In this document: positions 1 through 64,000 of the stretch, in pieces
How positions within the stretch are numbered: the stretch's first letter is position 1
How the letters are laid out: every line of letters starts with the position of its first letter
Assembly (NCBI GenBank): GCA_937930175.1
Contig: CALGLP010000023.1
Location: 27,205 to 91,204, forward strand
Length of the DNA stretch: 64,000 nucleotides
From: an uncultured bacterium
GTDB lineage: Bacteria; Omnitrophota; Gorgyraeia; Zapsychrales; Aceulaceae
Direction: 5' to 3'
Translations under genes and position numbers: made by a program
The notes under the pieces: model-generated
Database searches by the model: none
Seen by the model: only the letters and a program-made list of their open reading frames with translations
What the model was told of the DNA's origin: nothing

Positions 1-1
1 A

Positions 2-3000
2 ACACGAATATCAAAAGAGCCAAGCTTTGCTCAGACGACCATCGCGATCGAGGAGCAATGCAGCAAAGGTCTTCTGACTTCAAGACAAAAAAATGCTGCC
101 TTGGCTTATTTTGAAAAACAAGCGGAAATCAAAAGGCTTTTACGCGCCATTAAAGCCAGCGACGGCAATCACCTGGCCGATCGGATGGCGCTGGCCGCGT
201 TGTATGAAGAGATGTGGATGTTTCCGCAAGCCGTGGAGCAGCTGGAAAAAGTTTGTGCGATCAATAAGAATTCCTGGACCGCGCTAACGCGCTTGGCGAA
301 TCTTTATGTTGAGCGCTATCCTTATCTACAAGGTGATAAAACAAAGTTTCCTAATAAAGCTTTTGCTTGTGCTGTCAAAGCTGTCAAGGTTTTCCCAGGC
401 TTGCTTCAGGGAGATTCATTAAATTGGGAATTGAGGAATTGTGTTAAAAAGGCAAAGGAAACCGGTTGTGCTTTTGATGAGATGCCTCAAAGGTTTGAGC
501 TGACGTGGATCCCTGAGGAGCAAACAGGAGCCTCGGCAATTGAAAATATCTCCTCCGCTCTTGAGTCCGCGCGTGCTTCCTCGCCGGAAAATGTTTCCCG
601 CGCCAGCGCGCCGGATGGACTTAAAATCGCTCAATTATTAGGACTAAAAAGTGAAGAATCCATAAATTATTTAACTAATGAAGAATTACAAGCCATTCAG
701 GAAATTGTCCATCTGGTTCTTTGTTGCGAGGAATACTGCTGTGTCTGCGAAAGAAGAGATGTTTTTGACTTTTTAAAGCGACTAATCGTTCTTGAGGAAA
801 ATAAAAGTAATCCGCCCATTCTTTATATAAGTGGTTGGTGCCAAGACCGCCTAAGTGCTTTCAAGCTCTTGCGAACAATTGTCGTTGGGCATGAACATTC
901 TATATTTGCTATATATCATATTTTGTCTACACTCTATTTTGTCATTTGCGATATGATCAAAAAATGTAATGACGGTAAATCTTTGGACTGCGCGGGGGAA
1001 AAGGCAATAGAGAAAGTCTTATCGGAAGAATATTTAGGAAAGAAAGACTTGTGGTTTAACTGTCAGGGAAGGGGCACTTTTTTAAGCGAATCATATGATA
1101 TAGGATTATTTGTCTTAAGAAATCCAAATTTATTAAAACGCATCCTTGAAGGTTTATTAGACGGACACGGAATTATAAGTAGGGCTTCTCATATTATAGC
1201 GACAGGCGTTCTATCTTTGTTGGATGAAGACATATATCCAATAACATCCGCAGAAAGCCTGCCGGCAAGGGCTCCTGCTGTGCAGGAAAGCGATTTAAAG
1301 CTCCTGCCTGTTTTTTATAAATTATTTCAAGCTGGATTGCCAGAGAGTGAGTTAAAAATAGCTGGTAGAAATATACAGCATTTATCTTGCGCCAAGGGTT
1401 TTTGTATTAAATTGATCAAAAGAGGTGAAGAATTAACAAAAGTTAATGGGGAGCCTTTCTTATATCAAAAGGCGCGTCAAAAAAGTACTATATCTTATAC
1501 AGGCATCATTCCTGAGCCATGTCAACCGATAGGCGCAAAACCAAGGATCTTTTTATTCAGGATCTCCCGTGAATATCTAGAAGGTTTGGTTAATTTTGAT
1601 TTTACCGAGTGGAATAACCCGTTGTTGATTATTAGGGATGACTCAGGAGATGAATTTTATTGTGGCTGGGCTTATCAGGCGGATATCCGATATTTCGAAT
1701 ATTGTGATGATGTAAGTGCCAGCGAAAGTCTGTTTCTATTTAAAAATTGCGCGGCTCTTATTAAAGAATTTGGCATACTTCATACGGAGTTAATTCCGAT
1801 ATTTCATTCCGGGTGTAATTATAATTTAGATTGGTTCCCGGCAGGGGTTATTTGTGATACGTCTTTCGATTTCCCAAATTTAAGATCATCGATTGGAACT
1901 ATAGCGGATTGGTCTTTGGACCATCTTGGGAGAATGTCGGCATATTGCGTCCGTCAGCAGCTTTTCTGCCTGACGATATTTATTGCTCAGCGCCTGATCT
2001 TCAATGGTTCCTCCGTGGAAAACTTAAGCAGGATATTAAAAGAAAGTTTTAACGCCTATTGCCAGGAATTGCTGGGATATGTGCCAGAATCGCTTGGCAG
2101 AATAAGCTATTATTATTACGCCGATGGCTTATTTCAGGCATCTCAAGGTGGAACTAGGGAAGATACTTGGCCTGGCAATCCAAATAGCGCCTTGCCTGTT
2201 GGCGCTCATCGCTTGCTTGATTTGATCGGATTTGTGTCTATGGAGGTTTTACAGGGGTTGATAAACAATGTAACTTCGCCAGCGAGTGCAGGGTGGGATC
2301 AGGAGGGAAGCAGTCCAGAATCCGATCCTTCATCAACGCCGGTGGGAGAAAAAATTTCTTCTAAAGGGATCGAGACTAAAGAATTCGAAAATGTCTCTAC
2401 GTTAATAGACTTGATCAGAGGCAGTCTGGACTTATTATCTTTAAATACGTTGTTTTTGTTGTTATTTTCTGAAGACAAGACGGCATGGAGAAAATTGATA
2501 AAGCAACGCGGTAAAGATGGCGAACTGCTAAAAGGCAAAAAATTAAAGAATGCCATTAAACGCGTTAGTCAAATGTTTGTCTCTGCGCAGAAGAAAAGCA
2601 TCATCTTGGAGGGCTATATACAAGGCAGACACAGAGGCAGAGATCTTCTTCTTATAAAACCCGAAATAGGCAGTATTCTGTTGGCGCTGAGGGATCAAAT
2701 CGCCCAGCAGCAAGGAACCACCGTTGCCGATGCTGGAAAAACATACGGCATTATAGACAGAGCCGGGAGAAAGACGCAAGCAAGAATCGGCGATCCTGTA
2801 TTTCATGTTACAGGCTCACAAAAGATAACAATAAGTATAATTCTCGACATAGACCCTATCGGCGGGTGCCTTAAACTAAACAAAGAAAATCTAAGCTGGG
2901 ATTGGTTTAATGGTGGGTGCGTATTTACGTCTCGAGAGGATGCAGAAAGGTGCATAAGCAGTTCTGTTTTTAAGGATAAATCGCATTGCATCATTTGGTC

Positions 3001-6000
3001 AGCTATGTTTTTACTGTTGAACTCGTGGCTAAACTCGCTCTTTATCTACGACCCGTTGATGACTTCATCAATTCTTCCCGCTATTTTAACCCTTGGGCTG
3101 ATCGGCCCGACAGCGGTAAGCTTGTCGGGTTTATTCCAAGCCAGCACTGTCAATAACGCGGGATTACTGGATGCGGGTGTTTGGCAATGGCTTGCGGGCT
3201 TCTGGCAGGAGCGCGGGGCTTTATCTCTATCCATGTCAGGATCTTTTTCATCGGGAAATTCCTTGGATCAGACTGTTTCGTCATCTTTGATCGACCGCAT
3301 CTCAGGGCCGAACGCAGTCATTCGGGATTTCGAGATCAACGATGACTGCATGACTCTGACGGCGCAACACAAAGGGGTTACTGTTAAGGTCAGGATCGCG
3401 CATAAGTTATGCACGGTTATTTCGCTGGGTGCACGCAACCATAGTAAGCTCAACTCTATTCCGGCAGAAGCTAATCTTTTGAGGATTAAGGATATGGTGT
3501 TCGACAAAGAAGGTTTCGAATCCCAACATCCCTCCTTTTATGTAAACAAGGCCCGGGAAACCCTACAGGACGATCGATGGTGGCATATCGACGGGATTCG
3601 CGAGATTCCCATTGCCTCGATCTTTCGCATGCACAATACCTCCATTTTTAAATATTTCAGTATTTTGAGCCGGATCAACGATGAGGAATCGACTTGGAAT
3701 AAATTCATCCAAGAATTTCCGATCGATATCTTGGATATAGGATATGGGCAATATTTTATCCTTAAAGGAATGCATCGTTTTGACCTGGCTTACCTCTTGG
3801 GTCTTCAGGACGGGGAAATCCCCTGCAAAGTCTACCGGGTTAAAGAAAGTCGTATGAGCGAGAATGTCATGATCGGAAGCCTTTGGCAGTATATCGAAAT
3901 GCTTCAAGATGAGCTGGGCCCGAAGGATTTTAGAGAAAGATTCTTTAAGCATTCGATTGGAAAATTGGTAAGTGCGGTTGATTGCCTGAAGCCCGTTGCA
4001 TCTTACGAATATGAAAAGGCAAGCAATACAGTGACCATGACTTTTCCTTTCGTGGAGCTTTCGAATAAAAAAACGTCCTTAAAGAATCAGAACTCTAAAA
4101 TGCAGTATCTTTTTTGTCTTATTGCGGTTTTGACCGACATTGATCCTGAAGGGTTGCTTCCGTATGTTCTTGAAGAAGGGGCTAGGTCAGGGATTTTCCC
4201 CGCGTTAATAAGCTCTTCGCTCAAAACAGCCGCCCGCGCCAGCGCGCCGGGGAGTTATAAGACTCCGACGTTTATCCGCTCCTTGATCGGCTTACGGCAG
4301 AAATATTTCCCAGACAAACCCGGGCAGGCTGCGAAGCAGGGTCTTCATGAAGGCGTGAATGCGATCTGCGATTTCATTTTTGTGTTTTTTCAGGAGATCA
4401 AATTCAAGGGTTCTGTTGATATCTTCAAACCGCTGTTCTTTCAATACGACTTAAGTGACTTGTTTCAAACCCTTGCGGCTACGCCGGCAGATATCCTGAC
4501 GCCGCGCAACAAAATCGTTCAGAAGATCATTCGAGCCTTTTTAGCGATCGAGACAAAAGATTTCGAAAAGTCCTGGGCAGCGCTCTTGGAGACCGCGCGG
4601 GATTGCGTTAATCAAAAAAACAAAGATTTGGGCACATTTTGTTTCTCGACGATGCTGGATCTTTTTTATTCCTTGGTCCAGACTAAGGATATAAATGACT
4701 TTAGCATCAAGATATCGTGGGTTGTGGAAGGGCTGAAGAACACCAAGGATGTTGTGGCGCTTGCCTTGGGCGTTAACCTTATTGATGTTTTGCGCGCCAC
4801 CCTGGCGAACGAAATGGCCCAGGGGAAGAAAAGACCCTTGGCGGACCATCAGATCTTTGCGATCATACTCGAGAAAGACATCGCCCTGCGCGCAGACGAG
4901 ACGATTAAAAAGACGCTGGAGCAGGATCCAGAGTTTTACAATCAGGTCGCTTATAGCGATGAAAAGCTCGCGGCTTTGTATGATCAACTCGGGCAAGTGT
5001 ACCTGTTCATCGATCGGTATGCGCCGGAGATGGTCCGAAAAGCAGAAAAGGTTACCAACCAAGCGCTTTGGCTTGTGCCGGATCATGAGCCCTATTTGAT
5101 CCATTTGATCGATATTCATCTTCGTCAGGCAGGATTTTCTATCTTGGAAGGGGATTTTGTAAGCGCGTACGCCCGCTGCAGCGAAGCTGTTCGCCTGGAT
5201 GGTTTTGTTATCAAGAATAACGGCCAAAGCCAAGTGCCATTGATCCATTTTTATTCCGTGATCCTGGAAGTTCTCGATCCGGCGGGCGAAGGGGAGCGGG
5301 CGGCCAACACTTTTTGGCAGGAGGTTTTACCGGTGTTCCGGGATGAAGACCTGGTAACGGTGTTTAATCGCGTCGTTCCCCAAGCGCAGGAGGACACATC
5401 GCGTCAGAGGGCGGTGGCATTTTTTGCGGATCATTTTAAACTTTTGGGTCATGATTTAGACGATTATGCCAAGGCAGCTAAGTTTTTAGGTCAAATTGCG
5501 GATAGTCAGACCTGTGCTGCTTTGCAGGAGCACGCCAAAGATTTGTTTGAGCAAATCATCAGTAAAGGGGATTATACGGTGGCGGTTGATCAGGCGGATA
5601 TTCTCGCCAGGTTAGGGGCGCCCCGCAAGCAAGTGGAGGCCTTGAATGCTAAAGCAAAAACTTTATCGCGCCTTTGGACGGATATTCTGAAGGCTGAGAG
5701 CAGCGGTCAGCATGAAGGCGCATTGAAGAAAGCCGAACAGTTGCTTAACCAAAACTCCGGAGATGTTCGCGCTCAGAAAAAATACCAATGGCTGAAAGCT
5801 GAGATTGCAGCAGCCCAGAATCGGCAGAAGATGATCACAGATATTGAAAGCTTTCTGCGTAACGCGAACAATCAGGCGCAAAAACCGGATGAAGACAGCA
5901 AGCAAAAGGCGCGCAAGAATCTATCGAGGGTCGGGGAAATGATCGCCGGGCTTGATCCTGAAAAGGCAAAGACATATGTTGGGCGCATAGCCGCCATCGA

Positions 6001-9000
6001 AGCCCTTTTGATAGCGCAAGAAAGCGAAAGCGACGACCACGCTGAGATCAAAAAGTCTAAAAATGAAGAGCCTGCAAAAAACAAGGCGCCGCCAGCCCAA
6101 ACGACAGAGCCTGCTCCTACCGCAAAAGACCTTCCTCCGTCCAAATCCACTGTTGAAACAAAAAGTATCCGTATATATTTGGCCAGCGATATCTGGACCA
6201 CTTTGCAACAAGGACAACGCTTAGAATTATACAATCGTTTTCTTGGTTCGATCAAGTCATTAGCTAATCGCATCCTTGGCCAGCAACATCATTATAAGAT
6301 TAAAGATATTACCCGTGGATATCCTGTGAATCGTATCCATGTCGGCAAAATCCATCATTTTGCGTACACTGTTTCTATCTCGCAAGAGGATGGGGCGCAA
6401 ATATGGCTATTTTTTGATTACGAGAAAAGCCAAGGGAACAAAGGATATAAAAGGCTAGCTGATAGGCAGGCGCTTGATTATCTTTTTACAAATTTTGATA
6501 AGATTTTAAGAGACGCGGTTCTTGTTTATGAAACATCCTCCAGCGCTTTGGGTTTTGGCGACGCGCGGGTTGCATCGAGGTGCGCTTCGTCTACACCTCA
6601 GAAAAAGGTCTATCCTTTGCTATTAAGCACCGAAGAGCAAGCCTTTTCTACAAAGACTTTTGGAGAGAGCTATTTATCCGAAGCTATTGCGATTGACACA
6701 ACGGCTTTATCAGCCTCTCGCGAACAAGGCGCTGATAGACTGAACAAGATTGCTAACGCAATCTTGACATATCTTACGCAGCGCGGGCCACCAGAATTTG
6801 CCACCGATGTTAAGGCCGCATTGTTGTCCACAAAGATATTTTTTACCAATGATCTCCTCCTGCTTCAAGCAAAAGACTCCTTACCTTATATCGCTATTAC
6901 CGAAATAATCACGAAGCAAATATTTTTCCATACACAGTATCTTCAGTTTCCATTGTATAAGCAAATAGAGATTTTCTATTATGCCCTTGTCGGTTGTATG
7001 ATGAAGACAGCCTTGACTCGAGAAGAGGCAGAGGCAGACACGATTATTTTTATTTTGGAATATTTGTTTAAGACACGTCCTGAGCTGTGGATTGATCTTA
7101 ATCTCCTTGCGCAAAAGCTACAGGAAGGGTTGAAGGTTAACATAATCAAGCATGCTGGCAAGAAATTGATCTTTTATTCGCCAACAAAAAGGTGGATTGT
7201 TAAGATTAACTTAGAGCCAGATTTTGCTTTTGAGAAAGAAAAAGCATTTTTTGAAAAACACAATCCGCTTGAAGGCGCGCACATGGCTTATGCGAACAAT
7301 GAAGCCAAGTTTCTCGTTTTCAGTAATGTGTCTTATGACGGAAGGCTTAAGGATCTTTTTTCCTATTTGCACAGCGGGCAGATCAGCCTTCAAGAGGCAA
7401 AAGACGCTATCTGTGGTTATGCCTTGGTTCTTGCGAAGATACACGATAGCCGGATGGACATTTTGGATGAGGGTATTTATCTTCCGCAAGATTTTGATTC
7501 TCAGCTTGAAAGGGCATTAAATCGGTGTAAGTATTTGGCCGACCAAGGCTATCTCGATCTTCCTTCACGAGAGCAAATTATTGCAGCACATCACGATGTT
7601 CGCGACGATCAACTCGTCATGCATCATGGCGACCCAGGACTTACGAATTTTTTTGTTGACCCCTGGACGAGGGAAATAGGTGCGGTCATTGATGGAGAAG
7701 CCAGCTCACGTGGCGCGCGTAGCAAGGAATTGGCGAAAGTGATTGTCACGCTTATTGACGCTCAGAAAAATAGCCCCTTTCTTATTCAGAATTTTTATTC
7801 TTTGTTTATAGCTTTTCTTGATTCCTACTTTGATGCAAGTAAGGTTAATCCTTCGATTATTATGGCAGCGATACCGTATTATTTGGCGACAGAGCTTCTC
7901 TGGTATGCAGAAGAAACCCAGCGTATCCTTGGGAATAGGACGTGGGTCGCTTGGCGTCTTGAACTATGCCGATGGGCTTTGTCGATTGAGAAATTCACGC
8001 CAACGCGATTGATCGCTTTTTTGAGCGAAGGTCTTTCCTATGTGCGTGTAAACTCAGTTACGACTAAGATTGTCTCTCCTTTATTTTCTGAAGTAATGGC
8101 TTCGGGTTTTGAGATGAACCTGGAGCCTCATGAAACTGCTAAAATTTTTGTGTATGTCGATGTTGAAAACTCCTCGGAAAAAGTGATTTCCCTGATGCGA
8201 ATACCTGCTGAGCTTTGGAGTGATATTGATCAACAGGATGTTTGGAGAGGTGTTGGTCCGCTTGAATTGATTCATTATGGAGATGGAAAAGCTGTGTTTA
8301 TGGCTAAGGCTTTGGCAGAGATTTCCAATAGGCCGGAGTCTTTTTATCAGTTAACTTCGCGCATTGGTCAGGCGTGGGCGGATTTGCCTCGAGGGAACCT
8401 TAAGATAAAAGTTAGTTTAAGCAAGCTAGAGAGGAAGTCATGGGAAGAGTCACTTCAGGTTTTTTGGGGAGCGGTTATGCTGGATTGGGATGGAACAATC
8501 AAGGGGTATGGAAACAAGGCTCCTTCAATTTCTATCTTTGACCACATTGCTAGGCTTAATGCGGCAAAGGTTCCCGTTGCCATCAATACGGGGCGTAGGA
8601 AGGCAGAAGATACTAGAGAAATCTATGACTTTTTTAAAGAGATAGGGGAGCGGCTCGGTGATCATTTTCATCCAGAGCTATGTTATTTTTATTTTAGCAC
8701 AGCTTCCCTCGCCTATGTTTATAACAACTCAGAGGCATTGTATCAGGCACACATCCAGGATGATTATTTGGCGCATGCTATGGACGTTCTAAGGCAGAAA
8801 CATTTTGATCCCTTTGTTAAGGATGTGGATATTGGCCAAGAGGCGATTAGTTTTACCTTTAAAGGTGCCTGCGATCGAGGGTTGTTTGCGGATCGGCTCA
8901 ACAGAAAGCTTTCCCAAAAGCCGGGTCTGGGCGCAACCTATACGGATGATTATTTTCAGGTCGGCATTTGTGATAAGCATATAGGACTACAGGACTTCTC

Positions 9001-12000
9001 GCAGCGCATCGGGGTGCCGATCGATTATATTTTGCGCATTGGAGATCAAGGACAGCCCTTAGGCGTTGATAATCCCATGATCAATACGAGAGGCGGGTTG
9101 AGCGTTAATCATTTTGATGTTTCTTATGTCTGGCCGCTTAGCACGATCAAAATTCTTGGCCTGAAGAGTGTTGATGGCGCCGAATGGCTTTTAAAGAATT
9201 TTAAGTTTAGATCACCGTTTGTTTCTTCAGCGCTCACGCAGAATAGGGCAGAAGCTTGGCCGTTCAGAGCCCCAGCTTCCAGCAATCTTTTGAACACGAT
9301 TGAGAAACGGCAGCGTATTGCGCAACACAACCGTGAGCGTTTTGGGTCGCTTGTACTTCAGGTCCTTGAAAAAATGTTGACGAGGGTTAATGAGGGTATC
9401 GTGCAAGAAGTGGAGAGGCGAAATCCAGAGCCTGGGGTTTTAAACGCTCTTTATGTTTTAAATGCCCGCGTGGCTTATTACTTAAGCTTTTTTGAAAGCA
9501 GCAAGGCAAGAGCGCAACCCTTGGCAAAATATATCCTTGGCGAACCGTATCCTCAGGCGCAGTTGATCGCCCTCCATGCCTTGCTGAATATTAACCCTCA
9601 GGATATGCAGGCACGCGCAGCACTTCATCAATTATACCAAGAGACCAAGGAGCAAGAGGAACAGCTTGAGAAAGATATTGAAAAGATAGATTCAGATTTT
9701 AGCCAGGGCCAGGAAAGCGGAGGCTTAACCTTCTTTGAGCTCAATCCAGACCAGGAGCAATTACTAAGAGATTTTTCTTTCGCCGAGGCCCAATTAAAGC
9801 AGTCTTTAGAAATCTTTGCCAAGCTTCACGATCTGCGTATTGTCTCAGAGATCCTTGAGAAAGTTCATTCGATAAATCCTCAGGAGCGCATACAAGGGGC
9901 GGAATTGATTATTGCTTTTGATGATCCTGCCTTTATTCCCATTTTGAAGAGCGAGGGGATATTGCCTATGGATGACCAAGCGAGCAAGCCGATCGAAGAG
10001 ACTCTTTCAATCTTTAAAACGAATCTTTATTTTTTAGAGGCTATAGGATTCTTAGGAGATCAGAGGTTTGTTGAGCAACAACTGATCGCATGGAAGCCAT
10101 TTTTTATCAAAGTCCGTAGAGCTTGGCTTTTGCATCCACACCCTGGGCTTGATGAGATCGTGGCCAAGAGCCTTTTTAGCCTCGGCCTTAGACAGAGAAG
10201 CGCTGTTGTTAAGAATATTCAGGACATATGGAGCAATCCTCGTTTGGCGCAAAAGGATGCTTTTCTAAGAACGATGATCGATGTTATCGCTAATCTTGGA
10301 TTGGTTGAGTATATGCAGGATATTGACCGGAAGTATCAGGTGATTTGTAAAAAAGAGGCGGTACTTCAGCGTGAGCGCCTGGAGCAAATTCTTTTGAGCC
10401 TGGGGCACCAAAGAGTTTCCGATCATTTTAATTGGCGGTTAAGTCAATACATTGAGAACCAAGGTGAAAGTACTGCGGCGGAGGCCAGGTTGATTCTTGA
10501 CAAGGTCGGCATGGTTATGCAGGCCTGTGGGTTTGCGGTGTCATCGTCGGGTGTGAAGGCAATAGAGCCTCAGGTGGACAGGATGAGCAGCACAGGCATA
10601 AAAAGCCGCAGGTCTAAAGAAGCAAAGAAGGTGGATTACGACCTTATTATGAAATTTCTTAAAGAGAACGATTTGCGAGCCTTAGGGGTATTTTTTGAAA
10701 AACATCGAGAGTCTTTTATAGGGTATCTAACGAACAGCTATTTTGGCTCTATGACTAAGGAAGATGCCGAGGATATTCTTCAGAATGTTTACATTAGAAT
10801 CATTCGTACGCGCGGCAATCTTAAGTCGCAATTTCACGGAAAAGATGATCCCTTGCCTTGGATTTATCCTATTTTGCGTAATGCCTCCTACACATGGCTC
10901 AAGCAGAAGTCTAAGATGAAAACAATTTCTTTAGATGAAGGGGATAGTAGTTTCGAGATTCCTGACGAGCCGGTTATACCTATGGATGAGCGAGCGCGAT
11001 TTGTCGTTCTTGCGCAAGAGATAAAAACATTGTTGAGAGCATTTGTTAAAGAGAAGTTACCTCCTGTGTACAGGCTTGATTTCACTTGGCATTATGATGA
11101 GGGATGGACGGATTTGCAGATTGCTAGTTTGCGAGGTGTTAGCAGAAACACTGTGAAATCCAATCTGCGCAAGGCGCGGCGTTTTTTATGGAAGCTTTTA
11201 GAAGAAGAGCTGCGAACACGTCCGGATCTGCGAGAGTATCTTGAGTCTCTTCCTCAGGGGCGGGGTAGAAAGAGGCATGTCTTTGGCAATATCAGACCCA
11301 AAGCTGTTTCTTGTCCGATTGTTGATCGAGCGTCTTCTATCATTTTGCCCGGCGCGGCGGAGGCAGGCCTTTTTGGGAACACAAAGCGTATTGCACAATT
11401 TGAGGATGAGGCTAATCGAAAGCTGAGAACTCCGATCGGCCTTGAGATAGAACTTAATCTTCCCGAAAGTTTCTGCGACGAAAAGAATCTAAAAAAGATT
11501 ATTCAGAGTCCTCGAGATCTTCGCAGGATGCAATATATTGATTTCCACCCTGACCATGCCTACAAGCTTCCCGAATTTAGTTTTGGTCATTCATGGAGCT
11601 TTAAAACGCAAATGTATTTGTGGGAGAAGATGAAGGATATTTTAAAACTTAGGGATAGCGATGTTAATTCGGTACAAATTAATCTTGGGATTCCTTTTGA
11701 TGTTTGGAAGAAATGTTCTCTGGTGCGGTTTCGCGAGGATGCACGGCTTTTGATGTTGGCGGATGTGGTGGCTTTTGTTAGCGATAAAAGGATCAAGGCT
11801 AAGAAGACTGATAAAGTTGTGAGCTTAGATTGGGCTGAACCTATTAATGGCAGAAAGTATGTCCGTATTGAATATGGTTTTGGCGATATTCAAAACTTAA
11901 GCAAAAGCGGACCTCTTGAGCAGAACGTTCATGGGGCACTGGTGGAATATCATAGTCATTATCAGCCTAAAAAAGATGATATTTCCTTATCTGATCCTAG

Positions 12001-15000
12001 GCTTCCTTTAGCTGCGGTCTGGCAAGAAAAGGGCATTGCAGAGCTTAAGCCGTTTTTGAAGCAATGCGTTATTCCTGAATCACGGATCAAGCTTCCCGAG
12101 GCTCGTACATTTAAAAAACTTATTCCTTGGCGTGATAAGAATCCTAAGCTTGTTGATGAACTGCGGTCGTTGTTGTTATCGATGCTTTCTGATTGCCAGG
12201 AAGTTTGCGCTAGTGCGTCCAAGAAAGCGAAATCTGGGGCAGAAAAACAAGGCGCGCCGGTTGGTATCCTCGCAAGCTCAGTGCTTAGAAATAAGGCTTG
12301 GCTTGAGGGCATCGAGGCCATCCGCTCCTGGATTAGTCGTCGTATCCGTTCGCCGGTAATATCTTTCAAGAAAGTGTTTCCTTCCAAGCCCGTAAGACCT
12401 GTTCCTTCGCAAGAAGACATTTGCCATACCTGGCAGGAGGCTGTTGAAAGATTTTATACTATGAAAAAGGAAGGGAAAAGTACCCTGGCATTGCATCTTC
12501 CCAAGGAAATTATCCCTCCGACATTAAACAAATATTTGAAACGTAAATATAGAAAATATTTCTTTTCGCGTAAAGACAACGTTCCGGCGCTTGTGCCGGC
12601 GGATGTCTTTATGCTTTATCGCACAGCGACTGCCAAGAATTATACCGTGATCTTTCGGTGGATGATTCCGGCGATCACGGAGATTGAAGAGATCGCAAAG
12701 GTTCACAACCAGTCCTGGGCCAAAACTCCCCAGGAAAGGTTCACCACGGAACAGGCCACGGCCATGATCCATAATCATCCGACAGGACATGTGGTGGCGG
12801 AAGTCGTTGACCATACGCAAAATAATCGGCGTTTTATTTATGGGCTGATCTGGAGTAAAAGAGTTTTGCTGACCCTTAAGATCGTTTGGCAGATTCGCCG
12901 GGGCAAACTACGCCATACGATCTTTAAGAATCTGATGACCTTTACAGACAACCTCACGTTAAGCGGAAACCGTTTTGACGGTAATGGGGTATTTAATTAC
13001 GCGGTCGGTATTCCTAATCCCGGGGTCATACCTCCGGAAGAATTCGCGCCTTATCTAGTCGACGGCAAGCGCATCGAAGGAGTTTTTCAGGGCCTTATCT
13101 TAAGCCAGCGTTTTCAGGCCCAGCGCGATGGTCTGGAATTTTTATGCACGTATAGCCCGGAGTCAGCTTATATCCTTCATCGCAACAATAGCGCGATCAA
13201 ATTTAACAAAGGCGTTATCTACAACGGACGGTATGCGGGCATGAACGCGATCTTGATGCGGTATCCGCTTTACAGCATGAGCGAGCTGCGTGAACTTCTC
13301 TGGAGCGGTCAGATGTCTGTCCACAGATTTTGCCGCCATATTCGACAAGAAATGGCTGACCGTACCGGGCTTTATTATCCTGACCTTGTTCGTCGGCACG
13401 AGCCTCCCTACGATATAGTCCCGGAAGCTGTGGCAAAACATGCAGAGGAATATCATTTATGCTCTCTGTTTTTACGTCAGCACTCCCGGCCTTTTCCTTG
13501 GAGTAAAAATTTGACCCGGCGTTTACGTAACGGAGCTTATCAGGTCGTTGATCGCGTGATTGAAGATCCGGCAAGAAAGAGAAAAGCGAAAAAGGTCATC
13601 CGCTTATTTCTGAAACAACGGGCCCTAAAGCCATGGACGCTGTATGGGATCAAGCGCGCCTTAAGAAAGATCAAGAGGATTTATGTTGATCTGCGGCGCA
13701 TAAGAAAATTTTCCGCTTTGAAAACGCTGAAAGCCCTACGGCACATCAGCCGTATTTTTATCCGCCTTTCCGTGCAAGACTATGAAACGCGCTCCCTTAC
13801 TATGCATGAAGCTGTTAGGGCTTTGGGGATCATCATGATGATCGTGGCCGATAACACCGATGATCCGGAAAAAGCCCTTAAAGACCGGGTGAACGAACAG
13901 GCGCTCGAAGACCTTCCGGACGTCGTGGCGCTTTTGGCCAAGCGTGGCAATACGCTTGAGGATGCCTTGTTGGTCTCTGCGCTGGGCAATGCCCTGGATT
14001 TTGCCAATAACGAGATCGCGCACCATCGGACAGGAAATGGGGATTATTCTATTAAGATTGCGATCTTGGAGGCCCTAGCTAAAGAAACAATCCAAGACGG
14101 TTTTTGGAAGAAAAATGATTGTGAAGTTCTTAAGAAAAAGCTTGAAACCAAGAGCCAACATGGTTTTTTTGTTTTTGATAACGCGGGCGAGGCTGTTTAT
14201 GACCTGCCGCTTATCCGTTGGCTTATTGCCCATGGCCATCAAGTGACCCTGGTTGCCAGAAGCCGGCCGATATTTAACGACATCACAATGCGTGAACTCG
14301 CCGAGCTTTTTAAGCAGCCCGCTGTGATTGCTTTGTTTGAAGATGAAAACAAGAAAAGCTTGATCAGCTGGCATAAGGCAATGAAAAAATCTTTTGGTTT
14401 AGGGTCTGGCGAAGCCAAGGATTTTAATTTGAATATCATTGGCACCGGCACGGCTGTCTTGGGCATTGATTATCAGGATCTTTCTAAAGATTTTATTGAA
14501 GCCTTTCAGGCTGCGGATTTTGTTCTCTTCAAAGGCCAGGGAAACTATCACACGAGTCACGTGGTCAGCTTGCAAAAAGACGCTTTTTATCTTTTGTTTG
14601 TGAAATTAGCTGTGGAGGTTGCAGGCAAATATCCCAAGGGAAGCTATGTCTTTGCCTTTGAGGCGGCTGGCAGCAATGATTCACGAGATTTTTTCAAGAA
14701 AAATTCGGGAAGAAAAGGCGCAAGGAAGTCCCAAAGCTCGCCGGTATCGTCCTCAGGGGCGGTTGTGCAGGAAAATAAAAGGGTGTTTAAGTTCAGAAAC
14801 GCTGATTTTTTTGTCTCGTGTTTATCATGCGAAGAAAGTATTGGCCAGGCGCAGTATATTGTTTGGGAGATTGCCTTGACTGATCTCACCGTTTTAGCGG
14901 AGAGAGTAAATCCTACGAGCGTTACCGTTATCCGTGTTGTTAAGAGCCTTGTGGATGCGGTTAAGAAGGCAAAGAAAGCTTTGCCGAAAGATTCTTCCAA

Positions 15001-18000
15001 TAAAGGCATCAGCTTGCTTTCCTTATATAACGGGTGTCAGATTGCCTCACAGGATATGAATGAGGAGGTTTTACAGATCTTTTTTCTTTCGTGCATTACG
15101 CAGGTTTTGAACATCAAGAAAAACGATCCTTTATTTGTTCACCGAGAATATTTTCCTTTGCATAATAAGGCTGAGTATGTTTTTTATGATCCTACGCAGG
15201 TTGACGTCATTAAGACAAGTGACGGATGCAAACCTGTTTTTCCTTACATGAAAGAAGCTTATTTTAATGATATCGTTATGCTGTTGACGGGCCGAAGCCT
15301 TTTGCCGACAAACACAAGGCACACTAAAGACGCGGGAATGTCCTCACCCATGGTGTCGTCAAACCTTGACTGCCTTCCTCAAAATGATGCCACGTGGGGT
15401 AAGGTCCTTAAAGGCCTTGGGGTTTCCTCGCTTGACATCCCACATTCTTTAAGAAACGCGAGGATTGCAAGGTGTCTGGCGAAAACGGAGAGCTTGGATC
15501 CAGAGACAACCTTGGCGTCTGAAGCCGCGATGTGGTTTCATGATGTTTCAAAAAATACTCCGCTTGATCAATATTTCATAGGCAATGAAAAGCTTTCGCA
15601 GACATTTCGTCTGCTCGTGCATCATTTGGAAGGCGCGCAGATTGCTGGAAAACTTCTAAAGCAGTGGGGATGCGAGAAGGATTTTATTAAGCAGGTGCAA
15701 GGCATGATCCTCACGCACATGGGCCCCATCAAGGGGAGCATTCGTTTTGAAGGTGAGACGGTGGGATTTATGGAATATGTGCGGCTTACCCATTTAGACG
15801 AAATCAAAAAAGCTCTTCTTTCTTCTGGTAAAGAGATGAACGCTGTGCGCAGAAAACAGTTGGACGCTTATGTTCGCAGCCTTGAAAAAGGATTTCCTCA
15901 GCCACAGACCATAGAGCAGAAGATCGCTCGAGATGTTGACCTTCTGGACTTGGCCGGCCTTGGGATGCTCAAGACAGTTTTTAATCGTCAACATGAGGCA
16001 CAATTCTTTGAGAATGGCCAACCTGAAGCACTGCTAACATCGTTTCGTTCAGCCAAGCAAAGCGCCCAAGATGTTGGGTACAATTTGTTCACGAAAACGG
16101 CAAAGCAAATATGGTTTCAGCAGATAGCGGTATTAGAGGATTTTGAGGAATTTTTCTTGTGCTTTAAGGAGAAGCGTGTAACGTTTAAGTTTTTTAAGCC
16201 ACTCTTTAGAGGATTTCTTTGTGGGCATAGTCCTGAGGAACCACTGCGCGGATATTTGGCATGCTTGCGCGCATCGTCGCAGATTGATGCTGGCAAGGCA
16301 AGCAGCGCGAGGATTGAGCTTTTGTGGCCCAAGGTTTCTGTTACAAAAAATGGGTATTTTCGCGTGACAAGAAATGCCAAGGAGATTATAGGAATTAAGG
16401 CTAGTGATGTTTCGGCCGTTAGTTATCCACCTATTGGGGGAGTCAATTTTCTTCTGACAAGGCCGCAGATTGATTTGTTGGGTGAGTTTTTAAACAGTAC
16501 CCAAGCCGTGACCCAGGATCGCTCTAATCTCTCTTATTATAGAGGGACAAAGGTAGGAGCTTCTTTCTTCCGTAGGGTTTGGTGTTTTGTGGGATGCACG
16601 ATTGTTGGAGATCAGGTCAGGCCTGATAAGTATATAAAAAAATATCTTCCATGCAATCAAGAAGTTTTTTATGGTTATGGTCTTGGTTTAGTGTTTTTGG
16701 CCCAGAGCTGGGATATCTTTTTTGCGAATCTCAAGAATCTTTCTGAGCTTCAGCGAACTTACGTGAGGGCGGTTATTTTTGATGTGCTAAGACAAGAAAA
16801 CCATGGCTTAACGCCAAAGCAAGTCCAAGACCTTAGGGATGTTTACGCCATGCTTGCGCTTGAGCCTGCGATCCTCAAAGAAGGTTTTTCTTTTGTAAAG
16901 ATTGAAGAGATCTTAGGGCTTCTCGAGGAGAAGGGATTCTTTAAGAAAGCACTGGGGCTGTCGTCATCGAGTATAGGCGTTGGGTATCGAGAGCAGGCTT
17001 CGTCGGCAAGTGCTAATATTTCAACGGATATCGCGTTAGACTTTGAAGATCCTCGCAACGTTTTGTTGACCTCAAGGCCTCAAGATCTCCCGGGCTGTAT
17101 TCGCCAAAGAGTGCTGCCTCAGGGTGAAACGATTTTGGTGCTAGGCCCCAATGCTATGCTTTACGCGGGTCAGACGATCAGGGCCCTTAGCCAGAACAAT
17201 CGCGTTGTTATTGTTCCTGTCTTTGAGAGTTCAGAGGTAGAAAAAGCTTTTGCCCAGCATAATCCAAACATTGTTATCGCGTCCAACAATAGAGTCGCTA
17301 AACAGCTTATTCAAGAATATTGCCATACGACGCAACAAAGACTTTCTATTTTCTTTTATTCTGACCTTGAGGCGATTGTCAGTGCGGGTGATTTAGAAAT
17401 TTCTCAGCGGCCAAATTTGAGCATTGCCGATGATGATATTTCTCTTGTGACACAAGCGATCCAGTGCCATGCGACACAACTTCCACGCAAAGATTTTCCT
17501 CATCGAACAGCTTACGACAAAGCTGTTGTGCCTTTAGCAGAGGTCGCGGCCATGATTGCAAATTATTTAGGGCTTACTTTGGCATCTGGAAAATATGCCA
17601 ACAATTTTGTTGTAACCAAAATAACAAGAAAAGGGGTATTGCTGGCACCAGCACTTTTTAAGAAGTACCAACTTGTTTTCAATGGGGCAAAGCCCTCAAA
17701 AGGTTTTGTCGGCATTGCATTGTATGAAGATCAGCCAGTTTTGTTTAGCTCTCCGCATCCTGATGATCCGGAAATTGGCGCAGGCTTTTTGATTCTCCAA
17801 CTATTGCAAGGGGGAATTGATATTCACAACATTGTTCATTCTTCTGGAAAAAATGGTGTTCAAAGCAGTGACGCTCTCTTATCTGATTTTTCTAAAAGGC
17901 GAAATCTTTCAACAGATGAAGCAATGGCTCATATAAGAGGGTGGGAATCTCAGCATGCCGCAGTGTTTTTGCGATCAGTTTTGCTCGCCATGCAGAGATT

Positions 18001-21000
18001 AAGGGGTGATGGCGATATCACTGTACTAGAAGCCATGTTGGATTATTATTTTGATGATCCGCAAGATCGAGATTTGTATATCTATGAGGAATTTTCAGAT
18101 CTTATTGCAAGGCATCTTCGTTTTCAAGAGAAAACCGGTAAGACATCATTGCCCTTTTTAGCGGTGTTAACGCATCCGGTTGACATGCAACCCACCCATG
18201 TTGAGGTTTACAAGAGAAGCATTGAGGCTCTAAAAAAACTGGCTCAGAAATATGGTATTGAAATCCAAGTTATTTTTTATTCTTCTCCCTGGCAAGGCAA
18301 CCACAACACGTATTTCCAGTATTCTTCCAAGGATGTCTTGGGCCAAAAGGCTGTTTCTCGGGAAGGAAAGATCGCAGGACTTCTTTCTCAGGGCATGGCT
18401 TATTTTACTCCAGAATTAATAAAAGAGACCTTTGGGTTGCATGTGCCTACTTTAGGTGAGGTGGGCGGAGACCGTGTTGAGCGCTTTAGAAGAAGTGTGT
18501 TTGAACCAAAGATATCTTCAACGCTTGCCATAAGCTCATCAACCACATTCTGCTTAGGAATTAACGAGCTCCTTTCAAGGGTTAAGGACATGCCTGCTTT
18601 TGAACTTTTGTCTGCCTTGGATCTTCAAAAGGCCAAGCTTCTTAAGACAATAAAGACGAACCTTTTTGACGTGCAGACTATCAAGATGCCAAAGCGTTGG
18701 AATTTTATGAAGCCTCCCACTGGATGTCAGATTTTTCACAATGAACTAGCTCCAACGCGTTATTTTGATCTTGTCTATAACAACAAAGGACACCTGATCG
18801 CAGTATTTCCTGTTGTTTCTCAAGATGTATTAAGGCGTTTTGGGCGGGATCGCTTATTTTATTTTGATTTTACAGCATATTATTTTGAGCTGCCTAGCAT
18901 GAGCGATCCAGAGGCTAGAAAAAAGTGGAAAGAGTTTGCGGTTGAGAGTTTGCGGGATAAGGCTGTTATCGAAGCCTACAAGAAGCAGAGAAAAGTTTCA
19001 GACCTTGTCAAAGAATTTCCAACCCAAAAACAGCTTCCTTATGTTTATGCTGAATTTATTCCAGAGTTAGGGATGCCGTTGTTGATTCAATTTGATCCAT
19101 TGGAATTGCTTGAGGAAGATTCTGCTTTATGGCAGCAAGAAGTAAAATTTCAAAGGATCTTTTCTGTAGCTTTGAATAATCCAAGAGTTATTTTCCCGAT
19201 TTTTCCAACAGTTTATTCTCCTGCTACCGAGCAAAACCAGATGAGTGATTTTACCTATTTGAGGTATGTTTATGGTCTTGGTAGCAATCTAAAGCTTGGC
19301 GCAGAGGAGATGAGTTTAGTTGTTGGCCCAGGGTCAGGGATTGATGCTTGGCTTGTTTGGCTGGCAACAGGACAAACCGTATACGTCGTCGGTATTAATC
19401 CTTTGGAAATTGCCAATACAGGGGCTCTGGCCAGGCTAGCAGGCTTTAGCGTTGAAGCTAAAATTCATGATAATATTCTTACAAAAAGCGGAAAGTCGAT
19501 TTTTGGCAGCAAGAAATTTGTTTTGGTGTGTGCCAACGCGCCTTTTTCAGAAGACTCACCTCTGCCCCCTCATACCTTGGCTGATTTAGTTGCTAGTTTA
19601 GTGATTAGGTTCTTACTTACCTTTGAGCTTATGAGGCCAGCAAGACTTATGTCGTATTGGGATGGCGATGAAGGTAAATTTATAACAGGCCTTGCCAAGG
19701 GGATCTATAAGGTTTTGGATCGTCAAAAGGGACGCAGCGTTATATGGGAAAGGGTGTCTACATCAAGGATCAACCATGACAAGATATTTCGGTCTGTGGG
19801 CTTGGAGCTTGTTTGGGTGGCATCTGACGATGATGACGAAATCGACATTGTCTATGTTCTTAAGGTGAAGAATCAGGCCTCCTCGTCCATTCCTTTTAAC
19901 AAGCGCCGCGGAAAAGGAAGGTTCCACGAATCTGAGCCGATGCTGCAGGATTATTTTGTGCGGTTGGTTAAAATCAATCTGGAGCTTATTAGCCTGAGTG
20001 CCAAGCGTACAGCGTTGCAGTGGCGGCAAAAAGCGATCCTTGCTGATATAAATGATTTGGCGGAGTCTTCAGATGTAGGGCAGCGCGTTGACTTAACAGA
20101 GAAAGCTGCCAAAACCGCGGCCGATCTCCAGGCGATTGTTGAGCAGCTTGATCGCCTTTGGGTAGATCTTGAGGTGTTTGTCCAAGAGATCGATTCGGCG
20201 CAGGTCGATGCTGCGCCGCAGGATCTTTTTGCCCAGGCTAATATGAAGTTGCAGGAAGCTGTCATCTTTATTCAAGCGCACAATGAGCCGGCAGCCAATG
20301 CCATCTTGGTTTCGGTATTTGAGTCTTTTCGCAAGGAATTGTTGAATGTGATCCAAAAGAGAGCTGACAAGCCTTATGATCAAGAACGCATTACGGTTGA
20401 GCCGGGATCAGGAAAGATATCGATTGTCCGAGGCCGTAACATCAAATACGCACTTAATCAGCGCAAGGGCAAGGGTACGATCTTTAGGATTTATGATGAT
20501 GTTGCGTATGCATCGCTTGGCCAAGCTTTTGGGGCCGTTGACCATGAACTGCAAGGGGAGATCGCTGAATTACTGAGCTTAAGAGATATTTATCGGGAAA
20601 TTCGCGACGTACGAAATCTTTTAGAAACTGCCATCATGCCGCTTTCGGTTGCTGATAAGCGCAAAGGCGCTCAGCCGCAGGTCCCTGATGCTGAGGCCCA
20701 AAGAATTCAGTTGATGCTTGTCGGGATCCAGCAAAAGCTGTCCAGGGTCACCCTGGAAGAGAAGAAGATCATTCTTTATGCGCTGAAGCTTGGCTTGGAT
20801 CTTTTTTCTCTTGATCAATGGCGGGCCATCTATTCTGTCTTAGGGGTTGCTTTGATGTTCATCCAGGCAAGGGGCGAAGCTGTTAAAGGTATTGCGCAGA
20901 GAGTTGTGAGCGGCCGGTTGCAAGACCTTGAAAAGATCGCCGCAGATCGTCAGGGGGAATTATCTTTACTGATCAAGAAGATCAAAGCAGAAATCGCGGA

Positions 21001-24000
21001 GGACAACTTTGACGGTGCTTTGGGCAAATTTGAAGAGATGATCACCTCAGAGAAGATCAAACCATATCTGGCAGAAATTGAATTTAGCCAAATGCCTGCG
21101 CTACTTAAGCTTGCTCGCCGTCTTATTCGCGACCCTGCCAACAAAGAAAAGGTTATCGAAGTGCTATTGCTTTGCGATGCCATCATCGAGGATACGAAGG
21201 ACTTGGCCGAATTTATGAAAGCATTTCGCAGGGTGTATGTTTTTGAGAACATTCGCCAAAAGGGTTTACGCTTAACCATAGCGCAGGCCTTTGAGGGTAC
21301 ATATGCGCAGTTTATTAAGAAAAAAGGCTTAGCCCGGGGGTCTCCGCAAGCGGAGATCTCCTGGACTTTGTTTTATCGTGCTGTGTTTATCCCGCCTCTC
21401 ATCGATAACCCCCAAGACAAAACGACGCGCATCCCGTATCCTGTCTTTTTAGCCGCAGGTGATTTACTCGACATTAAGCGCGTTAGTCATTTTAATCTGC
21501 TTTCCCGCATTTTCCGGTCTTTATTACAAGAGCTCATCAAGGAGGACAAAATCTGCTACGGGGATCTCTCTCAAGAGGAAAGAGACGATCTTGTGAACAG
21601 TTTGGCCGCGCTTCATGATCTTTCTGAGGCTGATCAAGCTCTGCTCGCGGCGGCCCAGCGCGCAAGTTCGGTGAGCAGAACGGAAATCAGAGGTGGCAGT
21701 GATCTGAATGACCCTGATTCTACTAAGCCTTTGGATGATCCTGATCAGAATGCAAAGGTTGAGAATCCTGATGATTTGCTCAAAGAGCCGTCAAAATCAC
21801 CCAGAGAAGTAAAAATTGAACAAGAATTTTCTTGTTCGAATAATTGTAATCCCTGCACGCGGTGCATGTCATCGACTTTGCAGACGCCCATGTTTCTGTC
21901 CGCAGAGAAGATGCTTAGGCGTCAGCGCATGATGTGGCTCATTCGCGTTGCGGCGGATCAGGATGAGGAATTATTTAAAGAAATGGAGCAATTATTTAGC
22001 CAGAATCCGGAAAAAGGTAAGGTTTTTGCAGCCATTCATCATTGTCGTAAAGTTGGCCTTTCCAAGCTTTACATGCACGCAGGGGGGATAGGATCCCCAA
22101 AACAGTTATACAAGGTGTTTGATGCGATTATCGATGATATCTTAGCAAACAATCCAAAGGCCAAAGAACTCTATGAAGAAGCCGATGTGCTTTTTCAGGG
22201 TGAGCAGAAATATGTTTCTCAGCTTACAAAAGACGATTTGTTTAATATTATTTGGGTTTTGCGTCAGATGAGCATAGAGGAAAAGGAGAAACTTGAGCAC
22301 TTGATCATGCTCTTTCCGGCGGCCATGGAGCATGCCCGTTATAGTTACCTGGTTAGAAGTATTTCTGAAGCAGGCGATACGCTGCGAAAGATTGCCGCAG
22401 GCGAATATATATATGACATTGTTGATGAAAGGCAGAAGCAGTACAGCAGTGAGTCTGCCTGTATTCATGGTAAAAAAGTTTTTGCTTATATAAGGCATTT
22501 TGCAGAAATCCCTTATGTGGCTCAAAAGGTTATTGAGTATCGAGATCTGAGAGGGAAAGCTAAAGCGCTTAAGGACGAGAATCCCAAGATCCTGTTTGCT
22601 AGGGTCAGGAGCATTATTCAGGAGGCTTATGTATCAGAAGATCAGGATTTGTGGAATCGCCTGGTCAAAGATTTGCCCTATCTTCCTGGCATGCAAGTCT
22701 TGGCTGAGCTTAGAAGTCGTTTTAGAAAGAAAATAAGCCAGCGATTGGCTGCGTTAACCTACCAAGCACAAGGCCAGGACTGTAGATTTGCGACAGTAAA
22801 ATCAAGGACAGATTTTGAGCCGGAAGACACAACAAAAGTTATTAACAATCTTGTTTCGCATCCAAGCGTATTTTTTCAATTATTAAATGAAGAAAATTAT
22901 CCTTTGATGGGCAAGCGCCGGATGATCCTGAAGAGAGTCGGCCACTTGATTGAGAAGGCGCGTAAGCTTGTGAAAGACTACGAATACAGCCAAGCAGAAA
23001 CTTTGTATAAGGAAGCGCGGGAGGTGTTAAAGGGAATAGGTCCTGATGTGAGGGCATCGGAGTCGTTAAACAAGAGCATTGAGAAAGGTTTGGTAGAGGT
23101 CAGTACGCTTCTCGAGAACGAAAAACACCATGAAGAGATTGTTGCAGAAATACAAGGTGCGGAAAAATGGATAAAAGAGGGTCAGTATGAACAAGCGAAG
23201 GCTTCGTACGATAAGGCTCAAGCGATCTCGAAAGACTTAAGTCCTGATGCAGAGATGTTTTCGCTTTTAAGCAAAAGGATCACGAAAGGCTTAGCGGAGG
23301 TCGAGAGGCTTCAGGGCAGAGAAAAAACAATCACAGAGCTTTACGTGATTATAGAGAAAGCAAGAAAGCTCACGCGAGATGGCCACTATGAAGAAGCGAA
23401 AGGGTTTTATCAAGAAGCTCAAGAGATATTAAGCGCCGCAGGATCGGGTGGCGGGATGGCATTTCGATCTTTAAACCTAATCATCAAGAATGGCTTGGAA
23501 AAAATAAGCAGGCTTCAAGGCATAAGAGCCGCGACCAAAAGACTCAGCGGGATAGTGAGAACAGTAGAAGAGCTTAAGAGAGAAGGTAAATACAAAGAAG
23601 CGGAAGATTCTTACCTGGAGGCTCAAGAGATATTAAACATGGGAGGCTTGGGTAAGAGGGTTGTTCGGTCTTTTAGAAACAGGATCAAGAAAGACTTAGC
23701 CAAGGTAATCAGGCTTCAGGACAGGGAAAAATTCTACATGACAGTAGGGAAAGCAAGAAAGCTCACGCGAGATGGCCACTATGAAGAAGCGAAAGGGTTT
23801 TATCAAGAAGCTCAAGAGATATTGAGTCGCGCAGATTTTAGCAAGAGGGTGTTTAGTTCTTTTAAGAAGCGGATCGCAAAAGGCTTGGCAGAAGTATTCA
23901 GGATGCAGCGGGCATTTGAAATTCAAGAGGCAAAGAAAACTATTAAAAAGATTTCTAAGATGATGGTTGTCATGAAAGACTTTTCAAGAATGAATATTAC

Positions 24001-27000
24001 TTTGAGGGTCAAATCGAATTTTGCATTATTTTCATCCCTTCCATCTCCCGCATGGTTAGGCGAGATCGAGAGAGACATCAAAGGGGGAGTTTTTGGATCT
24101 GTGATCGCTTTAAAAGATGAAGACGATAGATTTCTCGCTCTCATCTATTGCCGTAAAATGACGTATCCTTTTTCTGGGGGAAAGATTTGCGCAGGATCGA
24201 CTAAGCCGCAAGAGAAGAAACAGATGACCAGCATTGCTTTTATTCAGGTTGCGGATAAGCGTGGCGCAGCGCTAGCCTTAGAAACACCCGCCTTTATCAC
24301 ATTTCTGATCAAAGAAGTTGTGAAGCGCAGCGTTGAAGATACGACGCTTTCTGCGGATCTTCGGGGAGCCGTGACTTTTCACTACAAGCATTGTGGAATG
24401 GAAAAGGTTTTGGACCAGACGCTTCCGGAATTCCTGAAAAGCATAGGATTTCAAGAAGTGACTTATACTTTTCAGGCCGGAGGGATTTGGGGAAGCGAGC
24501 AAATCGGAACAGCCGATTATTTAATGTTATCCAAGGCTGCTGCGTTGAAGCTTTTGGCGAAAAATAGTTCGTCCATCGCAGCGTCATCGTCAACCCCAGC
24601 GGTGCAAAACAAAGCATCTTACAAATATATTTTCTTTGGGTTGATTTCATCCGCCTACGCAGGATACCACCCCGTCTTGGGCTGGGGTGAGGACTGCAAA
24701 AATGGCCTTACAGGTGCTTCGGCGGATGTTTGCCTTTTTCTGAAAAAGACGGATGACTTTAGTCGTTGGGCTCCATATTTAACGTTTAAAGCTTTCCGCA
24801 AATGGATGGCGGCGCTTAGGGCAAGGCTGAGCGCTTGCGCGCAAAAAGGAAAAGATTTTGGGGAGCTGTTGCGTTTGGATTTCTTCCGTGGCTGGAGTAC
24901 CAATGTTGTCGCAACGGCTCCCTTGTTTTTTATAGGAGGTTTTCTTCCTGCGGTGCTTATCGTTCAAAGTGAAAGTCCGTTGACAAACAAAGCAAGCAGC
25001 ACTCTTTTTTCTAGGGATGTGCTTACAGATCTTGAACCGCAGCGCATGATGTGGCTCATTCGGATGATCGCTGATAACGATGAGAAATTATTTGGCCACA
25101 TTGAACAATTATTTAGTCAGGATGCAGAGAAAGTCAGGGTTTTTGCCGCGATCAACAAGTACCGTGAAATTAGTTTTAGCAAGATTTTTGAAAAAGTTGA
25201 CGGAATATCCCAAAAGCGGTTTCGTAAGGTCTTTATGGGGATTGTGGGTGATCTTTTGTCGAAAAATGCAAAGGTCCAGAAGCTATATGAAGAAGCTGAC
25301 GCGCTTTTTAAGGGAGATCAGAGATATGTGGCTCAGCTTGTTAAAGACGATTTATATAACATTGTTTGGGTTTTGCGCTGGATGAGCATCCAGGAGAAGA
25401 AAAAGCTTGAGTCGCTGATCAGGTTCTTTCCAGTAGCCATGGATTACCGCCGATATAATTATCACGCAAGGATTATTGCCGAAGCCGGTGCCGTTATAGG
25501 GAAGATAGCGGCCGGCATCTATTTATCCGATATTATTGAGGAAAGGCGAAAAGTTCGTTGCAGGCAAGTTATCTACACACATAATGAACAGGTTTTTGAT
25601 TATGTGTTGTATTTTGCCCACATTCCTTATGTTGCTAAAAAAGTTATCCATTATCGAAAGCAAAAAGAGCTTGTTGACAAGCTTAAAAAAGAAAGCTTAA
25701 AAATTGTGCTTTCCAGGGTTAAAAGCCTTCTTCGGAAGATCTATAACGAAGACAAGGCCTCATGGGACCGTCTCTTGAGAGATTTACCTTATCTTCCTGT
25801 TATGCAAAAGGCAGCGATATTCAAGCGTCATTTCTCTGAAAAGATAGAGCAGCGTCAGGCGGCCTTGGAACATCTGGCCACAGGCGTTGATTTGAGCCAA
25901 AAGGCGTTGAGGTCCCGGAAAGATTTTGATCGGAAGGATCTGCGTACGGCGGTGGAGGCTCTTTCTTCACATCCCAGCATACAGGCGGAGATAGTTAATG
26001 ATAAAAAGTATCCTGCGCGTAAGAAACGTCATTCCCTCGTCGAGGGCATCCGATTGCGTATAAAGCGAGCACAGCAGTATGCAGAAATCGGAAAAAGCAA
26101 AGAAGCGCGCGATCTTTTTCTGGAGGCCAGGGGGATGCTTTCTGAACTGGGCCCGGATGTGAGGGCCTTTGAATCTTTACATCAAAGCATTGCCAAAGGC
26201 TTGGAAGTCGTGGGCTGCTCTTGCGACGCGCAAGCCATTGAAGAACTTCAGCAGATATTTGATGAAGCGGAAGGCTTTGCAAGGGACGGTGCATATAAGG
26301 TCGCGAAACATTTTTATCAGAAAGCCAAGAGAATTTTGGCCGGTTTAGGTGTTGAGCCAAGCGTTGTGCAGCCTTTGGGCGAAAGAATTGAGAAAAGCTT
26401 AGCAGAGGTTGGCAAACTTCAACAGACAAAACGACTCGTTACGAAATTAAATACGGCACGAGCTCTTGAGAGACTCAGCATGCGCGTGCAGAAAGCAGAG
26501 CACTTGGAAAGGGAGGAAGGTCTTTACCTCAAAGCTTTAGCGCAATATCAAGAAGCCTTAAGGATTTATGATGTTCTTTTGCAAAAGAAAATCAATGACG
26601 CCGATTGGCTGACACTCACCGGGTTATATCAGAGAGTCGAGAAGGGAGTGCAAAAGACTCAAGAGACATTGATTGATACACAGCAATCAAATAAGTCCAA
26701 GGGCCGCAGCGGCAAAACAACCCTTTCCTCCGGCATTCTTTTAAAATCTCCTATGACCATCCCGCTGCTTATTGCTGCCGCGCAGCAACATCCTCTCATT
26801 GCTAAGTACTTCTTGCGCATGGCAGGGTATGTCGATGAGATCCGGAAAGAATTAGCGCCAGCCGTAAGCAAGGACGACTTTGGCATTACCTCGCGGCAGG
26901 AAGATCAGGGCGAGAATGTATTTTTGCTTAGCACAAAGAGGATTAGCGAGATTTTGTGGAAAAAATGTCCCAAGGAACCGGATGCCGCTACCTTTTTTAA

Positions 27001-30000
27001 TCGCGCGTTTATTGCTTACAACGATGCCCACAGTGCCGAGGCAGGGATCAATGCGCTCAAGGTGATCTTTTTATATGAAAACTACCGTCGATCAGGTCAA
27101 TTGTGGAAGGGCAGGGAATTTCTGAATATCCTTTGTGTGCCAAATCCGGATAGGATCATTTTTGATTTTCAGAGTGTTGAACATAAGAAATCTTTGCGTC
27201 ATGACAAAGGACTTGTTGTTGACCGCGTGCTCAAGATCTTTAACGATTATTTTACACAGGTGTTGCCTTTTGAACAGCAAAAAGTGTCTCTTGAAAAGCA
27301 AAAAGCAGTCAAGGCCTATTTGCGCAAGCGAGGCGGGCTTGATTTCTTTGAAGCAGTCTTTCAGTTCCAAAAAGAAGAGACCGTGCCGGCAGAGCCCATT
27401 ACTTTTGTTATCCGTCGTATCGAGGCCGGTGGGGAGGTGTTCTGGTGGCCGACGATCGTGATCAACCTGGCTGCCTTGAAGACGCCTGATCAAGTTTTGG
27501 AAGAATCCGTCGGGCGCGCGATGTTTTTGTTCTTGCGTTTTATCGCGCGCAGTTACCGGCTGCCTTTTCCTGAAGAGGGCATCGAAGAAAAGATGCTTTT
27601 AAGCTTAAACCCTGTTGGTTGCATTAAGAGTATGATAGGTCCCTTTATAAAAAGAGTTTATATCCGTGATCCGAACACGAACGAGTCATGGCCGCTTAAT
27701 TTTACAGAAAGCATTTTGGATGGCTTGTTCTTGATGCTGGTTAACTGGACCACCATTGATCCTGATGATAACGCTTTTGAGAAGCTCTCTCATAATACAC
27801 GTCGGCTGGCCTCATTTTATGGCGATAAAAATATGCTTGTGCAGGCCTTGTACCGATTGATGACATTGTATGATCTTTGGGATGCCCCCCTTATCATTAA
27901 TCACAAACTTTTCCAGAAAGAACTGTATCGTCAGATCACGGATCTTGTTGCGATCGGCCATAAATACCTGAATCTGCCGTCCTTATTGACACAAGAACAT
28001 CAGAGAGATTATCAGCGTTATTGTTTTGATGAGGCCCAAAAGGTCTTAGCGCTTGCGTTTGCAAGTTTTCAAAGGATACAGCAGGGCGTATCATTTCAGG
28101 AAACAGCAACGCGACAAGAATTTTTGAAGGAGGCAGGCGATGCTGTTGTGGATCTGACGAAGCATTTTATCCGCACGGTTTCTCATCCTAAGGTTGAGAA
28201 TCCTGATCCGGATTGGATTAAGAAATCAAAAGAATGGAGCAGGGCTTTGTCACATTTTAAGCCCATGGGTTCCTCGGCGATCAGCCAAGGCCCTGCCGCG
28301 GCTTCGAGCGCGATTTTTTGCATGCTGTGTCCTGTTTTTCATTTGGGGGCTGTTATTGTTTTTGATTATGCGTTGATCCAATCTATCATTTTTTTCATTA
28401 TTTTTATCGTGGGTTTTACATTAACGATCAAGGCGTGGATCAAAGAGGTTCAGCAAAACAAGCGCGTCAAGGTATTAAGCGATCCTCAAGCTGAAGATAT
28501 CAGCGTTGCTGTTATCAATCGTCCGACATACGACATCCCTAACGCTTTGGATACAAGCACACTCCTTCGTCTTGGTGAGGTTATTTTGGCCAATGAACAG
28601 AACGACAAAATTACTGCGACGCTCATCATGGGAAAAGGCGATCGCGCCTTTGTGGCCGGCGGTGATTTGATTAAAGTTGGGCTAATGAAGACATTGAAGC
28701 AGGCTGCGGGATACGCAAGGCTCGGTCTTGAGACCATGAATATCATCGCGCGATCCTTAAAGCCTGTTGTGGTCCTTATTAATGGTCCTTGTTCCGGCGG
28801 GGGTTCCCATTTGGCCTTAGCCGGTGATCGCATTATCATGGCCCGGACATTTCAGAAACGCTTCAAGAATTTCCTCCAGCATCCGGAAGTGACCTTGAAT
28901 GTCATGCCGGCCTGGGGTGGCCTGATGCGTCTTTCGCAAAGGATCGGGCCCAAGAATGCCATATGCCTTTTTCTTGAGATGGACGAACAGGGTCGAACCC
29001 GACGGGTTTATTCCGAAGAGGCATTGGCCATGGGGCTTGTTGATGAAGTTGTTGAAGAGGGGGAACTTTTTTCAGCCGGCCTCAAGGCTGTGCGCAAGGG
29101 TATTGCTTTGTCGCAAAACGACCTGCGTTTTACCGATCAAAAAAAGTTTTTGGCACAGCAAGAAGAAGTGCAAGGGTTGTTGGGGGATGAGGAGGTAATA
29201 GACTGGATCGCGGCTCATGAGAAAAAGGGGCGCGGAGATCTTGCCCGCGGCGTTGTGAAGATTGTCCAGATCGGTTACGCGCAAGGGATTTCGGCAGCCG
29301 ATGAGGAAACGATCAAGTTATCCGCCTGGGCCTTTTTCTCTTCAGAAGCCAAGGCTGCGATTGTAGAGAAAGTCAAAGAGCTAAAAGATCGCCGGGAAAA
29401 AGGAGTTGAAAAGAAGGATAGGATTTCCTCATCGCTTAAAAATCAAAAAGAGTGCCAAGCCCTGATAGGCCAGATCGCTGATGTTTTACAGCTAGAAAAA
29501 TCTGATGAATATGATTTTGGTGAGAAACCCTTAGCTTTCGGGGGCAACGAATATATTTTTCAATCTTTATCCAGAAAGTCTGGAAAGCCTGTTGTTCGTC
29601 TGGGCTGGGGCCATAACGGTATGGGGAGATTTCAGCAGGACCAGTATTGGGGCTCTTGCTTGGTGCAAGTTGGCCAGCTTGTGTTCATGGACGCGCAGAT
29701 GTTTAAGGAGCTGAGTCAGTCCTTTCAAGAAGTCTTGAGAAATAACATTATTCTTTGCCGTGATCTGCATGACAGCACGATCGACAATAAAGGCTTACGG
29801 GATTACACCTCAGCCGTTATGGCCGCGATGTTTCAAGTTGATTTTGAGGGGAAATGGGTCATCGACTTTGGTAGCGGGGATGGAATGCTGTCATTGGCCG
29901 CGCAGGTGTTTGACCCCGCATTTATAACACTCTTGGATTGTGATGAGGATGCTCTTAGGCGGGCAGCCGTCCATTCCGGTCTAAATAGTCTCAAGAGATC

Positions 30001-33000
30001 TTTGGGCCCAACTTTTTTAAAGGCAGACTTGCGTAAACCTAAAGAAATGATGTCCATGCTGAAAGCCCAGAACGCTCATCTACCTATTATTATTTTAGCG
30101 AATTTGGGGGAATCAGAATATTGGTATGATGGGATAACGAATCAGACCGTGATCAAACTCCTTCCTGCTATTGAGCACTTCACGGGATGTCAGATTAGCG
30201 ATGTTGCCTTCGGCGGATATATTTCAGCTTATGATATTTATACGCAAGGTCTTCCTGAGAAGGCGATCCGAGATGATCAAGAGTTGCTTAAGCGTACAGC
30301 AGGTTTTACTGTTTGTCCTGAAGTCGGGTCAACTGATCTTACCTTTGGCCCTGGTGCCTGGCGCGCTAAGAGGAATGGTCTTTGTTCCTCTGTGATCATG
30401 GCCGTCGGTATCACAGGGCTCGCTGCGGCACTAGCCGGTTTTGGCGCAGAGCATCTGCACGAGCTTCTTGTCTTTGCTCAACAGATTAACGGGCCTGGCC
30501 TGAGTTTTATCGAAGGGCCGGGGTCGGCCCTGGCCCTGGCCGGGGCGCCCTTGCAGGAGTTTTTGGCCGCGGTCAACCCGACGATTTGCCGGTCCGCCTC
30601 GGAAACAGAGGCTGCGCAGACAAAAAAATGGCTCGATTCCATGGCTGCCGATGAACTTTTAACGGTCATTGGTCTTCAAAAAGGCAACGTTTTCAAAGAG
30701 CCACAAGATACCCTCAATAAGCTAAAAATCGTATCGATCCGAACCCCGCGACGTCGCCAACACAATCTTCCCTCTGTTGATGTTTTGAGCCAGCGCATTT
30801 CTTCGTCGGCAATAATAAAGATCCGCGATGCCAAGGATGTTCTAAATTTTGGCGGTAAAGCCGCAAACTCAAGCAAAGTAATAGAGCTAGGGAAGCGCGT
30901 CCCAGACGGTTTCGTGTTGCCTGATGAAATATTTGACGACTCTGTAATGCCAGAGATCGATGCCATCCTTCATGATTTGGCAGTAGATGTTGAAACGCCA
31001 GAGACCATTTTCGCGATATCCCAAAAAATTTCGGAACTTGTCGTTTCAAGAGACTTTCCTGCCCAGCTTCAAGACGATATCATACAAGCCTATCGCATCT
31101 TTAAGAACGGAAGAAAAGATTTAAGAGTCGCTGTCAGGACCAGTGGTATTAAGGAAGATTCTCGTGCTGCTGCATTCGCCGGACAGTTTAAAACCGTTTT
31201 GAATGTCGCCACAGAGGATGAGCTTATCATGGCCATAAAAGAATGCCGAGCTTCATTATGGAGCCCGCAGGCCATTATTTATAAATGGCACAACAGCATC
31301 GACACTAAAATGTGCATTATCGTCCAGGAGATGATACCTGCAGAAACATCGGGAGTTGCTATGAGTGCTGACCCCTTAACGGCCGACAAACACGAGACGG
31401 TTATTCATGCCGTGTGGGGATTATGTGAAGGGGCGGTCAACGGCTCGGTGCCGGCAGATGAGATACGTTATGACAACAAGGCAAGAAAAGTTAATCCGCA
31501 CAGGTCAACCAAGGCCTACAAAGACCGGATGATCGTAGTCTCGCCGACCTCGGGCGTAGAGGAAGTCTCCGTTCCCAAGAAAAACAGGAATAGATGGGCT
31601 ATTGATGGTGAGCAGCAAAAAGAGGTAGCGCAAACTGTTTTGGAGCTGCAAGACGCCTTTGATGGCCCTGTGGATATGGAGTGGAGCTATTACCAGAGAG
31701 AGCTTTTTATCCTTCAGGTCCGCCTCATAACGGCGATCAATGAGAAGACTGCCTTTCCCATTGAGTGGGATGGAGAAGAGGATAAAGCGTTGCAGTGGAC
31801 CTGGGCCCCGTTTATCTTTAACGGTAACGCCACGTTCCTGGAGATTTCAGGGACCAGGCATACCAATGACGGCAATCTGCGGGCCGGAAAAGCCCTTTCT
31901 TTGCCAACGGATTCTATATTCAAGGTTTTCAACGGTTTTACTTACAGGGCGTTATACAGCAATAAGAAAAGCAAGTATCTTGCTCCGTTCTTATGCAAAC
32001 GCCTTGTGCAGAATATGCTTAATTTTATTTTTCCTTATTATCTTGAATTGATCCGGATCTATCCGCGTTGCGTCGGTTCTTTAGGAAGAATTGGCAAGAT
32101 CTTTGATCTACTCTGGGAAAATCAGTGGGACAATCTTCTGCCGGAGGTCAAGCAGAGATTATCCAGACTAAAAGCGATATATGTCGGTGCCGGAGGGGCG
32201 CCTTACTCGGAACTCCATTCGAATGTTCAAGAAATAGCCGATACTGAGACCAAATTTTGGGAAATTAACCGCAGAAGCATAACTTTCATGCGCTACCTTA
32301 ACATTCACTATTTTAAGAAGGCGGATTACGCATTATTGGCCCAAGGATCCGTAACGGCTATCAGCGAGCTGAGGTCCAAGATTGTGGCAATAGCTGATAT
32401 TGTCAAACAAAACAGTGTTTTACATGACGAATTGGCGAGTCGTTTCAATAACGCGGTAGAGTTGAATACCCCCGTAGACATTTCGGGGCTGGACAAGATA
32501 AAGGGCGGTCCGGAATTCTTGATTATGCTGGATAATTTTCTTGATGAGCATGGGGGAGTATGCTCCAATTTCCTGATACCGACTTGGTCCGAAAACAATG
32601 TCGATGTCATAAGATGGATTTTAGCATCTTGCGATATGGAGGAGAGAGCAGGAGATATTAAGGCCAGGGAGCAAAGGATAAACGACTTATTGGCTGTGGT
32701 AGGTCCTATCCATCGACCTCGAGCTAGGTACGAGTTGGAGCTACCCATAAAGATCGAGAGAATTTTTAACGACCACAATTATTATAATAAACAACTGTTG
32801 GCAGGCGGAGAGCGGTTGTTTTTCCTTAAATTAGGCGAGAGGCTGACGGATGAATTTATCTTGGAGTCTTCCGAGCAGATATTTTTCCTTTCATACGAAG
32901 AGATCTTAGATTTGTTACGCAAGAAGTCAGAGGGAGGCGGCATCGAGATCAGCGCCATAAGGGCAAAAATCCGAGAGAGATTTGCTATATGGAATAGCCG

Positions 33001-36000
33001 CAATGCTATGAGGCCACAAATGCATATCGGCAGTATGCATAGTAGAAATCCCGAGAAAGTAACTGCGGTAATCGGAAGACCTAAAAAATCGATAGCTGGG
33101 TGGGCGTTGCTCAATGATTATGCCGTAGAAACTCAGGATGAGGATAGCAAGATATTAAAAGGCCGGCCTGCGTCCCCAGGGATCTATGTCGGCAAGGTCA
33201 AGGTTGTTCTTTATCCGCATGAAAGTAACAAGATCGCGAAAGGCGACGTTCTGGTCTGCAGAACAACTGATCCGACCTGGACAGCATTATTTTCTACCAT
33301 CGGGGCTGTGGTGGCCGATTTTGGCAATGGAGTAACCCAGCATACTGCGATTACTGCCCGGGAATTCAGGATACCTGCTGTCGTAAACACAGGCTCAGCC
33401 ACTAGGCTGTTAAAAGACGAACAGGTCGTTCGAGTTGATGGTTACGAGGGCACAATCACGATTATTTCCTCGCCGGTCCTTCCCGCCCTCTTAACCCTTG
33501 GCCTGATGGGCACGGCGCTGGCAAGTTTTTCGGGCGTATCTGGGGCGGGTGCCATGACCCAGGCGGGGTTGATGGATGCAGGGGTTTGGGCGTGGCTCGC
33601 GGGTTTTGGCACAGAGCATCTTCACGAGCTTCTTGCCTTTAGCCGGGACACCTTGGGGCCGCCGTTTATTTTACAAGCATTTTTCTTTCTTGTGGCCCCG
33701 TTAGACTTCCTGAAAGTTCTTTACTCTCCGTTCACCCAGATATTCCAACCAAAAAAATTCCTGACAGAAAAGCCTTTGGTAAAGGCGGATGAAAATTCCA
33801 GCGAAAACCCCAAAGAAGCCTCGCAGTCCGATTCCCTTTTAAGAGAGCAGCAGGCTCTTGTTTCTGTCGAGCTTGGTATTTATAAAACAAAGGTTATTTT
33901 TTTAGGGGTCAGCGATAAAGGACGCCCGTTAAAACAAAAATTAATGTTTCGCAGTATCTTGACCAAGGATTTGCTGGAAGATACGCGCGTATCCGCTGAA
34001 AAGTTAGGCCGCTTTATCCTCCGCACGACCAAGGAAGCCCGTACTCAAGCTCAGAAGAAAGGCCGGCGGCTAGTCGTTTTACCGGTCTTTAGCTTGGCCT
34101 ACAATGATCGGTTTGATGCCCACAGTGAACGCTTAAGGCAGGACCTTTCCCTCATGCTGGGCAGCCAAGGCATTGTTAAGCCTGATGCGGTGGCGGTGCT
34201 TTCTTACCATTTAAGAAAAATCCTTCCCACTCTGGGGAAGAAAATCAGGGGCCAAAATCTCATTTTTCTTAAGATGTCCGGAGGATTGGGCGGCGGCTCC
34301 ATTGTCAACGTGCACACCCATGATCTTTATGAGAATGAAATTGTCAACCGGCCGGTGGCTGATATTAAGCTTAAAGGGAAAAGCCATCGCATTAAAGTCG
34401 GTTCAAAGATATTCACGCTCATCTTTAAAGGCTCCCAGCCTTTTTCAGCGGGGAATATTATTTCGGGTAAAGGGATCGAAAGAATTTTAAAGAGTATTGA
34501 TTGTCAATTAATGAAAGAAGGGCGTCGGCCTGTCTTTCAGGGGCTGCTTGCCCGGTATCCCAAGAAAAAGGTCGATGGGTATTTGCTGGAGGGGATCATT
34601 TCCAATGAGGTTCATGCCTCGCGTGAGGTGGTGAGCCTTTCGCGAAAAATTCTGGTCTTGATCGGCGAATATTTGGGTCAGTTGATCGTACTTTTGCACA
34701 AAGGAGAATTTGAGTCGTACAAAAAGAAAGACCGTTGGAGCCAAAAGGACAAGACAGAGGTTTCTCGCACACTGAATTTTATCCTAGAGACAAAAGGCGC
34801 GTGCGGTAAGATCATTAAGCAGTCTGCCGCACGGTATTTGAAAAAACATCTTCCTCAAGAGCAGATCTGTCTTGTTCATTTTTTTGATGAGGGAGAATTG
34901 GCAGCCGCAAAAGGGGCAGCCTATTTTATTCCCAGACAGGCTCTCTATGAAGCCCTGATCAAGGCCAAGTATCTTTTGTCCACGGTGAACGCGGGCATCA
35001 ACCGCCAGCAGCAGGTGGCTGAGCATTTTAAGAGCCGGATCATGAACGGCAAGAATGTCGGGCTCAAGAAATGTATTCGTAAGCTAAAGATCGCTTTCAA
35101 ACAAATTTCCGGTGTTGAGATGTATCGTTACCGTCAAGATTGGATCGCGGTTTTAGGCCAGACGATTTTTGCCAAGGAGAGCAACTCACTGCGGGAGGCC
35201 TTGAGCGAAGTAAGTTGTCTTTTAGGGGAGACAAAGTTTAAGGTTAATGAACATGTCTTAGGGTATCTGACGAGATCTCATGATCTTACGGAGCAAGATG
35301 CCGGCAAGTTAAAACTGGTCTTAGATTCTTTAAAGCCCCGTAAGTTTAAGAATCGCCTTAGATCTGGCTATGTTTCTTTACGTTTGCTTGTCAAGCAGTT
35401 GAGTACTGTTAAAAATATCGCGGTTCTTTTGATCTTGATGGGGGCCACCCTGGAGATCTTTGATCAGCTGGTGAATGTCCTAGACGTGATCTCAACGTTT
35501 TCGGGATATTTCTTTAAGTGGATGGGTAACGGTGTGGTTGTGTTGACCCTTTTGGGTTTGATCGCGTATGCTCTTAAGCCATTGTTTCGTCGGATCGTTT
35601 TTAGAGAATACCAATCGTTTGTTAGCCAGGACACGGTTACAAAAGCCGCGCGCAGGATCCGGGTCGCCCCGCTTGACTTTACTCAGGCGGAAGATAAATC
35701 GAGCTATAGCTATTTGGTGTTTAATTCTGTGCCTTTTTTAAGGCAAATAAGAGATATTGTGCACGGCATTATCCGTTATAGCGGTTTTTCGCATGATGGT
35801 TTTTATGGCGTGGAGGATGTTGGTGAGCACGGCAGGACCAAAGGTGAATTCCTAAATAAGTTAGTCATCGATTATTTAGCAACGGGGGCCAGGCAAAGGC
35901 GATGGAGCCGATGGCTGATGGATAAGGTTTTCCGATTTTCGTTGAGCCCGGCGTATTCTTATCGCAAGGGCCAGCAGATCTTAAGCCAGCTATTTGCGAT

Positions 36001-39000
36001 TCTTAAGGAAAAAGGATATACGCAGCCGGCTATTGACCAGATGATCAAGGAAGCGTATTTCCATGGAAAGACACCGGCATTGATCAAGGCCATGGAAGGG
36101 GCTTTTGAGCCGGGGATCTTTTCGTTCTTGGAGAACCGTCTTAACCTTGGGCAAATGGATCAGACCTCTTTTCTTCTTGAAAAGGGGGTTGCTTTAAGAC
36201 AGAGACAGAAAAAAGAGAATAGCGTGTTGTTAACTAGCCTTGTTTCTGAGTTAGGCTCGGAGAAGGCTAGCAGCAGTTGTGATCTAGAGGGGCATGAGCA
36301 TGGCCATCACCACGACCACGCGCATCATCACGCAGTCAATATGCAGACGTTGAAAAAGGTTTGTGCGATTGTCGCCGGCTATATGGTGATCGAATTATTT
36401 GGAGGAATGTTTTTCCGTTCCTTGGCGCTGACCGCGGATGCCGGGCATATGTTCATGGATGCCATGGGGCTTTTGTCGGTGTTGCTCGCGCAGTGGTCCA
36501 CGCAGCGTTGGGATATGCATAGAAAATATAATGGTGTTTCTTGGGCGGAGCTTCTGGCGACGGGTATTAATACATTGATGATCCTGATTATGGCAGGGTA
36601 CGTTTTTGTTGAGTCCTTTGAGCGCTTCGCTCAGCCTGCTGCTGTTGCGGTGTTGCCGGTGTCGGTGATCGCGCTTGTCGGGTTGGGGGTCAATATTATA
36701 AGCGAGAGGATCGTGCATCCACAAAAGGATAACGGGATGGGTATGAAAAGCGTATATGTGCATATTTTTGGTGATTTGCTGATCTCTGTGGGTGTTCTGG
36801 TCAGTATGCTTTTGATCAATATCACCGGAAACAATGCTTGGGATCTTGGGATCAGTTGTGTCATTACGCTTTGGCTTATTTTTAATTCAGGCCGCTTGGC
36901 TGTGGGGATGGTTAAGGCGGTCAAAGGCAAGCATGACGATGAACATCATTGGTATGATGAAGCTTCCGGATTAGGCGATGATCACTCGCATTATCATGCG
37001 AAGCACGAAAAGGCTTGCTCGTTGATCCGCGAGACTAATCTTAGGGCATATGATCTACCTGGCGCGGTCCAAGCCAAGGCCTTGATTGAGCCCACGACCG
37101 TCGACCTTTATGAAAAGACTGAGAGGCCTCTTAAAGCACCGATCGGATTCGAAGTCGAGTTCAATTTGTGCTCGTTAAAGCGTTTTGGCAGCAAAAAATA
37201 CCGCACCCGCATCCGCTCCTTGCCTTGCAAGCCTTATTGGGTGGCGACCGGCATCTTTGAGGTTAGCCCAAAACCTTCTTGGAGTTATCAGACTCAAGTG
37301 GCTATGGCGCAGGCGTTGCTGAATAAACTGGGGATTTTGGTCGAGGATATTATTTCGGTTCAGGTCAATCTGGGCATGCCTTCTAAGATCTGGAAAATAG
37401 TAAGACAGCTTGAGTTCCTTGAGGAAATGCAGAAGATCATGATGGTAACGGCTTTAGGCTTTGTTTCGGCTGAGCGCATTTTAAATAAGAAAACCAGCAA
37501 GGTCGTCGAGCTTCGTCCCGGCCGATGGTTTTTTAGCGAGGCCATGAGCCTTGAGGGTCAACGCTATGTGCGTTTTGAATGCGGATTTGCGGATTGGCTG
37601 ATGATCAATGAGATCGCAGGCATTTTGCAGCATCTGTTCCCGGCCTTGACCGTTTATTGCCGCAGTGATCTTGAGGCTTTGACCGATGATCAGCAGGAGC
37701 TTGCCGGGATCTGGCAGAAAAGGATCCGGGAGCCTTTGCAGTCCCTGGTTGATGAGGTTTTTTTCGCGGCGGATAAAGATTTTCTGATCGACAATGCCTT
37801 GACCTATGTTGCACTGCTGAAGCTTCGGGATGGGAATGAATATTTTCGGCAGGCCAGTCAGCAGATCTTGCGCGATGTATTTAAGGCCTATCAGCAATGG
37901 CGGGAGCGGGCCAAAGATTTAGGAGTATTGGAAAAGACGATTTCGTCTTGTATCTTTGAAATCCCAGTGGCGTCTTCATTTGTCGCTTGGACACCGGAGG
38001 CCTTTGAGATCTATGGCAATAAGGGTGGGCGCAGTTTTGTAGCATTAGCCTTTGCAGGTCAATTTAATGATAAGACTATAGGAAAAAGAGCTCTTTCAAT
38101 CGGCACAGGCCGTTACAATTATCCGGAGCTGGAATTGGCTCTTCGCGGTTGGGATGTTACGGTGGTGAGCCCGCTCACAAAAGAAGAACTATGGAAAACC
38201 CGCTTAGATCCTTGCAATGAGACATATCAGGGCATCCGGCCTGGCGCACTAGGGGCGGTCATTCGACAATCTGGGGGCCGCTATAGGTATATTAATTCAT
38301 GCTTTGAACTTGAAACTCCAAGCCAATATTTTCAAAATGAAAAATTTGATTTAGTGATCATCGCTAATTTCTTAGATACTGGAGGGGGTTCTGAATTTAT
38401 TAGACATGCTTTTAAATCTTTTGTTTCTATTTTAAGCGATGAAGGCCAGATGGTCATTGTTAGCAATCGAATTTGCTCCAGGAGCGAAAATTTTATCAAG
38501 AAACTTAGAAGAAATAATGTTGAGCTTAAGCGGTATCAAGGTCTTCCGTATTATGATCAACTTTTGCACCAAGTGGTTTATGCTGATTACGACGGTAATT
38601 GTTACTGGGATGTTATCTCCAGAGTTCAGTATTTTTATTTTCGGAAATGTCTTTCTTCTGTCATTTTGGTGGTAGATGATGAGGTCAATAATCTTGACTT
38701 AACAGCAATGATTGCAGAGTCTTTGGGCTATGGCGTGGTGAAGGCCGGTAGCGTCGATGCAGCGCTTGGGATCTTGCGCCGACAGAAGATCGATGCGGTT
38801 GTTTCGGATGTCAATATGCCCGGCTTAAGCGGTATTGATTTGGCACGTATTGTTGCCGAAAAGTTTCCTTTGGTTCCCGTCATCTTGATGACAGGGTGGG
38901 TGGCCGCGGACCAAAAAGAAGAGATCGCGCAATTGAAGTTAAAACTGATTTATAAGCCGATTGACCCCGATGATCTTCAAAAAGCGATTGAGAAGGTATT

Positions 39001-42000
39001 TTTAAGAAAGTCATCAAAAACCTCTTCGCCGGCGGTTGACCCTGAAGGACTAACGATATTTTTATTGGGGAGAGAGGGGGTCTCTTCATCAATCGCCTGG
39101 TCTCTAGAGACGATTGTCGGAGGAGATTTAAATGCTCGTTATTTAAAACGTATCTGCGAAATTATTAACACTCATGATGATGAGGAAGAACCAAGGGACC
39201 ATGGGCGAGAAAAGGTGGCGTTCTTGATTGGGCCGGCCGCTGATTTTTCGACGGCATGGTTAGCGACTCAAGCTTTGAAGTTCATTTTTATTGAGAAATT
39301 GCCATTGCATGTCACGTTGGACACTGTCCTAAAGAGAAATATCCAGGAGTTGATGGAACATGCTTTTATGTTGAGCATGATGTCAGCGCTCGGATCAGGA
39401 GATTTGCCTAATTTCGATCTGTTTCTTTATATGAATGAAAAGAAAATTATTGATTTGTATTGTATGGAAAAAAGTTTTCAGGGCTTCATCACTGATGAGT
39501 TCTTGGGGATCTGTGGAGGCGTGTGGCCATTTCTTAAGAAGGAAATCGAGATTGCCACGCGCGATTCTTCTGATCATATCAGCCCTGCGGCAAGAGAGGA
39601 TGATCCCAGGGTTTTTGATTTGAATTTTAGACTAAACAACAGGGAACACTCCTTGGTTTTTATGGAAAAGACAGATGGATTGGACGTCAGCAATTATGCA
39701 AATTATCTAAGGCTCTTTGGTGGCGTTGATTTTATTATCATTAAGGCCGGCGATGTTTATTTAGAGAATAAGAAATTTTTGCTGCCTGGACAAATCGTTG
39801 AGGAGTTCTTAAGGCCCGGAGGATTTGTCATTCTCGACAGCAAGAGGGCTCTTCAGCAGGGCCAAGCGGTTCGCGATTTACTGATACCTGTGGAAGATGA
39901 CGTACTTTTGAAACTGGAAAGGCAAGGGGCTGTTTTTGGTTACAATGGTCCTCTTTATAATGAATCAAAGAGCGGGGCATATATTTTTAAGAAGAAAGGC
40001 TCCATATCTTCGGCGGTAGCTTCTTCAGTGCTCGATATTCCTTCGGGCCGGGGAACAAGCTTTAAGATTTTATTGCCAGTTGCCAAAGAAAGCCAACAGA
40101 AAGAATCTTTTTGTCTGACGGGTGTCAAAGAGGGCAGGGCAACCAAGTCTAAAAACTCCGGATCACCATTAACTTTGTCTACGATCTTCGTTCTAGGCCT
40201 GGTCAGTTTAATGGGGGCAAGCTTGGCGGGATTGTCTGAGCCGGGCGCGGTTGCTCATGTGGGATTAATGGACGCAGGCGCTTTGCAGTGGTTGGAGGGT
40301 TTTTGGTCAGAGCATGTGGCGGCGGTGTTGTCGGCGGTATTTCCTAATGGGCCGGGGGAAGGGGTTTTGGTTTATGGCGCCTTTGCTTCTTCTCACCTTT
40401 TTGTTCTTGCCCTTCTTTCTCTTCTCATCGGATCTTTAATTTTTATATTTTTATTCCATCGCAAAAATCACGACCAGATTGCTTACCCTGAGATCCAGGG
40501 CATGGATTTTATGTCGGTTGTACGTTATTTTTTGCCTCAGGGCGATCTGACCCTCACTGATGTCGGAGCCGGGAATAACCGTTTTATTGAATCAGTAAGA
40601 GAAGATCTAGATAATGCTTTTTCGCTTTTGGTTGGCTTTGATAACAAGACCCCGGGCTATAAAAAGTATTGCCCCCACTCCCAAGAAGTTATTTCCCTTT
40701 CTCTTCAAGAGGCAGCTGGAGATCCAGACTATCAAGAATATTCTAACGTTGTTACCGTAAATGCGCCAGACGTGCATTTTTACGATGATCTTGTTCCTTG
40801 CGTGATGTGCTTGCTCAAACGGCAAGGCGTTGGCTTGATTTTTGTGAAGTTGGCTCCCAAGGATGGTTGTTATATCAAGAATCTGATGCATCAGATGCGG
40901 ATTTATGGGGCACAGCCGATTTTGCTCAAAAACCTTCAAGGTTATCCCAAGACTTTTTATACTGATGACAGAACTCCGGTCGTTTTGGGTGTAGTTCACT
41001 GGAGGCAGAAAGGATCTTGTTCGGCGAGCGTCACAGAGGATATGACTGTTGCTAACGCAGACGGCCTTTCTGCGCAAAAGAATTGTTTTTTTAAAACGAG
41101 ATGGCTGATCGCGTCTATCACTTGTACAAAAGTTCTATTGATGACTTTTTCTTCATTGATCAAAAAAAATAAAGTTCTTTTGCTCAGTGGTTTATTATTC
41201 TTTTTTCCTAACGCGGCGCTGGCTTTTGTTGGGACCGGCCCTGAGGATTCCTTGGGAAGCCTGCCTGAGGCCAGTTATTGGCTAGTAGAATGGATGTTGA
41301 GCCAACCGCTCTGGCTGGCGCTGGGCAAGATCTTGACGCCCGTTCTCGTGATCGCGCTTTTTTTAGCCAGGGCCAGGCGATGGAGGGTCTCGATCCCTGA
41401 GCCGGTTCAAGAGGCGTTGGGGATTCAGCCGAAATCTCGCGCGTCCGCGTCATCCAGCAGGCACGGATTGTTTTTCTCATCCTTGGGACCTTCCAACGCC
41501 TTTGATGATCAGGCTTACGAGACGCTTGTTAACAAGGGTTTTATCGTTCAAACCATTGCTCAGAGACGGTTTCTTTTTATTCTTCGCGTTTTTGACAAAA
41601 CATCTCTTGTACGCCGGCATCCGCAGAAGGTCTTTATGATCGATATAAGAGATATTGATGACCGAAAGCGTGTTGCACGTTTTGATTTTGTTTTTGATCT
41701 TGCTGCTCAAAGAGCTGTTGCAGATACGGCTTATGTCGAGTATCGCTTTTTAAAAGGATACGAGGAGTCGTTAGATCATCTTCATAGCGAGGGATATCGC
41801 GTTGCCCTTAAGGTTCTTGATAAGGCGCGCGATGTTTTCTTTTCGACTCGAGGATTAAGCTATCCTGTGAGCATCGATATTGCTGACGATTATCGCAGTT
41901 CAAAGAAAAAAGGCAATTATCAGTTTTTCACAATTCTTTTTAAAATATTCTTTTCTTTGGCTCATCAGCAGGGCATACAATCCTTTAAAGCGGTGCCGCT

Positions 42001-45000
42001 CAGAAAATCTCTTTTTGATCGGATCTTCGAGTACATCATTCTTCCTAAAAAGATAAGCCTTTTTCAATTTTATCAGAGAGCGATCCCTTTGCCGTATCAG
42101 AAGAAGTGGTCTTGGGATTTATACCCGTATTTAATTTTTGATCTTTCGGATATGCCTTCTGCGCTTGTCTTTTCTTTAAGTCCTGCCGGCACCAAGACTG
42201 AGGCGTTAACAACGTCTTCGGTGATACACCCAAAGAGCGATTCTGTCTATGCTCTGGAGGTCAGGGATTTCGACGGCGCGCCTGAGGCCCGGAACAAAGC
42301 TGCTAGGCTGCGAAACGCTCTTCTGAAGGCTGATATCCCTTTTGTTCAGAAGAAAAGCTTTGAAGATCTGCCCTGGAAAGCAATCACCAAGTGTATTGGA
42401 GAGCATGAAGGCCCTGTGATGACCTGGATCATTTTCGGGGGACTGTTTCGGGCTTGTTTACGAAAAACGATCAAAAAGATTATAGATCTTTGCTCTAAGC
42501 TATCGGGTCAGACGACGAGGATCGTTTTGCCTTTGTTTGCTATGAATCACCTTTATCGTTATGAATTGACGAGCGAGTCAAGCGAATTTCGTGCTTATAT
42601 GCAAGTTAGTGAAATTCCTCGCTTGATCGAGGCGCATTCCAAGGAAGGCTTGATCACAACAGGGAAAGAACCTTGGCTTAATGCGGATGGATATTATTTT
42701 ATGTTTGACTATGACGCAACCAAACAGCAGGTCGTGATCCGTTGTAATGGACAGATTTTACGTGTTTTAGGAGACGAGGCTTCAACCAAGCATACTGTGA
42801 TTCTTGATTTTGTGATGACATTGGAGGGTTTTAATAAAGTTATGGAACAAACCCAGATTACGGCTGTGAATGTCGATGGTAAAGAGGTAGGCAAGTTAGC
42901 GCAAGAGCAAGAATTCGGATCCCCATTAGTACTTCCAACCATTTTAGTCTTAGGCCTCATCGTCTCTGCGCTGGCAAGTTTGCTGGGCTTCTCGGAGCCC
43001 GGCGCGGTTGCTCACGCGGGATTGGGGGATGCGGGGGTTTTGCAGGGGTTGGCGGGTTTTTGGTCAGAGAATGTGGCGGTAATGTTGTCAGCAATATTTA
43101 CCAATGGGCCGGGGGATTTGGTAGCGATGAGCTTAGGGCTTTCTTCGGTTTCGCCTAGCCTTTTATTATTTAAGGAAGACAATGCTATTGGACCAGGCCA
43201 TTTAGTTAATGAGCACGCGCCTTTGGAATTAACAGACATGATTCAGCCAGGGTTCTTGACTCCTGGACTGGTCGTTGTTCATAGCGATGATATTCTCCAG
43301 GAAGTACTCTATATATACAGCGAATATAATTTTGTGGGGGCTGCAGGAACGCTTGCGGTGTATCTAAAGCGTTCACGCTGGATCAATCTTTATCCGCGGA
43401 TATTCGCCTATCTTGATAGAGTTCTTCCTGAATCTTATGAAAGGATTGTTTTAGTTAGATCCTTTGAAGACCCAGAAAGGGTAAAGCACGAGATCCTTCA
43501 TGATCTTGTTGAGTTATCTTCACAAGTAGACTCCCGTCCTTTTGAAAGTCTTATTGAAGCTTTCAGTAAGATTATGGAAGAGGATAAAAATTTCAATGAA
43601 AAATTTCATGAATTCCTGTGTCCTAATGGAGCATGTGACACAGGGATGAACGTGGAGCATTTTATTTGTTATTTCTTTTCTGGCCAAAGGTCTCACGATT
43701 GCTCCGAGGAATACCTTTCCTTTACTCGTACTTATCATTATGAAGAACTTTATGATTATTTTTTGCATCAAATGCCGCGCGAAATTATTGATTTATTTGA
43801 TCAGCTTGGTTTAGTCTGGCCGGATGGTAGTGATGTTGATCAAAATGCTGGGGACACGCAAGAAACATTTAGCATATCTAGTCCCCGGATTGCTCATCGT
43901 ACGGGTGTGTGGGAGCTTGAAGAGGCGGGCAAGCCCAATGATCCCAGGGAAGATGTTTCTTCGCCGATCTCACGGGAAGACTTCATCGATAACTATCTGA
44001 CATCGCTCGGCAAGCATTGGGCAGACTTAGCGCCGAAGATGAAGCCCCTTCTACTTAAAAGGTTGATAAGTCTAGAAGCCGGGGCTGATTATTATGTGCA
44101 AGACAAAGAGGCTTTTGCCGCGCTTGCCGACCTCGGCATAGCGAGTGCCCATATGTTCATGCTGTTGTTGCGCACTAGGGCGCGTCCTGACGTCGAAAAA
44201 GAGGTCCTTCTTGAGAAAAACATCATCGAGGGTAACTATGAGCCTGTATTTCAATATTTCGTCAATTTATATAAATATCCCAATGAAAGCGACACCTTTT
44301 CTAGGTATCAATCTGCTGTTGTCAGATATGCGATCCTCCTTGAGGGCGATACGGTCGTCAAAGCCCCGCGTGATATTGTTGCCTACATTAAGGACATTGT
44401 CATTAACGAGTTTATAGGCTCAAGGGAAGAAATCTATTGTGGATCAGCTTACGGCCAGTGTGACCTTTATCCTCGGGCTGCTGTTAATGAGGCGCAGCAA
44501 TATTTTGAACGACATTTTCTTGAGTATTATGGAGTGGCTTTTCCGGTATTGCTCGCCGATGTCGTTGTTTTCACGAAAGATGTAAATAAATGTTTTTCGT
44601 CTCAATCAAAGATCGGCGTGGCTTATTCCTCGCACGACTCCTCTAAAATATATCAAAAGGTTGTTCCTTCTCTCATAAGGAAGATCTTCCACGAAGCCCT
44701 GCATTTGGCTTTGCCGTACAGCTTTAATGATTTTTACGCCTTGAGAATTTTTGATGAGGGTCATATAAGATATGAAACGGACGAATTTACCTGGTTCGTC
44801 GATCCGCAGAGTTGCCATGTTGACGATGGCATAGCCGACGATATATATTTTCCTCATCGCCGCTTATTCGTATCTCTGCAGGAAATCGTCGGCAGAAACA
44901 ACATCATTAAGATGAGAATGGAAGGAAAGATCGGCCCGTTGGTCGCCGCCTTGGGCGCTTACGGGAATGAATTGATGATGCTGTTTGAGTATGTTCAGGC

Positions 45001-48000
45001 TACGAAGAAAGAAAGGCTGGGCCTTGAAGTTGGCAGCGGCTACACGGAGACAGCGCCCATCGACGATTCCCAAGAGCTCCTTTTGAATAGGAATTCTCCG
45101 GAGATGCTTCTTCAATTTATCGAAAAGGAGGAAGCGGTCCTAAGTGCTCAACGGCCTGATTGGCAGGAGCGTAATAAAAAAGGAACAATATTCGATCCGT
45201 GCTTTAAAGGTCGGCTAGCGGCTTCCTCGCCAATTCTTCCTTCTGTTCTTATGCTTGGCCTGATCGTCTCTGCGCTGGCAAGTTTGCTGGGATTGTCGGA
45301 AGTCAGAACCACTATTCACGCCGGAATTCTTGATATAGACCCTATGGACTTTGGCTATATTTTGCGGAGTTTAGTCAGAATCGGGTTGTTCACCGCAGGC
45401 GTAAGTTTGTTATTTGAGAATATTATCTTAAACTTCTCTGGAAATGTTTATGAGAAATTCTATAAAAAGACGCGCATGGGCATTCTAAACGCCCGGGATA
45501 TTGTGCATGCCGGTGAACTGGGGGCGCGAGGATTTTTTATCGGGTATCAACGATGGTTTAGACGCATCGGCGCAAAAGATCTCACCAAGAATTTTGTGAT
45601 GTTGTTAGCGACAGGGAAATCCTGGGAGATCGCGTATCAGAAGATCGCGGATAGCTTAGATTCTTGGGAGACTCCGGAAACCCAGCAATGGCTTAAGAAG
45701 CAGGGCATTGACCCCAGGATCAAGCCAGACCCCAGCCGCATGGTTGTTTTTCATTTGGATACGGTGATCCCGCAACAAAGAGAGGACTATTTTTCCTTCT
45801 CAAGGACCCTTGGTATTGTGTGTGATACGTTTCATATCCCACAAGCGAAAGCGAATCGTTTCTTTTGGTATGGGGATTGGACGTTGGATGATCAAGGTAA
45901 TCTCGTACAGATGTCCCCCGAAGAATTTTTTTCTCTTAAAGACGATATTCACTCTCGTGGGTTTAAGATCAAGGATTTTTTATCAGGGCAGATGCCTTGC
46001 GAGGACGCACAATATCGCTTTTTGTCCGCCATGGAACAGCAACGACAGAAGACCTCTGATCAATATCGTGCATTGGGCGGCGCTGATTTTGTGGCATACA
46101 GTTTTGGGCCGTCGTATCAGGGTAAGGGGCATGTGGCCTTTGTGGAATCCATGGATGAGGTACGGGATCAAGCTTTCATGGATTTGGGCGGGTATCATTT
46201 TGCCGCCAGTCAAGCCTCTCAAAATGGAGGTTTCAGCCGCACCGTTGGCAAGCACGGTTTTGTGACTTTTTCGATCGCGGATATAACGTTTAATCCTGAG
46301 GCGTATTTAGTGGGCATTGTGACGGATCATCATAAATCTTCAACGGTGCGTATGGCTGTTGAAGGAGATATCGCAAAGGATTTTCCGCGCTATCCGGCAA
46401 CCGGTTTGCAGAGATCTCAGGGGGTCTTGATCTTGACTGATGAATCCGCGCGTGATCTGCGCGACCGAAGGCATCCCTGGGACTTTCGTGTACTAAAAAA
46501 ACCTGAATGGACTGAAGAAATGCGCCGGACATTTTTGATCCGCTTGTCTCAAGAAGCTGGCAAGCCTTTGACACAAATCATGGATAAAGATTTTATTGAT
46601 CCCGAAAAAGATCTTCCTGGACCCGTCCTAAGGATACGGCGGAAGAATTTAAAAATATTCAAAAGTTTTGGATCCTTAAAGTCGCAGGGTCAGGCGTATA
46701 TTCAGTTTGTCATGGATCATATGACAACCACGGCGCCGCAGGCCTTAGCGGAGAAACTTTGGGGGAGAGAGCGCATTCATTCTCTTGAGTTCATCGCGGC
46801 TTCGCTCGATTTTTTAAGAAATCAATATGAACAATGCCTATGTTATGGTCATGATGGATCCAATATCCAAGAGCTGATCCAGTCAGAAGAGAAATCATTA
46901 GCGTCAAAACAAATTACTATTTTATTGAAAGATCCTCATCCTGATGATAGTTTTCTCGCCCTGCTCATTGGTTTTCTTAGAAATCTTATTGCCAAGGGTT
47001 ATGTTAGAGCCTATGCCATTTGCGCGACCACAGGGGCCGAGGCGGTGAGCGATGTATTGGTTGTGCAATTTCTAGAAACCATGCGCTCCTGGGATCAAGA
47101 AACCATCAACCAAGCCTTTGATCTTGATCGTGGAGAAACAACGAAGCAATTGTTACAAGACGCCATGGCCCAAGAAAAACCCAGTGATGTTTTAAGTTAT
47201 GATGTGCAAAGTAAGATGACCGCAACGGGATGGCATTTACGAACAAAACTTATTTTTAATTATTTGTTCGTTAAGCGATTCGAATATCAACATGCCCCGC
47301 CAAAACAAGAACTTCAAGAATTTTTAGACAAGTTGATCGCCGAGATCGAGGCCAAGCCAGATTGGGGAGCTCGGGATAGTGAAGAGATTGTCTATATGAA
47401 AAGCATTGTTCGCGTGATCGAGAATAAAACTGCTATGATGGCCCTAGGGCTTCCTTATGAAAACATTTTTGATCCGATGAATTTTTCTTGGTATCAGTCT
47501 GGGGTCAAGGATGGGACAGCGCGCGATCAAGACGTAGAAAGGCTGATCAATGTTATTAAGGGCATAGGACGCCTGGATATGATCATTGGTAATGGGGAGG
47601 GTTTTCGGTCTTACGATACGCATGCGACCGTTGAAGCCATGGTGATTGCGGCGTTGTTAAAGTTGTTGGAGCAAAAATGGATCGACCCGAAAACGTTTCG
47701 GTATTTCACTTATGAAGGCGTGTGGAAGAGAAAGTTGCTAGAAGAAGCAAATCTCACTGTTCTTTATTCTCAAGAAGAGATCGAGGAATTTGATCGGATG
47801 TTCTTAAATCTTTATCCATCTCAAGTGCCTGCAGAAATGCTGGATGCTTCTCAGGAAAGAGTGATGCTGTTTTCACAAGCCGTTGTTCAACATGGGAAAA
47901 AAACAATCAAAGAATTGAGAAGAGTTTTAGGGTCTCACAAGGTTGACGAGGTTCTGCCTCGCGCTAAAATGGCGCTTCATTTTAGAGTTTTAAGGTTGTC

Positions 48001-51000
48001 AGACCCAAACGATCTAAACACAATGCCCCAGAAGATCGAAGAACTTGAAAGGGTTCGTGGGCCCTTGGAAAGGGTCAGTCCGTTAAAGCTTTATGGACCG
48101 TTACCAGGTTCTATTTTAGAAAAAGAAATTGGTAAGAAATCTATAAGCTCACCTACACAAATTTCTTATTGTGCTGTCCAAGGTGAATGCGAGGGCCGAA
48201 GTATGTGGTTTAAGATTTTGCATGCCCCTTGGACCATGGTTCACGTTATCGGCAATCTTGCGCAGGCCTTTTTGACAGGGCGACGAGCAGATATAGAAAA
48301 AATAGATCTCTTGGCTGGTATTACCTATAAAAATCACGCACCTCCTTGTTATGGGGGTATGATGGCGAATATCCTTGCATGTGTTGCAGTTCTTTATTTA
48401 AGTTCTTTTTGGTTGCTTAGGTTTTATGCCATTGTGCATTTTGTTTTTGCCGCAGCTGAAATTTATTTTCATTATTTTTCTTTTGATAAGATTTTTTCTG
48501 ATCTTGATTTCGAGATTCATGAAGACCTTGAGCAAGACCCCCAAGCAAAAGAAAATTTAGAAGCATTTGTTCGAACATTGAAGGATCAATACTTCTTTGT
48601 TGTTTATCCATGGGATGGAGACTTCGATAGCGCGAGACGATTTATGATGGAAAACGGTTTTAATGCGCAAGTCATCGAGGATGCGCGTTGGTCGCTTAAA
48701 GAATTGTGGGATAACATTGATCAAATGAACAACCCGCACCATGATCTGCTTGCTCGCTATAGCGTTGATAGCGTATTGGCATTTCGCTTGATCAATATAG
48801 CAGGTGAGTTTTATATTGAATTTTTAGTCGTCGATAATGGCCCTGGTTTTGACGATATTGAACAGGCTGTTATGACAACTTATACATCAAAGATTTTGAC
48901 TGGTCAGCGCGGCTTGGGGCTTCCTGGTTGCGCTCGAAGAGCATTGTTTCATCAAGGCGGGTTATCGATTGCGTCCAGAGGAGAGGAGTTTATTATTGAT
49001 CGGTTAATTGATCTGAGTTCTTTCGTCCACCAAAGACCAAGGCTAACGATCGTTCAAGTCTTTATGCGTGCTCTGCGCGAGCATTTATCATGCGCCATAG
49101 GGCCATTATTATTGATCTTATTTTCTAATCAGATCTTTTTTAATGCTTGGGGTGATGCGCTGGTCCGTAATACCCTGACCGGAGCTGTGACGGGATTTTT
49201 GGGTCAGTTGCTGGCTGGATATGTTGCCAAGAAAGAATGGAATATTTTCAATGCTTTTGGCATGGGTGTTTTAGGTGCGACATTTGGTTTTCAGATTCAT
49301 TATGGTTTTAAGATCATCAATCAAATCGTTCCTTATAGCGCAGATCTTTTAGCGCAGGGGTTAAGGACTTTTTTGATCAGCTGTATGGGATTAGCGACGT
49401 TGTTGCAGACAAGTGTTTGGCGTCATGTGGCTAGGATGATTCAAGAGAGATTTTCTAAGAATATGATGAAGGACCCTCATTATTCTGCTCAAGCCCAAGT
49501 GGCTAAAAATATTGATTCGATCGTGATCCTTTTTGCTTTAGGCGTAGGTACGAATTATTTGTCTCAACTATGGGATAGCCCGCTGTTTTATATGACATCG
49601 GGGATGGCGGTTTTTATTTTGCATCGGTATTTTGATGAGCGCATGAGTCCCGTGTTGAATATGATGTCGCGGGCGTATCGGATAATAGATTTTCTTTATC
49701 AGAAATGGTGCGTTGGTAATCTTTTGGCTGTGCAAGTATCTTTACGAGTGCGTGAAAGATTCCTCTTTTTTTGTAAGCTTTTGTTGTTTTCGAAGAAAGC
49801 GAAACAAGGCCAATATGCCGGTGTTGTTGTGCAGGGAGTTTATGAGAGGGTTTTTGAAGGCACGGAGCGGCCTTTTGAGACTGTTGAATCCTTAAAGGTT
49901 TTCATTCAAGTTTATTATGATGATTTTGTCGGAAACACGCTGAATTATCTATCTGCCTTGGCTGAGCTTAAGACGTTATTAGGAGAGATAGGAAATAAAG
50001 AGGCGCGGCTTATTTGGAAGATCGTTAAGGATGTTGATGAGAGTATTATCAATGATTTTGAAGAGATAAGAGAAAGTAAAACACCTAGGGAGTTTGTTGT
50101 AAAGGCTCTTTCTTATCAGACGTCGCATATTCGCTTAGCAAGATCTTTAGTCAGGAAGATGATCAGAGCGGACCTTGTTTGTCCTGAATTTTTAGGATGC
50201 GCATATCAGTATTTGCACGAATCGCAAAGATTTTATAAGCAGCTTGAGCAAGGCATTAAGGATGTTATTGGCAAAAAGTTTCGAACACCCCGGACAAACA
50301 CCTTGCTTTTGACCGGCGAGCTTCAACGTGAAGAGGAAAGCCGTAGCTTATCGCCATTTCAGTCTTCCACCGCGCAGGGCTCCTCCGTGCTCGGTCATCT
50401 TTCTGAAGAATTTTCTCTTAAATTTCCTTTCTTACGGCATTTTTTAGTGCCTCCGGTTCAAGTACAACCCGTGCTTGAAAGAAATAGTTCAGAACGTCAA
50501 TTCAACCTTAAGGGGCAGATGTCTGCTGCAGCATGGCATCGGGAACGTGGCGAAGAATATGTGGCTTTGGAGCTTGAAGATCTGATCAACGTGATCCGTA
50601 AGATCCCGGGTTGCCCTAAGGAAGGCAGCGATGATGATTTTGTACTTGCTCATCGTAAGCCCGAAGGCAGGATCTGGTGGGATATTGAGGGCGGAGAGCC
50701 AAAAGTTCGTAGGATCTTGGAAGAGATATGCCAGTTGCATCCTTTTGTCATCGACGCATTGATTCAGCAGGTGTACGTTAATCTGACGCAGTCGAATTCT
50801 TATCATGCAGTTGTTAATCAGGGGTGCGTTTTCTTGTTTAAAAAATATCTCAAAGAGAGCACTCAAGAAGATCTGTTGTTTGGCTTGCCCTTGACGGTTG
50901 TATGGCAAAATAAAATGTTTCAGCTGGATCATCAATCGCAGGCCGCAGTTATCGAGCGGGGAATGCAGACGGCTGTTGATAGGGTGATGGCTGCAGTCTG

Positions 51001-52867: not shown

Positions 52868-52883
52868 GGATCGCTACTTCTTT

Positions 52884-52909
52884 TTGTTTTTTTCTTCCTT
52901 TTCCGTTAT
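52884..52909 (+). promoter_or_regulatory. Putative sigma-70-type promoter giving a near-leaderless transcript for the U32 peptidase gene
   Basis: TTGTTT, 17-nt spacer, TATACT (52904-52909), then ATG at 52919. There is no Shine-Dalgarno here, although neighbouring genes carry strong AGGAG sites. Confidence 0.25.
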
Positions 52910-52918
52910 ACTATCTTT

Positions 52919-54151
52919 ATGTCAAAATTAAAATTATTGTTCTGGCCGGAGCTTCTTGCTCCTGCCGGAGACTGGGCGAGCGTGCGCGCAGCTGTAGGCG
53001 CTGGCGCAGACGCAGTTTATTTTGGTGTTAAGACGTTGAATATGCGGCATGAAGCGTCGAATTTTGACCTTTTGGAAATCAAAAAGGTCATGGCGTTCTT
53101 GCATGAACATGGGAAAAAAGGATATTTGACGGTTAACACGATTATTTTGGAAGAGGACCGGGCTCCTTTAAGAAAGATCTTTGAGGCGGCATCGAAAGCT
53201 TCAGCTGATGCCGTTATTTTATGGGATACGGCGGCTCTCACCCTTGCCAAAGAATACGGGCTTGCTGTTCATCTGTCCACGCAGGCTTCGGTGGCTAACA
53301 GCGAGGCCGTTGCCTTTTACGCCGCGCAAGGCGCGGCGCGCATTGTGTTGGCGCGTGAGTGCACACTAAAAGATATTCAGAACATTGTCCAAGAAATTAA
53401 GAAAAGAAAGATCGCCTGCCAGATCGAGACCTTTATTCATGGCGCGATGTGCGTGAGCATTTCGGGCCGATGTTTTATGTCAGAGTTCTCGTTTGACAAA
53501 TCCGCCAATAAGGGAGAGTGTCTTCAGCCGTGTCGACGAGAATTTGCGATCCGCGATGTGGAGGATGAAGCTGAATATATTTTAGGCAACGATTATGTCC
53601 TAAGCCCTAAGGATCTCTGCACGATTGATTTTATTGATGAGCTCATCCTAAGCGGTATTCATGCGTTTAAGATCGAAGGCCGTATGCGTTCTCCGGAATA
53701 TATTCGGGTTGTGGTGGGCGCGTATCGCAAGGCGATCGAGGCTTTTTATCAAGGTATTTTAACTGTGAAGCTAAAAAGAGAGCTCAAGGAAGGTTTGCAA
53801 AAAGTTTATAATAGGGGATTTTCCTCCGGGTTTTACTTTGGCCGGCCAGGGGTGAAGGATATGAGTCGGGGCTTGGGGCATACGCACGAGAAAGTTTATA
53901 TCGGTGAGGTTAAGAAATTTTATGCCAAGATCAGCGTCGCGGATATTCGCGTTCAGAGTGGTGTCTTGAACAAAGGGGACACGGTCCTTTTTATAGGCAA
54001 TAAAACGCCGGCGCTAGAGGCCAAGATTGGCGATATGCAATGCAATCGTGTTTTTATTGAGCAAGCCCCCAAAGGGACTGCGGTTGGCGTTAAGCTCCCC
54101 TTTGCGGTTAAGCCTAAGGATAAGGTTTTTTTGTGGCAGAAGAAAAAATAA
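52919..54151 (+). CDS. Peptidase U32 family protein (collagenase-like / YhbU-PrtC family)
   Basis: N-terminal ELLAPAGDWASVRAAVGAGADAVYFG and IETFIHGAMCVSISGRCFMS are typical U32 signatures. 410 aa. Confidence 0.8.
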   Translation: MSKLKLLFWPELLAPAGDWASVRAAVGAGADAVYFGVKTLNMRHEASNFDLLEIKKVMAFLHEHGKKGYLTVNTIILEEDRAPLRKIFEAASKASADAVILWDTAALTLAKEYGLAVHLSTQASVANSEAVAFYAAQGAARIVLARECTLKDIQNIVQEIKKRKIACQIETFIHGAMCVSISGRCFMSEFSFDKSANKGECLQPCRREFAIRDVEDEAEYILGNDYVLSPKDLCTIDFIDELILSGIHAFKIEGRMRSPEYIRVVVGAYRKAIEAFYQGILTVKLKRELKEGLQKVYNRGFSSGFYFGRPGVKDMSRGLGHTHEKVYIGEVKKFYAKISVADIRVQSGVLNKGDTVLFIGNKTPALEAKIGDMQCNRVFIEQAPKGTAVGVKLPFAVKPKDKVFLWQKKK

Positions 54152-54167
54152 TAGCGCAGGAGAGGCC

Positions 54168-55844
54168 ATGATCAATTTTCTAAAAGGTTTCTTTACCAAA
54201 ATCTTTTCGATGACTAATCGTTTCAATTTGGTGTGCTACGGCCTCATCGCCTTGGGGGTGATCGTGCGCGCTAAGCACTACATGACCAATTGCTCACTCT
54301 GGACTGATGAGGCGTGGGTGGCTGTGAGCGTGAGCAGCCGGTCTTTTTGGCAGATCCTTCAAGGCGTTGATATTTTTCCTGACTTACCCAAACCTCCGTT
54401 AGGTTTTTTGCTTTTGGCCAAGGGTGCGATCATGACGCTTGGTGATCATGAATATGCCCTTCGCCTTTTTTCATTTATTTCTGGCGCTGGAGCATTGTTT
54501 GTGTTTGATCGCTTAGTGCGCGTCTTTAAAGACAAGGCGCTGACCGTGATTACTTTGGGGTTTTTTGCACTTTGTCCGTCTTTGATTTATTTTTCGGCAG
54601 AACTTAAGCAGTACTCGCTTGACCTTCTTTGCGGCCTTGTTCTATATCTTGTCTTTAGCGATACCTTGGGATTTAAGCTTGGCATGCGAAAAGTTATTTT
54701 GTTAGGTTTTTTGGGTTGTTGGGCGATGTGGATGTCCAATGCCGCTGTTTTTATTTTAGCGGCTTTCGGCATAACCTTTTCGCTTTTTGCGCTTTGGGAA
54801 AAGCGCTGGAGCTGTTTCTTGCGTTCACTGTTGATTTATGGATGTTGGATGGCGAGCTTTTGGTTTTTATATAAGAATTTCTTGTCGAACATGGCGTCAA
54901 ATACCACTCTTTTCCAAACTTGGCCAGGAGCGATGCTTGAGGTTTCTTTGTTTTCTAAAGAGGCGATCGTCTGGATGAAGAATATTTTTTTGGCGATGTT
55001 TTCGGATCCTCTTTCTTTCTCTTTTCCCGTGATGGCTTTTGTGTTGTTTTGGATAGGTTTCTTTTCGTTTGTACGTCTTAAGAAGCAGGGTATCGCGTTT
55101 CTTTTTTTGAGTACGATTCTCATAACGTTTTTGGCTGCTATGGTGCAAAAATATCCTTTTCGTGGAAGGCTCCTGTTGTTTCTTTTTCCGGGAGTTCTTC
55201 TTTTGGTCGTACAGGGTGTTTTGGCGATCGCGCGGGGAAGCCGTAAAGAATTTTCGCTAGGGTTTATGATTCTTTTCTGCCTGTTGTTGTTTGCGGGTCC
55301 GCTGACGCAAACTCTTCGCGGGTTTTTAAAAGATTATTGCCGTGAGGATAATCGCGAAGCCATGTCCTTTATCAGGGAGCATGTTCGCAGGGGGGATTTT
55401 GTTTTGCTTAATTCCGCGGCACAGTTTCCTTTTTGGTATTATGGCGGGCAGCGTGGACTCGCGCAGTTTTTTGAGGAAACATGGGCGGGCATGGAGCAGG
55501 GGGTTGCTAGGAAGGGTGTGAAGATTGCGAAGTTTTGGGAAGGCCTCAAGGTTTCTCAGGGAAAACAATTTACTTTTTTTCGTTATGAATACAATTTGTA
55601 CGATAAAGATTATCACTATGTTAAATCGTTGATCCGTTCTGATTTGACAGAAAAAGATATTTATTTTTTATTTGAGGATTTACCGTTTGCTTATCCCGTT
55701 GAGGGTGAGCGCTTGTGGCTTGTTTTAGGGAATCCTTCACCAGATTTTGAACGTATTGCCACAGGGTCTTTGGGTTTGCGATTTCCAAAACTGATGGAGT
55801 GTAAACGAAAAGGCGTGTCGGTTTATTTGTATCAAACCCGTTAG
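54168..55844 (+). CDS. ArnT/PMT-family (GT-C fold, GT83/GT39-like) membrane glycosyltransferase
   Basis: RBS AGGAGAGG precedes the ATG at 54168 (chosen over the upstream in-frame extension that overlaps the U32 gene). LWTDEAWVAVSV and PKPPLGFLLLAKG..DHEYALRLFSFISG motifs are present, with ~11 hydrophobic helices. Confidence 0.7.
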   Translation: MINFLKGFFTKIFSMTNRFNLVCYGLIALGVIVRAKHYMTNCSLWTDEAWVAVSVSSRSFWQILQGVDIFPDLPKPPLGFLLLAKGAIMTLGDHEYALRLFSFISGAGALFVFDRLVRVFKDKALTVITLGFFALCPSLIYFSAELKQYSLDLLCGLVLYLVFSDTLGFKLGMRKVILLGFLGCWAMWMSNAAVFILAAFGITFSLFALWEKRWSCFLRSLLIYGCWMASFWFLYKNFLSNMASNTTLFQTWPGAMLEVSLFSKEAIVWMKNIFLAMFSDPLSFSFPVMAFVLFWIGFFSFVRLKKQGIAFLFLSTILITFLAAMVQKYPFRGRLLLFLFPGVLLLVVQGVLAIARGSRKEFSLGFMILFCLLLFAGPLTQTLRGFLKDYCREDNREAMSFIREHVRRGDFVLLNSAAQFPFWYYGGQRGLAQFFEETWAGMEQGVARKGVKIAKFWEGLKVSQGKQFTFFRYEYNLYDKDYHYVKSLIRSDLTEKDIYFLFEDLPFAYPVEGERLWLVLGNPSPDFERIATGSLGLRFPKLMECKRKGVSVYLYQTR

Positions 55845-55906
55845 CCTTGCGTTTGGCAAGCATGTTTTCTAAAGTCGAAATCTTGAAAAAGAGGAAAGGG
55901 TCACGT

Positions 55907-56929
55907 ATGCTGAGAATAAAATTGGGACGACTCATTTTAGGGGTGGCGGGTTGTTGTTTTATTGCAAGCTGTGCCTCTGTTCATAAGCAGGAAGCGGTTC
56001 CGGAAAGTTTTTTTAAGGATGTAGAAGGTCATTATAAGATTGCTTATGTGCTTCCCAAGGATGCATGCTGGCCGCCAAGCAAGCGAAGTGATATTGTTGT
56101 AAGTAATTTTGATGGTACGGATAAAAAGAATATTACTGAGTGGCTCTATCCAGGGGAGAGGACAATCTCTTTGTATCCCGCATGGTCTCCTGACGGTCAG
56201 TGGTTGTTGTTTCAGGTGATTCGGAATTTAGAAAAGGCAAAAGATTTGGGTGATGAAATCATTGTGGAGTTGTATATTGCGGATGCTGCGAGCTTAAGTT
56301 ATCGAAAGCTTTATTCTTATCAAGAGCAAGGTTTTCAAGGCCAACCTTATAATTCTGCGTTGTTTAAGGGGGCTTGGTGGAGCAAGGATAGCAAGAATAT
56401 TCTTCTTTTTCAAATGGATCAATTTCATCACCAGGCTCTTGATTCTCAGGATGACCACAAGAAGCCGATTTTAATATCCATTGATTCTTTAATCCCTCCA
56501 CAAGACTTCGCAGAGAATCATTATGACGATTTTGTGCAAAGAAGTCTTTTTCCATCATTTAGGAATGGCGCGAAATATTTTTCACCTGACGGGGAATATG
56601 AAGTAAGCTTGGTCCGTAATCAGGATGTTTCACTTGGGCCTAAGGGTGCTTTTATGCCAAGCATTGGGGATATCCTTAATGTTCATCTTAGAGATGGCGG
56701 ATTGTTTTTGTCGAAAAAGAATTCATTAAGCAAGAGAAGAATTTCTGATGGAATAGGAATGTTTTCTTGGACACAAGACAGCAAATACATCATTCTGGAT
56801 CTTGGTTCCGCAGGTGGTATTCATATTGTTGATCTAAAAGGACAATCCAGGGCGGTAGAGGGCATGCATCCGGATGTACAATACGGTATTTCTTATACAA
56901 AAAGTTCTCTGTCTAAACTGCGGTATTGA
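55907..56929 (+). CDS. Lipoprotein with TolB-like (PD40 / beta-propeller) repeats
   Basis: Start moved to ATG 55907 (RBS GAGGAAAGG). Signal peptide with lipobox FIASC; YPAWSPDGQWLLFQ PD40-like repeat. Confidence 0.6.
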   Translation: MLRIKLGRLILGVAGCCFIASCASVHKQEAVPESFFKDVEGHYKIAYVLPKDACWPPSKRSDIVVSNFDGTDKKNITEWLYPGERTISLYPAWSPDGQWLLFQVIRNLEKAKDLGDEIIVELYIADAASLSYRKLYSYQEQGFQGQPYNSALFKGAWWSKDSKNILLFQMDQFHHQALDSQDDHKKPILISIDSLIPPQDFAENHYDDFVQRSLFPSFRNGAKYFSPDGEYEVSLVRNQDVSLGPKGAFMPSIGDILNVHLRDGGLFLSKKNSLSKRRISDGIGMFSWTQDSKYIILDLGSAGGIHIVDLKGQSRAVEGMHPDVQYGISYTKSSLSKLRY

Positions 56930-58425
56930 ATCGCTTCAGAAAGATGCTCTTCGAGGATATCTGCTGCGCCATCCAAGTCTGCAATGGTCCGGGCCACTTT
57001 AAGGATTTTATCATGGGCGCGCGCGGAAAGCCCAAGCTCATCAATCGCCATTTTTAAAAGATTTTTAGCCTGATCGGAAAGGGCACACCATTGCTTGATT
57101 TGGCGATGGCCCATTTGCGCATTAGAAAATAATTTTGTTTTATCAAAACGTTTGAGTTGGATCGTGCGGGCTTGAGATGTTCGTTTTTTAATCAACACCG
57201 AGCTTTCAGCCGGAGTTGAGGATAAAATCTCATGGGACTGAAGCGAAGGAACCTCGAGGTGAATATCGATGCGGTCAAGAAGCGGGCCGGAGATCTTGGA
57301 GAGATATTTTTGAATCTTTTGCGGCGTGCAGTGGCATTCTTTTTTGGGATCTGTATACCATCCGCAGGGGCAGGGGTTCATCGCGCAGACAAGCATAAAT
57401 TTGGCAGGGAATTTGATACTTTTGTACGCGCGCGCCACGTGAACCGTGTGATCTTCGAGGGGCTGGCGCAATGCCTCCAAAACATTACGATTAAATTCTG
57501 GAAGCTCATCTAAGAAGAGGATCCCGTTGTGGGCCAGGCTGACCTCACCTGGTTTTGGCATGGCGCCACCGCCGACCAGAGAAACGTCCGAAGCAGTGTG
57601 ATGAGGCGCGCGAAAAGGTCGCAGGCCGAAACTTGTTAGATTGGGGTCGGTGAGTCCAGCCGCGGAATGGATTTTTAACGTTTCCAGGGCTTCTTCGTGT
57701 GTAAGATCCGGTAAAATGGTGATAAGGCGTTTGGATAGCATGGTTTTTCCGCTGCCAGGCGGTCCGACGAGAAGGACGTTGTGACCTCCGGCCGCGGCGA
57801 CCTCTAGGCCGCGCTTGACATGGGTCTGCCCTTTGATTTCACTAAAGTCAATGTCGTATAAAAAACTTTCTTTGTTTAAGCGGTCAGGACTTATTTTTTG
57901 TGGTGCAATTAACGAAGGATCTTGGATAAATTGGATTGCTTCTGTTAATGTTTGGCATGGAAAAATATCACCTTTTTCCGCCAGTGCAGCTTCTTTGGCA
58001 TTTTCAACGGGTAAAACAAGGCGTAAGGGATTTTTTTTATCCAAGGCGCATGCCATGGAAAAAGCGCCTCGGATAGGCTGAATCTTCCCATCCAAAGAGA
58101 GTTCGCCGACAAAGGCGTAACCATTTAAAGAGCAAGCAGCTATTTTTCCTGAAGACGCCAAGATGCCTAAGGCAATGGGAAGATCAAATAAAGCGCCCTC
58201 TTTTTTGATATTGGCAGGGGAAAGATTGACGGTAATGCGCTGGGAAGGGAACTGGTAGCCGCTGTTGCGGATGGCAGCGCGGACGCGCTCTTTGCTTTCT
58301 TTAATCGCATTATCGGGAAGGCCAACAATGGCTATGGAAGGCAAGCCCCTTGCAATGTCTACCTCAACAGTAATTGCAAAGGCGTCAAGATCAACGAGGC
58401 AGAAACTTTGGACTTTGGTCAGCAT
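56893..58425 (-). CDS. YifB/ComM-family Mg-chelatase-like AAA+ ATPase
   Basis: 510 aa. ChlI-like N-domain, Walker A GPPGSGKT, and a C-terminal Mg-chelatase domain. Its 3' end overlaps the convergent lipoprotein gene by 37 nt. Confidence 0.85.
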   Translation of the reverse strand: MLTKVQSFCLVDLDAFAITVEVDIARGLPSIAIVGLPDNAIKESKERVRAAIRNSGYQFPSQRITVNLSPANIKKEGALFDLPIALGILASSGKIAACSLNGYAFVGELSLDGKIQPIRGAFSMACALDKKNPLRLVLPVENAKEAALAEKGDIFPCQTLTEAIQFIQDPSLIAPQKISPDRLNKESFLYDIDFSEIKGQTHVKRGLEVAAAGGHNVLLVGPPGSGKTMLSKRLITILPDLTHEEALETLKIHSAAGLTDPNLTSFGLRPFRAPHHTASDVSLVGGGAMPKPGEVSLAHNGILFLDELPEFNRNVLEALRQPLEDHTVHVARAYKSIKFPAKFMLVCAMNPCPCGWYTDPKKECHCTPQKIQKYLSKISGPLLDRIDIHLEVPSLQSHEILSSTPAESSVLIKKRTSQARTIQLKRFDKTKLFSNAQMGHRQIKQWCALSDQAKNLLKMAIDELGLSARAHDKILKVARTIADLDGAADILEEHLSEAIQYRSLDRELFV

Positions 58426-58493
58426 GCTTTATACTAATAAGAATATTAGAGCTGTTTTCAAGAATCAAGGCAAGAGTCAAAAGAGAAAACCGC

Positions 58494-58521
58494 TTGCATT
58501 TCTTATCGTCGCTATTATAAT
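58494..58521 (+). promoter_or_regulatory. Putative sigma-70 promoter for the DUF212 gene. The -10 element abuts a perfect palindrome TGATAA-A-TTATCA (58521-58533), a possible operator.
   Basis: TTGCAT, 16-nt spacer, TATAAT. A 6-1-6 inverted repeat overlaps the -10 and the predicted TSS. Confidence 0.4.
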
Positions 58522-58573
58522 GATAAATTATCATAAGGCTGTTTAAGCGTCAAGATATAAACAAGGAGCTCTT

Positions 58574-59029
58574 TTGAACACACTTTTTAGTGAACTTTTT
58601 GCTAATAAGGTTCTTATTATTACCTTGATTGTCTGGATTGTTGCGCAAAGCATCAAGGTTTCTATTGGCGTTATTCAGGAGAAGAAATTTAACTTTAAGT
58701 GGTTTATTGGAACAGGGGGCATGCCCTCCAGCCATGCCGCGGGGGCCACGGCCTTAGCTGTGACTTCGGGGCTTCATCTAGGTTTTGAATCTGTGACTTT
58801 CGCATTAGCGGCTGTTTTTGCTCTGGTTACCATGTTTGACGCTCAAGGCGTGCGACGCTCAACGGGTCAACAAGCGCAGATTTTAAACAGAATTTTAGAG
58901 GATATTTATTGGCGAGGCAAAGTGGAGTCAGAGCAACTCAAGGAGCTCATTGGGCACACGCCCACACAAGTCTTTGCGGGGTCATTTTTAGGGTTTATTA
59001 TCGCTATTTTCTTGTATTATCATTTATAG
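58574..59029 (+). CDS. Divergent PAP2-family membrane protein (DUF212; acid phosphatase / vanadium haloperoxidase-related)
   Basis: TTG start 4 nt after AAGGAG. GTGGMPSSHAA..FDAQGVRRSTGQQAQILN is characteristic of this family. 151 aa. Confidence 0.65.
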   Translation: MNTLFSELFANKVLIITLIVWIVAQSIKVSIGVIQEKKFNFKWFIGTGGMPSSHAAGATALAVTSGLHLGFESVTFALAAVFALVTMFDAQGVRRSTGQQAQILNRILEDIYWRGKVESEQLKELIGHTPTQVFAGSFLGFIIAIFLYYHL

Positions 59030-59063
59030 AGAACGTTGACCATATTGTCATAAGGAGAAGACC

Positions 59064-59882
59064 GTGAATAAGAAAATCATGCTTGTTGTGGGCGCTATCT
59101 TGGTAATCTTTTTGATCGTGAAAGGTGTTGTTTTTTTGAAATCAAGGGCAGGCGCGCAGAAAGATGGCGTTGTTCGCGAAAATGCTGCTAGCCTTTATGA
59201 GCAGGCACTTGCGCATGAAGCTGCCAACGAGCCTCTGGAAGCTAAAGAACTTTATAAAAAGATTCTTGTGGATTCTTCAGATTTTGACAAGATTGAAGAG
59301 GTTCAAAAGAAACTTGAAGCGATCAATACCAAAATAATTTTATCACCCATGGAAAACGCAAGTACGATTATTCATGTGGTGGAAAAGGGTGATTCGTTAG
59401 CTAAGATTGCTAAGAAGTACGCGACGACGGTTGCTTTGATCAAGAAAAGTAATAATCTTAAAAGTGACGTGATTCGCCTGGGTCAAAGGATCCGTATTTG
59501 GAAAGGCGTGTTTAGTGTTTTTGTGGATAAGTCTCAAAATATTTTAATGCTCAAATCTGATGATGAAATCGTGAAGGTTTATTCGGTTTCCACAGGAGTG
59601 AATAATTCCACACCGGTGGGCATATTTAAGATCGTTGTTAAGCAGGTTGATCCTGTTTGGTTTAAGGGTGGTCAGGTCATTCCTCCAGAAAGCGCAGAGA
59701 ATGTTTTAGGAACGCGTTGGATGGGTTTTGATAATCCTCCCGATTATGGAATCCATGGAACGACCGAACCGCAGAATATTGGAAAGCAAGTTACTGCAGG
59801 ATGCGTGCGCATGCGCAATGCGGATGTGGAAGAGCTTTATGATTTCCTCCCCGAAGGAACACAAGTGACCATTGTTGATTAG
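59064..59882 (+). CDS. LysM-domain L,D-transpeptidase (YkuD family)
   Basis: GTG start after AAGGAGA. N-terminal TM anchor, LysM (HVVEKGDSLAKIAKKY) and YkuD catalytic HGT....GCVRM. Confidence 0.8.
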   Translation: MNKKIMLVVGAILVIFLIVKGVVFLKSRAGAQKDGVVRENAASLYEQALAHEAANEPLEAKELYKKILVDSSDFDKIEEVQKKLEAINTKIILSPMENASTIIHVVEKGDSLAKIAKKYATTVALIKKSNNLKSDVIRLGQRIRIWKGVFSVFVDKSQNILMLKSDDEIVKVYSVSTGVNNSTPVGIFKIVVKQVDPVWFKGGQVIPPESAENVLGTRWMGFDNPPDYGIHGTTEPQNIGKQVTAGCVRMRNADVEELYDFLPEGTQVTIVD

Positions 59883-59894
59883 GAAGGTATTTTT

Positions 59895-60878
59895 ATGCCC
59901 GTAAAAAAACAAGCCATCCCTATGAGCCGATTAGATTTTGAGAAACCAATCCTTGAGCTTGAGCATAAGATTATTGAACTTAAGACGATTGATTCTAAGA
60001 AATATGTCAATATTGGGCCCGAGATTAAAAAGCTTGAGGATAAGCTTGTGAAGCTTCGAGCACAAATTTATGGTAATTTGACCGCGTGGCAGCGTATTCA
60101 AATTGCGCGTCATCCAGATCGCCCCTATACGCTTGATTATATCCGCTTGATCGCTGAGGATTTTGTCGAGGTTCACGGGGATCGGCTTTTTGCTGATGAT
60201 TATGCCTTGGTGGCTGGATTTGCAACGATCGACAAGCAAAAAGTATTTGTCATGGGTCATCAAAAAGGCCGTGACGTGAAGGAAAATGTTATGCGTAATT
60301 TTGGCTGTGCGCATCCCGAAGGCTACCGCAAAGCCATGCGCTTGATGAAAATGGCAGAAAAATTTAATCTTCCTGTTGTGATTTTTATTGATACGCCTGG
60401 CGCGTATCCTGGGATTGGCGCAGAAGAGCGCGGCCAGGCCCAGGCGATTGCAACCAATTTAATGGAAATGGCTGATGTGGCGATCCCGATTGTCGCTTTT
60501 GTGATTGGCGAAGGGGGAAGCGGCGGGGCTTTAGGCATTGGTGTGGCGGATCGCGTGGTGATTTTACAGCATGCGTATTATTCGGTGATTTCTCCGGAAG
60601 GATGTGCGTCGATTTTGTGGCGCAATAGCGTGCGCGCTCCTGACGCCGCCAAGGCGTTAAGGATTATGGGAGAAGACCTTCTTGAATTTGGCATTGTTGA
60701 TGAAATGATCGAGGAGCCCTTAGGCGGCGCCCATCGCGATCCTGAAAGTGTTGCTGCGGCTGTTAAAAAGACCGCGCTCAAGCATATCAAAAAGCTCGTC
60801 ACGCTTTCCAAAGAAGATTTGCTGGTAGATCGCTACGAACGTTTTCGTAAGATTGGCAGATTTGACGAAAACAAATAA
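59895..60878 (+). CDS. accA: Acetyl-CoA carboxylase carboxyltransferase subunit alpha
   Basis: 327 aa, RBS AGGAAGG. Typical AccA sequence (LDFEKPI.ELE.KI.EL.. GR.. VVFIDTPGAYPG..AEERGQ). Confidence 0.9.
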   Translation: MPVKKQAIPMSRLDFEKPILELEHKIIELKTIDSKKYVNIGPEIKKLEDKLVKLRAQIYGNLTAWQRIQIARHPDRPYTLDYIRLIAEDFVEVHGDRLFADDYALVAGFATIDKQKVFVMGHQKGRDVKENVMRNFGCAHPEGYRKAMRLMKMAEKFNLPVVIFIDTPGAYPGIGAEERGQAQAIATNLMEMADVAIPIVAFVIGEGGSGGALGIGVADRVVILQHAYYSVISPEGCASILWRNSVRAPDAAKALRIMGEDLLEFGIVDEMIEEPLGGAHRDPESVAAAVKKTALKHIKKLVTLSKEDLLVDRYERFRKIGRFDENK

Positions 60879-60992
60879 AGATATTGGGAATGAAAAATCA
60901 AGATACAAGAAGTAATAATCAATGACGTCTATGCGGTGGCTTGTCATTGGCGCTTGGAATTTGAAATTTTCTTGGTGATTGTATCTTGCCTG

Positions 60993-61025
60993 CCTGCCGG
61001 TAGGCAGGGTAATTTGTTGTTTTAA
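60993..61025 (+). terminator. Probable Rho-independent terminator after accA
   Basis: Stem CCTGCC/GGCAGG with loop GGTA, followed by a T-rich run TAATTTGTTGTTTT. Confidence 0.45.
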
Positions 61026-61043
61026 TCTTTCAATTCATCCGCG

Positions 61044-62084
61044 ATGATGCCTACGACTCCACTCAAGCCTGATCTCAAAGACCTTTCCTTTTCTGACCTC
61101 AAGCAGTATCTCAATGAAAAAAAGATTCCTCTTTTCCGCGCCCAGCAAATCTTTGATTGGATTTATAAAAAGCATGTTTCAAGCTTTGCGGCCATGACCA
61201 ATCTTCCTGCAGGGCTCAAAGAGCAGGTAAGCCGCGATTTTTCATTTTCGTGGCCTGAAGTGACGACCAAAAAGATTTCACAAGACGGAACGATTAAATT
61301 TTTATTTAAGGTGGGGCAAGGCGAGCATATTGAAACAGTTTTTATCCCAACAAAACAACGAGGCACGATTTGTCTTTCTACGCAGGTGGGTTGCAAATTT
61401 CAATGCGCGTTTTGTGCCAGCGGCCTCAATGGCTGGGCCCGTCATTTGTCGTGCGCAGAAATTCTTGATCAAATCCTTTTTGTGAAAAGGGAAGTTTTGC
61501 CGCACAAGCTCACGCATATTGTCTTTATGGGCGTCGGAGAGCCGTTGGATAATTATGACAATGTTGTAAAAGCGATTAGATTAATTAACGCTAAGGAAGC
61601 CTTAGAAATTGCCGCGCGGCGTATCACGGTTTCTACTTGTGGTTTGATTCCACAAATCAACCTTTTTGCCAAAGAGCCTCTGCAGGTAGAGCTCGCGATT
61701 TCCTTGCATGCCGCTCAGGATGCTTTGCGCAGTAAGCTCATGCCTGTTAATCGTACGTATCCTTTGGAAGAATTGATGGCCTGTTGCCGTGCGTATGCGC
61801 AAACGACGAACCGCCAGGTTACCTTTGAATATGTTTTGATGAAGGATGTGAATGCGAGCCTTCAAGACGCCCAAAGTTTAGCAAGACTTCTAAAGGGTTT
61901 TTTATCCAAGGTTAATTTGATTATTTACAACAAAAATGATTTCCTTGGATTTTTTCCTCCTGCCAAAGATGATGTCATGGCCTTTAAGAATTATCTTGAA
62001 GGGCAAGGCGTTCCTGTGACCATTCGCACGCCTCGTGGAAGCGATATCGATGCTGCGTGCGGTCAGTTGCGTTTTAAAAAATAA
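61044..62084 (+). CDS. rlmN: 23S rRNA (adenine2503-C2)/tRNA methyltransferase, radical-SAM enzyme RlmN
   Basis: CKFQCAFCASG radical-SAM cluster motif plus the conserved RlmN N-terminal domain. 346 aa. Confidence 0.9.
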   Translation: MMPTTPLKPDLKDLSFSDLKQYLNEKKIPLFRAQQIFDWIYKKHVSSFAAMTNLPAGLKEQVSRDFSFSWPEVTTKKISQDGTIKFLFKVGQGEHIETVFIPTKQRGTICLSTQVGCKFQCAFCASGLNGWARHLSCAEILDQILFVKREVLPHKLTHIVFMGVGEPLDNYDNVVKAIRLINAKEALEIAARRITVSTCGLIPQINLFAKEPLQVELAISLHAAQDALRSKLMPVNRTYPLEELMACCRAYAQTTNRQVTFEYVLMKDVNASLQDAQSLARLLKGFLSKVNLIIYNKNDFLGFFPPAKDDVMAFKNYLEGQGVPVTIRTPRGSDIDAACGQLRFKK

Positions 62085-62102
62085 TAATGATGGTGTAGAA
62101 AA

Positions 62103-62633
62103 TTATGGCGCGAGGCCGGAGCTTTTAAGCTTGGGGCTCATCGACTGGATGAGCTCAAGGATTTTGGGATTGTTTAAGAGTTCTTTAAATTGGGGATTGG
62201 ATTGAAGGGCGTTTACGTCCTGATTAGCGACAGCCTGCATGATTTCAGGCTGACTTAACGTTTTCATAATGTCTTGGTCTTCCATGATGGTCTTGGCACC
62301 GGAGATAAAATTGGGGTCTGCCATAAGCTGTCCTCGGACTTCTGCAATTTTGTCATCTGTGAGGCCTGTTGGCGGCGAACCTTGAGCAGGGAGCGCGCAA
62401 TTGGGAGGCTCTGTGCTTGGCGCTGAGATCGCAACGATGTCTTGGTCTTTAATTTGAAGCTGGCCCAAAGAGGATTGGACCGTGTAGACATTGTTCTCAA
62501 AAGAAAGAACTTCTCCCATGATCCTTGTTCCGTCTTTGAGCACGATCATGCGTTGTTCTTGCGCAAAAGAGGAAGCCGCGGCAAGACCGAGGATTCCGAA
62601 TGTTAAGATGAGCGTGTAATATTTCTTTATCAT
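62103..62633 (-). CDS. Secreted hypothetical protein (signal peptide; C-terminal STI1-like helical repeat)
   Basis: N-terminal MIKKYYTLILTFGILGLAAASSFAQ signal peptide, 176 aa. Convergent with rlmN. Confidence 0.5.
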   Translation of the reverse strand: MIKKYYTLILTFGILGLAAASSFAQEQRMIVLKDGTRIMGEVLSFENNVYTVQSSLGQLQIKDQDIVAISAPSTEPPNCALPAQGSPPTGLTDDKIAEVRGQLMADPNFISGAKTIMEDQDIMKTLSQPEIMQAVANQDVNALQSNPQFKELLNNPKILELIQSMSPKLKSSGLAP

Positions 62634-62723
62634 AGTTTAAGTGTAAAACACTTTTTCTGGTTTGGCAAGGAGGATATGCGTGGACAGAGAGGATGGATTT
62701 CTTTTAAAAATCCTGAATTTTAA

Positions 62724-62751
62724 TTTCCAAAAATATCTTTAAGAGTATAAT
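62724..62751 (+). promoter_or_regulatory. Putative promoter for the PilZ gene
   Basis: TTTCCA, 16-nt spacer, TATAAT (62746-62751). Confidence 0.25.
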
Positions 62752-62790
62752 AAGCCCTTAGAGCAAGACCTGGAACACGTAAAGGGAAAT

Positions 62791-63207
62791 GTGGCCATGG
62801 GAACCATCGAACACCGAAGGCTTTTTCGATCTGAAGTTTTTACCAAGGTCTCTTACGAAACGATTACGCCTCCCTTTATTAAGGGGAGGGCGGTCACCGT
62901 GGATGTGAGCTCTATCGGTCTTCACATGATCGGTGCGGAGGTTTTGGCTGTTGGGGCAGAGCTTCTGCTTAAGATTTATTTGGAGAGCCGCAAGACCCCG
63001 ATTGCGGCCACGGCCAAGGTGGTTTGGCAAAAGGAGTGTATGCATCAGCCAGATCCCAAAAAGGTCTATTATGCCTCGGGCCTCATGCTCCTCGACATGT
63101 CTCCCCAAGATGCCGTTGTCACCTCGGATTATATCTTTGATGCCGCCACCAAACATCAGCTATCCTGCGAAAAACAGATCATCAAACAGCTTCAAGACAA
63201 GCGCTAA
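62791..63207 (+). CDS. PilZ-domain protein (c-di-GMP-binding type)
   Basis: RRLFRSE (RxxxR) and DVSSIG (D-x-S-x-x-G) motifs. GTG at 62791 or ATG at 62797, after RBS AAAGGGA. Confidence 0.65.
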   Translation: MAMGTIEHRRLFRSEVFTKVSYETITPPFIKGRAVTVDVSSIGLHMIGAEVLAVGAELLLKIYLESRKTPIAATAKVVWQKECMHQPDPKKVYYASGLMLLDMSPQDAVVTSDYIFDAATKHQLSCEKQIIKQLQDKR

Positions 63208-63301
63208 GGTTGTAAATAATCCAAGTGGGCGGAGCCTTTGTTGAATATTGGCTTATAGGGGATTATCTGCTGATGGGGAGAGGCTGTTTGTTTTCTGTTA
63301 A

Positions 63302-63664
63302 CTAAAATGACACAAAAGCTAGCACCACAAGCGCAGGAACGAGTGTCATAAGAAGCCAGCCAGCAAATTTATAGAATTCTTTTGGATAATTGTCGTTCCC
63401 ATTGAGCCATATTTTAAGACTTGATTCGCTGTAAAAAATAAGTAGTAATCCAAGAAAAGCTAATCCATCAGGGGGGAGGGCTCTTCTGAAATGCATAAAC
63501 TGAAGCCCACTTTTTGATCTAAATATAAATTGAAAGAATGCCCAAAAGATGAATAGAACAAATGCAGCAATTCTTTCTTTTCGTCCTTTATCTGAGAGAA
63601 TAAGTGGAATAATAAAGCAAGCCAAGAAAGCTAATAAAAATAATATTGATGGTAAGCTTTCCAT
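63302..63664 (-). CDS. Small hypothetical membrane protein (4 predicted TM helices)
   Basis: Start set at the internal ATG (63664) with a GGAGA RBS. The longer 181-aa track ORF would overlap the tRNA gene. Confidence 0.45.
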   Translation of the reverse strand: MESLPSILFLLAFLACFIIPLILSDKGRKERIAAFVLFIFWAFFQFIFRSKSGLQFMHFRRALPPDGLAFLGLLLIFYSESSLKIWLNGNDNYPKEFYKFAGWLLMTLVPALVVLAFVSF

Positions 63665-63692
63665 GTTCACAATTTTCTCCGATTTTTTGGTC

Positions 63693-63716
63693 GGAAAAAG
63701 TGCCGAAGGTGGAGAG
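63693..63716. repeat. Direct repeat of the tRNA-Leu 3' end (20/20 nt GGAAAAAGTGCCGAAGGTGG, then 23/24) ~120 bp 3' of the tRNA
   Basis: ggaaaaagtgccgaaggtggagag at 63693-63716 versus ggaaaaagtgccgaaggtgggagt at 63815-63838 (overlapping the tRNA acceptor 3' strand). Confidence 0.6.
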
Positions 63717-63822
63717 TCTTTCTCACCCGGACTGACATTCGTCAATCCTCCTTCGAAACGGGCCGCCCTCGCTTGGACCAGTGGCGCTCGGGTCGGCTTT
63801 GACTCCAAGTTCTGGGAAAAAG

Positions 63823-63906
63823 TGCCGAAGGTGGGAGTCGAACCCACATGCCCGTGAAGACGCCGGTTTTTGAGACCGGTGCGTATACCAGTTCCGCCAC
63901 TTCGGC
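63823..63906 (-). tRNA. tRNA-Leu (anticodon CAA), type II with long variable arm, 84 nt, CCA not encoded
   Basis: Reverse complement folds by hand: acceptor GCCGAAG/CTTCGGC, D-stem GCG/CGC, anticodon stem CCGGT/ACCGG with loop CTCAAAA (anticodon CAA), T-arm GTGGG-TTCGACT-CCCAC, discriminator A. Confidence 0.8.
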
Positions 63907-64000
63907 ATTGAAAGAACAGACGAGGTTTTTTAAATTAATCTTTTCTTCAAAAAGGCGTGACCAGAGCCTTCCTTAAGATATTTTTCAAATTTGATTGTGC

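What the first reader, a model, noticed from the sequence alone, without database searches (positions are those of the whole stretch)
1..52867. Giant (>52.8 kb) single ORF, truncated at the window edge, encoding a >17,600-aa mosaic protein
One frame is stop-free from nt 2 to 52867. The TTG at 101 picked by the ORF track is not a credible start: the 33 upstream codons continue the same TPR-like helical sequence with no stop, so the gene extends beyond the window. Real catalytic signatures recur along the whole frame, and antisense ORFs are short (the longest is 235 aa), so this is genuine coding sequence rather than a stop-poor artefact. Genes of this size are very rare in prokaryotes; giant ORFs have been described mainly in uncultivated lineages such as Omnitrophota. 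This one appears to combine enzymatic, signalling, sigma-factor and transporter domains in one polypeptide.
Basis: partly seen in the sequence, partly recalled or inferred. Interest (0 to 1): 0.9.

Follow-up and report, generated by a model that had tools for sequence, protein, structure and literature searches.

The report
Giant concatenated-protein gene in Omnitrophota
This is a real gene of more than 17,600 codons from an uncultivated Omnitrophota bacterium that strings dozens of ordinary whole proteins into one reading frame, joined by short serine-serine junctions that may mark where the giant product is cut apart.

Summary
Frame 2 (+) has no stop from nt 2 to 52,864 (17,621 codons, TAA at 52,865). 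Its codon usage matches the neighbouring housekeeping genes along its whole length, and independent assemblies reproduce the 3' end. Neighbour genes place it in Omnitrophota. The syntenic orthologue in a related species is called at 31,133 aa, so truncation at the window edge is credible. This kind of gene is already described ("multi-enzyme" giant ORFs of Omnitrophota, preprints of 2023 and 2026), so the object is a new member of a known kind.

What I found that those papers do not report is the construction rule. Recognisable modules are complete stand-alone proteins: an ECF sigma factor, a CheY-like receiver, a rifampin-phosphotransferase/PEP-synthase-like enzyme and a CDF transporter. They begin, and for the receiver and the PEP-synthase-like enzyme also end, within 0-7 residues of a short motif, [A/I/V]-S-S-[S/P/T/A/V]-[I/V/L]. 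The motif is about 6-fold enriched and recurs roughly every 300-400 aa. It precedes six internal signal-anchor-like segments. It recurs at module boundaries in related giant ORFs whose modules are otherwise gained, lost or reshuffled.

Best reading (inferred, about 0.45): a membrane-associated polyprotein precursor processed at these junctions. No protease and no proteomic evidence were found. An uncleaved megaprotein is the main rival.

The parts
2..52867 (+). Giant ORF: 17,621 sense codons plus TAA. It is open at the 5' window edge, so it is partial.
10577..10600 (+). Junction 'VDRMSS|TGIK' (SS at aa 3,529-30), 7 aa before position 1 of a full-length ECF sigma model
10592..11332 (+). ECF-type sigma-70 module (aa 3,531-3,777). 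Regions 2 and 4 are present, and the match covers positions 4-189 of the 193-position model NF009166.
11339..12274 (+). Unannotated module of about 310 aa ('PIGLEIELNL...'). It is paralogous to aa 12,371-12,612 (30% identity) and is also found in relative P0013 (50% identity).
13652..14656 (+). ARMT1-like damage-control phosphatase module
15362..16273 (+). HD-domain module preceded by the tandem junction 'GMSSPMVSS'. It is shared with P0013 and with the 31,133-aa orthologue, where 'TSSGVSSKNNGSS' precedes it.
21848..23428 (+). Copy A of a duplicated module of about 530 aa. It starts at junction 'CMSS|TLQT' and is followed by helical repeats of about 66 aa that contain the 393-nt repeat.
24974..26566 (+). 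Copy B of the duplicated module (50% identity to A). It starts at junction 'KASS|TLFS'.
28310..29425 (+). Module that begins after junction 'AAASS|AIF', with two hydrophobic helices followed by an enoyl-CoA hydratase (crotonase) domain
29435..30385 (+). PrmA/MTS-like methyltransferase module that begins after 'RISSS|LKN'
30809..33466 (+). Complete rifampin-phosphotransferase/PEP-synthase-like protein (aa 10,270-11,155: ATP-grasp, middle and His-swivel domains). Model NF041857 position 1 falls at aa 10,267 and position 864 at aa 11,155. The module is flanked by 'RISSS|AIIK' and 'TIISS|PVLP'.
36278..37009 (+). CDF cation-efflux transporter membrane domain with a His-rich N-terminus. ZitB model position 1 falls at aa 12,096, 4 aa after 'KASSS'.
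38660..39010 (+). Complete CheY-like receiver (aa 12,887-13,003). CpdR model positions 1 and 120 map to aa 12,885 and 13,003. The module is flanked by 'CLSS|VILVVDDE' and 'LRKSS|KTSS|P'.
3056..3232 (+). Copy 1 of a repeated signal-anchor-like motif that starts at a junction ('MTSS|ILPAILTLGLIG...AGLLDAGVWQWLAGFW'). The other copies are at nt 30,380-30,565; 33,467-33,637; 40,163-40,366; 42,917-43,123; and 45,224-45,334.
42221..42901 (+). Module (aa 14,074-14,300) that begins after 'LTTSS|VIHP'. It is homologous to free-standing proteins of 207-223 aa (P0015, P0016, P0017, P0024).
43148..45223 (+). Two adjacent unannotated modules, each with an HExxH motif (aa 14,496 and 14,897). This is a weak lead for zinc peptidases.
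45599..47971 (+). Region resembling glucosamine-6-phosphate deaminase plus LmbE (PRK02122-like)
48152..49696 (+). HATPase_c-like module with a multi-helix membrane segment, 47% identical to the C-terminus of the orthologous giant ORF, which stops here
50387..52864 (+). C-terminal module of about 830 aa with no family match. It is absent from the orthologue L007/L093 but forms the C-terminus of relative P0013 (33% identity over 690 aa).
52919..54151 (+). U32-family gene (TrhP/UbiU-like) 52 nt downstream. It lies directly after the giant ORF in the orthologue too, and a U32 gene lies two genes downstream in L087. Context only; probably not part of the system.

Best explanation
Shown: this is a genuine giant gene of an Omnitrophota bacterium. 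At least 17,621 codons are visible, and the total is probably far more. It is built as an in-frame concatenation of roughly 40 protein-sized modules with a median length of about 300 aa. Where a module can be recognised it is a complete ordinary protein that has lost its start methionine and its stop codon. Neighbouring modules are spliced through a very short junction, [A/I/V]-S-S-[S/P/T/A/V]-[I/V/L], often present twice within 5-15 residues. About 25 hydrophobic helices make the product membrane-associated; these include a CDF transporter and six copies of a signal-anchor-like motif that starts right at a junction. Related species carry an orthologous, syntenic giant gene in which the same junction motif recurs, while modules are inserted, lost or rearranged between junctions.

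Inferred: the gene works as a bacterial polyprotein. One long translation product would be cut at or next to the Ser-Ser junctions, possibly co-translationally. This would release stoichiometric amounts of cytoplasmic enzymes and regulators (sigma factor, receiver, kinases, hydratase) and of membrane or exported proteins whose new N-termini are the signal-anchor-like segments. The protease is unknown. Candidates are the two HExxH modules inside the ORF or a domain in the unseen N-terminal part.
For: Reality of the gene: no stop in 17,621 codons while the other frames carry 25-92 stops per 3 kb. Codon usage matches the neighbouring genes at r=0.91 and is uniform along the gene. The 3' end is identical in four other records, and a 15,963-aa call is on record in ERZ724082. 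No Rfam element lies inside the ORF.

Taxon and orthology: AccA is 82% identical to an Omnitrophota MAG. The gene order giant ORF-U32-557/558 aa protein, then ComM-DUF212-YkuD-AccA-RlmN, is shared apart from one differing gene, and the orthologous giant call is 31,133 aa.

Whole-protein modules with exact junctions: NF041857 (864 positions) maps to aa 10,267-11,155 with SSS at 10,267-9 and SS at 11,156-7. The CpdR model (120 positions) maps to aa 12,885-13,003 with SS at 12,885-6 and 13,004-5. ZitB position 1 is 4 aa after an SSS, and ECF sigma position 1 is 7 aa after an SS. Of 15 model termini, 4 lie within 1 residue of an SS run against a 2.4% background (binomial P=3.6e-4).

Motif statistics: the five-residue pattern occurs 28 times against 4.6±2.2 in shuffles (maximum 13 in 1,000). 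ASS, SSP and SSS are among the ten most over-represented of all tripeptides. Density is 1.6 per 1,000 aa, against 0.4-0.7 in ordinary ORFs of the same and related genomes. Both TCN and AGY serine codons are used, so the signal is at protein level.

Recurrence in relatives at 35-54% module identity: 'VLSS|PLYILIVDD', 'AGSS|IVVLVVDDE', 'GSVSS|ILS' and 'TSSGVSSKNNGSS' before the HD module in the orthologue; 'KTSS|PV', 'RASSSS|L', 'TASSS|V', 'FSS|AILP' and 'RASS|AF' in P0013. In P0013 the last of these sits exactly at a breakpoint where module order differs from the window.

Module autonomy: one module equals free-standing 207-223-aa proteins. Internal duplicates begin at the junction. Signal-anchor- or signal-peptide-like segments follow junctions.

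Against internal translation starts: start codons and SD-like motifs are not enriched after junctions.

From established knowledge: crotonases assemble as trimers or hexamers, CDF transporters as dimers, and ECF sigma factors must bind core RNA polymerase. These requirements are hard to satisfy together in one uncleaved membrane-tethered chain.
Against: Cleavage is not demonstrated, and no proteomic data were available. No protease domain was detected in the visible 17,621 aa by Pfam, NCBIfam or PDB sequence search. The HExxH modules have no family match, and the single-sequence AlphaFold model was unusable at pLDDT 35. The downstream U32 gene looks like a TrhP/UbiU-type hydroxylase. The motif carries little information: about 40 SS dipeptides lie inside modules, some boundaries lack SS (ARMT1 N-terminus; the boundary after the CDF has 'ACS'), and I defined the pattern after looking at the sequence. 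Several junctions leave only 2-3 residues between the last strand of one domain and the first strand of the next, which is tight for a protease acting on the folded protein. The termini test rests on only 15 termini from 8 modules. Relatives are few (3 genomes), and all come from the same lineage.
Confidence: 0.45

Rival explanations
1. Same architecture, but never cleaved. The product would be one multi-megadalton, membrane-anchored 'beads-on-a-string' megaprotein, or a surface or inner-membrane lattice. All modules would act in cis, and Ser-Ser would simply be this lineage's preferred minimal splice between fused domains, or a site of phosphorylation or glycosylation.
For: No protease was found. 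Junctions are very short and flanked by secondary-structure elements. Runs of cytoplasmic-type modules (CDF C-terminus, unannotated module, methyltransferase-like module, receiver) are not interrupted by hydrophobic helices, so one chain could have a consistent topology. The literature treats the TM-only multi-enzyme giants as inner-membrane-anchored cytoplasmic enzymes (10.64898/2026.06.07.730766). Most known bacterial megaproteins (NRPS/PKS, adhesins) are not processed (established knowledge).
Against: It does not explain why a specific motif with hydrophobic flanks, rather than any linker, recurs across species at 35-54% module identity. It also does not explain why sites are so often doubled, or why signal-peptide-like segments with a basic n-region follow junctions. 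A sigma factor, a stand-alone receiver, a dimeric transporter and a trimeric/hexameric crotonase have conflicting assembly needs in a single chain (inference).
Confidence: 0.35
2. The ORF is a disguised operon. One mRNA would be decoded into separate proteins without proteolysis, through internal initiation at module starts or a non-canonical termination or peptide-release event at the Ser-Ser codons.
For: Modules correspond to whole proteins. Junction serines are biased toward TCN codons: 87% against 65% overall, P=0.004.
Against: After junctions, ATG/GTG/TTG codons are not enriched (14 of 28 against 43% at random positions). SD-like motifs are not enriched either (11% against 17%). Recognisable modules lack a start methionine ('SS|VILVVDDE', 'SSS|AIIKIRD'). 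Serine codons at junctions vary among all six codons, so there is no conserved nucleotide signal. No structured RNA element was found. Without stop codons every internal initiation would read through to the end. Downstream genes use ordinary stops, so the genetic code is standard.
Confidence: 0.05
3. Assembly artefact or decaying sequence: a chimeric contig, or a pseudogene-like stop-free stretch that is not expressed.
For: Only short-read metagenome assemblies are available. Most of the 5' 48 kb could not be compared base by base with another assembly. One gene call on record is shorter, at 15,963 aa.
Against: A chimera of unrelated pieces would not keep one frame open for 52.8 kb. Codon usage is uniform and native. 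Repeats are short and diverged. Catalytic residues are intact. The orthologous syntenic gene in another species is 31,133 aa on a 152-kb contig from a different project. Giant ORFs of this phylum are confirmed on complete long-read genomes in the literature.
Confidence: 0.03

Closest known systems
'Multi-enzyme metabolic cluster' giant proteins of Omnitrophota (class 1 of Nielsen & Lui 2026, bioRxiv 10.64898/2026.06.07.730766)
   Same: Same phylum. An ORF of more than 10,000 aa in which many different Pfam families tile the chain with none dominating. It shares that paper's 'Module 1/2' families (methyltransferase, HATPase_c, HD, response-regulator receiver; HAD only as a sub-threshold hit) and its TM-only membrane association.
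   Different: That work does not mention cleavage, linkers or junctions, and it discards internal signal-peptide calls as chunking artefacts. Here the modules are shown to be complete proteins bounded by a recurring Ser-Ser motif. A sigma factor and a CDF transporter are not named among the families in the passages of that paper that I read.
Archaeovorin and Dockerin-type giant proteins (West-Roberts et al. 2023, bioRxiv 10.1101/2023.11.21.568195), including the 39,678-aa ORF of Velamenicoccus archaeovorus
   Same: Omnitrophota giant ORF with many transmembrane helices. That paper raises the same open question of whether the product is cleaved, and notes that cleavage points are unknown.
   Different: No SecA-DEAD, C39, S8, dockerin, discoidin or carbohydrate-binding domains occur in the visible 17,621 aa. 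The content is cytoplasmic-type enzymes and regulators, not adhesion or cell-wall degradation domains. The downstream neighbours are housekeeping genes, not pilus/secretion genes or PilZ.
Viral polyproteins (picornaviruses, flaviviruses, nidoviruses)
   Same: One ORF encodes many complete proteins of unrelated function, joined by short sequence-specific junctions with small residues. As in flavivirus polyproteins, some junctions are followed by internal signal or anchor sequences.
   Different: This is a cellular bacterial chromosome gene. No protease was identified and cleavage is unproven. It is 5-10 times longer than any viral polyprotein. This is an analogy of mechanism only, with no homology.
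Eukaryotic multi-enzyme fusion proteins (AROM, CAD, fatty-acid synthase) and bacterial NRPS/PKS megasynthases
   Same: Several formerly separate enzymes are fused in one uncleaved chain.
   Different: Those fuse enzymes of a single pathway with channelling or carrier domains. Here no C/A/T or KS/AT/ACP domains were found and the modules are functionally unrelated.
Engineered 'fuse-and-cleave' nif polyproteins (Yang et al. 2018, PMC6130400)
   Same: The concept of a polyprotein in bacteria that gives stoichiometric amounts of many proteins from one ORF.
   Different: It is a synthetic construct that uses TEV protease sites; I know of no natural precedent in bacteria at this scale.

Membership tests
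Omnitrophota giant ORFs (>20 kb; Seymour et al. 2023, PMC10066038) | Uninterrupted ORF longer than 20 kb | tested here: met
   52,863 nt without a stop
Omnitrophota giant ORFs (>20 kb; Seymour et al. 2023, PMC10066038) | Encoded in an Omnitrophota genome | tested here: met
   The ten closest AccA matches (62-82%) are MAGs titled Omnitrophota/Omnitrophica or uncultured Planctomycetales/Planctomycetia. The locus is syntenic with an Omnitrophota MAG, and the source names that MAG's U32 protein 'Candidatus Omnitrophota bacterium'. No marker-gene phylogeny was made.
Omnitrophota giant ORFs (>20 kb; Seymour et al. 2023, PMC10066038) | Multiple predicted transmembrane helices | tested here: met
   28 windows of 19 aa have Kyte-Doolittle mean >=1.7, about 25 distinct segments including the CDF domain. 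No dedicated topology predictor was available.
Class 1 'multi-enzyme metabolic cluster' giants (Nielsen & Lui 2026) | Many distinct Pfam families tile the polypeptide and no single family dominates by copy number | tested here: met
   At least 12 distinct families, none present more than twice; no tandem repeat arrays
Archaeovorin-type giants (West-Roberts et al. 2023) | Divergent SecA-DEAD/preprotein-binding domains and N-terminal C39 or S8 peptidase domains | tested here: not met
   No such Pfam or NCBIfam hit in aa 1-17,621. The N-terminal part of the gene lies outside the window and could not be tested.
Dockerin-type or tandem-repeat scaffold giants | Dockerin, TSP3, discoidin or other high-copy repeat domains | tested here: not met
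   No hits. The only repeats are helical units of about 66 aa in about 5 copies and a few module duplications.
Polyprotein (as defined for viruses) | One ORF that contains several complete, functionally distinct proteins in series | tested here: met
   Full-length model coverage for the sigma factor, the RPH/PEP-synthase-like enzyme and the receiver. The CDF matches only its membrane domain (model positions 5-203 of 313). One module equals free-standing 207-223-aa proteins.
Polyprotein (as defined for viruses) | Sequence-defined cleavage sites at the junctions between the mature proteins | tested here: inconclusive
   A junction motif exists, is enriched, and recurs at module boundaries in relatives. 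That it is cleaved is not shown.
Polyprotein (as defined for viruses) | A protease, encoded in cis or in trans, that recognises those sites | tested here: inconclusive
   No recognised peptidase family in the visible part. There are two HExxH modules without family support. The unseen N-terminus was not tested.
Polyprotein (as defined for viruses) | Mature products detectable in the cell | not testable with these tools
   Needs proteomics or N-terminomics of the organism
NRPS/PKS megasynthases | Repeated condensation/adenylation/thiolation or KS/AT/ACP domains | tested here: not met
   No such hits

The most novel reading that the evidence does not exclude
Omnitrophota giant 'multi-enzyme' genes are true cellular polyproteins with a simple junction code (hydrophobic-Ser-Ser-small-hydrophobic). 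Whole genes would be captured, lost and shuffled in frame as cassettes between these junctions, and the product would be cut there into dozens of ordinary proteins, including regulators, transporters and secreted proteins. That would be a way of organising and expressing a sizeable part of a bacterial proteome without promoters, ribosome-binding sites or stop codons, so far known only from viruses.
Probability: 0.35. Interest if true: 0.9.

Novelty: new member of a known kind. Interest (0 to 1): 0.66.

Why it matters
Giant ORFs are now known to be common in Omnitrophota, but what they do is unresolved. The explicit open question in the literature is whether the product works as one chain or is cut, and where. 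West-Roberts et al. state that missing cleavage-point information blocked their analysis. This window gives a concrete, testable answer candidate: modules are complete proteins delimited by a short Ser-Ser motif that recurs in relatives. The motif allows the giants to be split computationally into modules for structure prediction. It predicts exact neo-termini that can be searched for in existing proteomic data. It also offers a simple two-module construct for cleavage assays. If cleavage is confirmed, it would be the first natural large-scale polyprotein strategy in a cellular organism. If it is refuted, the motif still defines the fusion grammar and the cassette-like evolution of these genes.

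Tried and rejected
1. Extending the gene upstream failed.
- The N-terminal 500 aa found no relative in genome contigs.
- Two antisense ORFs near the 5' end are not on record as genes, so they could not be used to pull flanking DNA.
- Both metagenome scans found nothing: a module alignment and my own degenerate pattern.
- An alignment of the transmembrane motif was too variable to scan with.

2. All three homologous-protein searches were uninformative.
- The query spanning the CDF and the receiver returned only generic response regulators.
- The HExxH region and the C-terminal module returned nothing, not even the gene itself. These giants seem to be absent from that index.

3. The exhaustive HMMER search gave only 13 hits among 1.84 billion representatives, so the family is very sparse.

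4. The protease hunt was negative.
- No peptidase family was found by Pfam or NCBIfam, nor by PDB phmmer at E<=1 for aa 1-4,700 and 13,501-17,621 and E<=0.001 for aa 4,501-13,700.
- The single-sequence AlphaFold model of the HExxH module was unusable (pLDDT 35), so no fold search was run.
- The adjacent U32 'peptidase' is closest to TrhP/UbiU hydroxylases, so I rejected it as a candidate.

5. I considered and rejected three other readings.
- Recoded genetic code: downstream genes end at normal stops.
- Nucleotide-level signal at junctions: all six serine codons are used.
- Internal initiation.

6. I suspected that the duplicated 'PIGLEIELNL' module is a carboxylate-amine ligase. Pfam gives no support even at E<=1, so it stays unannotated.

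Going through its cluster id worked.
Full report
**1. The observation**

Frame 2 of the + strand has no stop codon from nt 2 to nt 52,864 (17,621 codons). It ends with TAA at 52,865-52,867. The window has 45% G+C, and the other five frames carry 25-92 stops per 3 kb over the same stretch, so chance is excluded. In-frame codon frequencies correlate at r=0.91 with seven ordinary genes downstream. The two shifted frames give 0.33 and 0.32, and each 3-kb bin gives 0.70-0.90. The whole length therefore looks like native coding sequence, not a patchwork.

TRF finds no tandem arrays. Protein self-comparison finds only the following:
- a transmembrane motif in six copies;
- one module of about 250 aa present twice at 30% identity;
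- one module of about 530 aa present twice at 50% identity;
- a few helical repeats of about 66 aa.

No Rfam family, ribozyme or intron lies inside the ORF.

The last 3.7-14.1 kb of the window's left-to-right sequence recur at 100% identity in NCBI GCA_036722365.1, Logan ERR7850083 and ENA ERZ724082, and at 99.97% in ERZ724084. The ERZ724082 contig is 93,176 bp long. By coordinates, the window corresponds to its positions 2,118-66,117, so about 27 kb more lie upstream.

The gene on record there is 15,963 aa, which puts its start at the TTG at window nt 4,976. No SD-like sequence precedes that codon, and 1,658 stop-free in-frame codons lie upstream. I take it to be a start chosen by a gene caller. 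I could not obtain the upstream DNA.

**2. Where it comes from**

The AccA protein downstream is 82% identical to that of an Omnitrophota MAG, and the next best hits are also Omnitrophota. That MAG's locus is syntenic. Both loci run giant ORF, U32, a 557/558-aa protein, one differing gene (a PD40 protein in the window, an H+-PPase in the MAG), ComM, DUF212, YkuD-LysM, AccA and RlmN.

On a 152-kb JGI contig of that species the giant gene is called at 31,133 aa. The flanking proteins are 52-84% identical between the two species. The shared modules of the giant are only 35-54% identical.

**3. What the protein contains**

Pfam and NCBIfam recognise the following:
- an ECF sigma factor (aa ~3,540-3,736);
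- an ARMT1-like damage-control phosphatase;
- an HD domain;
- PIG-L/LmbE-like domains;
- spectrin-like helical repeats;
- an enoyl-CoA hydratase behind two hydrophobic helices;
- a PrmA-like methyltransferase;
- a complete rifampin-phosphotransferase/PEP-synthase-like enzyme (aa 10,267-11,155);
- a CDF cation transporter;
- a CheY-like receiver (aa 12,885-13,003);
- a NagB/LmbE-like region;
- an HATPase_c-like module.

Catalytic residues can be read directly in the translation. These are the receiver's DD, D, T and K; the phospho-histidine motif 'GVTQHTAITARE'; two HxxxD metal sites in the CDF; and the HD dyad. About 25 strongly hydrophobic segments are present. Roughly two thirds of the protein has no family match. 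PDB sequence searches of the first 4,700 aa found only the sigma factor, and those of the last 4,121 aa found nothing.

**4. The construction rule**

This is the part not described in the literature I could read. Where a full-length family model or a solved structure gives both ends of a module, the ends fall on a short Ser-Ser motif.

| Module (model) | Model end | Maps to aa | Nearest Ser run |
|---|---|---|---|
| RPH/PEP-synthase-like (NF041857, 864 positions) | position 1 | 10,267 | SSS 10,267-10,269 |
| RPH/PEP-synthase-like (NF041857) | position 864 | 11,155 | SS 11,156-11,157 |
| Receiver (CpdR model, 120 positions) | position 1 | 12,885 | SS 12,885-12,886 |
| Receiver (CpdR model) | position 120 | 13,003 | SS 13,004-13,005 |
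| CDF (ZitB model) | position 1 | 12,096 | SSS 12,090-12,092 |
| ECF sigma (NF009166) | position 1 | 3,537 | SS 3,529-3,530 |

The local sequences are 'RISSS|AIIK' and 'TIISS|PVLP' for the RPH-like module, and 'CLSS|VILVVDDE' and 'LRKSS|KTSS|P' for the receiver. CheY 4h60 residues 4-119 align to aa 12,887-12,999.

Of 15 model termini from 8 modules, 4 lie within one residue of an SS run, against a background of 2.4% (binomial P=3.6e-4). Seven lie within 10 residues, against 11% (P=5.5e-4). The modules have lost their initiator methionine, and the Ser-Ser takes the place of 'stop, spacer, start'.

The pattern [AIVMLCT]-S-S-[SPTAVCI]-[IVLAPF] occurs 28 times, against 4.6±2.2 in composition-preserving shuffles (maximum 13 in 1,000). 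In an unbiased count, ASS, SSP and SSS are among the ten most over-represented of all tripeptides. I defined the pattern after inspection, so the shuffle test overstates its significance; the termini test and the replication in relatives are the independent evidence.

With a looser score there are 45 junction clusters. Many are doubled, for example 'SSPMVSS', 'SSAVASS' and 'SSSIAASSS'. Some of the 45 are clearly false positives that lie inside domains. The clusters cut the chain into pieces with a median of 308 aa, the size of ordinary bacterial proteins.

Motif density is 1.6 per 1,000 aa in the giant. It is 0.4 in the downstream genes and 0.7 in 130 ordinary ORFs from related Omnitrophota loci. 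All six serine codons are used, so the constraint acts on the protein. TCN codons are over-represented at junctions (87% against 65% overall, P=0.004); I cannot explain this bias.

**5. Independent support for module autonomy**

- aa 14,074-14,300, which begins after 'LTTSS|VIHP', is homologous to free-standing proteins of 207-223 aa from other organisms.
- Both copies of the duplicated 530-aa module start at the motif: 'CMSS|TLQT' and 'KASS|TLFS'.
- Six copies of a motif start at a junction: 'SS|P-ILPxxLxLGLIxxxxASLxG...AGLxDAGxxQWLAGFW'. Each looks like a signal anchor.
- In a related genome a second large ORF contains 'ASSSS|FSKKPTKGLRKYLTAAAFAVFLSVFMPFSNVFAG'. That is a textbook signal-peptide-like segment directly after a junction.

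**6. Relatives**

The exhaustive HMMER search found only 13 hits among 1.84 billion representatives.

P0013 comes from GCA_028693815.1. Its frame is open to the contig edge, so it is truncated. It shares five blocks with the window in a different arrangement and carries the same motif. 'RASS|AF' sits exactly at a breakpoint where module order differs from the window.

The orthologue's last 3,306 aa share the HD, receiver, transmembrane, 14,064-type and HATPase/transmembrane modules with the window, in the same order. Those 3,306 aa correspond to 11,460 aa of the window. Different modules lie between the shared ones: two LOG-like domains, another receiver, an HMGL-like domain and a sugar transferase.

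Junction motifs recur at the corresponding places:
- 'VLSS|PLYILIVDD', 4 aa before Pfam position 1 of the receiver;
- 'AGSS|IVVLVVDDE', 2 aa before Pfam position 1 of the receiver;
- 'GSVSS|ILS' after the receiver;
- 'TSSGVSSKNNGSS' before the HD module.

The orthologue stops right after the HATPase/transmembrane module. The window continues for about 1,050 aa with a module that is also the C-terminus of P0013. These genes therefore evolve by gain, loss and rearrangement of whole modules between junctions.

**7. How it most likely works**

Shown: a real, native, membrane-associated giant ORF built from whole-protein cassettes joined by a recurring Ser-Ser junction.

Inferred: the junction is a processing site and the gene is a polyprotein. 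The reasons are these.
- A specific short motif with hydrophobic flanks recurs across species, where any linker would serve for a mere fusion.
- Sites are often doubled, as if to release short spacers.
- Signal-like segments sit just after junctions.
- The modules include proteins whose normal function needs freedom or incompatible oligomeric states. A sigma factor binds core RNA polymerase, a single-domain receiver diffuses, CDF transporters are dimers and crotonases are trimers or hexamers (established knowledge of those families).

Against this reading, no protease was found and nothing shows cleavage. The only internal leads are two adjacent unannotated modules with HExxH motifs (aa 14,496 and 14,897; about 0.5 expected by chance in the whole protein, and a third hit lies in the His-rich CDF N-terminus). 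They have no family match, and the AlphaFold model was useless. The U32 gene next door resembles TrhP/UbiU hydroxylases. Some junctions leave only two or three residues between folded domains, which would favour co-translational cutting or no cutting at all.

Internal initiation is not supported. Neither start codons nor SD-like motifs are enriched after junctions.

I put the polyprotein reading at about 0.45, an uncleaved megaprotein at about 0.35, and the remaining readings together below 0.1. The rest is left for explanations I have not thought of.

**8. Comparison with what is known**

- Seymour et al. 2023 (PMC10066038) reported ORFs longer than 20 kb in many Omnitrophota.
- West-Roberts et al. 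2023 described giants of up to 85,804 aa with transmembrane regions, SecA-DEAD, C39/S8 and dockerin domains. They asked whether the products are cleaved and noted that cleavage points are unknown.
- Nielsen & Lui 2026 catalogued 916 proteins of 10,000 aa or more and defined a 'multi-enzyme metabolic cluster' class. It contains methyltransferase, HATPase, HD, HAD and receiver domains and is mostly membrane-anchored.

The window's gene fits that last class. It lacks the Archaeovorin and Dockerin hallmarks in its visible part. Neither preprint mentions a junction motif. The 2026 text contains no occurrence of 'cleav', 'linker', 'junction' or 'polyprotein', and it discards internal signal-peptide calls as artefacts.

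**9. Verdict**

As an object it is a new member of a recently described kind, not a new kind. Its added value is the Ser-Ser junction rule and the cassette-like turnover seen in relatives. These turn the open question 'one chain or many products, and where is it cut?' into a directly testable prediction.

Noticed in passing
window 4976 (TTG), and the ORF upstream of it (nt 2-4975): The gene on record for the ENA ERZ724082 contig, whose retrievable 3' part (14.1 kb) is identical to the window, is 15,963 aa. That places its start at the TTG at nt 4,976. The frame nevertheless stays open for 1,658 more codons, and no SD-like sequence precedes the TTG. The first 3 kb have lower GC3 (0.39) and the lowest codon-usage correlation (0.70). 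This is probably a gene-caller choice, but I could not check it.
   Followed up: partly
L093 1-9921 (JGI 3300025708 Ga0209201_1000074, 151,939 bp): The syntenic orthologous giant gene in a related Omnitrophota species is called at 31,133 aa. Only its last 3,306 aa could be read. They share five modules with the window in the same order, but span 3.3 kaa where the window spans 11.5 kaa.
   Followed up: partly
window 43148-45223 (aa 14,383-15,074): Two adjacent unannotated modules each carry an HExxH motif ('VKHEILHDL' and 'IFHEALHLA...FDEGH'). About 0.5 such motifs are expected by chance in the whole protein. They may be zincin-like peptidases, but there is no family hit and no usable structure model.
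   Followed up: partly
window 52919-54151; L007 1787-3019; L087 13870-15111: A U32-family gene (closest to TrhP/UbiU hydroxylases, below curated cut-offs) follows the giant ORF within 52-80 nt in the window and in the orthologue. A U32 gene also lies two genes downstream of the related giant ORF in GCA_028693815.1. The first two cases may simply reflect shared synteny.
   Followed up: partly
junction serine codons throughout window 2-52864: Serines in the junction motif use TCN codons 87% of the time against 65% for all serines in the ORF (chi-square P=0.004). TCG and TCA are one substitution away from the stop codons TAG and TAA/TGA. This might be a trace of stop-codon loss during fusion, but TCT and TCC are also frequent.
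   Followed up: partly
L087 15447-20181 (GCA_028693815.1, JAQUUP010000014.1): A second large ORF (more than 1,578 aa; the call on record is 1,956 aa) starts with a normal signal peptide. It contains an internal 'ASSSS' followed by a second complete signal-peptide-like segment (basic n-region, hydrophobic core, 'VFA|G'), and later 'ESASSS|LLSR' before a different module.
   Followed up: no
window 49697-52864 (aa ~16,566-17,621): The orthologue's ORF stops right after the HATPase/transmembrane module ('...RYFDERPTPVMDLLGRARRFFSRRFS*'). The window's ORF continues for about 1,050 aa. The added module is also the C-terminal module of P0013 in a third genome (33% identity).
   Followed up: yes
window 37010-37018 (aa ~12,337-12,339, 'KACSLI'): The boundary between the CDF transporter and the next module has no Ser-Ser. 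It has 'ACS|LI' at the position where the paralogous module has 'RASS|II', so Cys-Ser may be a tolerated variant of the junction.
   Followed up: no
whole giant ORF, database behaviour: the search for homologous proteins never returned the gene itself or its known fragments, for three different segments. The exhaustive search of 1.84 billion representatives gave only 13 hits. These giants are close to invisible in standard protein indices.
   Followed up: partly
window 63822-63906 (-): tRNA-Leu (anticodon CAA), the only RNA gene in the window.
   Followed up: yes
window 54027-55844 (+): The gene after U32 (558 aa from the ATG at 54,168; the longest ORF starts at a TTG at 54,027 and overlaps U32) has no Pfam family and only a weak resemblance to a putative glycosyltransferase family. 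It is conserved next to the giant locus in the orthologue (52% identity).
   Followed up: partly

What the first reader, a model, noticed from the sequence alone, without database searches (positions are those of the whole stretch)
3055..45345. A ~60-aa hydrophobic motif recurs six times along the giant protein and is conserved at the DNA level
Copies lie at 3055-3235, 30378-30480, 33465-33665, 40160-40375, 42918-43125 and 45225-45345. They share the pattern [GS]SP(L/I)LP-x-(L/I)-x-LGL(I/M)-..-A(L/S)(A/S)S(L/F)-G-x-S-(E)PGA-...-AGL-x-DAG(V/A)-x-x-WL-x-GFW-(S/Q)-E-(H/N). Copies share nucleotide identity (29-nt identity between e and f; 36/39 nt between b and c; ~80% over 120 nt between d and e). 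This argues for recent intragenic duplication or gene conversion, or selection on a shared functional element. The hydrophobic LGL...ASL stretch looks like a TM helix followed by an amphipathic W-rich segment. The PEP-utilising module sits exactly between copies b and c, suggesting the motif marks module boundaries. It could be a membrane-insertion hairpin, a docking element, or a processing site.
Basis: seen in the sequence. Interest (0 to 1): 0.75.

Follow-up and report, generated by a model that had tools for sequence, protein, structure and literature searches.

The report
Repeated membrane-hairpin connector in giant protein
A 70-100-residue hydrophobic segment really does recur six times inside one bacterial protein of more than 18,000 residues (apparently Omnitrophota); it most likely pins a chain of enzyme modules to the cell membrane, and it starts with a four-residue signal that marks many module junctions and gives testable candidates for where such giant proteins might be cut.

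Summary
The giant ORF (window 2-52867, open at the window's 5' end, at least 18,100 aa) holds four full copies (a, c, d, e) and two partial or degenerate copies (b, f) of one motif, all in the same frame.

The ORF is a multi-enzyme giant protein. Its only informative relative is a protein from a Candidatus Omnitrophota genome assembled from a metagenome (a MAG). Such proteins, studded with transmembrane helices, have already been described.

Each copy has three parts:
- a TM-grade helix H1;
- about 42 residues almost free of K/R but normally acidic, containing a Trp/Gly-rich helix H2 that is not amphipathic;
- usually a second hydrophobic helix.

Copy c begins exactly where free-standing PEP-synthase-like proteins end. 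Copy e sits at the edge of a roughly 2,600-aa segment missing from the relative. Copy d is conserved in that relative.

Conservation is mainly at the protein level, but five pairs keep more identical synonymous codons than expected. The e/f/d similarity is mosaic, which points to intragenic duplication plus gene conversion. There is no RNA structure, no Pfam or PDB relative, and no copy outside the gene.

Best reading: a paralogous membrane-hairpin connector. Cleavage at the motif is not excluded.

Side finding: the tetrapeptide (I/A/V)-S-S-(S/P), which opens copies c and f, occurs 21 times (2.8 expected) and clusters at module ends.

The parts
2..52867 (+). Giant ORF. 17,588 codons are listed from 101, and the frame is open back to the window's first bases, so the gene starts upstream of the window.
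   Evidence: P0001 is a 99.9% identical fragment that extends about 514 real residues further upstream. Many unrelated Pfam/NCBIfam modules lie in one frame.
3059..3292 (+). Motif copy a (aa 987-1064), full copy. Its H1 is aa 990-1012. Its partner hydrophobic helix lies upstream at aa 964-982 (nt 2990-3046).
30377..30511 (+). Motif copy b (aa 10093-10137), partial. It has a hydrophobic stretch and the C-terminal LAGFGAEHLHELLVFA part; the middle of the motif is missing.
   Evidence: HMM i-E 1.3e-4. BLASTP against c gives 63% over 27 aa, E 1e-5. Nucleotide identity with c is 36/39.
30809..33463 (+). PEP-synthase / rifampicin-phosphotransferase-like module (aa 10237-11121) lying between b and c. 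It has the size of a whole free-standing protein.
   Evidence: PPDK_N and PEP-utilizers hits. Full-length NCBIfam models end at aa 11122. The nearest relatives are free-standing 780-900-aa proteins that end at the equivalent residue.
33461..33721 (+). Motif copy c (aa 11121-11207), full copy with a second hydrophobic helix at aa 11189-11207. It opens with ISSP at 33464-33475.
40154..40453 (+). Motif copy d (aa 13352-13451), full copy with a strong second TM helix at aa 13433-13451 followed by HRKNH. It is the orthologue of the single copy in the related Omnitrophota protein.
   Evidence: The AF2 model of this copy gives three helices at low confidence.
42911..43165 (+). Motif copy e (aa 14271-14355), full copy. 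It forms the left edge of a block that is absent from the relative.
45218..45475 (+). Motif copy f (aa 15040-15125). The N-terminal half is well conserved and the C-terminal half is degenerate. It opens with ASSP.
   Evidence: HMM i-E 5.5e-11 and 2e-30 in the second model, which includes f itself. It shares a 29-nt exact run with e.
42908..50770 (+). Roughly 2,600-aa segment (aa ~14270-16890) present here but absent from the colinear Omnitrophota relative P0002. It begins with motif e and contains f.
   Evidence: The colinear blocks P0002 2147-2654 ~ 13790-14255 and P0002 2664-3348 ~ 16898-17580 are contiguous in P0002.
30797..30808 (+). Junction tetrapeptide ISSS (aa 10233-10236), at the position where Met1 of free-standing PEP-synthase-like proteins would be. 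It is one of 21 [ILVMCA]-S-S-[SP] sites in the ORF.

Best explanation
The motif is a family of paralogous connector modules of 70-100 residues inside a multi-enzyme giant protein of at least 18,100 aa, from a bacterium that is probably an Omnitrophota.

Each copy has three parts:
- (i) a hydrophobic helix H1 of about 20-23 residues, rich in small residues (L-G-L...A-L-A-S-L-x-G), that inserts into the cytoplasmic membrane;
- (ii) a segment of about 42 residues with almost no Lys/Arg and normal Asp/Glu content, holding the conserved G-L-x-D-A-G...W-L-x-G-F-W-x-E-H helix H2 and an N-G-P-G turn, which sits on or in the outer face of the membrane;
- (iii) in most copies a second hydrophobic helix that brings the chain back, followed by Lys/Arg.

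The hairpin therefore leaves both neighbouring modules on the cytoplasmic side and tethers them to the membrane. Those neighbours include methyltransferase-like modules, the PEP-synthase-like module, and the segment leading to the CDF transporter and the response-regulator receiver. The conserved H2 residues suggest a specific contact, with other copies or with a partner, beyond simple anchoring.

The copies arose by intragenic duplication as the gene grew by adding modules, and they still exchange short tracts by gene conversion.

Shown here: homology of the copies, hydrophobicity, charge asymmetry, position at module ends, conservation in one relative, and excess synonymous identity. Inferred: membrane insertion, topology and the tethering role.
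For: - Six copies, statistically secure.
- H1 has a Kyte-Doolittle mean of 1.75-2.5 and a crude summed insertion energy of -0.7 to +2.8 kcal/mol in every copy.
- The 42 residues after H1 hold 5 K/R among 294 residues pooled over seven copies, against 12.5% in the whole protein. D/E stays at 29/294. By the positive-inside rule (established knowledge) this is what a translocated loop looks like.
- A second hydrophobic helix lies within 60 residues in c, d, f and the relative's copy, and marginally in e. In a it lies upstream. Lys/Arg follow it in c, d, f and the relative's copy.
- AF2 predicts three helices for copy d, at low confidence.
- Parity argument (inference): the PEP-synthase-like module and the N-terminus of the CDF transporter should both be cytoplasmic. 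Between them lie c-H1, c-H3 and one more hydrophobic pair at aa 11762-11829, an even number.
- Copy c starts at the exact residue where full-length PEP-synthase-like models and free-standing homologues end.
- Copy e is the first element of a roughly 2,600-aa block missing from the relative.
- Copy d is conserved in the relative at 47-49% identity, against 33-39% for the two colinear blocks downstream of it, although the most N-terminal block reaches 50%.
- Synonymous identity is above expectation in five pairs, and the blocks are mosaic: e matches f 29/30 in one block and matches d in the others.
- Published surveys describe Omnitrophota giant proteins as strings of enzyme domains with a TM helix every few hundred residues. 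About half are read as inner-membrane-anchored with cytoplasmic domains (bioRxiv 10.64898/2026.06.07.730766; bioRxiv 10.1101/2023.11.21.568195).
Against: - No trained topology predictor was available. The hydropathy and insertion-energy sums are crude, and the energy scale was taken from memory.
- The AF2 model is unreliable (mean pLDDT 59, pTM 0.27).
- Copies a and b lack a convincing downstream second helix, and that of e is marginal, so a single-pass reading that flips the side of the membrane is not excluded for them.
- H2 is not amphipathic, so whether it lies on the membrane, dips into it or packs elsewhere is open.
- An anchor alone would not need the conserved D-A-G / G-F-W-x-E-H residues.
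- Only one relative was available for comparison.
Confidence: 0.55

Rival explanations
1. Processing site. The giant product is a polyprotein, and the motif, or the (I/A/V)-S-S-(S/P) tetrapeptide at its start, is where it is cut. The cut could be made by signal peptidase I after the small-x-small triplet at the end of H1 (A-L-A|S, A-V-S|L), by an intramembrane protease, or by a soluble protease at the Ser-Ser junctions. This could coexist with membrane anchoring.
For: - Every copy has a small-x-small triplet near the C-terminal end of H1 (read directly from the sequences).
- The junction tetrapeptide is 7-8 times over-represented: 21 against 2.8 expected in the giant protein, and 4 against 0.5 in the relative.
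- The residue before it is I, A or V in 19 of 28 SS[SP] sites; all six ILVMCA residues together account for 21 of 28, P 2e-5.
- Its Ser codons vary, so the signal is at the protein level.
- It clusters at independently defined module ends: 8 of 21 within 30 aa, 1.45 expected.
- It brackets the PEP-synthase-like module at exactly the residues where free-standing homologues start and end.
- Cleavage of Omnitrophota giant proteins has been proposed, but no sites are known (10.1101/2023.11.21.568195).
Against: - There is no direct evidence of cleavage.
- No peptidase domain was detected in the ORF at Pfam E <= 0.01.
- The hydrophobic stretch of H1 continues past the small-x-small triplet, unlike the polar region before the cleavage site in a typical signal peptide.
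- Most tetrapeptide sites have no hydrophobic helix upstream.
- Short Ser-rich stretches are also ordinary flexible linkers.
- The boundary test was designed after the pattern was seen.
Confidence: 0.2
2. Soluble docking or bundling element. The helices are not in the membrane but pack against each other or against neighbouring modules, folding the long chain into a compact assembly.
For: H2 carries conserved specific residues. Its moderate hydrophobicity and low hydrophobic moment would also fit a buried helix in a bundle. Small-residue spacing in H1 favours helix-helix packing (read).
Against: - H1 reaches TM-grade hydrophobicity in all copies, and d's second helix scores KD 2.96.
- The K/R-free but acidic loop followed by K/R after the second helix is a membrane-topology signature.
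- The protein class is reported as overwhelmingly membrane-associated.
Confidence: 0.1
3. Selfish or regulatory nucleic-acid element. The repeat is an in-frame mobile DNA insert, like Rickettsia palindromic elements (known to me from the literature, not checked here), or an RNA structure, and the peptide is a by-product.
For: Local nucleotide identity between copies. One copy is present or absent between relatives.
Against: - Third codon positions are the least conserved.
- RNA folding z-scores are 0.0, +0.99, +0.56 and -0.92.
- There are no copies in other frames, on the other strand or outside the gene.
- There are no Rfam hits apart from a tRNA.
- The presence/absence difference involves about 2,600 aa, not the motif alone.
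Confidence: 0.03

Closest known systems
Multi-enzyme, TM-helix-studded giant proteins of Omnitrophota (Nielsen & Lui 2026, bioRxiv 10.64898/2026.06.07.730766, class 1 'multi-enzyme metabolic clusters', TM-only topology; West-Roberts et al. 2023, bioRxiv 10.1101/2023.11.21.568195)
   Same: - One ORF of more than 10,000 aa tiled by many unrelated enzyme and regulator domains. The methyltransferase, HATPase, response-regulator and PPDK_N domains found here are all listed as common in those surveys.
- A hydrophobic helix every few hundred residues.
- Sequence that is largely unique to its lineage.
- Repeats whose nucleotide similarity has mostly decayed.
   Different: Those surveys count TM helices but, in the text I searched, do not describe a conserved recurring connector sequence: the terms motif, linker and hairpin occur 0 times. 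Here six helices belong to one homologous family with conserved non-hydrophobic residues, placed at module ends.
Internal membrane hairpins and signal sequences of flavivirus polyproteins (context from PMC6756788, abstract only; the rest from general knowledge)
   Same: A single long translation product in which hydrophobic segments between functional modules set the membrane topology and lie next to processing sites.
   Different: That is a viral system in the eukaryotic ER with proven signal-peptidase and viral-protease cleavage. Here the organism is a bacterium, cleavage is unproven and no protease has been identified.
Rickettsia palindromic elements (in-frame repeated DNA inserts; my own knowledge, not checked in the paper library)
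   Same: Short repeated segments that are read in frame inside coding sequence and share nucleotide similarity.
   Different: There is no palindromic or structured fold. The copies are confined to one gene and one frame, and selection is visible at the protein level.
Pfam 2-TM hairpin and small membrane domain families (PF23143, PF11026, PF14012)
   Same: Two-helix hydrophobic units.
   Different: There are only chance-level scores: E 6.5, 1.3 and 0.033, all far below the gathering thresholds. No PDB sequence matches at E <= 10.

Membership tests
Omnitrophota giant multi-enzyme protein (class 1, Nielsen & Lui 2026) | Length of at least 10,000 aa in a single ORF | tested here: met
   17,588 codons without a stop in the window, with the frame open at the 5' end. 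About 514 further residues are seen in fragment P0001.
Omnitrophota giant multi-enzyme protein (class 1, Nielsen & Lui 2026) | Many distinct Pfam families tile the chain, with none dominating by copy number | tested here: met
   ECF sigma factor, ARMT1-like, PIG-L, enoyl-CoA hydratase, methyltransferase, PPDK_N plus PEP-utilizers, cation-efflux, response regulator, a PRK02122-like module and a weak HATPase_c hit.
Omnitrophota giant multi-enzyme protein (class 1, Nielsen & Lui 2026) | Host belongs to phylum Omnitrophota | tested here: inconclusive
   The only relative of the protein's unique blocks is MDD3375220.1 from a 'Candidatus Omnitrophota bacterium' MAG. Its downstream U32 gene is syntenic and 67% identical.
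Omnitrophota giant multi-enzyme protein (class 1, Nielsen & Lui 2026) | TM helices scattered at roughly 2% of residues, with no signal peptide (TM-only class) | tested here: inconclusive
   About 25-30 distinct hydrophobic segments appear in the Kyte-Doolittle scan, which is a compatible density. The true N-terminus lies outside the window, so a signal peptide cannot be judged, and DeepTMHMM was not available.
Archaeovorin (West-Roberts et al. 2023) | HEAT repeats, glycosyltransferases, SecA_DEAD and C39/S8 peptidase domains | tested here: not met
   None of these appears at Pfam E <= 0.01. Only PPDK_N and a weak TPR hit are shared. I therefore do not file it as an Archaeovorin.
Cleavable Sec signal peptide / signal peptidase I site | Positive n-region, hydrophobic core of 7-15 residues, then a polar c-region with small residues at -3 and -1 | tested here: inconclusive
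   Small-x-small is present in all copies. Two or more upstream K/R are present in five of the seven copies compared (b, c, d, e, f; none in a or the relative's copy). The hydrophobic stretch continues for 4-8 residues past the triplet. No trained predictor was available.
C-terminal sorting signals (PEP-CTERM, LPXTG and relatives) | A signature motif followed by a TM helix and a basic cluster at the protein's C-terminus | tested here: not met
   The copies are internal. The E-P-G-A comes after the helix, not before it. No basic cluster follows H1. The definition of these families is from my own knowledge.
In-frame mobile repeat (Rickettsia palindromic element type) | Palindromic or structured DNA, with copies in many genes and in intergenic DNA | tested here: not met
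   Folding z-scores lie between -0.92 and +0.99. All copies are in one gene and one frame.
Any curated protein family or solved structure | Significant profile match | tested here: not met
   Nothing significant in Pfam at E <= 10. No PDB match at E <= 10. Among 1.84 billion representative proteins there are only two true hits.

The most novel reading that the evidence does not exclude
The giant ORF is a true bacterial polyprotein with a junction grammar. The tetrapeptide (I/A/V)-S-S-(S/P) marks the ends of gene-sized modules and is the cutting or hinge signal. The hydrophobic motif is a self-contained 'membrane staple' cassette written in the same grammar: copy a is bracketed by ISSS and VSSS, and copies c and f open with ISSP and ASSP. 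Recombination between these cassettes is how such genes gain and lose modules, as with the roughly 2,600-aa block that starts at copy e. If so, the products of Omnitrophota giant genes could be predicted from sequence.
Probability: 0.15. Interest if true: 0.85.

Novelty: new variant of a known kind. Interest (0 to 1): 0.5.

Why it matters
Giant genes of 10,000 to 147,000 codons are now known to be common in Omnitrophota. How such chains are inserted in the membrane, whether they are cut into pieces, and how the genes grow are all open questions; the 2023 study states that no information about cleavage points exists.

This locus offers two concrete handles:
- a conserved hairpin family whose topology can be tested with a few reporter fusions;
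- a short junction signal whose positions coincide with the ends of gene-sized modules, which gives proteomics exact peptides to look for.

The comparison with the one available relative also shows a module block gained or lost exactly at a motif copy. Together with signs of gene conversion between copies, this suggests a route by which these genes expand.

Tried and rejected
- Word-indexed protein search with the motif alignment, and with the stretch from copy d to copy e, returned nothing. It missed even P0001 and P0002, which the exhaustive search found (against 52). That tool appears to be swamped by common hydrophobic words, so these two nulls carry no weight.
- A degenerate DNA pattern for A/V-G-L-x-D-A-G-x4-L-x-G-F-x2-E matched all four full copies in the window. 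It gave only chance hits in 185,579 species genomes and in JGI metagenomes: 8 and 7 single matches, none with the hydrophobic helix or any HMM score beyond the pattern itself. The pattern was too strict, since it would also miss the genuine copy in P0002. This spent both large scans.
- RNA-element idea: rejected.
- Mobile in-frame DNA element: rejected.
- Known sorting signals: rejected on motif order and position.
- Amphipathic-helix reading of H2: rejected.
- A PDB sequence search to fix the C-terminal end of the methyltransferase-like module before copy b gave only weak hits to the methyltransferase core. That boundary therefore rests on resemblance only.
- Pfam at relaxed thresholds on nine flanking segments found nothing new.
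- AF2 of copy d with a six-row alignment gave helices at low confidence. I ran no fold search because the model is too poor to be meaningful.

Full report
**1. The observation**

The window holds one ORF of 17,588 codons (101-52867, + strand). Its frame is open back to the first bases of the window. I built an HMM from the four best copies.

| Copy | Residues | Window nt | Note |
|---|---|---|---|
| a | aa 987-1064 | 3059-3292 | full |
| b | aa 10105-10137 | 30413-30511 | partial, i-E 1.3e-4, not in the model |
| c | aa 11121-11198 | 33461-33694 | full |
| d | aa 13354-13429 | 40160-40387 | full |
| e | aa 14272-14348 | 42914-43144 | full |
| f | aa 15041-15078 | 45221-45334 | partial, i-E 5.5e-11, not in the model |

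- Pairwise BLASTP between copies reaches E = 4e-13.
- Six-frame protein and nucleotide profile searches of the whole window find no copy in another frame, on the other strand or outside the ORF.
- A second model, which adds f and the copy from a related protein, finds no seventh copy.
Random segment pairs of the same ORF share a longest exact run of 8.3 nt on average, with a maximum of 17.
- Copies a, c, d and e are full. Copy b lacks the middle of the motif. Copy f is degenerate in its second half.

**2. What the ORF is**

Pfam and NCBIfam find a string of unrelated modules in one frame:

| Module | Residues (aa) |
|---|---|
| Complete ECF sigma factor | about 3507-3705 |
| ARMT1-like phosphatase | 4554-4847 |
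| PIG-L | 5882-5959 |
| Enoyl-CoA hydratase | about 9454-9750 |
| Methyltransferase | 9901-9968 |
| PEP-synthase / rifampicin-phosphotransferase-like unit (PPDK_N ... PEP-utilizers) | 10243-11122 |
| Cation-diffusion-facilitator membrane domain | 12067-12268 |
| Response-regulator receiver | 12855-12964 |
| PRK02122-like module | 15315-15500 |
| Weak HATPase_c | 16236-16297 |

The downstream genes are ordinary bacterial housekeeping genes: U32 peptidase-family protein, ComM/YifB-type ATPase, L,D-transpeptidase, AccA, RlmN and a tRNA-Leu.

An exhaustive profile search of 1.84 billion representative proteins with the motif gives only two true hits.
- P0001 is a 99.9% identical fragment of this same protein. 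It continues about 514 residues upstream of the window, so the protein has at least about 18,100 residues.
- P0002 is MDD3375220.1, annotated as 'methyltransferase [Candidatus Omnitrophota bacterium]'. Its ORF runs off the end of its contig, so it is the C-terminal 3,354+ residues of another long protein.
- The other two listed hits are repetitive proteins that match only short stretches.

The window therefore most likely comes from an Omnitrophota genome. No output named the organism directly.

Two preprints describe such proteins as common in this phylum. They report multi-enzyme chains of 10,000-147,000 aa, 94% of them with TM helices or signal peptides. Nearly half are read as inner-membrane-anchored with cytoplasmic domains (10.64898/2026.06.07.730766; 10.1101/2023.11.21.568195). 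The terms 'motif', 'linker' and 'hairpin' do not occur in the 2026 text.

**3. Anatomy of a copy**

From the alignments, each copy reads as follows:
- an opening S-S-P or G-S-P;
- H1, about 20-23 hydrophobic residues with conserved small residues (L-P-x-x-L-x-L-G-L-x-x-x-A-L-A-S-L-x-G);
- S-E-P-G-A-V-x-H-A-G-L-x-D-A-G;
- H2 (V-x-x-W-L-x-G-F-W-x-E-H-V-x-x-x-L-S-x-x-F);
- an N-G-P-G turn.

Measured properties:
- **H1 hydrophobicity.** H1 has a 19-residue Kyte-Doolittle mean of 1.75-2.5 in every copy. A crude summed insertion energy is -0.7 to +2.8 kcal/mol (the scale was taken from memory of Hessa et al. 2005).
- **H2.** It does not reach that level and is not amphipathic. Its hydrophobic moment is 0.19-0.24, against a background mean of 0.25.
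- **Second hydrophobic helix.** It follows within 60 residues in c (aa 11189-11207), d (aa 13433-13451, KD 2.96), f and the P0002 copy. It is marginal in e. In a the partner lies upstream (aa 964-982).
- **Charge.** The 42 residues after H1 hold 5 Lys/Arg in 294 residues pooled over seven copies, against 12.5% in the whole protein. Asp/Glu stay at 29/294.
- **Flanks.** Lys/Arg precede H1 in b, d, f and the P0002 copy. They follow the second helix in c, d, f and the P0002 copy.
- **Structure model.** AF2 on copy d with the six copies as alignment gives three helices, but at mean pLDDT 59 and pTM 0.27. It shows only that the segment is helical.

**4. Position relative to modules**

- **Copy c.** Full-length NCBIfam models of PEP-synthase-like proteins end (positions 606/608, 567/568, 603/604) at giant residue 11122. 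Free-standing homologues of 780-900 aa end within a few residues of the equivalent point...V-D-G-x-x-G-x-I-x-I/V-L. Copy c starts there (I-S-S-P-V-L-P...).
- **N-terminal side of the same module.** The conserved F-G-G-K-A lies 15 residues after I-S-S-S (aa 10233-10236), the same distance from Met1 as in homologue P0032.
- **Copy b.** It lies about 100 residues before that point, just after a methyltransferase-like module. The end of that module I can only infer by resemblance (one search was uninformative).
- **Copies d and e.** P0002 is colinear with the giant protein. Its single motif copy (aa 2002-2079) matches d. The next block matches giant 13790-14255. The block after that, only nine residues later in P0002, matches giant 16898-17580. 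The giant residues ~14270-16890 are therefore absent from P0002, and that segment begins with motif e.
- **Conservation of d.** The P0002 copy is 47-49% identical to d and e. The two colinear blocks downstream of it are 33-39% identical, and the most N-terminal block (giant 3779-4040) is 50%. The motif is therefore among the better-conserved parts.
- **Scope.** Only six junctions carry the motif, five of them between residues 10,093 and 15,125. It is one kind of connector, not a universal boundary mark.

**5. Evolution of the copies**

- Third codon positions are 37-60% identical and positions 1-2 are 46-86% identical. Selection therefore acts on the peptide.
- Among identical residues, identical codons exceed the codon-usage expectation for c-e, d-e, e-f, c-f and b-c (P 0.0001-0.004). 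They do not for a-d.
- Similarity is mosaic. In nt 31-60 of the unit, e matches f 29/30 and d only 18/30. In nt 61-180, e matches d 21-27/30 per block and f only 6-17/30.
- The P0002 copy is equally distant from d and e (61% nt), while d and e are about 75% identical to each other.
- The simplest account is duplication of a d-like copy after the two lineages split, together with insertion of the block it heads, and later short-tract gene conversion between neighbouring copies.

**6. Nucleic-acid-level alternatives**

- RNA folding of the four full copies gives z-scores of 0.00, +0.99, +0.56 and -0.92.
- Rfam finds only the tRNA.
- Tandem-repeat search finds nothing relevant.
- An RNA element or a palindromic in-frame mobile element is therefore not supported.

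**7. Known families**

- Pfam at E <= 10 gives only chance-level hits.
- PDB sequences give none at E <= 10.
- Internal position and motif order exclude C-terminal sorting signals.

**8. A shorter signal found on the way**

Copies c and f open with I-S-S-P and A-S-S-P, and the PEP-synthase-like module is preceded by I-S-S-S.
- The pattern [ILVMCA]-S-S-[SP] occurs 21 times in the giant protein, against 2.8 expected from residue shuffles (maximum 8 in 500). It occurs 4 times in P0002 against 0.5 expected, and once in the seven other ORFs of the window against 0.5 expected.
- Of 28 S-S-[SP] sites, 21 are preceded by one of these residues (P 2e-5). These are mostly I, A or V and rarely L.
- The Ser codons are a mix of TCN and AGY. 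The signal is therefore at the protein level and is not a DNA scar.
- Eight of the 21 sites lie within 30 residues of module ends defined independently, by family-model ends and by the ends of blocks shared with P0002. Only 1.45 are expected, and no random placement in 20,000 reached eight. This test was designed after I saw the pattern.
- Examples of where the sites fall:

| Site (aa) | Position relative to a module or motif |
|---|---|
| 3480 | before the sigma factor |
| 4882 | after ARMT1 |
| 9775 | after the hydratase |
| 10233 and 11122 | on both sides of the PEP-synthase-like module |
| 12056 | before the CDF domain |
| 12994 | after the receiver |
| 13783 | before the block shared with P0002 |
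| 952 and 1059 | on either side of hairpin a |

- I-S-S-S-L-K-(T/N) occurs at giant 1370, at giant 9775 and at P0002 2680.
- A few more sites occur in other long proteins of the P0002 contig.

**9. Mechanism**

I read the motif as a membrane-hairpin connector: N-terminus in the cytoplasm, H1 across the membrane, the K/R-free acidic H2 segment at the outer face, and a second helix back.

This keeps both neighbouring modules cytoplasmic. That fits their nature (ATP- and SAM-dependent enzymes, a receiver domain). It also fits the even number of hydrophobic helices between the PEP-synthase-like module and the cytoplasmic N-terminus of the CDF domain. The parity argument is an inference, resting on family knowledge that CDF termini are cytoplasmic.

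The conserved polar and aromatic residues of H2 suggest an added specific contact. Insertion, topology and tethering are all inferred and none is shown.

The main rival, which could also be true at the same time, is that the motif and the Ser-Ser tetrapeptide mark processing sites of a polyprotein. A soluble bundling element is less likely, given the hydrophobicity and the charge pattern.

**10. Caveats**

- No trained topology predictor was available.
- Only one relative was available for comparison.
- The protein libraries evidently hold fragments, not full-length giant proteins: the full protein, with six copies, was not among the hits. Rarity of the motif therefore does not show that it is absent from other giant proteins.
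- The two large DNA scans used a pattern too strict to catch even the P0002 copy.
- The word-indexed searches missed sequences known to be in the collection, so those nulls carry no weight.

**11. Verdict**

This is a real, statistically secure intragenic repeat, and an undescribed connector family within an already described kind of protein. It is moderately interesting in itself. It becomes more interesting if the junction signal turns out to be general.

Noticed in passing
window, giant ORF aa 159-16015 (for example nt 2954-2965, 30797-30808, 33464-33475, 36266-36277, 41447-41458); L018 gene 117-10181: The tetrapeptide [ILVMCA]-S-S-[SP], mostly (I/A/V)-S-S-(S/P), occurs 21 times against 2.8 expected. 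In the Omnitrophota relative it occurs 4 times against 0.5 expected. Its Ser codons vary, and the sites cluster at independently defined module ends. It may be a junction, hinge or cleavage signal.
   Followed up: partly
window 1-100 and upstream of the window: The giant ORF is open at the window's 5' end. Fragment P0001 continues it by about 514 residues. The first five residues of P0001 and P0005 (MLFRS) and the last nine of P0001 (GRASCRERV) translate Illumina adapter sequence, so those contig ends are artefacts and the true start codon is unknown.
   Followed up: partly
window 42908-50770 compared with L018 about 8070-8110: A segment of about 2,600 aa (aa ~14270-16890) is present here. In the colinear relative it is replaced by nine residues. 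The segment starts with motif e.
   Followed up: yes
window 21848-23920 and 24974-26566; also 11345-12142 and 37055-37837: There are two other internal protein repeats unrelated to the motif. Residues 7250-7940 match 8292-8822 at 33-72% identity with further internal periodicity. Residues 3749-4014 match 12319-12579 at about 31%. The block at 3779-4040 is also the best-conserved block in the relative, at 50%.
   Followed up: no
window 10619-11215: A complete ECF-type sigma-70 factor (NCBIfam models covered from about position 2 to 161 of 165) is embedded in the middle of the giant ORF. That is an odd cargo for a membrane-tethered chain.
   Followed up: no
window 52919-54151; L018 13870-15111: A U32 peptidase-family gene lies just downstream of the giant gene here and two genes downstream of it in the relative (67% identity). 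The other neighbouring genes are not shared.
   Followed up: partly
window 54027-55844: The mechanical ORF overlaps the end of the U32 gene by 125 nt. In the public contig L019 the gene is called 47 codons shorter, starting 17 nt after the U32 stop. It has no Pfam match and no counterpart in the relative's locus.
   Followed up: no
window 62117-62177: A weak nucleotide-profile match to the motif (E 0.045) lies just after rlmN. It has no protein-level support and is probably chance.
   Followed up: no

Follow-up and report, generated by a model that had tools for sequence, protein, structure and literature searches.

Two groups of very long proteins have been described in the Omnitrophota, the 'Archaeovorins' (West-Roberts et al. 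2023, bioRxiv 10.1101/2023.11.21.568195) and a 'multi-enzyme metabolic cluster' class (Nielsen & Lui 2026, bioRxiv 10.64898/2026.06.07.730766). Such giant ORFs are on record, in one species backed by proteomics (West-Roberts et al. 2023), and SecA_DEAD is found in most Archaeovorins and a C39 peptidase in some. Most domains of the giant proteins are predicted to lie outside the cell, and 39% of the long proteins combine a signal peptide with transmembrane helices (West-Roberts et al. 2023; Nielsen & Lui 2026). Members of the phylum reportedly live as epibionts or predators.

The window analysed here, a 64,000-nucleotide stretch of a contig from an uncultured bacterium, contains an ORF of 17,588 aa that fits this described class of 'Archaeovorin-type' or 'multi-enzyme metabolic cluster' giant proteins. 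The flanking AccA, which among named matches shares its 70–86% identity only with Omnitrophota/Omnitrophica proteins, places the window in the Omnitrophota; named relatives of the kinase-HAD block described below come only from Omnitrophota MAGs. The reading frame is open back to nt 2, and translation may really begin before the window; an ENA gene call uses a TTG start at nt 4976, giving 15,963 aa. A crude Kyte-Doolittle scan (19-residue window, threshold 1.6) finds 36 hydrophobic peaks in the 17,588-aa ORF. Besides the domains listed below, the ORF contains ECH, methyltransferase, PPDK_N, PEP-utilizers, Cation_efflux, Response_reg, and a weak HATPase_c match, with no family dominant.

A preliminary description of this DNA placed a run of phosphate-chemistry and deacetylase domains at nt 7200–18310, in the N-terminal third of the giant protein. 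The limits are slightly wider, from nt 7043 for the kinase block to nt 18490 for the PIG-L domain, and, with the frame open back to nt 2, the placement holds only for the portion of the protein visible in the window. Phosphate chemistry is not special to this third, as PPDK_N/PEP-utilizers, a response-regulator receiver and the weak HATPase_c lie farther along the ORF. The quoted motifs, from kinase through PIG-L, all fall in the same frame of one ORF (HGDPGLTN at aa 2509, IDGE at 2530, DWDGT at 2795, GDQ/DNPM at 2981/2990, DNAGE at 4693, KGQGNY at 4811, and HPDDPEIGAG at 5886), and no rival ORF of at least 200 aa overlaps the region in any frame. HMM searches (Pfam, NCBIfam) were run on 600-aa windows of the protein. 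The features are as follows.

nt 101–52867, + strand: giant ORF, 17,588 aa (ORF analysis of the window)
nt 4808–19576, + strand: stretch of ~4,900 aa (aa 1570–6492) without a TM-like hydrophobic segment (same crude Kyte-Doolittle scan)
nt 7052–8035, + strand: APH-family (eukaryotic-like kinase fold) small-molecule kinase domain, aa 2318–2645 (HMM, motifs, homologues)
nt 8036–8455, + strand: beta-rich middle domain of the kinase-HAD block, aa 2646–2785 (kept in all six block sequences)
nt 8456–9235, + strand: HAD-IIB (Cof-type) phosphatase domain, aa 2786–3045 (HMM, motifs, homologues)
nt 10679–11188, + strand: ECF-type sigma-70 domain, regions 2 and 4, aa 3527–3696 (HMM)
nt 11423–12220, + strand: carboxylate-amine ligase fold domain (GS/GCL/YbdK/PafA-Dop superfamily), aa 3775–4040 (predicted structure)
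nt 13760–14614, + strand: DUF89/ARMT1 metal-dependent phosphatase domain, aa 4554–4838 (HMM; active-site mapping)
nt 15404–16225, + strand: HD phosphohydrolase module, aa 5102–5375 (HMM and relatives)
nt 17039–17731, + strand: degenerate LmbE-like half of a double LmbE unit, aa 5647–5877 (alignment)
nt 17732–18490, + strand: PIG-L/LmbE deacetylase domain, aa 5878–6130 (HMM and relatives)

The clustered domains of the preliminary description are real, each supported by HMM or homologues: ECF sigma and DUF89 are recovered directly, HD and PIG-L narrowly reach their Pfam thresholds, and the calls of an APH-like kinase and of HAD-IIB are backed by homologues scoring above the Pfam cut-offs. The catalytic motifs of the kinase, HAD, DUF89, HD, and PIG-L domains vary little or not at all among homologues; in the giant protein they are intact in the first four, but the first His of the PIG-L HxxH is a Gln. 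The ~11 kb string together seven or more enzyme or regulator modules that evolve separately, and ~42% of the span is linker without an assignable domain. As all of them lie inside the helix-free stretch, they are on the same side of the membrane.

The APH-type kinase, the beta domain and the HAD-IIB phosphatase make up one conserved 740-aa unit, which five other sequences match at 33–38% identity (E down to 1e-136). The kinase contains K2368, E2378/E2380, the Brenner motif H2509-G-D2511-x4-N2516, and I-D2531-G-E2533, while the HAD domain contains motifs I (D2795-W-D2797-G-T2799), II (T2830), III (K2959), and IV (G-D2982-QGQPLGV-D2990), the last with a 4-residue insertion common to all five block sequences reaching it. 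The giant's own scores are below Pfam cut-offs, with the APH domain matching only NCBIfam (E 2e-3, spanning the catalytic loop) and the HAD domain falling just under PF08282 (19.7 bits against 20.9). Among the four homologues complete over both domains, APH scores 34–48 bits in all four and Hydrolase_3 27–32 bits in three (P0002, L006, L007), all above cut-off. The best solved-structure matches for the HAD domain are Cof-type sugar phosphatases; for the kinase, matches are limited to generic members of the APH family and the kinase domain of ACAD11. Elsewhere the block occurs as a stand-alone 811-aa ORF (L007), with a PHP domain (L006, 1,235 aa), and within ~3,000-aa proteins with different neighbours. 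An ORF with a weak UDPGP match lies upstream of L006.

The ECF sigma domain scores 63 bits with TIGR02937 (cut-off 42.9). The ligase-fold domain at aa 3775–4040 was overlooked in the preliminary description. Enzymes of the carboxylate-amine ligase superfamily (YbdK/GCS2, gamma-glutamylcysteine ligase, glutamine synthetase, PafA/Dop) share a GIETE/GxExE motif, which we take the N-terminal G-x-E-x-E strand of this domain (G3780-L-E3782-I-E3784-L-N3786) to resemble. The domain has no match by sequence in Pfam, NCBIfam, or PDB; its structural model is of moderate confidence (pLDDT 70), and a paralogous second copy is found at aa 12340–12600. The DUF89/ARMT1 domain (PF01937, 118 bits, E 5e-34) contains the active-site residues D4693-N4694, D4727, and K4811-GQG-N4815, mapped with PMC9062747.

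The HD domain (PF01966, 23.0 bits against 22) contains H5115, H5147-D5148, H5174/H5175, H5206, and D5278/D5280, and belongs to a ~270-aa unit found at varying positions in proteins of 409 to 4,224 aa. Because the partners of this unit elsewhere are of regulatory type (GNAT, methyltransferase, sigma, HATPase_c) and not sugar enzymes, the cassettes may serve unrelated functions. The PIG-L domain (PF02585, 28.8 bits against 28.2, covering only the N-terminal half of the model) contains H5886-P-D5888-D5889, R5946, E5949, and H6033, and its three inferred zinc ligands are intact. However, Q6030 replaces a near-invariant catalytic-site residue, the first His of HxxH in at least 90% of relatives, and the domain may therefore be impaired. 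Both calls are confirmed by relatives at E 1e-20 to 1e-57, which give full-length PIG-L (up to 53 bits) and HD matches. The preceding half lacks HPDD in all relatives and keeps an 'H-A-T-Q' motif; its alignment points to an LmbE fold. The double LmbE unit (~480 aa) occurs by itself in a 492-aa protein or in fusions with Glucosamine_iso, PGM_PMM, or GT5, with a NagB-type domain the commonest partner (8 of 30 relatives) and PGM_PMM in 2 of 30. The best solved-structure matches for the PIG-L domain are diacetylchitobiose deacetylases. The domains to which the cassettes are fused elsewhere (NagB-like, PGM/PMM, GT5, PHP) suggest that they act on sugar phosphates or amino sugars.

Taken together, the region is probably part of a membrane-associated giant multi-enzyme Omnitrophota protein, with independent cassettes mostly active on soluble sugar phosphates or amino sugars. 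From the preliminary description this reading retains the real domains, their mostly intact catalytic residues and the sugar-phosphate/amino-sugar hints. The helix-free stretch would carry independently folding cassettes separated by unannotated linkers, in the order kinase-beta-HAD, ECF sigma, ligase-fold, DUF89, HD, and tandem degenerate-plus-active LmbE. The occurrence of cassettes alone or with different partners indicates that cassettes of separate histories were added and shuffled on a conserved framework as the giant gene grew. The closest collinear relative, P0149 (3,354 aa), has five blocks collinear with the giant but, of the modules in the region, just the ligase-fold and HD ones. 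Most cassettes would be active enzymes kept together and near the membrane by sharing one chain, acting in parallel or loosely coupled and not as an ordered line. Likely reactions are the phosphorylation and dephosphorylation of small soluble sugar phosphates and amino sugars, and the de-N-acetylation of GlcNAc-type compounds.

The preliminary description had instead suggested an assembly line for a phosphorylated, possibly glycan- or lipid-linked substrate, perhaps related to envelope genes downstream. On this reading all six domains would belong to a dedicated and ordered pathway that modifies a single such substrate in successive steps and is functionally tied to those genes. A kinase, three phosphohydrolase families and a GlcNAc-type deacetylase do lie within 11 kb on one helix-free stretch, the PIG-L family includes lipid-linked GlcNAc deacetylases, and a LysM-YkuD gene occurs 6 kb downstream of the ORF. 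We nevertheless consider such a pathway quite unlikely, as no relative found keeps the set or the order of the domains, their partners vary freely, a sigma factor domain and the ligase-fold domain interrupt the run, and Pfam/HMM scans of the giant ORF detect no carrier or tethering domain. The frequent pairing of the LmbE unit with a NagB-type glucosamine-6-phosphate isomerase, a soluble-sugar-phosphate enzyme, favours soluble amino-sugar phosphates over a linked substrate. The genes downstream (U32 peptidase, PD40 propeller, ComM-like ATPase, LysM-YkuD, AccA, RlmN) are ordinary housekeeping genes, one on the opposite strand, with no detected relationship to the region. Decay offers another explanation, under which the domains are mostly non-catalytic pseudo-enzymes, carried along as passengers or serving a scaffold protein as structural spacers: the copies in the giant have diverged strongly (four of six at or under Pfam thresholds), the PIG-L His is lost, the N-terminal LmbE-like half lacks HPDD, and HAD motif IV has an insertion. 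This is also improbable, since the nucleophiles and metal ligands of the kinase, HAD, DUF89, and HD domains are intact, as are the PIG-L zinc ligands, the HAD insertion is shared by the block sequences, and active-site residues are invariant across relatives only 30–45% identical, a sign that purifying selection acts on these sites.

Clues to localisation conflict, as the ATP-using folds and sigma domain point to the cytoplasm, while a crude heuristic finds signal-peptide-like N-termini in the stand-alone kinase-HAD ORFs (L006, L007) and in 23 of 53 complete-looking relatives. Together with the published topology predictions and the reported lifestyle of the phylum, these starts raise the alternative that the stretch is extracytoplasmic or delivered to a host or prey, attacking or diverting its sugar-phosphate and amino-sugar pools. 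We regard an exported effector array as rather unlikely: there is no obvious periplasmic or extracellular role for a sigma factor, or for a kinase and a ligase fold that depend on ATP, the signal-peptide calls are crude, the N-terminus of the giant ORF lies outside the window, and the hydrophobic segments flanking the stretch are of ambiguous topology. It is exceedingly unlikely that the long frame is a mis-assembly or a fusion of neighbouring genes. One public gene call does begin 1,625 codons downstream of nt 101, and cassettes are found as separate genes in other genomes. However, 17,588 codons run without a stop at 45% G+C, three independent assemblies are identical or 99.97% identical over the last 11–14 kb of the window, an independent 300-aa fragment matches aa 5289–5577 at 100% identity, and similar giant ORFs, in one species with proteomic backing, are documented (West-Roberts et al. 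2023).

Compared with known enzymes, the DUF89 domain has counterparts of the D-N nucleophile/metal pair, second metal Asp and phosphate-binding Lys of the 'damage-control' phosphatases (AF1104 2ffj, PH1575 2g8l, S. pombe Duf8901), but is embedded in a giant protein, has a ~50-aa insertion past the second Asp, and scores far under the equivalog cut-offs. The ligase-fold domain is ~265 aa, with ~190 residues aligned, against 350–500 aa in solved superfamily enzymes. In NagB-LmbE fusions ('glucosamine-6-phosphate deaminase-like protein', NCBIfam NF002557 / PRK02122), the LmbE part is matched by aa 5876–5926 of the giant, but at 15 bits against a family cut-off of 384, with Q6030 at the first HxxH His and no detectable NagB-like domain in the giant. 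Like the PKS/NRPS megasynthases, the archetypal enzymatic assembly line, the giant has many catalytic domains on one very long polypeptide, but it lacks carrier (ACP/PCP), condensation, and thioesterase domains as well as a repeated module grammar, and domain order varies among its relatives.

In contrast to the published Omnitrophota giants, searches of the window detected no SecA_DEAD, C39/S8 peptidase, glycosyltransferase, glycoside hydrolase, or NUDIX domain, and the 11 kb that follow the ORF contain neither secretion nor pilus genes. The passages on those giants considered here make no mention of DUF89, PIG-L, ECF sigma, or the ligase-fold domain. Signal peptides occur in the cassette relatives at about the frequency given there (Nielsen & Lui 2026). 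The giant ORF shares with both published classes its phylum, a length above 10,000 aa, many hydrophobic helices, and varied enzyme Pfams with none dominant, and PPDK_N, HATPase_c, HAD, HD, methyltransferases, and Response_reg are frequent in those giants and present here.

The giant ORF (nt 101-52867, plus strand, 17,588 codons; aa numbers count within it) is the sole giant frame in the window, whose G+C of 41–49% excludes chance as the source of so long an open frame. The frame is stop-free upstream to nt 2, within the first bases of the window, so the gene may begin upstream of it. The ENA gene call takes a TTG at nt 4976 (aa 1626) as start codon and gives a protein of 15,963 aa, and the frame stays open 5' of this codon. 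The other ORFs of at least 200 aa that overlap the giant are two short minus-strand ORFs, both outside nt 7200-18310; within that interval the ORF scan found none. Over its last 11–14 kb, the window is identical to contigs of ENA ERZ724082 and NCBI GCA_036722365.1 and 99.97% identical to a contig of ERZ724084, with strain variants accounting for 4 nt differences in 13 kb. The flanking AccA is 70–86% identical to proteins from Candidatus Omnitrophota/Omnitrophica wherever the source is named, including Ca. Aceula meridiana, which places the organism in the Omnitrophota. An ORF at nt 54027-55844 (within nt 52919-55844 of the window) shares 125 nt with the U32 peptidase gene; in public gene calls it begins at nt 54168, yielding a 558-aa protein that lacks a Pfam match.

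All motifs quoted in the preliminary description for nt 7200-18310 were found in frame and in place. The giant was scanned in 600-aa windows with Pfam and NCBIfam models, and the run contains the following matches:

Domain matches in nt 7200-18310 of the giant ORF (plus strand), with scores and model cut-offs
ECF sigma factor (TIGR02937): 63.1 bits, cut-off 42.9
DUF89/ARMT1 (PF01937): 118.4 bits (E 5e-34), cut-off 25
HD (PF01966): 23.0 bits, cut-off 22
PIG-L, N-terminal half of the model (PF02585): 28.8 bits, cut-off 28.2
HAD Hydrolase_3 (PF08282): 19.7 bits, cut-off 20.9
APH(3''), catalytic loop only (NCBIfam): E 2e-3, cut-off not reached

The annotation is thus robust for the ECF sigma and DUF89 domains and at threshold for HD and PIG-L, but falls below threshold for HAD and for the kinase-like segment, which also has no match to Pfam APH (PF01636) above the gathering threshold in the giant's own sequence. 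With regions 2 and 4 both present (Sigma70_r2, 24.7 bits; Sigma70_r4_2, 34.1 bits) and TIGR02937 above threshold, the sigma segment is by sequence an ECF sigma factor domain. No Pfam matches were found in the visible aa 1-2300 (nt 101-7000), even by 600-aa windows.

The kinase-like and HAD segments form a single conserved unit of 740 aa (aa 2315-3054), which aligns end to end, with 33–38% identity, to five other sequences: P0001 (from an Omnitrophota MAG) and P0002, both proteins of ~3,000 aa; L001, an Omnitrophota MAG fragment; and the metagenome ORFs L006 (1,235 aa) and L007, whose 811 aa are essentially the kinase-HAD block alone. Four of these homologues, 34–36% identical over the block, match Pfam APH at 34–48 bits against a cut-off of 23.2, and three score 27.7–32.4 bits with Hydrolase_3, above the Pfam threshold that the giant itself does not reach. 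The Brenner loop H-G-D-x4-N (H2509, D2511, N2516) and the I-D-x-E motif (D2531) are invariant in all six block sequences, and the catalytic loop of the giant aligns to that of APH(3')-VIIIa (4h05). Candidates for ATP positioning in the N-lobe are K2368 and E2378/E2380, of which the Glu residues are invariant and the Lys is Arg in L001. The HAD part, which aligns to 3r4c and YidA (1rkq), carries all four motifs in the giant (D2795/D2797/T2799, T2830, K2959, and D2982...D2990), with the block consensus D-x-D-G-(T/V), Thr/Ser, Lys, and G-D-QGQxxG-x-D. Motifs I and II are kept in all six sequences and motifs III and IV in all five that reach them; motif IV has a 4-residue insertion common to every relative reaching it.

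For the kinase part, profile searches of solved structures returned APH(3')-VIIIa and the kinase domain of ACAD11; for the HAD part, they returned the Cof-type sugar phosphatases 3r4c, YidA, and BT4131. Maltokinase-, NahK-, or AmgK-like matches were also sought for the kinase, and nothing more specific emerged than generic APH and the kinase domain of ACAD11. Between the two parts lies a beta-rich domain of ~140 aa, for which a profile search against PDB sequences gave no match. An AF2 prediction of the 740-aa block from a 3-sequence alignment reached a pLDDT of 51, and its Foldseek matches were meaningless (TM about 0.1). One lead is that kinase, HAD, and PIG-L together might mimic the AmgK/MupP/MurU cell-wall sugar salvage route.

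The domain list of the preliminary description was incomplete, as self-comparison of the giant detected a domain overlooked there: aa 3749-4014 resemble aa 12319-12579 (31% identity, E 4e-22). In its predicted model (pLDDT 70), the segment at aa 3775-4040 has a fold like the solved GS/GCL/YbdK/PafA-Dop members of the carboxylate-amine ligases; these solved enzymes are much longer than the giant's domain. Sequence searches of Pfam, NCBIfam, and the PDB, the last also by profile, gave no match for it. Of the residues that would bind ATP/Mg and substrate, only a G-x-E-x-E strand and conserved R3922/E3924 are discernible, and a ligase or amidase activity is putative. The domain recurs with 50–55% identity at the start of P0149, a relative of 3,354 aa, and in P0188, a JGI fragment of 432 aa in which, by eye, the domain precedes a pair of hydrophobic segments and a GGGPGIMEAANKGA motif that is LOG/'Lysine_decarbox'-like; by the same inspection, P0188 may be another combination of cassettes.

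The DUF89 domain of the giant (aa 4554-4838) can be aligned with two archaeal structures of the family, AF1104 and PH1575, and DNAGE, (F/I)NDxT, and KGQGN(Y/F) are conserved between them. D4693-N4694, D4727, and K4811 correspond to Asp248/Asn249, Asp286, and Lys401 of Schizosaccharomyces pombe Duf8901, in which the Asp-Asn pair provides the nucleophile and a metal ligand, the second Asp binds metal, and the Lys contacts phosphate (PMC9062747).

With all 3,703 aa of the region as query, a homologue search recovered only 3 proteins and missed the relatives of the HD and LmbE domains. When aa 5100-6130 were used as a HMMER query against 1.8 billion representative proteins, 60 relatives were found, and these fall into two separate units. 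Unit A (HD, aa ~5102-5375) is 38–47% identical to segments of proteins of 409–4,224 aa; its metal-ligand pattern H...HD...HH...H...D (H5115, H5147-D5148, H5174/5175, H5206, D5278/5280) is conserved in 14 relatives within this identity range, and 10 of 18 unit A relatives have Pfam HD matches.

Unit B (aa ~5647-6130) is a double unit of ~480 aa, encoded alone by P0152 (492 aa). Its N-terminal half is LmbE-like and lacks HPDD in every relative, and its C-terminal half is, by its motifs, a probable true PIG-L domain. Of the 129 positions of the PIG-L model, the giant covers 2-68 and whole-unit relatives cover 1-128, the latter with up to 53 bits. All 30 relatives keep HPDD (H5886-P-D5888-D5889), one Arg, one Glu, and the last His of HxxH (H6033) without variation; at the first position of HxxH, at least 90% of them have His, where the giant has Gln (Q6030). 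By analogy with MshB, HPDD would supply a Zn ligand (His), the general base (Asp), and a second Zn ligand (Asp), and HxxH presumably supplies the third Zn ligand with its second His and a catalytic residue with its first. The metal site of the PIG-L domain thus looks intact, with one catalytic-site residue replaced. The nucleophiles and metal ligands of the kinase, HAD, DUF89, and HD domains are kept. These alignments show separately conserved enzyme modules in one chain, with putative active-site residues intact save for the first HxxH position of PIG-L.

It had been suggested that these domains form an assembly line for a phosphorylated, possibly glycan- or lipid-linked substrate. An ordered line with substrate tethering did not hold up, since the domain scan detected no carrier domain in the giant ORF and relatives have no conserved order, having just one cassette or another in common with the giant, in other contexts. 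P0001 has the order aminotransferase, HD, HD_assoc, APH-[HAD], and methyltransferase; P0002 contains only APH-HAD plus a weak methyltransferase match, and L006 adds a PHP domain to APH-HAD. Among the 30 LmbE-unit relatives, Glucosamine_iso (NagB-type) occurs in 8 and PGM_PMM in 2, while GT5, methyltransferase, HEAT, APH, or sigma domains turn up singly in others. The partners of HD-unit relatives (GNAT, methyltransferase, sigma-70, HATPase_c, and Metallophos) match the 'regulatory' co-occurrence module of Nielsen & Lui 2026. P0149 and the giant are collinear over five blocks: the ligase-fold and HD domains, a 'punctuation' element of hydrophobic character, the stretch that is aa 13790-14255 in the giant, and the C-terminal 680 aa. 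The kinase-HAD, DUF89, and PIG-L modules are missing from P0149.

Scans of genome and metagenome contigs found no diverged orthologue of the whole region; the genome-contig scan gave one short Omnitrophota fragment, and the two metagenome-contig scans gave nothing and then two loci. Recognised modules make up 58% of aa 2315-6130, with unannotated linkers at aa 3055-3525, 4041-4553, 4839-5101, and 5376-5646. The varying partners and the collinearity with P0149 show that the domains do not form a unit and that the enzymes are variable cassettes within a conserved framework. As P0149 shares the framework without most of the enzymes, it argues for growth by cassette insertion into a conserved scaffold. 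We found no evidence for a lipid-linked substrate, nor for the proposed tie to downstream genes, the 11 kb downstream being housekeeping without secretion or pilus genes.

In the 'punctuation' element, of ~55–90 aa, a hydrophobic helix with the pattern SSP[IV]LPx[IL]LxLGL..ALASL precedes the motif AGLxDAGVxxWLAGFWSEH. The element is a possible marker of module borders or membrane passes, and is present once in P0149 and in at least five copies in the giant (plus strand):

nt 3056-3232, aa ~986-1044
nt 33449-33637, aa ~11117-11179
nt 40142-40360, aa ~13348-13420
nt 42851-43129, aa ~14251-14343
nt 45167-45451, aa ~15023-15117

Elsewhere in the giant, a large internal duplication relates aa 7250-7776 to aa 8292-8822 (nt 21848-23428 and 24974-26566; 39–55% identity) and holds further helical repeats of ~67 aa (aa ~7600-7950) with TPR and SbsC-spectrin-like matches. 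Embedded at aa 12090-12268 (nt 36368-36904) is an entire Cation_efflux (CDF transporter) domain that has transmembrane helices of its own. The second ligase-fold copy (aa 12340-12600, nt 37118-37900) comes directly after it, and then Response_reg (aa 12855-12964, nt 38663-38992). An enoyl-CoA hydratase, a small methyltransferase, PPDK_N, and a PEP-utilizers mobile domain also lie further along the ORF (nt 28508-29131, 29807-30004, 30848-31756, and 33236-33451). The run of phosphate chemistry is therefore present as described but not confined to the flagged third: PPDK_N/PEP-utilizers, Response_reg, and a weak HATPase_c follow, so that enzyme and phosphotransfer content extends outside it.

A simple hydropathy scan counted 36 transmembrane-like peaks over the giant ORF, with aa 1570-6492 free of them, which places all modules of the run on one side of the membrane. 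The ATP-dependent folds and the sigma domain argue for the cytoplasm. By a crude rule, the stand-alone kinase-HAD ORFs (L006, nt 3299-7006; L007, nt 532-2967) and 23 of 53 complete-looking relatives (among them P0129-P0132, P0135, P0137, P0138, P0142, P0144, P0146, and P0150) have signal-peptide-like N-termini. Such starts are unexpected on ATP-dependent kinases or where the protein has NagB/ROK-like content. A positive-inside analysis of charges around the flanking hydrophobic segments was uninformative. Published surveys report the same ambiguity of localisation, and 39% of long Omnitrophota proteins with a predicted signal peptide and transmembrane helices (10.1101/2023.11.21.568195; 10.64898/2026.06.07.730766).

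The signal peptides of free-standing relatives would also suit a reading that we consider improbable, in which the helix-free stretch is an exported or injected 'toolbox' (sugar kinase-phosphatase, DUF89, HD, LmbE deacetylase, PafA/YbdK-like ligase) that, with the ECF sigma domain, rewires the sugar metabolism of a host or prey. An epibiotic Omnitrophota cell would display the chain to the cell it preys on or lives on, or thread the chain into that cell, and host ATP would be used; the targets would be host amino-sugar and sugar-phosphate metabolism and possibly host transcription. Under the reading we prefer, the modules would be active and co-localised near the membrane through the single polypeptide, and at least the kinase-HAD and LmbE cassettes would act on soluble sugar or amino-sugar phosphates. 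Sugar substrates are suggested because cassette relatives are partnered by NagB, PGM/PMM, GT5, and PHP, and because the best structural relatives are Cof-type sugar phosphatases and diacetylchitobiose deacetylases. With clear cassette boundaries and stand-alone genes of 811, 492, and 409 aa (L007, P0152, and P0138), the cassettes can be expressed and assayed without the ~2 MDa protein.

Giant Omnitrophota ORFs were already known, but their internal logic was not; the assembly-line idea is corrected here, and current views on giant proteins are refined and none overturned. West-Roberts et al. 2023 describe Omnitrophota giant genes with many transmembrane regions, the Archaeovorins, in which HAD, PPDK_N, HATPase_c, and methyltransferases are frequent (10.1101/2023.11.21.568195). 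Nielsen & Lui 2026 define a 'multi-enzyme metabolic cluster' class in which methyltransferase, HATPase_c, GNAT, HAD, and HD belong to one co-occurrence module and sugar enzymes to a second (10.64898/2026.06.07.730766). In these accounts, a divergent SecA_DEAD occurs in most, not all, such proteins and a C39 peptidase near the N-terminus in some. The visible 17,588 aa, whose N-terminus may lie outside the window, contain no SecA_DEAD, C39/S8 peptidase, glycosyltransferase, glycoside hydrolase, or NUDIX domain. The accessible parts of both papers make no mention of DUF89, PIG-L, ECF sigma, or the ligase fold, which add members to the known pattern; the previously unannotated ligase-fold domain and the 'punctuation' element may be parts of the framework that define the family. 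As an Omnitrophota protein of more than 10,000 aa, rich in transmembrane segments and in different enzyme domains, the giant is of the Archaeovorin type, and it fits the multi-enzyme metabolic cluster class of Nielsen & Lui.

What the first reader, a model, noticed from the sequence alone, without database searches (positions are those of the whole stretch)
30800..33465. PEP-utilising-enzyme module (PPDK_N ATP-binding domain + swivel phospho-His domain) bracketed by two copies of the hydrophobic repeat
Strong matches were seen: GGKAANSS..VPDGFVLP, AVRSSGIKEDSRAAAFAGQFKTVLNV, and ..VADFGNGVTQHTAITAREFRIPAVVNTG.. with the catalytic His. The arrangement resembles PEP synthase or rifampin phosphotransferase but lacks an obvious C-terminal PEP/pyruvate TIM barrel, so it is like a stand-alone ATP-grasp + phospho-His relay. 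The module begins and ends at repeat copies b and c, supporting a cassette-like architecture.
Basis: partly seen in the sequence, partly recalled or inferred. Interest (0 to 1): 0.6.

Follow-up and report, generated by a model that had tools for sequence, protein, structure and literature searches.

The report
Kinase-like module inside giant bacterial gene
The flagged stretch is a complete, gene-sized copy of a rifampin-phosphotransferase-type ATP-driven phosphate-transfer enzyme that is not a gene of its own but one in-frame module of a giant (at least 17,588-codon) membrane protein gene of an Omnitrophota bacterium, a kind of giant multi-enzyme gene already described.

Summary
Window 30800-33465 gives PPDK_N (E 9e-69) and PEP-utilizers (E 1e-19), with the catalytic His present and no PEP/pyruvate TIM barrel anywhere nearby. 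It is not a two-domain relay. The ~490 residues between the two domains form the helical acceptor-binding domain of the rifampin-phosphotransferase (RPH) type. A profile of 49 stand-alone relatives aligns end to end (533 bits), and the AlphaFold model matches RPH-Lm over its whole length (E 1e-40).

It is also not a separate gene. It lies in one ORF, 101-52867 (17,588 aa, frame still open at the window start), next to ordinary bacterial genes whose best relatives are Omnitrophota. Its two closest relatives (~32% identity) also sit in-frame in giant ORFs, and they share only this module with the window's protein. That supports the cassette idea.

The ATP-site residues and the His are kept. The Arg of RPH's Arg-Glu acceptor-site dyad is replaced, so it is not a rifampin phosphotransferase, and the acceptor is unknown. 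Predicted transmembrane repeats flank the module: copy c abuts it, and a truncated copy b lies 78 residues upstream.

Verdict: a new member of known kinds, of moderate interest. Module edges coincide with lineage-specific delimiter motifs (Ser runs here, DGG elsewhere), which deserves follow-up.

The parts
101..52867 (+). Giant ORF of 17,588 aa as listed. The frame is open to window position 2, so the 5' end may lie outside the window. It carries the module and all six hydrophobic repeats.
   Evidence: Pfam finds only sparse, unrelated gene-sized modules: sigma70 r2/r4, ARMT1, PIG-L, ECH, PrmA/MTS, PPDK_N, PEP-utilizers, Cation_efflux, Response_reg.
30800..33463 (+). Complete RPH-type three-domain dikinase module (giant aa 10234-11121, 888 aa)
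   Evidence: Profile of 49 stand-alone relatives aligns HMM 5-859/866 to module 5-889, 533 bits. AF2 pLDDT 80.9. Foldseek top hit is RPH-Lm 5hv1, E 1.1e-40. blastp to the L083 giant covers aa 10233-11122 only.
30848..31756 (+). ATP-grasp (PPDK_N) nucleotide-binding domain. Contains K10253, R10346, T10365, E10527, Q10539 and R10541.
   Evidence: E 8.9e-69. Residues correspond to RPH-Lm K22, R117, T136, E297, Q309, R311 by the alignment and PMC4844700. Invariant columns; coordinates.
31757..33235 (+). Central, mostly helical acceptor-binding domain (RPH 'RIF-BD' equivalent). The RPH Arg666-Glu667 position is Asn10890-Asp10891 (nt 32768-32773).
   Evidence: for homology and fold. for the replaced dyad. 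Relatives, including P0121, carry PF27448 Rph_4th.
33236..33451 (+). Swivel phospho-histidine domain (PEP-utilizers). Catalytic His is aa 11081 at nt 33341-33343.
   Evidence: E 1.1e-19; invariant H848; aligned to RPH-Lm His825.
30380..30565 (+). Hydrophobic repeat copy b (truncated): predicted TM helix aa 10094-10112, then the second half of the repeat (LAGFGAEHLHELL...).
   Evidence: 10106-10155 matches 11161-11215, E 6e-6
30566..30799 (+). 78-residue linker between copy b and the module. It ends in ...SQRI just before the SSS run.
   Evidence: no family hit
33464..33745 (+). Hydrophobic repeat copy c: predicted TM helix aa 11129-11147, a conserved Gly/Ala/Trp segment (AGLMDAGVWAWLAGFGTEH), and a second hydrophobic helix aa 11189-11207.
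30414..30475 (+). 62-nt direct repeat, left copy (inside repeat b)
   Evidence: family D6; alignment
33579..33640 (+). 62-nt direct repeat, right copy (inside repeat c), 79% identical to the left copy, spacing 3165 nt
   Evidence: family D6
30800..30808 (+). Ser run (SSS) at the exact N-terminal edge of the module
33467..33472 (+). Ser run (SS, followed by P) at the exact C-terminal edge of the module and start of repeat c

Best explanation
Window 30800-33463 encodes a full-length, three-domain ATP-dependent dikinase of the rifampin-phosphotransferase / PRK06241 'PEP-synthase-like' type. The domain order is ATP-grasp, helical acceptor-binding domain, then a C-terminal swivel phospho-His domain. 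It is fused in-frame as one gene-sized module of a giant (>=17,588 aa) membrane-anchored multi-enzyme protein of an Omnitrophota bacterium.

Inferred mechanism, by analogy with RPH-Lm:
1. The ATP-grasp domain binds ATP.
2. His11081 on the swivel domain attacks the beta-phosphate, giving AMP, Pi and a phospho-His intermediate.
3. The swivel domain moves to the central domain and passes the phosphate to an acceptor bound there.

The acceptor is not pyruvate, because there is no TIM barrel. It is probably not a rifamycin, because the Arg of the RPH Arg-Glu dyad is replaced. It remains unknown.

Predicted transmembrane helices of a repeated hydrophobic element flank the module. [quoted passage not shown]

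Shown: the domain identity, the fold, conservation of first-half-reaction residues, in-frame embedding, cassette boundaries and the Omnitrophota context. Inferred: catalysis, the topology and the nature of the acceptor.
For: - Domains: PF01326 E 8.9e-69 and PF00391 E 1.1e-19.
- Best PDB sequence hits are RPH-Lm 5fbs/5hv1, aligned in both the N domain and residues 557-887.
- The AF2 model has pLDDT 80.9. Foldseek gives RPH-Lm E 1e-40, TMq 0.57, ~940 aligned columns, while PEPS 2ols aligns only 334 columns.
- A profile of 49 stand-alone relatives aligns end to end at 533 bits.
- Invariant family residues K20, R113, S115, E119, D120, D292, E294, Q306, R308, H848, R854, E855 are all present. They match the RPH-Lm residues shown by mutagenesis to matter: K22, R117, T136, H825 (PMC4844700).
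- No PF02896 occurs in the whole ORF.
- The module is embedded in a single ORF, 101-52867. An independent ENA contig (L001) is identical across aa 9237-10353, including the repeat b to PPDK_N junction.
- The two closest relatives (E 2e-119 and 9e-131, ~32% identity, full length) also lie inside open frames that fill their contigs: P0121/L082 2887 aa and L083 6632 aa. They cluster with the window module in an NJ tree.
- Only the module is shared with L083.
- Flanking genes are ordinary bacterial ones. YifB is closest to Omnitrophota MAGs, at 72% and 66%.
- The first helix of the repeat is as hydrophobic as the true TM helices of the CDF transporter module in the same protein.
- Giant multi-enzyme, TM-studded Omnitrophota proteins are described in bioRxiv 10.1101/2023.11.21.568195 and 10.64898/2026.06.07.730766. 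The former lists PPDK_N in a giant-protein domain diagram.
Against: - All NCBIfam scores are far below the curated cut-offs: best 296.9 vs 883, and RPH 247 vs 999. No specific function can be transferred.
- The Arg of the Arg-Glu dyad is conserved in 40/43 relatives and essential for RPH's second transfer. Here it is Asn, and it is Glu in the two giant-embedded relatives. The second half-reaction may therefore differ or be lost.
- Parts of the central domain are modelled with low confidence (residues 388-427 and 746-780).
- Topology is not settled. Copy b shows only one clearly hydrophobic helix. Taken literally, that would put the module and the upstream methyltransferase on opposite sides of the membrane.
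- No TM predictor was available, and the AF2 model of the repeat was uninformative (pLDDT 53).
- There are no expression or proteomic data for this gene.
Confidence: 0.75

Rival explanations
1. It is a genuine PEP synthase or pyruvate phosphate dikinase, converting pyruvate to PEP, whose TIM-barrel domain was simply missed.
For: High partial scores to the PEPS models NF005057 and TIGR01418 (283 and 273 bits). PDB hits to PEPS 8a8e, 9dae and 2ols.
Against: Those matches cover only the ATP-grasp domain (query 91-398) and fall below the cut-offs of 598 and 739.75. There is no PF02896 in the 17,588-aa ORF or the downstream genes. The His domain is C-terminal rather than central, and the whole-length fold match is to RPH, not PEPS/PPDK. 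The TIM-barrel PEPS sequences form a separate tight clade.
Confidence: 0.02
2. It is a rifampin phosphotransferase, that is, an antibiotic resistance determinant.
For: The best structural and PDB sequence match is RPH-Lm. It has the same three-domain order, and the ATP-site residues and catalytic His are conserved.
Against: NF041857 scores 247 vs a cut-off of 999, and NF000283 scores 161 vs 1700. The Arg666-Glu667 dyad, whose mutation abolishes rifampin phosphorylation, is Asn-Asp here. Identity to RPH-Lm is ~20-22%. It is embedded in a giant membrane protein with unrelated enzymes.
Confidence: 0.03
3. It is a phospho-relay or protein/polymer kinase. The module loads His11081 from ATP and passes the phosphate to another module of the giant protein, or to a macromolecular (for example glycan) acceptor. 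The central domain serves as a docking platform. This is essentially the first reader's 'relay' idea.
For: First-half-reaction residues are intact, but the Arg that positions the phosphate for transfer to a small molecule is lost in all three giant-embedded copies. The module is covalently tethered next to other enzymes and to a receiver domain ~1,700 residues downstream. Glucan water dikinases use the same chemistry on a polymer (own knowledge; PMC13553574 is listed).
Against: The central domain is retained at full length, with clade-specific conserved motifs between giants that share nothing else: DHxYY, WDNxLPEVK, PxWSExN. That suggests a conserved binding pocket. No conserved partner module is shared between the three giants. 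No direct evidence exists.
Confidence: 0.15
4. It is a decayed or non-catalytic remnant that serves only as structural filler in the giant protein.
For: The Arg of the dyad is lost. Identity to all stand-alone enzymes is very low, at most 37%.
Against: Every invariant catalytic-site residue of the ATP-grasp and His domains is retained. The reading frame is intact over 888 codons. The module is conserved end to end at ~32% identity between otherwise unrelated giant ORFs, which argues for selection on the module.
Confidence: 0.05

Closest known systems
Rifampin phosphotransferase RPH-Lm (PDB 5FBS/5FBT/5FBU/5HV1; PMC4844700)
   Same: It has the same three domains in the same order: ATP-grasp, helical acceptor-binding domain, C-terminal swivel His domain. 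The length is similar (888 vs 867 aa). The ATP-site Lys/Arg/Thr and the catalytic His are conserved. It is the best whole-length fold match.
   Different: Identity is only ~20-22%, and it scores far below the NCBIfam RPH cut-offs. Asn-Asp replaces the Arg666-Glu667 dyad. It is not a free-standing gene but an internal module of a giant membrane protein.
Stand-alone PRK06241-type 'PEP synthase-like' / PEP-pyruvate-binding-domain proteins with PF01326 + PF27448 (Rph_4th) + PF00391. Characterised members of this wider group include PigC/RedH and the Hpe kinase (own knowledge; the NCBIfam names appear, and HpeI 9goj appears).
   Same: Homology is end to end (533-bit profile alignment). The N and C termini of the module coincide with the termini of the free proteins.
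   Different: All 100+ listed relatives of this type are 700-1000 aa ORFs at <=37% identity. The window module lacks its own start codon and groups with two other giant-embedded copies.
PEP synthase (PpsA) and pyruvate phosphate dikinase
   Same: It shares the ATP-grasp and swivel His domains and the presumed pyrophosphoryl/phospho-His chemistry.
   Different: It has no PEP/pyruvate TIM barrel, and the His domain is terminal rather than central.
Omnitrophota giant proteins: the 'Archaeovorin' type of West-Roberts et al. 2023 and the 'multi-enzyme metabolic cluster' class of Nielsen & Lui 2026
   Same: The ORF is >10,000 aa in an Omnitrophota genome. Many unrelated enzyme Pfams tile the polypeptide, including methyltransferase, HAD-like, response-regulator and kinase-like modules. 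TM helices occur every few hundred to a thousand residues. PPDK_N is already listed among giant-protein domains.
   Different: No SecA_DEAD, C39, glycosyl-hydrolase or dockerin domain was detected in the part of the ORF inside the window. The six-copy hydrophobic repeat has no detectable relative elsewhere.

Membership tests
PEP-utilising dikinase superfamily (ATP-grasp PPDK_N + swivel phospho-His domain) | PF01326 and PF00391 both above Pfam gathering scores | tested here: met
   232.7 bits vs 27, and 70.2 bits vs 23.1
PEP-utilising dikinase superfamily (ATP-grasp PPDK_N + swivel phospho-His domain) | Catalytic His in the swivel domain, plus the phosphate-binding Lys/Arg of the ATP-grasp domain | tested here: met
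   H11081, K10253 and R10346 lie in invariant columns of a 50-sequence alignment. They align to RPH-Lm H825, K22 and R117.
PEP synthase / pyruvate phosphate dikinase | C-terminal PEP/pyruvate-binding TIM barrel (PF02896) | tested here: not met
   No hit at E<=0.001 in any of ten overlapping 2000-aa chunks of the ORF, nor in the downstream genes.
PEP synthase / pyruvate phosphate dikinase | Score above the NCBIfam equivalog cut-off (NF005057, TIGR01418, TIGR01828) | tested here: not met
   282.8 vs 598; 273.5 vs 739.75; 26 vs 843
RPH-type three-domain dikinases (PRK06241-like) | Domain order ATP-grasp, helical acceptor-binding domain, C-terminal His domain, homologous over the full length | tested here: met
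   The profile of 49 members aligns HMM 5-859/866. Foldseek matches 5hv1 at E 1.1e-40 over ~940 columns. PF27448 itself is not in the local Pfam copy, but it is recorded for the relatives and for P0121.
RPH-type three-domain dikinases (PRK06241-like) | Free-standing ORF of ~800-900 aa | tested here: not met
   In-frame inside the ORF 101-52867. There is no start codon at the module edge.
RPH-type three-domain dikinases (PRK06241-like) | Score above any NCBIfam PRK06241 subfamily cut-off | tested here: not met
   Best 296.9 vs 883
Rifampin phosphotransferase (RPH) | NCBIfam NF041857 / NF000283 cut-off | tested here: not met
   247.2 vs 999; 161.1 vs 1700
Rifampin phosphotransferase (RPH) | Arg666-Glu667 dyad required for phosphate transfer to rifampin | tested here: not met
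   The HMM and MAFFT alignments place Asn10890-Asp10891 there. The two giant-embedded relatives have Glu-Asp. The family has Arg in 40/43 and Glu in 38/43 members. The alignment is in a ~22%-identity helical region, so it is slightly uncertain.
Rifampin phosphotransferase (RPH) | Rifampin-binding pocket residues and rifampin phosphorylation activity | not testable with these tools
   The pocket region (RPH 317-551) was not aligned residue by residue. Activity needs an experiment.
Omnitrophota giant multi-enzyme proteins | ORF >=10,000 aa with many distinct enzyme domains and multiple TM helices | tested here: met
   17,588 aa. About 10 distinct Pfams. More than 25 hydrophobic segments, including a 6-TM CDF module.
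Omnitrophota giant multi-enzyme proteins | Encoded in an Omnitrophota genome | tested here: met
   The neighbouring YifB is closest to Omnitrophota MAGs, at 72% and 66% aa identity. The best of them (L002) carries a giant-like ORF that shares several modules. No rRNA or marker-gene phylogeny was done.
Omnitrophota giant multi-enzyme proteins | SecA_DEAD and/or C39/S8 peptidase domains (reported as common in full-length giants) | tested here: inconclusive
   None was found in the window part of the ORF. The 5' end of the ORF may lie outside the window.

The most novel reading that the evidence does not exclude
The giant ORFs may be polyprotein-like chains of gene-sized cassettes separated by lineage-specific delimiter motifs. 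In this lineage the delimiters are Ser runs, typically a small or hydrophobic residue, then SS, then S/P/V/A. In the L083/P0121 lineage the delimiter is the tripeptide DGG.

Under this reading, the delimiters are processing or hinge sites. DGG would fit the double-glycine specificity of the C39 peptidase domains that recur in giant Omnitrophota proteins. The RPH-like module would then be released, or flexibly hinged, as an individual enzyme belonging to a giant-gene-specific clade with a remodelled acceptor site. That would supply the 'cleavage points' that West-Roberts et al. state are unknown.

Evidence so far:
- DGG is 10.5-fold enriched in L083 (21 copies) and brackets every Pfam domain without cutting any.
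- DGG flanks the module in both L083 and P0121.
- Ser runs sit within 1 residue of both edges of the window module. They lie within 8 residues of 8 of 18 homology-block edges, against 1.65 expected (P~5e-5).
- L002 keeps SS at the same receiver-module start.
- Synonymous codons vary at these sites, so the constraint acts at least partly on the protein.
Probability: 0.2. Interest if true: 0.75.

Novelty: new member of a known kind. Interest (0 to 1): 0.4.

Why it matters
As it stands, the finding adds one more enzyme type to the catalogue of modules carried by Omnitrophota giant proteins. PPDK_N had already been noted there. It also corrects the reading from 'truncated PEP synthase' to a full RPH-type dikinase.

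Three points go somewhat further. First, the module is a whole gene's worth of protein whose edges coincide exactly with those of free-standing homologues. Second, the same module recurs in otherwise unrelated giant ORFs as a distinct clade with an altered acceptor site. Third, its edges carry short lineage-specific motifs.

Together these give a concrete handle on two open questions about giant bacterial genes: how they are assembled (cassette shuffling) and whether the products are cut into pieces. The module is small enough to express and assay. It could therefore serve as a test case for whether enzymes inside these giants are active.

Tried and rejected
- PEP synthase/PPDK reading: rejected. 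There is no TIM barrel, the His domain is terminal, and the scores are sub-threshold.
- Rifampin-resistance enzyme: rejected.
- Independent gene or an assembly artefact: rejected. An independent contig, L001, is identical across the upstream junction. There is no start codon at the edge. Two other giants carry the module in-frame.
- Search for the hydrophobic repeat elsewhere: a profile of 5 copies against 5.8 billion proteins found nothing at E<=0.001. An HMM search of six-frame translations of the 81 related loci gave only one chance-level hit. In P0121 and L083 the module is not flanked by hydrophobic segments, so TM bracketing is not a property of the module clade.
- AlphaFold of repeat copy c with 6 copies as the alignment: pLDDT 53, three helices, not usable for topology.
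- dN/dS against L001: uninformative. The two are identical except for contig-end errors.
- Ser-run junctions as a DNA scar: rejected, because the codons vary between TCN and AGY.
- Shared neighbouring modules that might hint at the substrate: none were found between the window giant and L083.
- Literature search for double-glycine or polyprotein together with Omnitrophota: no paper holds both terms.
- The NJ tree has no support values and is nearly star-like. It was used only as weak support.

Full report
**1. What is at the coordinates**

Window 30800-33465 lies on the + strand inside a single uninterrupted ORF listed as 101-52867 (17,588 aa). The same frame has no stop back to window position 2, so the gene may start outside the window. 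The flagged stretch is aa 10234-11121 of that protein.

Pfam gives PPDK_N (E 8.9e-69; aa 10250-10552) and PEP-utilizers (E 1.1e-19; aa 11046-11117). One residue was misread: the sequence is AVRTSG, not AVRSSG.

PEP-utilizers_C is absent from the whole ORF and from the ten ORFs downstream.

**2. What the module is**

NCBIfam ranks PRK06241-type 'PEP synthase', PpsA, RedH, PigC and RPH models highest. All are far below their cut-offs, and the PpsA-type matches cover only the N-terminal domain.

Against the PDB, the best sequence hits are the Listeria rifampin phosphotransferase entries. They align both in the ATP-grasp domain and over residues 557-887, which is the second half of the central domain plus the His domain.

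I aligned the module with 49 stand-alone relatives and built a profile from those relatives alone. The profile aligns to the module from profile position 5 to 859 of 866, at 533 bits. The module therefore corresponds to an entire free-standing protein, from its first to its last residues.

An AlphaFold2 model built on that alignment has mean pLDDT 80.9. Foldseek against the PDB returns RPH-Lm 5hv1 at E 1.1e-40, TM 0.57-0.59, over ~940 alignment columns. PEP synthase and HpeI match only the ~330-residue N domain, and PPDK scores poorly.

So this is a three-domain RPH-type dikinase: an ATP-grasp domain, a helical acceptor-binding domain, and a C-terminal swivel His domain. It is not a two-domain relay and not a truncated PEP synthase.

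**3. Catalytic residues**

The columns invariant across the 50 sequences include K20, R113, S115, E119, D120, D292, E294, Q306, R308 and H848 in module numbering. By the alignment these correspond to RPH-Lm K22, R117, E297, Q309, R311 and H825, and T132 corresponds to T136. K22, R117, T136 and H825 are the residues shown experimentally to be needed for the first phosphotransfer (PMC4844700).

RPH's second transfer needs the Arg666-Glu667 dyad. In the family, that Arg is present in 40 of 43 aligned members and the Glu in 38 of 43. The window module has Asn-Asp there, and its two nearest relatives have Glu-Asp. All three instead share a DHxYY motif.

I therefore do not file the module as a rifampin phosphotransferase. 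I treat the acceptor as unknown and the second half-reaction as possibly altered.

**4. Context**

Downstream of the ORF lie ordinary bacterial genes: a U32-family protein, YifB, an L,D-transpeptidase, AccA, RlmN and tRNA-Leu. YifB is closest to Candidatus Omnitrophota MAGs, at 72% and 66% identity. The best of these (L002) has a long open frame at the corresponding position that shares several modules with the window protein.

Pfam hits along the giant protein are sparse. They are normally independent cytoplasmic or membrane proteins: ECF sigma factor regions 2 and 4, ARMT1, PIG-L, enoyl-CoA hydratase, PrmA-like methyltransferase, the dikinase, a CDF cation transporter and a response-regulator receiver.

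This matches the giant Omnitrophota proteins described by West-Roberts et al. (bioRxiv 10.1101/2023.11.21.568195), whose supplementary domain legend already lists PPDK_N. It also matches the 'multi-enzyme metabolic cluster' class with regularly spaced TM helices of Nielsen & Lui (bioRxiv 10.64898/2026.06.07.730766).

An independent ENA contig (L001/P0001, 3.5 kb) is identical to the window over aa 9237-10353. It differs only at its low-coverage ends. The ECH, methyltransferase, repeat b and PPDK_N junctions are therefore not an assembly artefact.

**5. Relatives and the cassette question**

In the word-indexed search, everything except P0001 is a stand-alone 700-1000 aa protein at <=37% identity.

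The exhaustive HMMER search gives as best hit P0121 (E 2e-119), aligned over residues 3-887 to positions 1383-2271 of a 2887-aa product. That product fills its whole 8.7-kb contig.

The metagenome scan gives L083 (E 9e-131). There the module lies in a frame open over all 19.9 kb held (6632 aa). Twelve other relatives checked in that scan sit in 780-980 aa ORFs.

blastp of the whole window protein against the 6632 aa of L083 finds one block only, aa 10233-11122 against 2407-3300. The three embedded copies group together in a neighbour-joining tree of the ATP-grasp domain, apart from TIM-barrel PEPS and from JGI-annotated RPHs (no support values).

The module is thus a discrete unit that recurs in otherwise unrelated giant genes.

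**6. The hydrophobic repeat**

Six copies exist, at aa 988-1046, 10094-10155, 11122-11215, 13354-13413, 14272-14332 and 15041-15086. They are also visible as DNA repeats.

Each full copy has these parts:
- a start of (S/G)S(P);
- a helix as hydrophobic as the true TM helices of the CDF module in the same protein, within the top 0.3-0.8% of all 19-mers;
- a conserved AGLxDAGVxxWLAGFWxEH segment;
- usually a second hydrophobic helix, which makes a membrane hairpin plausible.

Copy c abuts the module. Copy b is truncated and sits 78 residues upstream. Copies b and c share the variant LAGFG(A/T)EHLHELL and a 62-nt direct repeat at 79% identity, spaced 3165 nt apart. That is compatible with insertion or duplication by recombination between repeats but does not prove it.

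The repeat has no detectable relative in 5.8 billion proteins or in the related loci. Its AlphaFold model was too poor to use.

Four strong hydrophobic helices lie between the module and the CDF N-terminus. In characterised CDF transporters that terminus is cytoplasmic (own knowledge). This is consistent with a cytoplasmic module. The single clear helix of copy b leaves the topology unsettled.

**7. Mechanism proposed**

By homology with RPH-Lm, the steps would be as follows. The ATP-grasp domain binds ATP. His11081 attacks the beta-phosphate, and AMP and Pi are released. The phospho-His domain then swivels to the central domain and donates the phosphate to an acceptor.

The fold, the residues of the first half-reaction and the embedding are shown here. 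Catalysis, the acceptor and the topology are inferred.

The main rival is that the phosphate goes to a macromolecule or to a neighbouring module. I give this ~0.15, because the Arg of the dyad is missing. Against it, the full central domain is conserved.

**8. Side observation that may matter more than the module**

The module's edges are QRI-SSS-AIIK and TITII-SSP-VLP.

Ser runs in the window protein:
- SS occurs 118 times against 79 expected, and SSP, ASS and SSS are 3-4-fold enriched.
- Ser runs lie within 8 residues of 8 of 18 independently defined homology-block edges, against 1.65 expected (P about 5e-5).
- The related L002 ORF keeps SS at the same receiver-module start, although the preceding sequence differs.

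DGG in L083:
- The tripeptide DGG occurs 21 times, 10.5-fold over expectation, at spacings of 14 to 1,069 aa, most of them 130-530 aa.
- Every Pfam domain found lies between two successive DGGs, and none is cut.
- DGG flanks the dikinase module in both L083 and P0121.

Codons at these sites vary synonymously. In L083, however, GAC is used for the Asp in 17 of 21 cases, against 28% overall.

These look like lineage-specific inter-module delimiters. Whether they are protease sites (double-glycine and C39 is an obvious guess), hinges or recombination joints is unknown. West-Roberts et al. state that cleavage points are not known. I found no paper linking Omnitrophota with double-glycine or polyprotein processing.

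**9. Verdict**

The object is a new, divergent member of a known enzyme family, sitting in a known class of giant genes. Interest is moderate (0.4). The delimiter-motif reading is the most novel possibility left open, at about 0.2 probability.

Noticed in passing
window 101-52867 (+); frame open from position 2: One uninterrupted ORF of 17,588 aa occupies 82% of the window. It may start upstream of the window. It chains normally independent proteins in-frame: an ECF sigma factor, ARMT1, PIG-L, enoyl-CoA hydratase, methyltransferases, a dikinase, a CDF transporter and a receiver domain.
   Followed up: partly
window, e.g. 30800-30808, 33467-33472, 38654-38659, 41150-41155, 11333-11338: Ser runs (a small or hydrophobic residue, then SS, then S/P/V/A, then a hydrophobic residue) sit at module edges. 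8 of 18 homology-block edges lie within 8 aa of a run, against 1.65 expected (P~5e-5). Four of the six hydrophobic repeats start with an SS run (SSP in two of them); the other two start GSP. Codons vary, so it is a protein-level motif. L002 has SS at the same receiver-module start.
   Followed up: partly
L083:2-19897 (+) and L082/P0121: In these other giant ORFs the tripeptide DGG is 10.5-fold enriched (21 copies in 6632 aa). It brackets every Pfam domain (HEAT, PRK, radical SAM, isochorismatase, dikinase, GNAT, methyltransferase, UPF0489, MutS_V) without cutting any. Eleven different 9-mers encode it, but Asp is GAC in 17/21 cases against 28% overall. It may be a double-glycine processing site or a hinge. 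The window protein has no DGG.
   Followed up: partly
window 3062-3238, 30380-30565, 33464-33745, 40160-40339, 42914-43096, 45221-45358: A six-copy hydrophobic repeat consists of a TM-like helix plus a conserved AGLxDAGVxxWLAGFWxEH segment, usually followed by a second hydrophobic helix. It has no detectable relative in 5.8 billion proteins or in related Omnitrophota loci.
   Followed up: partly
window 10757-11188 (+): Sigma-70 region 2 and region 4_2 (ECF-type sigma factor) lie in-frame inside the giant membrane protein. This is an odd place for a transcription factor.
   Followed up: no
window 36269-36904 (+): A six-helix cation-diffusion-facilitator module with a His-rich N-terminal stretch (HEHGHHHDHAHHH) is embedded in the giant ORF. 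It starts right after an SSS run and appears to lack the usual C-terminal cytoplasmic domain.
   Followed up: no
window 21848-23428 vs 24974-26566; 11345-12142 vs 37055-37837: There are two pairs of internal paralogous modules: aa 7250-7776 / 8292-8822 at 37-51% identity, and aa 3749-4014 / 12319-12579 at ~30%. There are also coiled-coil-like tandem repeats at aa 7616-7938 (DNA repeat D3). The giant gene has grown partly by internal duplication.
   Followed up: no
L002:16828-21525 (-): The closest Omnitrophota MAG (YifB 72%) has a >=1566-aa open frame at the syntenic position. It shares only some modules with the window protein (window aa 12852-13002, 13685-13758, 14051-14250, 16239-16525) at different spacing, so modules are gained and lost between relatives.
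   Followed up: partly
window 52919-54151 (+): A U32-family gene (TrhP/UbiU-like, sub-threshold) starts 52 nt after the stop of the giant ORF on the same strand. Its listed ORF overlaps the next ORF (54027-55844), which has no family hit.
   Followed up: no
window 32768-32782 (+); P0121 and L083 equivalents: A clade-specific D-H-x-Y-Y motif replaces the family's Arg-Glu dyad region in all three giant-embedded dikinase modules. Other motifs shared only by these three are WDNxLPEVK, PxWSExN and VVADxG...QHTAITARE.
   Followed up: partly

What the first reader, a model, noticed from the sequence alone, without database searches (positions are those of the whole stretch)
35400..49640. Additional clusters of hydrophobic helices imply a highly polytopic topology
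Besides the CDF domain and the six repeat copies, hydrophobic segments occur at ~35410-35590, 40390-40470, 41100-41390, 45350-45440, 48340-48480 and 49050-49640 (the last ~6 helices). That gives more than 25 putative TM helices interleaved with soluble enzyme-like domains, so the protein probably threads the membrane repeatedly, with modules on alternating sides, or forms a very large membrane platform.
Basis: seen in the sequence. Interest (0 to 1): 0.5.

Follow-up and report, generated by a model that had tools for sequence, protein, structure and literature searches.

The report
Membrane-anchoring helix pairs in giant protein
The hydrophobic stretches are real and most look like membrane-spanning helices, but they sit in closely spaced pairs or even-numbered bundles, so this giant Omnitrophota protein (at least 17,600 residues) is probably stapled to the inner membrane with its enzyme modules all in the cytoplasm, a layout already reported for such proteins.

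Summary
The range lies inside one open reading frame (nt 2-52867, at least 17,588 aa) that runs off the window's 5' end. Homologues and syntenic loci are labelled Omnitrophota, except L005, whose record title reads Planctomycetales.

- **Observation.** Hydrophobic segments occur at all six listed places. Strictly defined TM-like segments number 15 against 3.8 in shuffles, and 10 of them lie in the range.
- **Weak calls.** One of the three helices at 41100-41390 is weak and not conserved. Five of the six helices at 49050-49640 are no more hydrophobic than buried helices of the protein's own soluble domains.
- **Pairing.** Candidates are paired: 8 gaps of 60 aa or less against 2.2 expected. The pair loops hold 3 K/R in 203 aa against 25 expected.
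- **Modules.** The cation diffusion facilitator (CDF) transporter domain and a conserved C-terminal six-helix cluster both show an N-in/C-in charge pattern.
- **Parity.** The cytoplasm-type domains (receiver, NagB-like, HATPase-like) are then separated by even helix counts.
- **Reading.** This is a membrane-tethered, mostly cytoplasmic platform. Modules on alternating sides are not supported.

Two preprints already report many TM helices in giant Omnitrophota proteins. This is a new member of a known kind. No trained topology predictor could be run, and both AlphaFold models failed.

The parts
2..52867 (+). Giant ORF (at least 17,588 aa in the window; runs off the 5' end)
   Evidence: One search lists the ORF. 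Searches show P0003/L008 at 99.9% identity, extending it upstream. One search shows independent assemblies identical over 48751-61052 and 50545-54216.
33479..33721 (+). Repeat copy C: TM1 (33479-33541), 39-aa loop with 1 K/R, partner helix (33659-33721). It starts 10 residues after the end of the PEP-utilising mobile domain.
35411..35578 (+). Helix pair aa 11771-11790 and 11806-11826. N flank has 7 K/R in 25 aa, the loop has none, C flank has 5 K/R.
36356..36910 (+). CDF transporter membrane domain: six helices, with HxxxD in TM2 and TM5.
   Evidence: PF01545, E 2e-24. TIGR01297 at 111 bits against a cut-off of 82. One search shows the K/R alternation and the motifs.
38663..38992 (+). Response-regulator receiver domain, used as a cytoplasmic marker.
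   Evidence: PF00072, E 3e-19. Also.
40169..40456 (+). Repeat copy D: TM1 (40169-40234), conserved 53-aa loop with no K/R, and TM2 (40394-40456), the strongest helix of the ORF.
   Evidence: P0004 has the same module with a TM2.
41102..41161 (+). Weak hydrophobic segment aa 13668-13687, probably not TM.
   Evidence: Central Lys and Eisenberg 0.44. Not hydrophobic in orthologue L004.
41174..41368 (+). Helix pair aa 13692-13711 and 13735-13756. Loop has no K/R and 4 D/E; flanks have 5 and 6 K/R.
   Evidence: 54% identical to L004g 2161-2234.
42929..43171 (+). Repeat copy E: TM1 (42929-42994), 40-aa loop with no K/R, and a degenerate partner (43115-43171, KD19 1.48).
45233..45433 (+). Repeat copy F: TM1 (45233-45298) and a borderline partner (45371-45433).
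46040..46600 (+). Glucosamine-6-phosphate-deaminase-like domain, used as a cytoplasmic marker.
   Evidence: NCBIfam PRK02122, E 1.6e-27.
48356..48490 (+). Adjacent helices aa 16086-16107 and 16109-16130; the second is weak.
48806..48991 (+). HATPase_c-like domain (DNGPGF and GLGL boxes), below Pfam's cut-off.
   Evidence: E 4e-4. Conserved in P0002. Weak SpoIIAB match.
49082..49636 (+). Conserved C-terminal six-helix, Gly-rich cluster. It has no known family, and it is the C-terminus of the protein in the orthologues.
   Evidence: 82% mean column identity. K/R 10-17 in 'in' loops against 1 in 'out' loops, in all three sequences. Searches find no family. Searches show the ORF ending there in the orthologues.
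49637..52864 (+). Extra C-terminal module of about 1,060 aa, absent from the syntenic orthologues and homologous to the C-terminus of P0004.
   Evidence: Junction confirmed in NCBI contig L009.

Best explanation
The range is part of one giant Omnitrophota protein that is integrated into the cytoplasmic membrane many times. Each membrane module has an even number of crossings.

**Module types.**
- Helical hairpins: two helices joined by a periplasmic loop of 1-53 aa that lacks Lys and Arg. Five of the six copies of the lineage-specific repeat supply the first helix of such a hairpin.
- A six-helix CDF metal transporter.
- A conserved six-helix bundle, which is the protein's C-terminus in the orthologues.

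**Consequence.** Every module returns the chain to the cytoplasm. The long soluble stretches therefore stay on the cytoplasmic face: PPDK-like, receiver, NagB-like, HATPase-like and the unannotated ones. The whole forms a membrane-tethered platform.

**Insertion (inference).** Only short acidic or neutral loops need to cross the membrane. Co-translational insertion could therefore be of the SRP/YidC/SecYEG hairpin type, with no translocation of large domains.

**Shown or inferred.** Shown: the segments, their pairing, the charge bias, partial conservation, and the domain identities. Inferred: actual membrane insertion, orientation, and the insertion route.
For: - **Enrichment.** Strict TM-like segments number 15 against 3.8 in shuffles, and 10 are in the range. 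Twenty non-CDF candidates exceed the hydrophobicity of every recognised soluble domain of the same protein.
- **Pairing.** With KD19 of at least 1.6 and the CDF excluded, 8 of 25 gaps are 60 aa or less. Random placement gives 2.2, P about 6e-4.
- **Positive-inside.** The nine pair loops total 203 aa with 3 K/R against 25.4 expected (P 7e-9). The flanks hold 69 K/R in 450 aa against 56 expected.
- **CDF.** K/R alternates 1|0|3|1|3|0|3, as expected for the family's N-in/C-in topology. The HxxxD motifs in TM2 and TM5 are intact. The domain is above the TIGR01297 and Pfam cut-offs.
- **C-terminal cluster.** 'In' loops plus tail hold 10-17 K/R and 'out' loops hold 1, in the window protein and in two orthologues. 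It is the most conserved part of the protein.
- **Parity.** Receiver, then 8 helices, then NagB-like, then 2 helices, then HATPase-like, then 6 helices. All counts are even once aa 13668-13687 is dropped and aa 14339-14357 is kept.
- **Homologues.** The hairpin 13692/13737 is 54% identical in L004. P0004 has the repeat module plus a second helix followed by RQQR, and a further tight pair.
- **Cassette.** Strains 99% identical differ by an in-frame cassette of about 310 aa. It holds one hairpin plus a Bac_transf domain (PF02397), whose N-terminal helix is, from established knowledge of monotopic PglC-type enzymes, re-entrant. That is again an even number of crossings.
- **Literature.** The 'TM-only, cytoplasmic-face' reading was already proposed for 46% of long Omnitrophota proteins.
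Against: - No trained topology predictor could be run. The helix limits were set by hand from hydropathy, and loops defined next to uncharged helices are partly biased toward few charges.
- Copies C, D and E of the repeat share ancestry, so their loops are not independent.
- Several second helices are weak: aa 14339-14357, 15091-11 and 16109-30. Parity depends on accepting them.
- Five helices of the C-terminal cluster are no more hydrophobic than buried helices of soluble domains.
- Outside the range, two strong singletons break parity (aa 8266-8289 and repeat copy B at aa 10093-10113). Both look N-in/C-out.
- Copy A pairs with an upstream helix rather than a downstream one.
- One homologue pair (P0001) has a K/R-rich loop.
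- Both AlphaFold models were unusable, with pLDDT 36 and 53.
- The N-terminus is unknown.
- There is no protein-level evidence that the ORF is made as one chain.
Confidence: 0.6

Rival explanations
1. Alternating topology. Single helices, not pairs, cross the membrane, so that long modules lie by turns in the cytoplasm and the periplasm. An example would be aa 14299-15044 and 15112-16085 lying outside.
For: - The weak partners (aa 14339-57, 16109-30, 15091-111) may not be TM.
- Dropping aa 14339-57 and 16109-30 also gives a parity-consistent path.
- West-Roberts et al. report TMHMM placing most domains of such giants outside.
- The singletons at aa 8266 and 10093 suggest that real single crossings exist.
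Against: - Copy F of the repeat would have to be inserted upside-down relative to its homologues D and E, although its N flank is K/R-rich (5 in 25) like theirs.
- The NagB-like sugar-phosphate domain would lie outside.
- The pairing statistics and the K/R-free loops would be unexplained.
- West-Roberts et al. themselves call some of those outside placements highly unlikely and the TM predictions at times unreliable.
Confidence: 0.12
2. Mostly soluble. Only the CDF domain and a few very hydrophobic helices are in the membrane. The other segments, above all the C-terminal Gly-rich cluster and the weak partners, are buried helices of soluble domains.
For: - Weak and moderate hydropathy classes are not enriched over shuffles.
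- Helices C2-C6, aa 13668-87 and aa 14339-57 fall inside the range of the protein's own soluble domains.
- A LOG-domain motif in the orthologue scores KD19 1.70, so false positives do occur.
Against: - Twenty non-CDF segments exceed every soluble domain.
- The C-terminal cluster shows a conserved K/R alternation with a period of one helix in three sequences.
- True CDF helices 2 and 6 score just as low.
- The strict class is four-fold enriched.
Confidence: 0.1
3. Processed polyprotein. The repeat modules act as internal signal-anchor and cleavage sites: a positively charged flank, a hydrophobic core, then small residues such as ALA|S. The ORF would be cut into separately anchored proteins. This is compatible with the hairpin topology before cleavage.
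For: - Three of five full copies, and P0004, carry A-x-A before an invariant small residue at the outer end of helix 1.
- The module often sits at borders of homology blocks.
- West-Roberts et al. raise cleavage as a possibility for other giants.
Against: - The uncharged run is 22-28 aa, which is anchor-like rather than signal-like.
- Copies A and D lack a good -3/-1 pattern.
- No cleavage predictor or proteomic data were available.
- No relative was found in which the ORF is split at a module.
Confidence: 0.08
4. Not one protein. The ORF would be an assembly chimera, or a decaying gene that is not translated.
For: The middle of the ORF (nt 5211-48750) is held only by the window. Giant genes are often mis-assembled.
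Against: - There is no in-frame stop in 52.8 kb.
- Both ends are reproduced at 99.97-100% identity in four independent assemblies.
- Syntenic orthologues keep the same order of blocks.
- The catalytic motifs of the CDF are intact.
Confidence: 0.03

Closest known systems
Giant multi-enzyme, TM-rich proteins of Omnitrophota (West-Roberts et al. 2023, bioRxiv 10.1101/2023.11.21.568195; 'TM-only' class in bioRxiv 10.64898/2026.06.07.730766)
   Same: - Homologues and syntenic loci are labelled Omnitrophota, apart from L005.
- The protein exceeds 10,000 aa and mixes metabolic and regulatory Pfam domains, including a PPDK domain.
- It has many TM helices. The preprint reports a mean of 22 and a median of 16 for proteins of at least 10 kAA.
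- The 'cytoplasmic-face' reading has already been proposed.
   Different: - No SecA_DEAD, dockerin or C39 domain was found in the window part.
- No secretion or pilus genes lie downstream.
- TM density is about 3-4% of residues, against about 2% in the preprint.
- The pairing of helices, the charge analysis, an embedded CDF transporter and the six-copy hairpin repeat are not mentioned in either paper.
Helical-hairpin membrane insertion, as in M13 procoat and ATP-synthase subunit c (YidC-type substrates; established knowledge)
   Same: Two hydrophobic helices are joined by a short loop without positive charge, and the flanks are positively charged.
   Different: The units here are repeated many times inside one chain of about 18,000 aa. 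Some loops are 40-53 aa and conserved. Insertion has not been tested.
CDF transporters (ZitB/YiiP type)
   Same: Six helices, HxxxD in TM2 and TM5, a His-rich N-terminal flank, and a score above family cut-offs.
   Different: The domain is embedded in the middle of a giant protein. The match covers only the membrane domain (profile positions 3-190 of 285), so the usual cytoplasmic C-terminal domain was not detected.
Monotopic phosphoglycosyl transferases (Bac_transf PF02397, PglC type), seen in the orthologue only
   Same: In L004 and L007 a Bac_transf domain with its hydrophobic N-terminal helix follows the hairpin that is homologous to aa 13692-13756.
   Different: It is absent from the window protein. 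It is present or absent as an in-frame cassette among near-identical strains.

Membership tests
Giant TM-rich Omnitrophota proteins (as described in the two preprints) | Encoded in an Omnitrophota genome | tested here: met
   The closest homologues and one syntenic locus are labelled Candidatus Omnitrophica/Omnitrophota. One related bin, L005, is labelled Planctomycetales. The window's own taxonomy is not given.
Giant TM-rich Omnitrophota proteins (as described in the two preprints) | Predicted protein of at least 10,000 aa from one uninterrupted ORF | tested here: met
   17,588 aa in the window, with at least about 470 more upstream.
Giant TM-rich Omnitrophota proteins (as described in the two preprints) | Numerous predicted TM helices | tested here: met
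   About 26 robust and about 7 ambiguous helices by hydropathy. DeepTMHMM was not run.
Giant TM-rich Omnitrophota proteins (as described in the two preprints) | Divergent SecA_DEAD domain (present in most giants of West-Roberts et al.) | tested here: not met
   No Pfam SecA hit at E of 0.01 or less over the whole window ORF. The missing N-terminus was not examined.
Giant TM-rich Omnitrophota proteins (as described in the two preprints) | Type II/IV secretion or pilus genes in the flanks | tested here: inconclusive
   None among the ten downstream ORFs scanned against Pfam. The upstream flank lies outside the window.
Cation diffusion facilitator family | Match above the curated cut-off, six helices, and the metal-site HxxxD motif in TM2 and TM5 | tested here: met
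   PF01545 at 86.9 bits (cut-off 26.6) and TIGR01297 at 111.4 bits (cut-off 82.35). The motifs are visible.
   Helices are paired or lie in six-helix bundles. The counts between cytoplasm-type markers are even.
Sec-type cleavable internal signal sequences | Short hydrophobic core (7-15 aa) followed by small residues at -3 and -1 | tested here: inconclusive
   An A-x-A pattern occurs in 3 of 5 copies, but the uncharged run is 22-28 aa. No SignalP was available.

The most novel reading that the evidence does not exclude
These giant proteins may be built from topologically neutral membrane cassettes: hairpins, hairpin plus monotopic enzyme, and six-helix bundles. Such cassettes could be gained, lost or duplicated in frame without flipping the rest of the chain. 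The six-copy, lineage-restricted hairpin repeat has a conserved periplasmic loop free of Lys and Arg (GL-x-DAGV-x-QWLAGFW). It may have a specific role, either as an internal signal-peptidase processing site (a bacterial membrane polyprotein) or as a self-association 'staple' that gathers distant parts of the chain.
Probability: 0.1. Interest if true: 0.75.

Novelty: new member of a known kind. Interest (0 to 1): 0.3.

Why it matters
- **Predictor conflict.** The 2023 preprint notes that TMHMM and DeepTMHMM disagree on giant Omnitrophota proteins and that some predicted outside placements seem highly unlikely. This case gives a simple rule: paired helices, K/R-free loops and even-numbered modules. 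The rule places the recognised enzyme and signalling domains in the cytoplasm, and it removes the need to export huge domains.
- **Testable insertion route.** It makes the open question of how such a chain is inserted testable, with small hairpin-reporter constructs.
- **Limits.** It does not change the general picture already published, and it does not reveal the protein's function.

Tried and rejected
- **Wimley-White scale.** The octanol scale with threshold 0 gave 250 regions against 295 in shuffles, so it was uninformative and was dropped.
- **Hessa sum.** The plain sum at 2.0 or less found only 3 of the 6 known CDF helices, so it is too strict.
- **AlphaFold2.** The model of aa 16080-16530 (2-sequence alignment) had pLDDT 36. 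The model of repeat copy D (5-sequence alignment) had pLDDT 53. Neither was usable and no fold search was run.
- **Family searches.** Pfam at E up to 1, NCBIfam and a PDB profile search found no family for the hairpins or the C-terminal cluster.
- **Homologue searches.**
  - The three word-index searches found one protein each.
  - The exhaustive profile search of the repeat found the protein itself, one real homologue and one spurious repeat protein.
  - The genome and metagenome scans gave four loci from two closely related taxa.
  - Deep alignments were therefore impossible.
- **SSP motif.** I considered an 'SSP' linker motif as a general domain boundary. Its enrichment comes mainly from the repeat copies themselves, four of the six matches.
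- **N-terminus.** The apparent start of P0003 is translated Illumina adapter.

Full report
**What is there**

The finding's range lies inside a single ORF listed as 101..52867, 17,588 aa. The frame is open from nt 2. An independent contig (L008/P0003) is 99.98% identical to window 1-5210 and carries at least about 470 further N-terminal residues. Its own start is Illumina adapter, so the true N-terminus is unknown.

Both ends of the ORF are reproduced at 99.97-100% identity in four other assemblies. These cover nt 48751-52867, which holds the last hydrophobic cluster. Downstream genes are ordinary bacterial ones: U32 peptidase, ComM, YkuD, AccA and RlmN.

The domains found along the ORF are these:
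- sigma-70 regions 2 and 4;
- ARMT1-like;
- enoyl-CoA hydratase;
- methyltransferase;
- PPDK_N plus the PEP-utilising mobile domain;
- a CDF transporter;
- a receiver domain;
- a NagB-like domain;
- a weak HATPase_c.

The nearest homologues are partial proteins labelled Omnitrophica/Omnitrophota. The syntenic loci come from an Omnitrophota MAG, a related bin labelled Planctomycetales (L005), and two JGI metagenomes.

**Checking the observation**

Every listed place holds hydrophobic, helix-length segments. I had no trained predictor, so I used three published scales and internal controls.

- A strict class gives 15 segments in the ORF against 3.8 per shuffle. It requires KD19 of at least 1.9, or a Hessa sum of at most 2, plus an uncharged run of at least 18. 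Ten of the 15 lie in the finding's 27% of the protein.
- Weaker classes are not enriched.
- Recognised soluble domains of the same protein never exceed an Eisenberg 21-residue mean of 0.54. The CDF helices score 0.50-0.78, and twenty non-CDF candidates score at least 0.59.
- Four soluble neighbour proteins have no KD19 window of 1.6 or more, while the neighbouring membrane proteins do.

By place:
- 35410-35590 holds two helices.
- 40390-40470 holds one, the best in the ORF.
- 41100-41390 holds two good helices and one weak one. The weak one is not hydrophobic in the orthologue.
- 45350-45440 holds one borderline helix.
- 48340-48480 holds one good and one weak helix.
- 49050-49640 holds one clear helix and five ambiguous ones.

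'More than 25' is about right: roughly 26 robust helices including the CDF, plus about seven doubtful ones.

**How the helices are arranged**

The candidates are not scattered. With the CDF excluded, 8 of 25 gaps between KD19-defined segments are 60 aa or less. Random placement gives 2.2 (P about 6e-4).

The nine pairs have loops of 1-53 aa. These total 203 aa and hold only 3 Lys/Arg against 25 expected (P 7e-9). The 25-aa flanks are slightly enriched, at 69 against 56. This is the positive-inside signature of hairpins with both ends in the cytoplasm.

The CDF shows the alternation expected of its family and keeps HxxxD in TM2 and TM5. It is therefore probably a working, membrane-inserted transporter.

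The C-terminal cluster (aa 16328-16512) reads as six helices. Its 'in' loops and tail hold 10-17 K/R and its 'out' loops hold 1, in the window protein and in both orthologues.

All recognisable domains between the membrane modules are cytoplasm-type. The helix counts between them are even: receiver, 8 helices, NagB-like, 2 helices, HATPase-like, 6 helices. This holds if aa 13668-87 is dropped and the degenerate partner aa 14339-57 is kept. That partner sits at the position of TM2 in copies C and D of the repeat.

**The repeat**

The 'six repeat copies' are a module of about 65-95 aa. It has a K/R-rich flank, helix 1 (LP-x-IL-x-LGL...ALAS), and a conserved loop free of Lys and Arg (GL-x-DAGV-x-QWLAGFW-x-EH). 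A second helix follows clearly in copies C, D and F and weakly in E.

A profile of the module was searched with HMMER against 1.84 billion representatives. It found only this protein itself, one mosaic homologue (P0004, which also has a second helix followed by RQQR), and one spurious hit. The module is therefore confined to a narrow lineage.

**Relatives**

In the syntenic orthologues (L004, L006 and L007 at over 99% to each other; L005 at about 85%) the giant ORF keeps the same order of homology blocks. It ends about ten codons after the six-helix cluster, followed by the same U32 and other genes.

That cluster is by far the most conserved part of the protein, at 82% mean column identity. 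It matches no Pfam, NCBIfam or PDB family.

The window protein carries an extra C-terminal module of about 1,060 aa, related to the end of P0004.

The hairpin at aa 13692-13756 is 54% identical in L004. There it is followed by a Bac_transf domain. This hairpin-plus-enzyme unit of about 310 aa is present in L004 and L007 but absent, in frame, from L006 (99% identical) and from L005. From established knowledge, the N-terminal helix of PglC-type Bac_transf enzymes is re-entrant. The cassette would then again be topologically neutral.

**Interpretation**

Best explanation (confidence 0.6): this is a membrane-tethered, mostly cytoplasmic megaprotein held by hairpins and even-numbered bundles. Only short loops without positive charge cross the membrane, which suits hairpin-type co-translational insertion. 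That last step is inference.

The caveats are these:
- The helix limits were set by hand and several second helices are weak.
- Outside the range, two strong singletons (aa 8266-8289 and 10093-10113) break parity.
- Copy A pairs upstream rather than downstream.
- One homologue pair has a K/R-rich loop.
- Both AlphaFold models failed.

The rivals are an alternating topology (0.12), mostly buried soluble helices (0.10), a processed polyprotein (0.08) and an artefact (0.03).

**Comparison with what is known**

West-Roberts et al. [quoted passage not shown] They also say the predictions are unreliable and that some outside placements seem highly unlikely.

A 2026 preprint ran DeepTMHMM on 916 long Omnitrophota proteins. 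It reports a mean of 22 helices for proteins of at least 10 kAA. It also describes a 46% 'TM-only' class read as anchored on the cytoplasmic face, with the insertion route unvalidated.

This protein fits that class, so the finding is a new member of a known kind. Neither paper mentions helix pairing, charge-bias analysis, an embedded CDF or this repeat. These are modest additions, not a new category.

**Verdict**

Interest is 0.3.

Noticed in passing
window 1-101 and L008 1-1490: The giant ORF is open from nt 2 and continues upstream of the window. Contig L008 adds at least about 470 residues, but its first ~50 nt are Illumina adapter, so the annotated 'MLFRS' start of P0003 is an artefact.
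   Followed up: yes
window 49637-52864; L004 10425-10455; L005 3925-3955: In syntenic orthologues the giant ORF stops just after the conserved six-helix cluster. The window protein has an extra C-terminal module of about 1,060 aa, homologous (33% identity) to the C-terminus of the 3,354-aa mosaic protein P0004.
   Followed up: partly
L004 ORF aa 2172-2480 (and L007) versus L006 and L005: Strains 99% identical differ by an in-frame cassette of about 310 aa that holds a TM hairpin plus a Bac_transf (PF02397) sugar-transferase domain. This is module-level presence/absence inside a giant gene.
   Followed up: partly
window 46040-46600: A glucosamine-6-phosphate-deaminase-like domain (NCBIfam PRK02122, E 1.6e-27) that Pfam did not report.
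   Followed up: no
window 49082-49636: The Gly-rich six-helix cluster is the most conserved part of the protein (82% column identity) and has no Pfam, NCBIfam or PDB match. It directly follows a SpoIIAB-like HATPase domain. It may be an undescribed membrane domain.
   Followed up: partly
window 21848-26566: There are large internal duplications: aa 7250-7560 resembles aa 8292-8597 (50% identity), and spectrin-like repeats lie at aa 7566-7954 and 8603-8822. In addition aa 3749-3977 resembles aa 12319-12541 (32% identity). A lone strong hydrophobic helix (aa 8266-8289) sits at one duplication border.
   Followed up: no
window 10750-11250, 38663-38992, 48806-48991: A sigma-70 region 2/4 domain, a receiver domain and an anti-sigma-kinase-like HATPase domain lie in the same polypeptide. 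This is regulatory parts fused into one chain.
   Followed up: no
window 54027-55841: A polytopic membrane protein of about 560-605 aa with no Pfam family is kept next to the U32 peptidase gene in all orthologous loci.
   Followed up: no
window 40199-40234, 42959-42994, 45263-45298, 33509-33541: Near the outer end of helix 1, repeat copies C, E and F (and P0004) carry A-L-A|S or A-A-A|W, which is a signal-peptidase-like -3/-1 pattern. Copies A and D do not.
   Followed up: no
L004 ORF aa 428-446: The LOG-family motif FPGGFGTLSLLFEVI scores KD19 1.70. This is a concrete example of a buried soluble helix passing the classic 1.6 threshold.
   Followed up: yes
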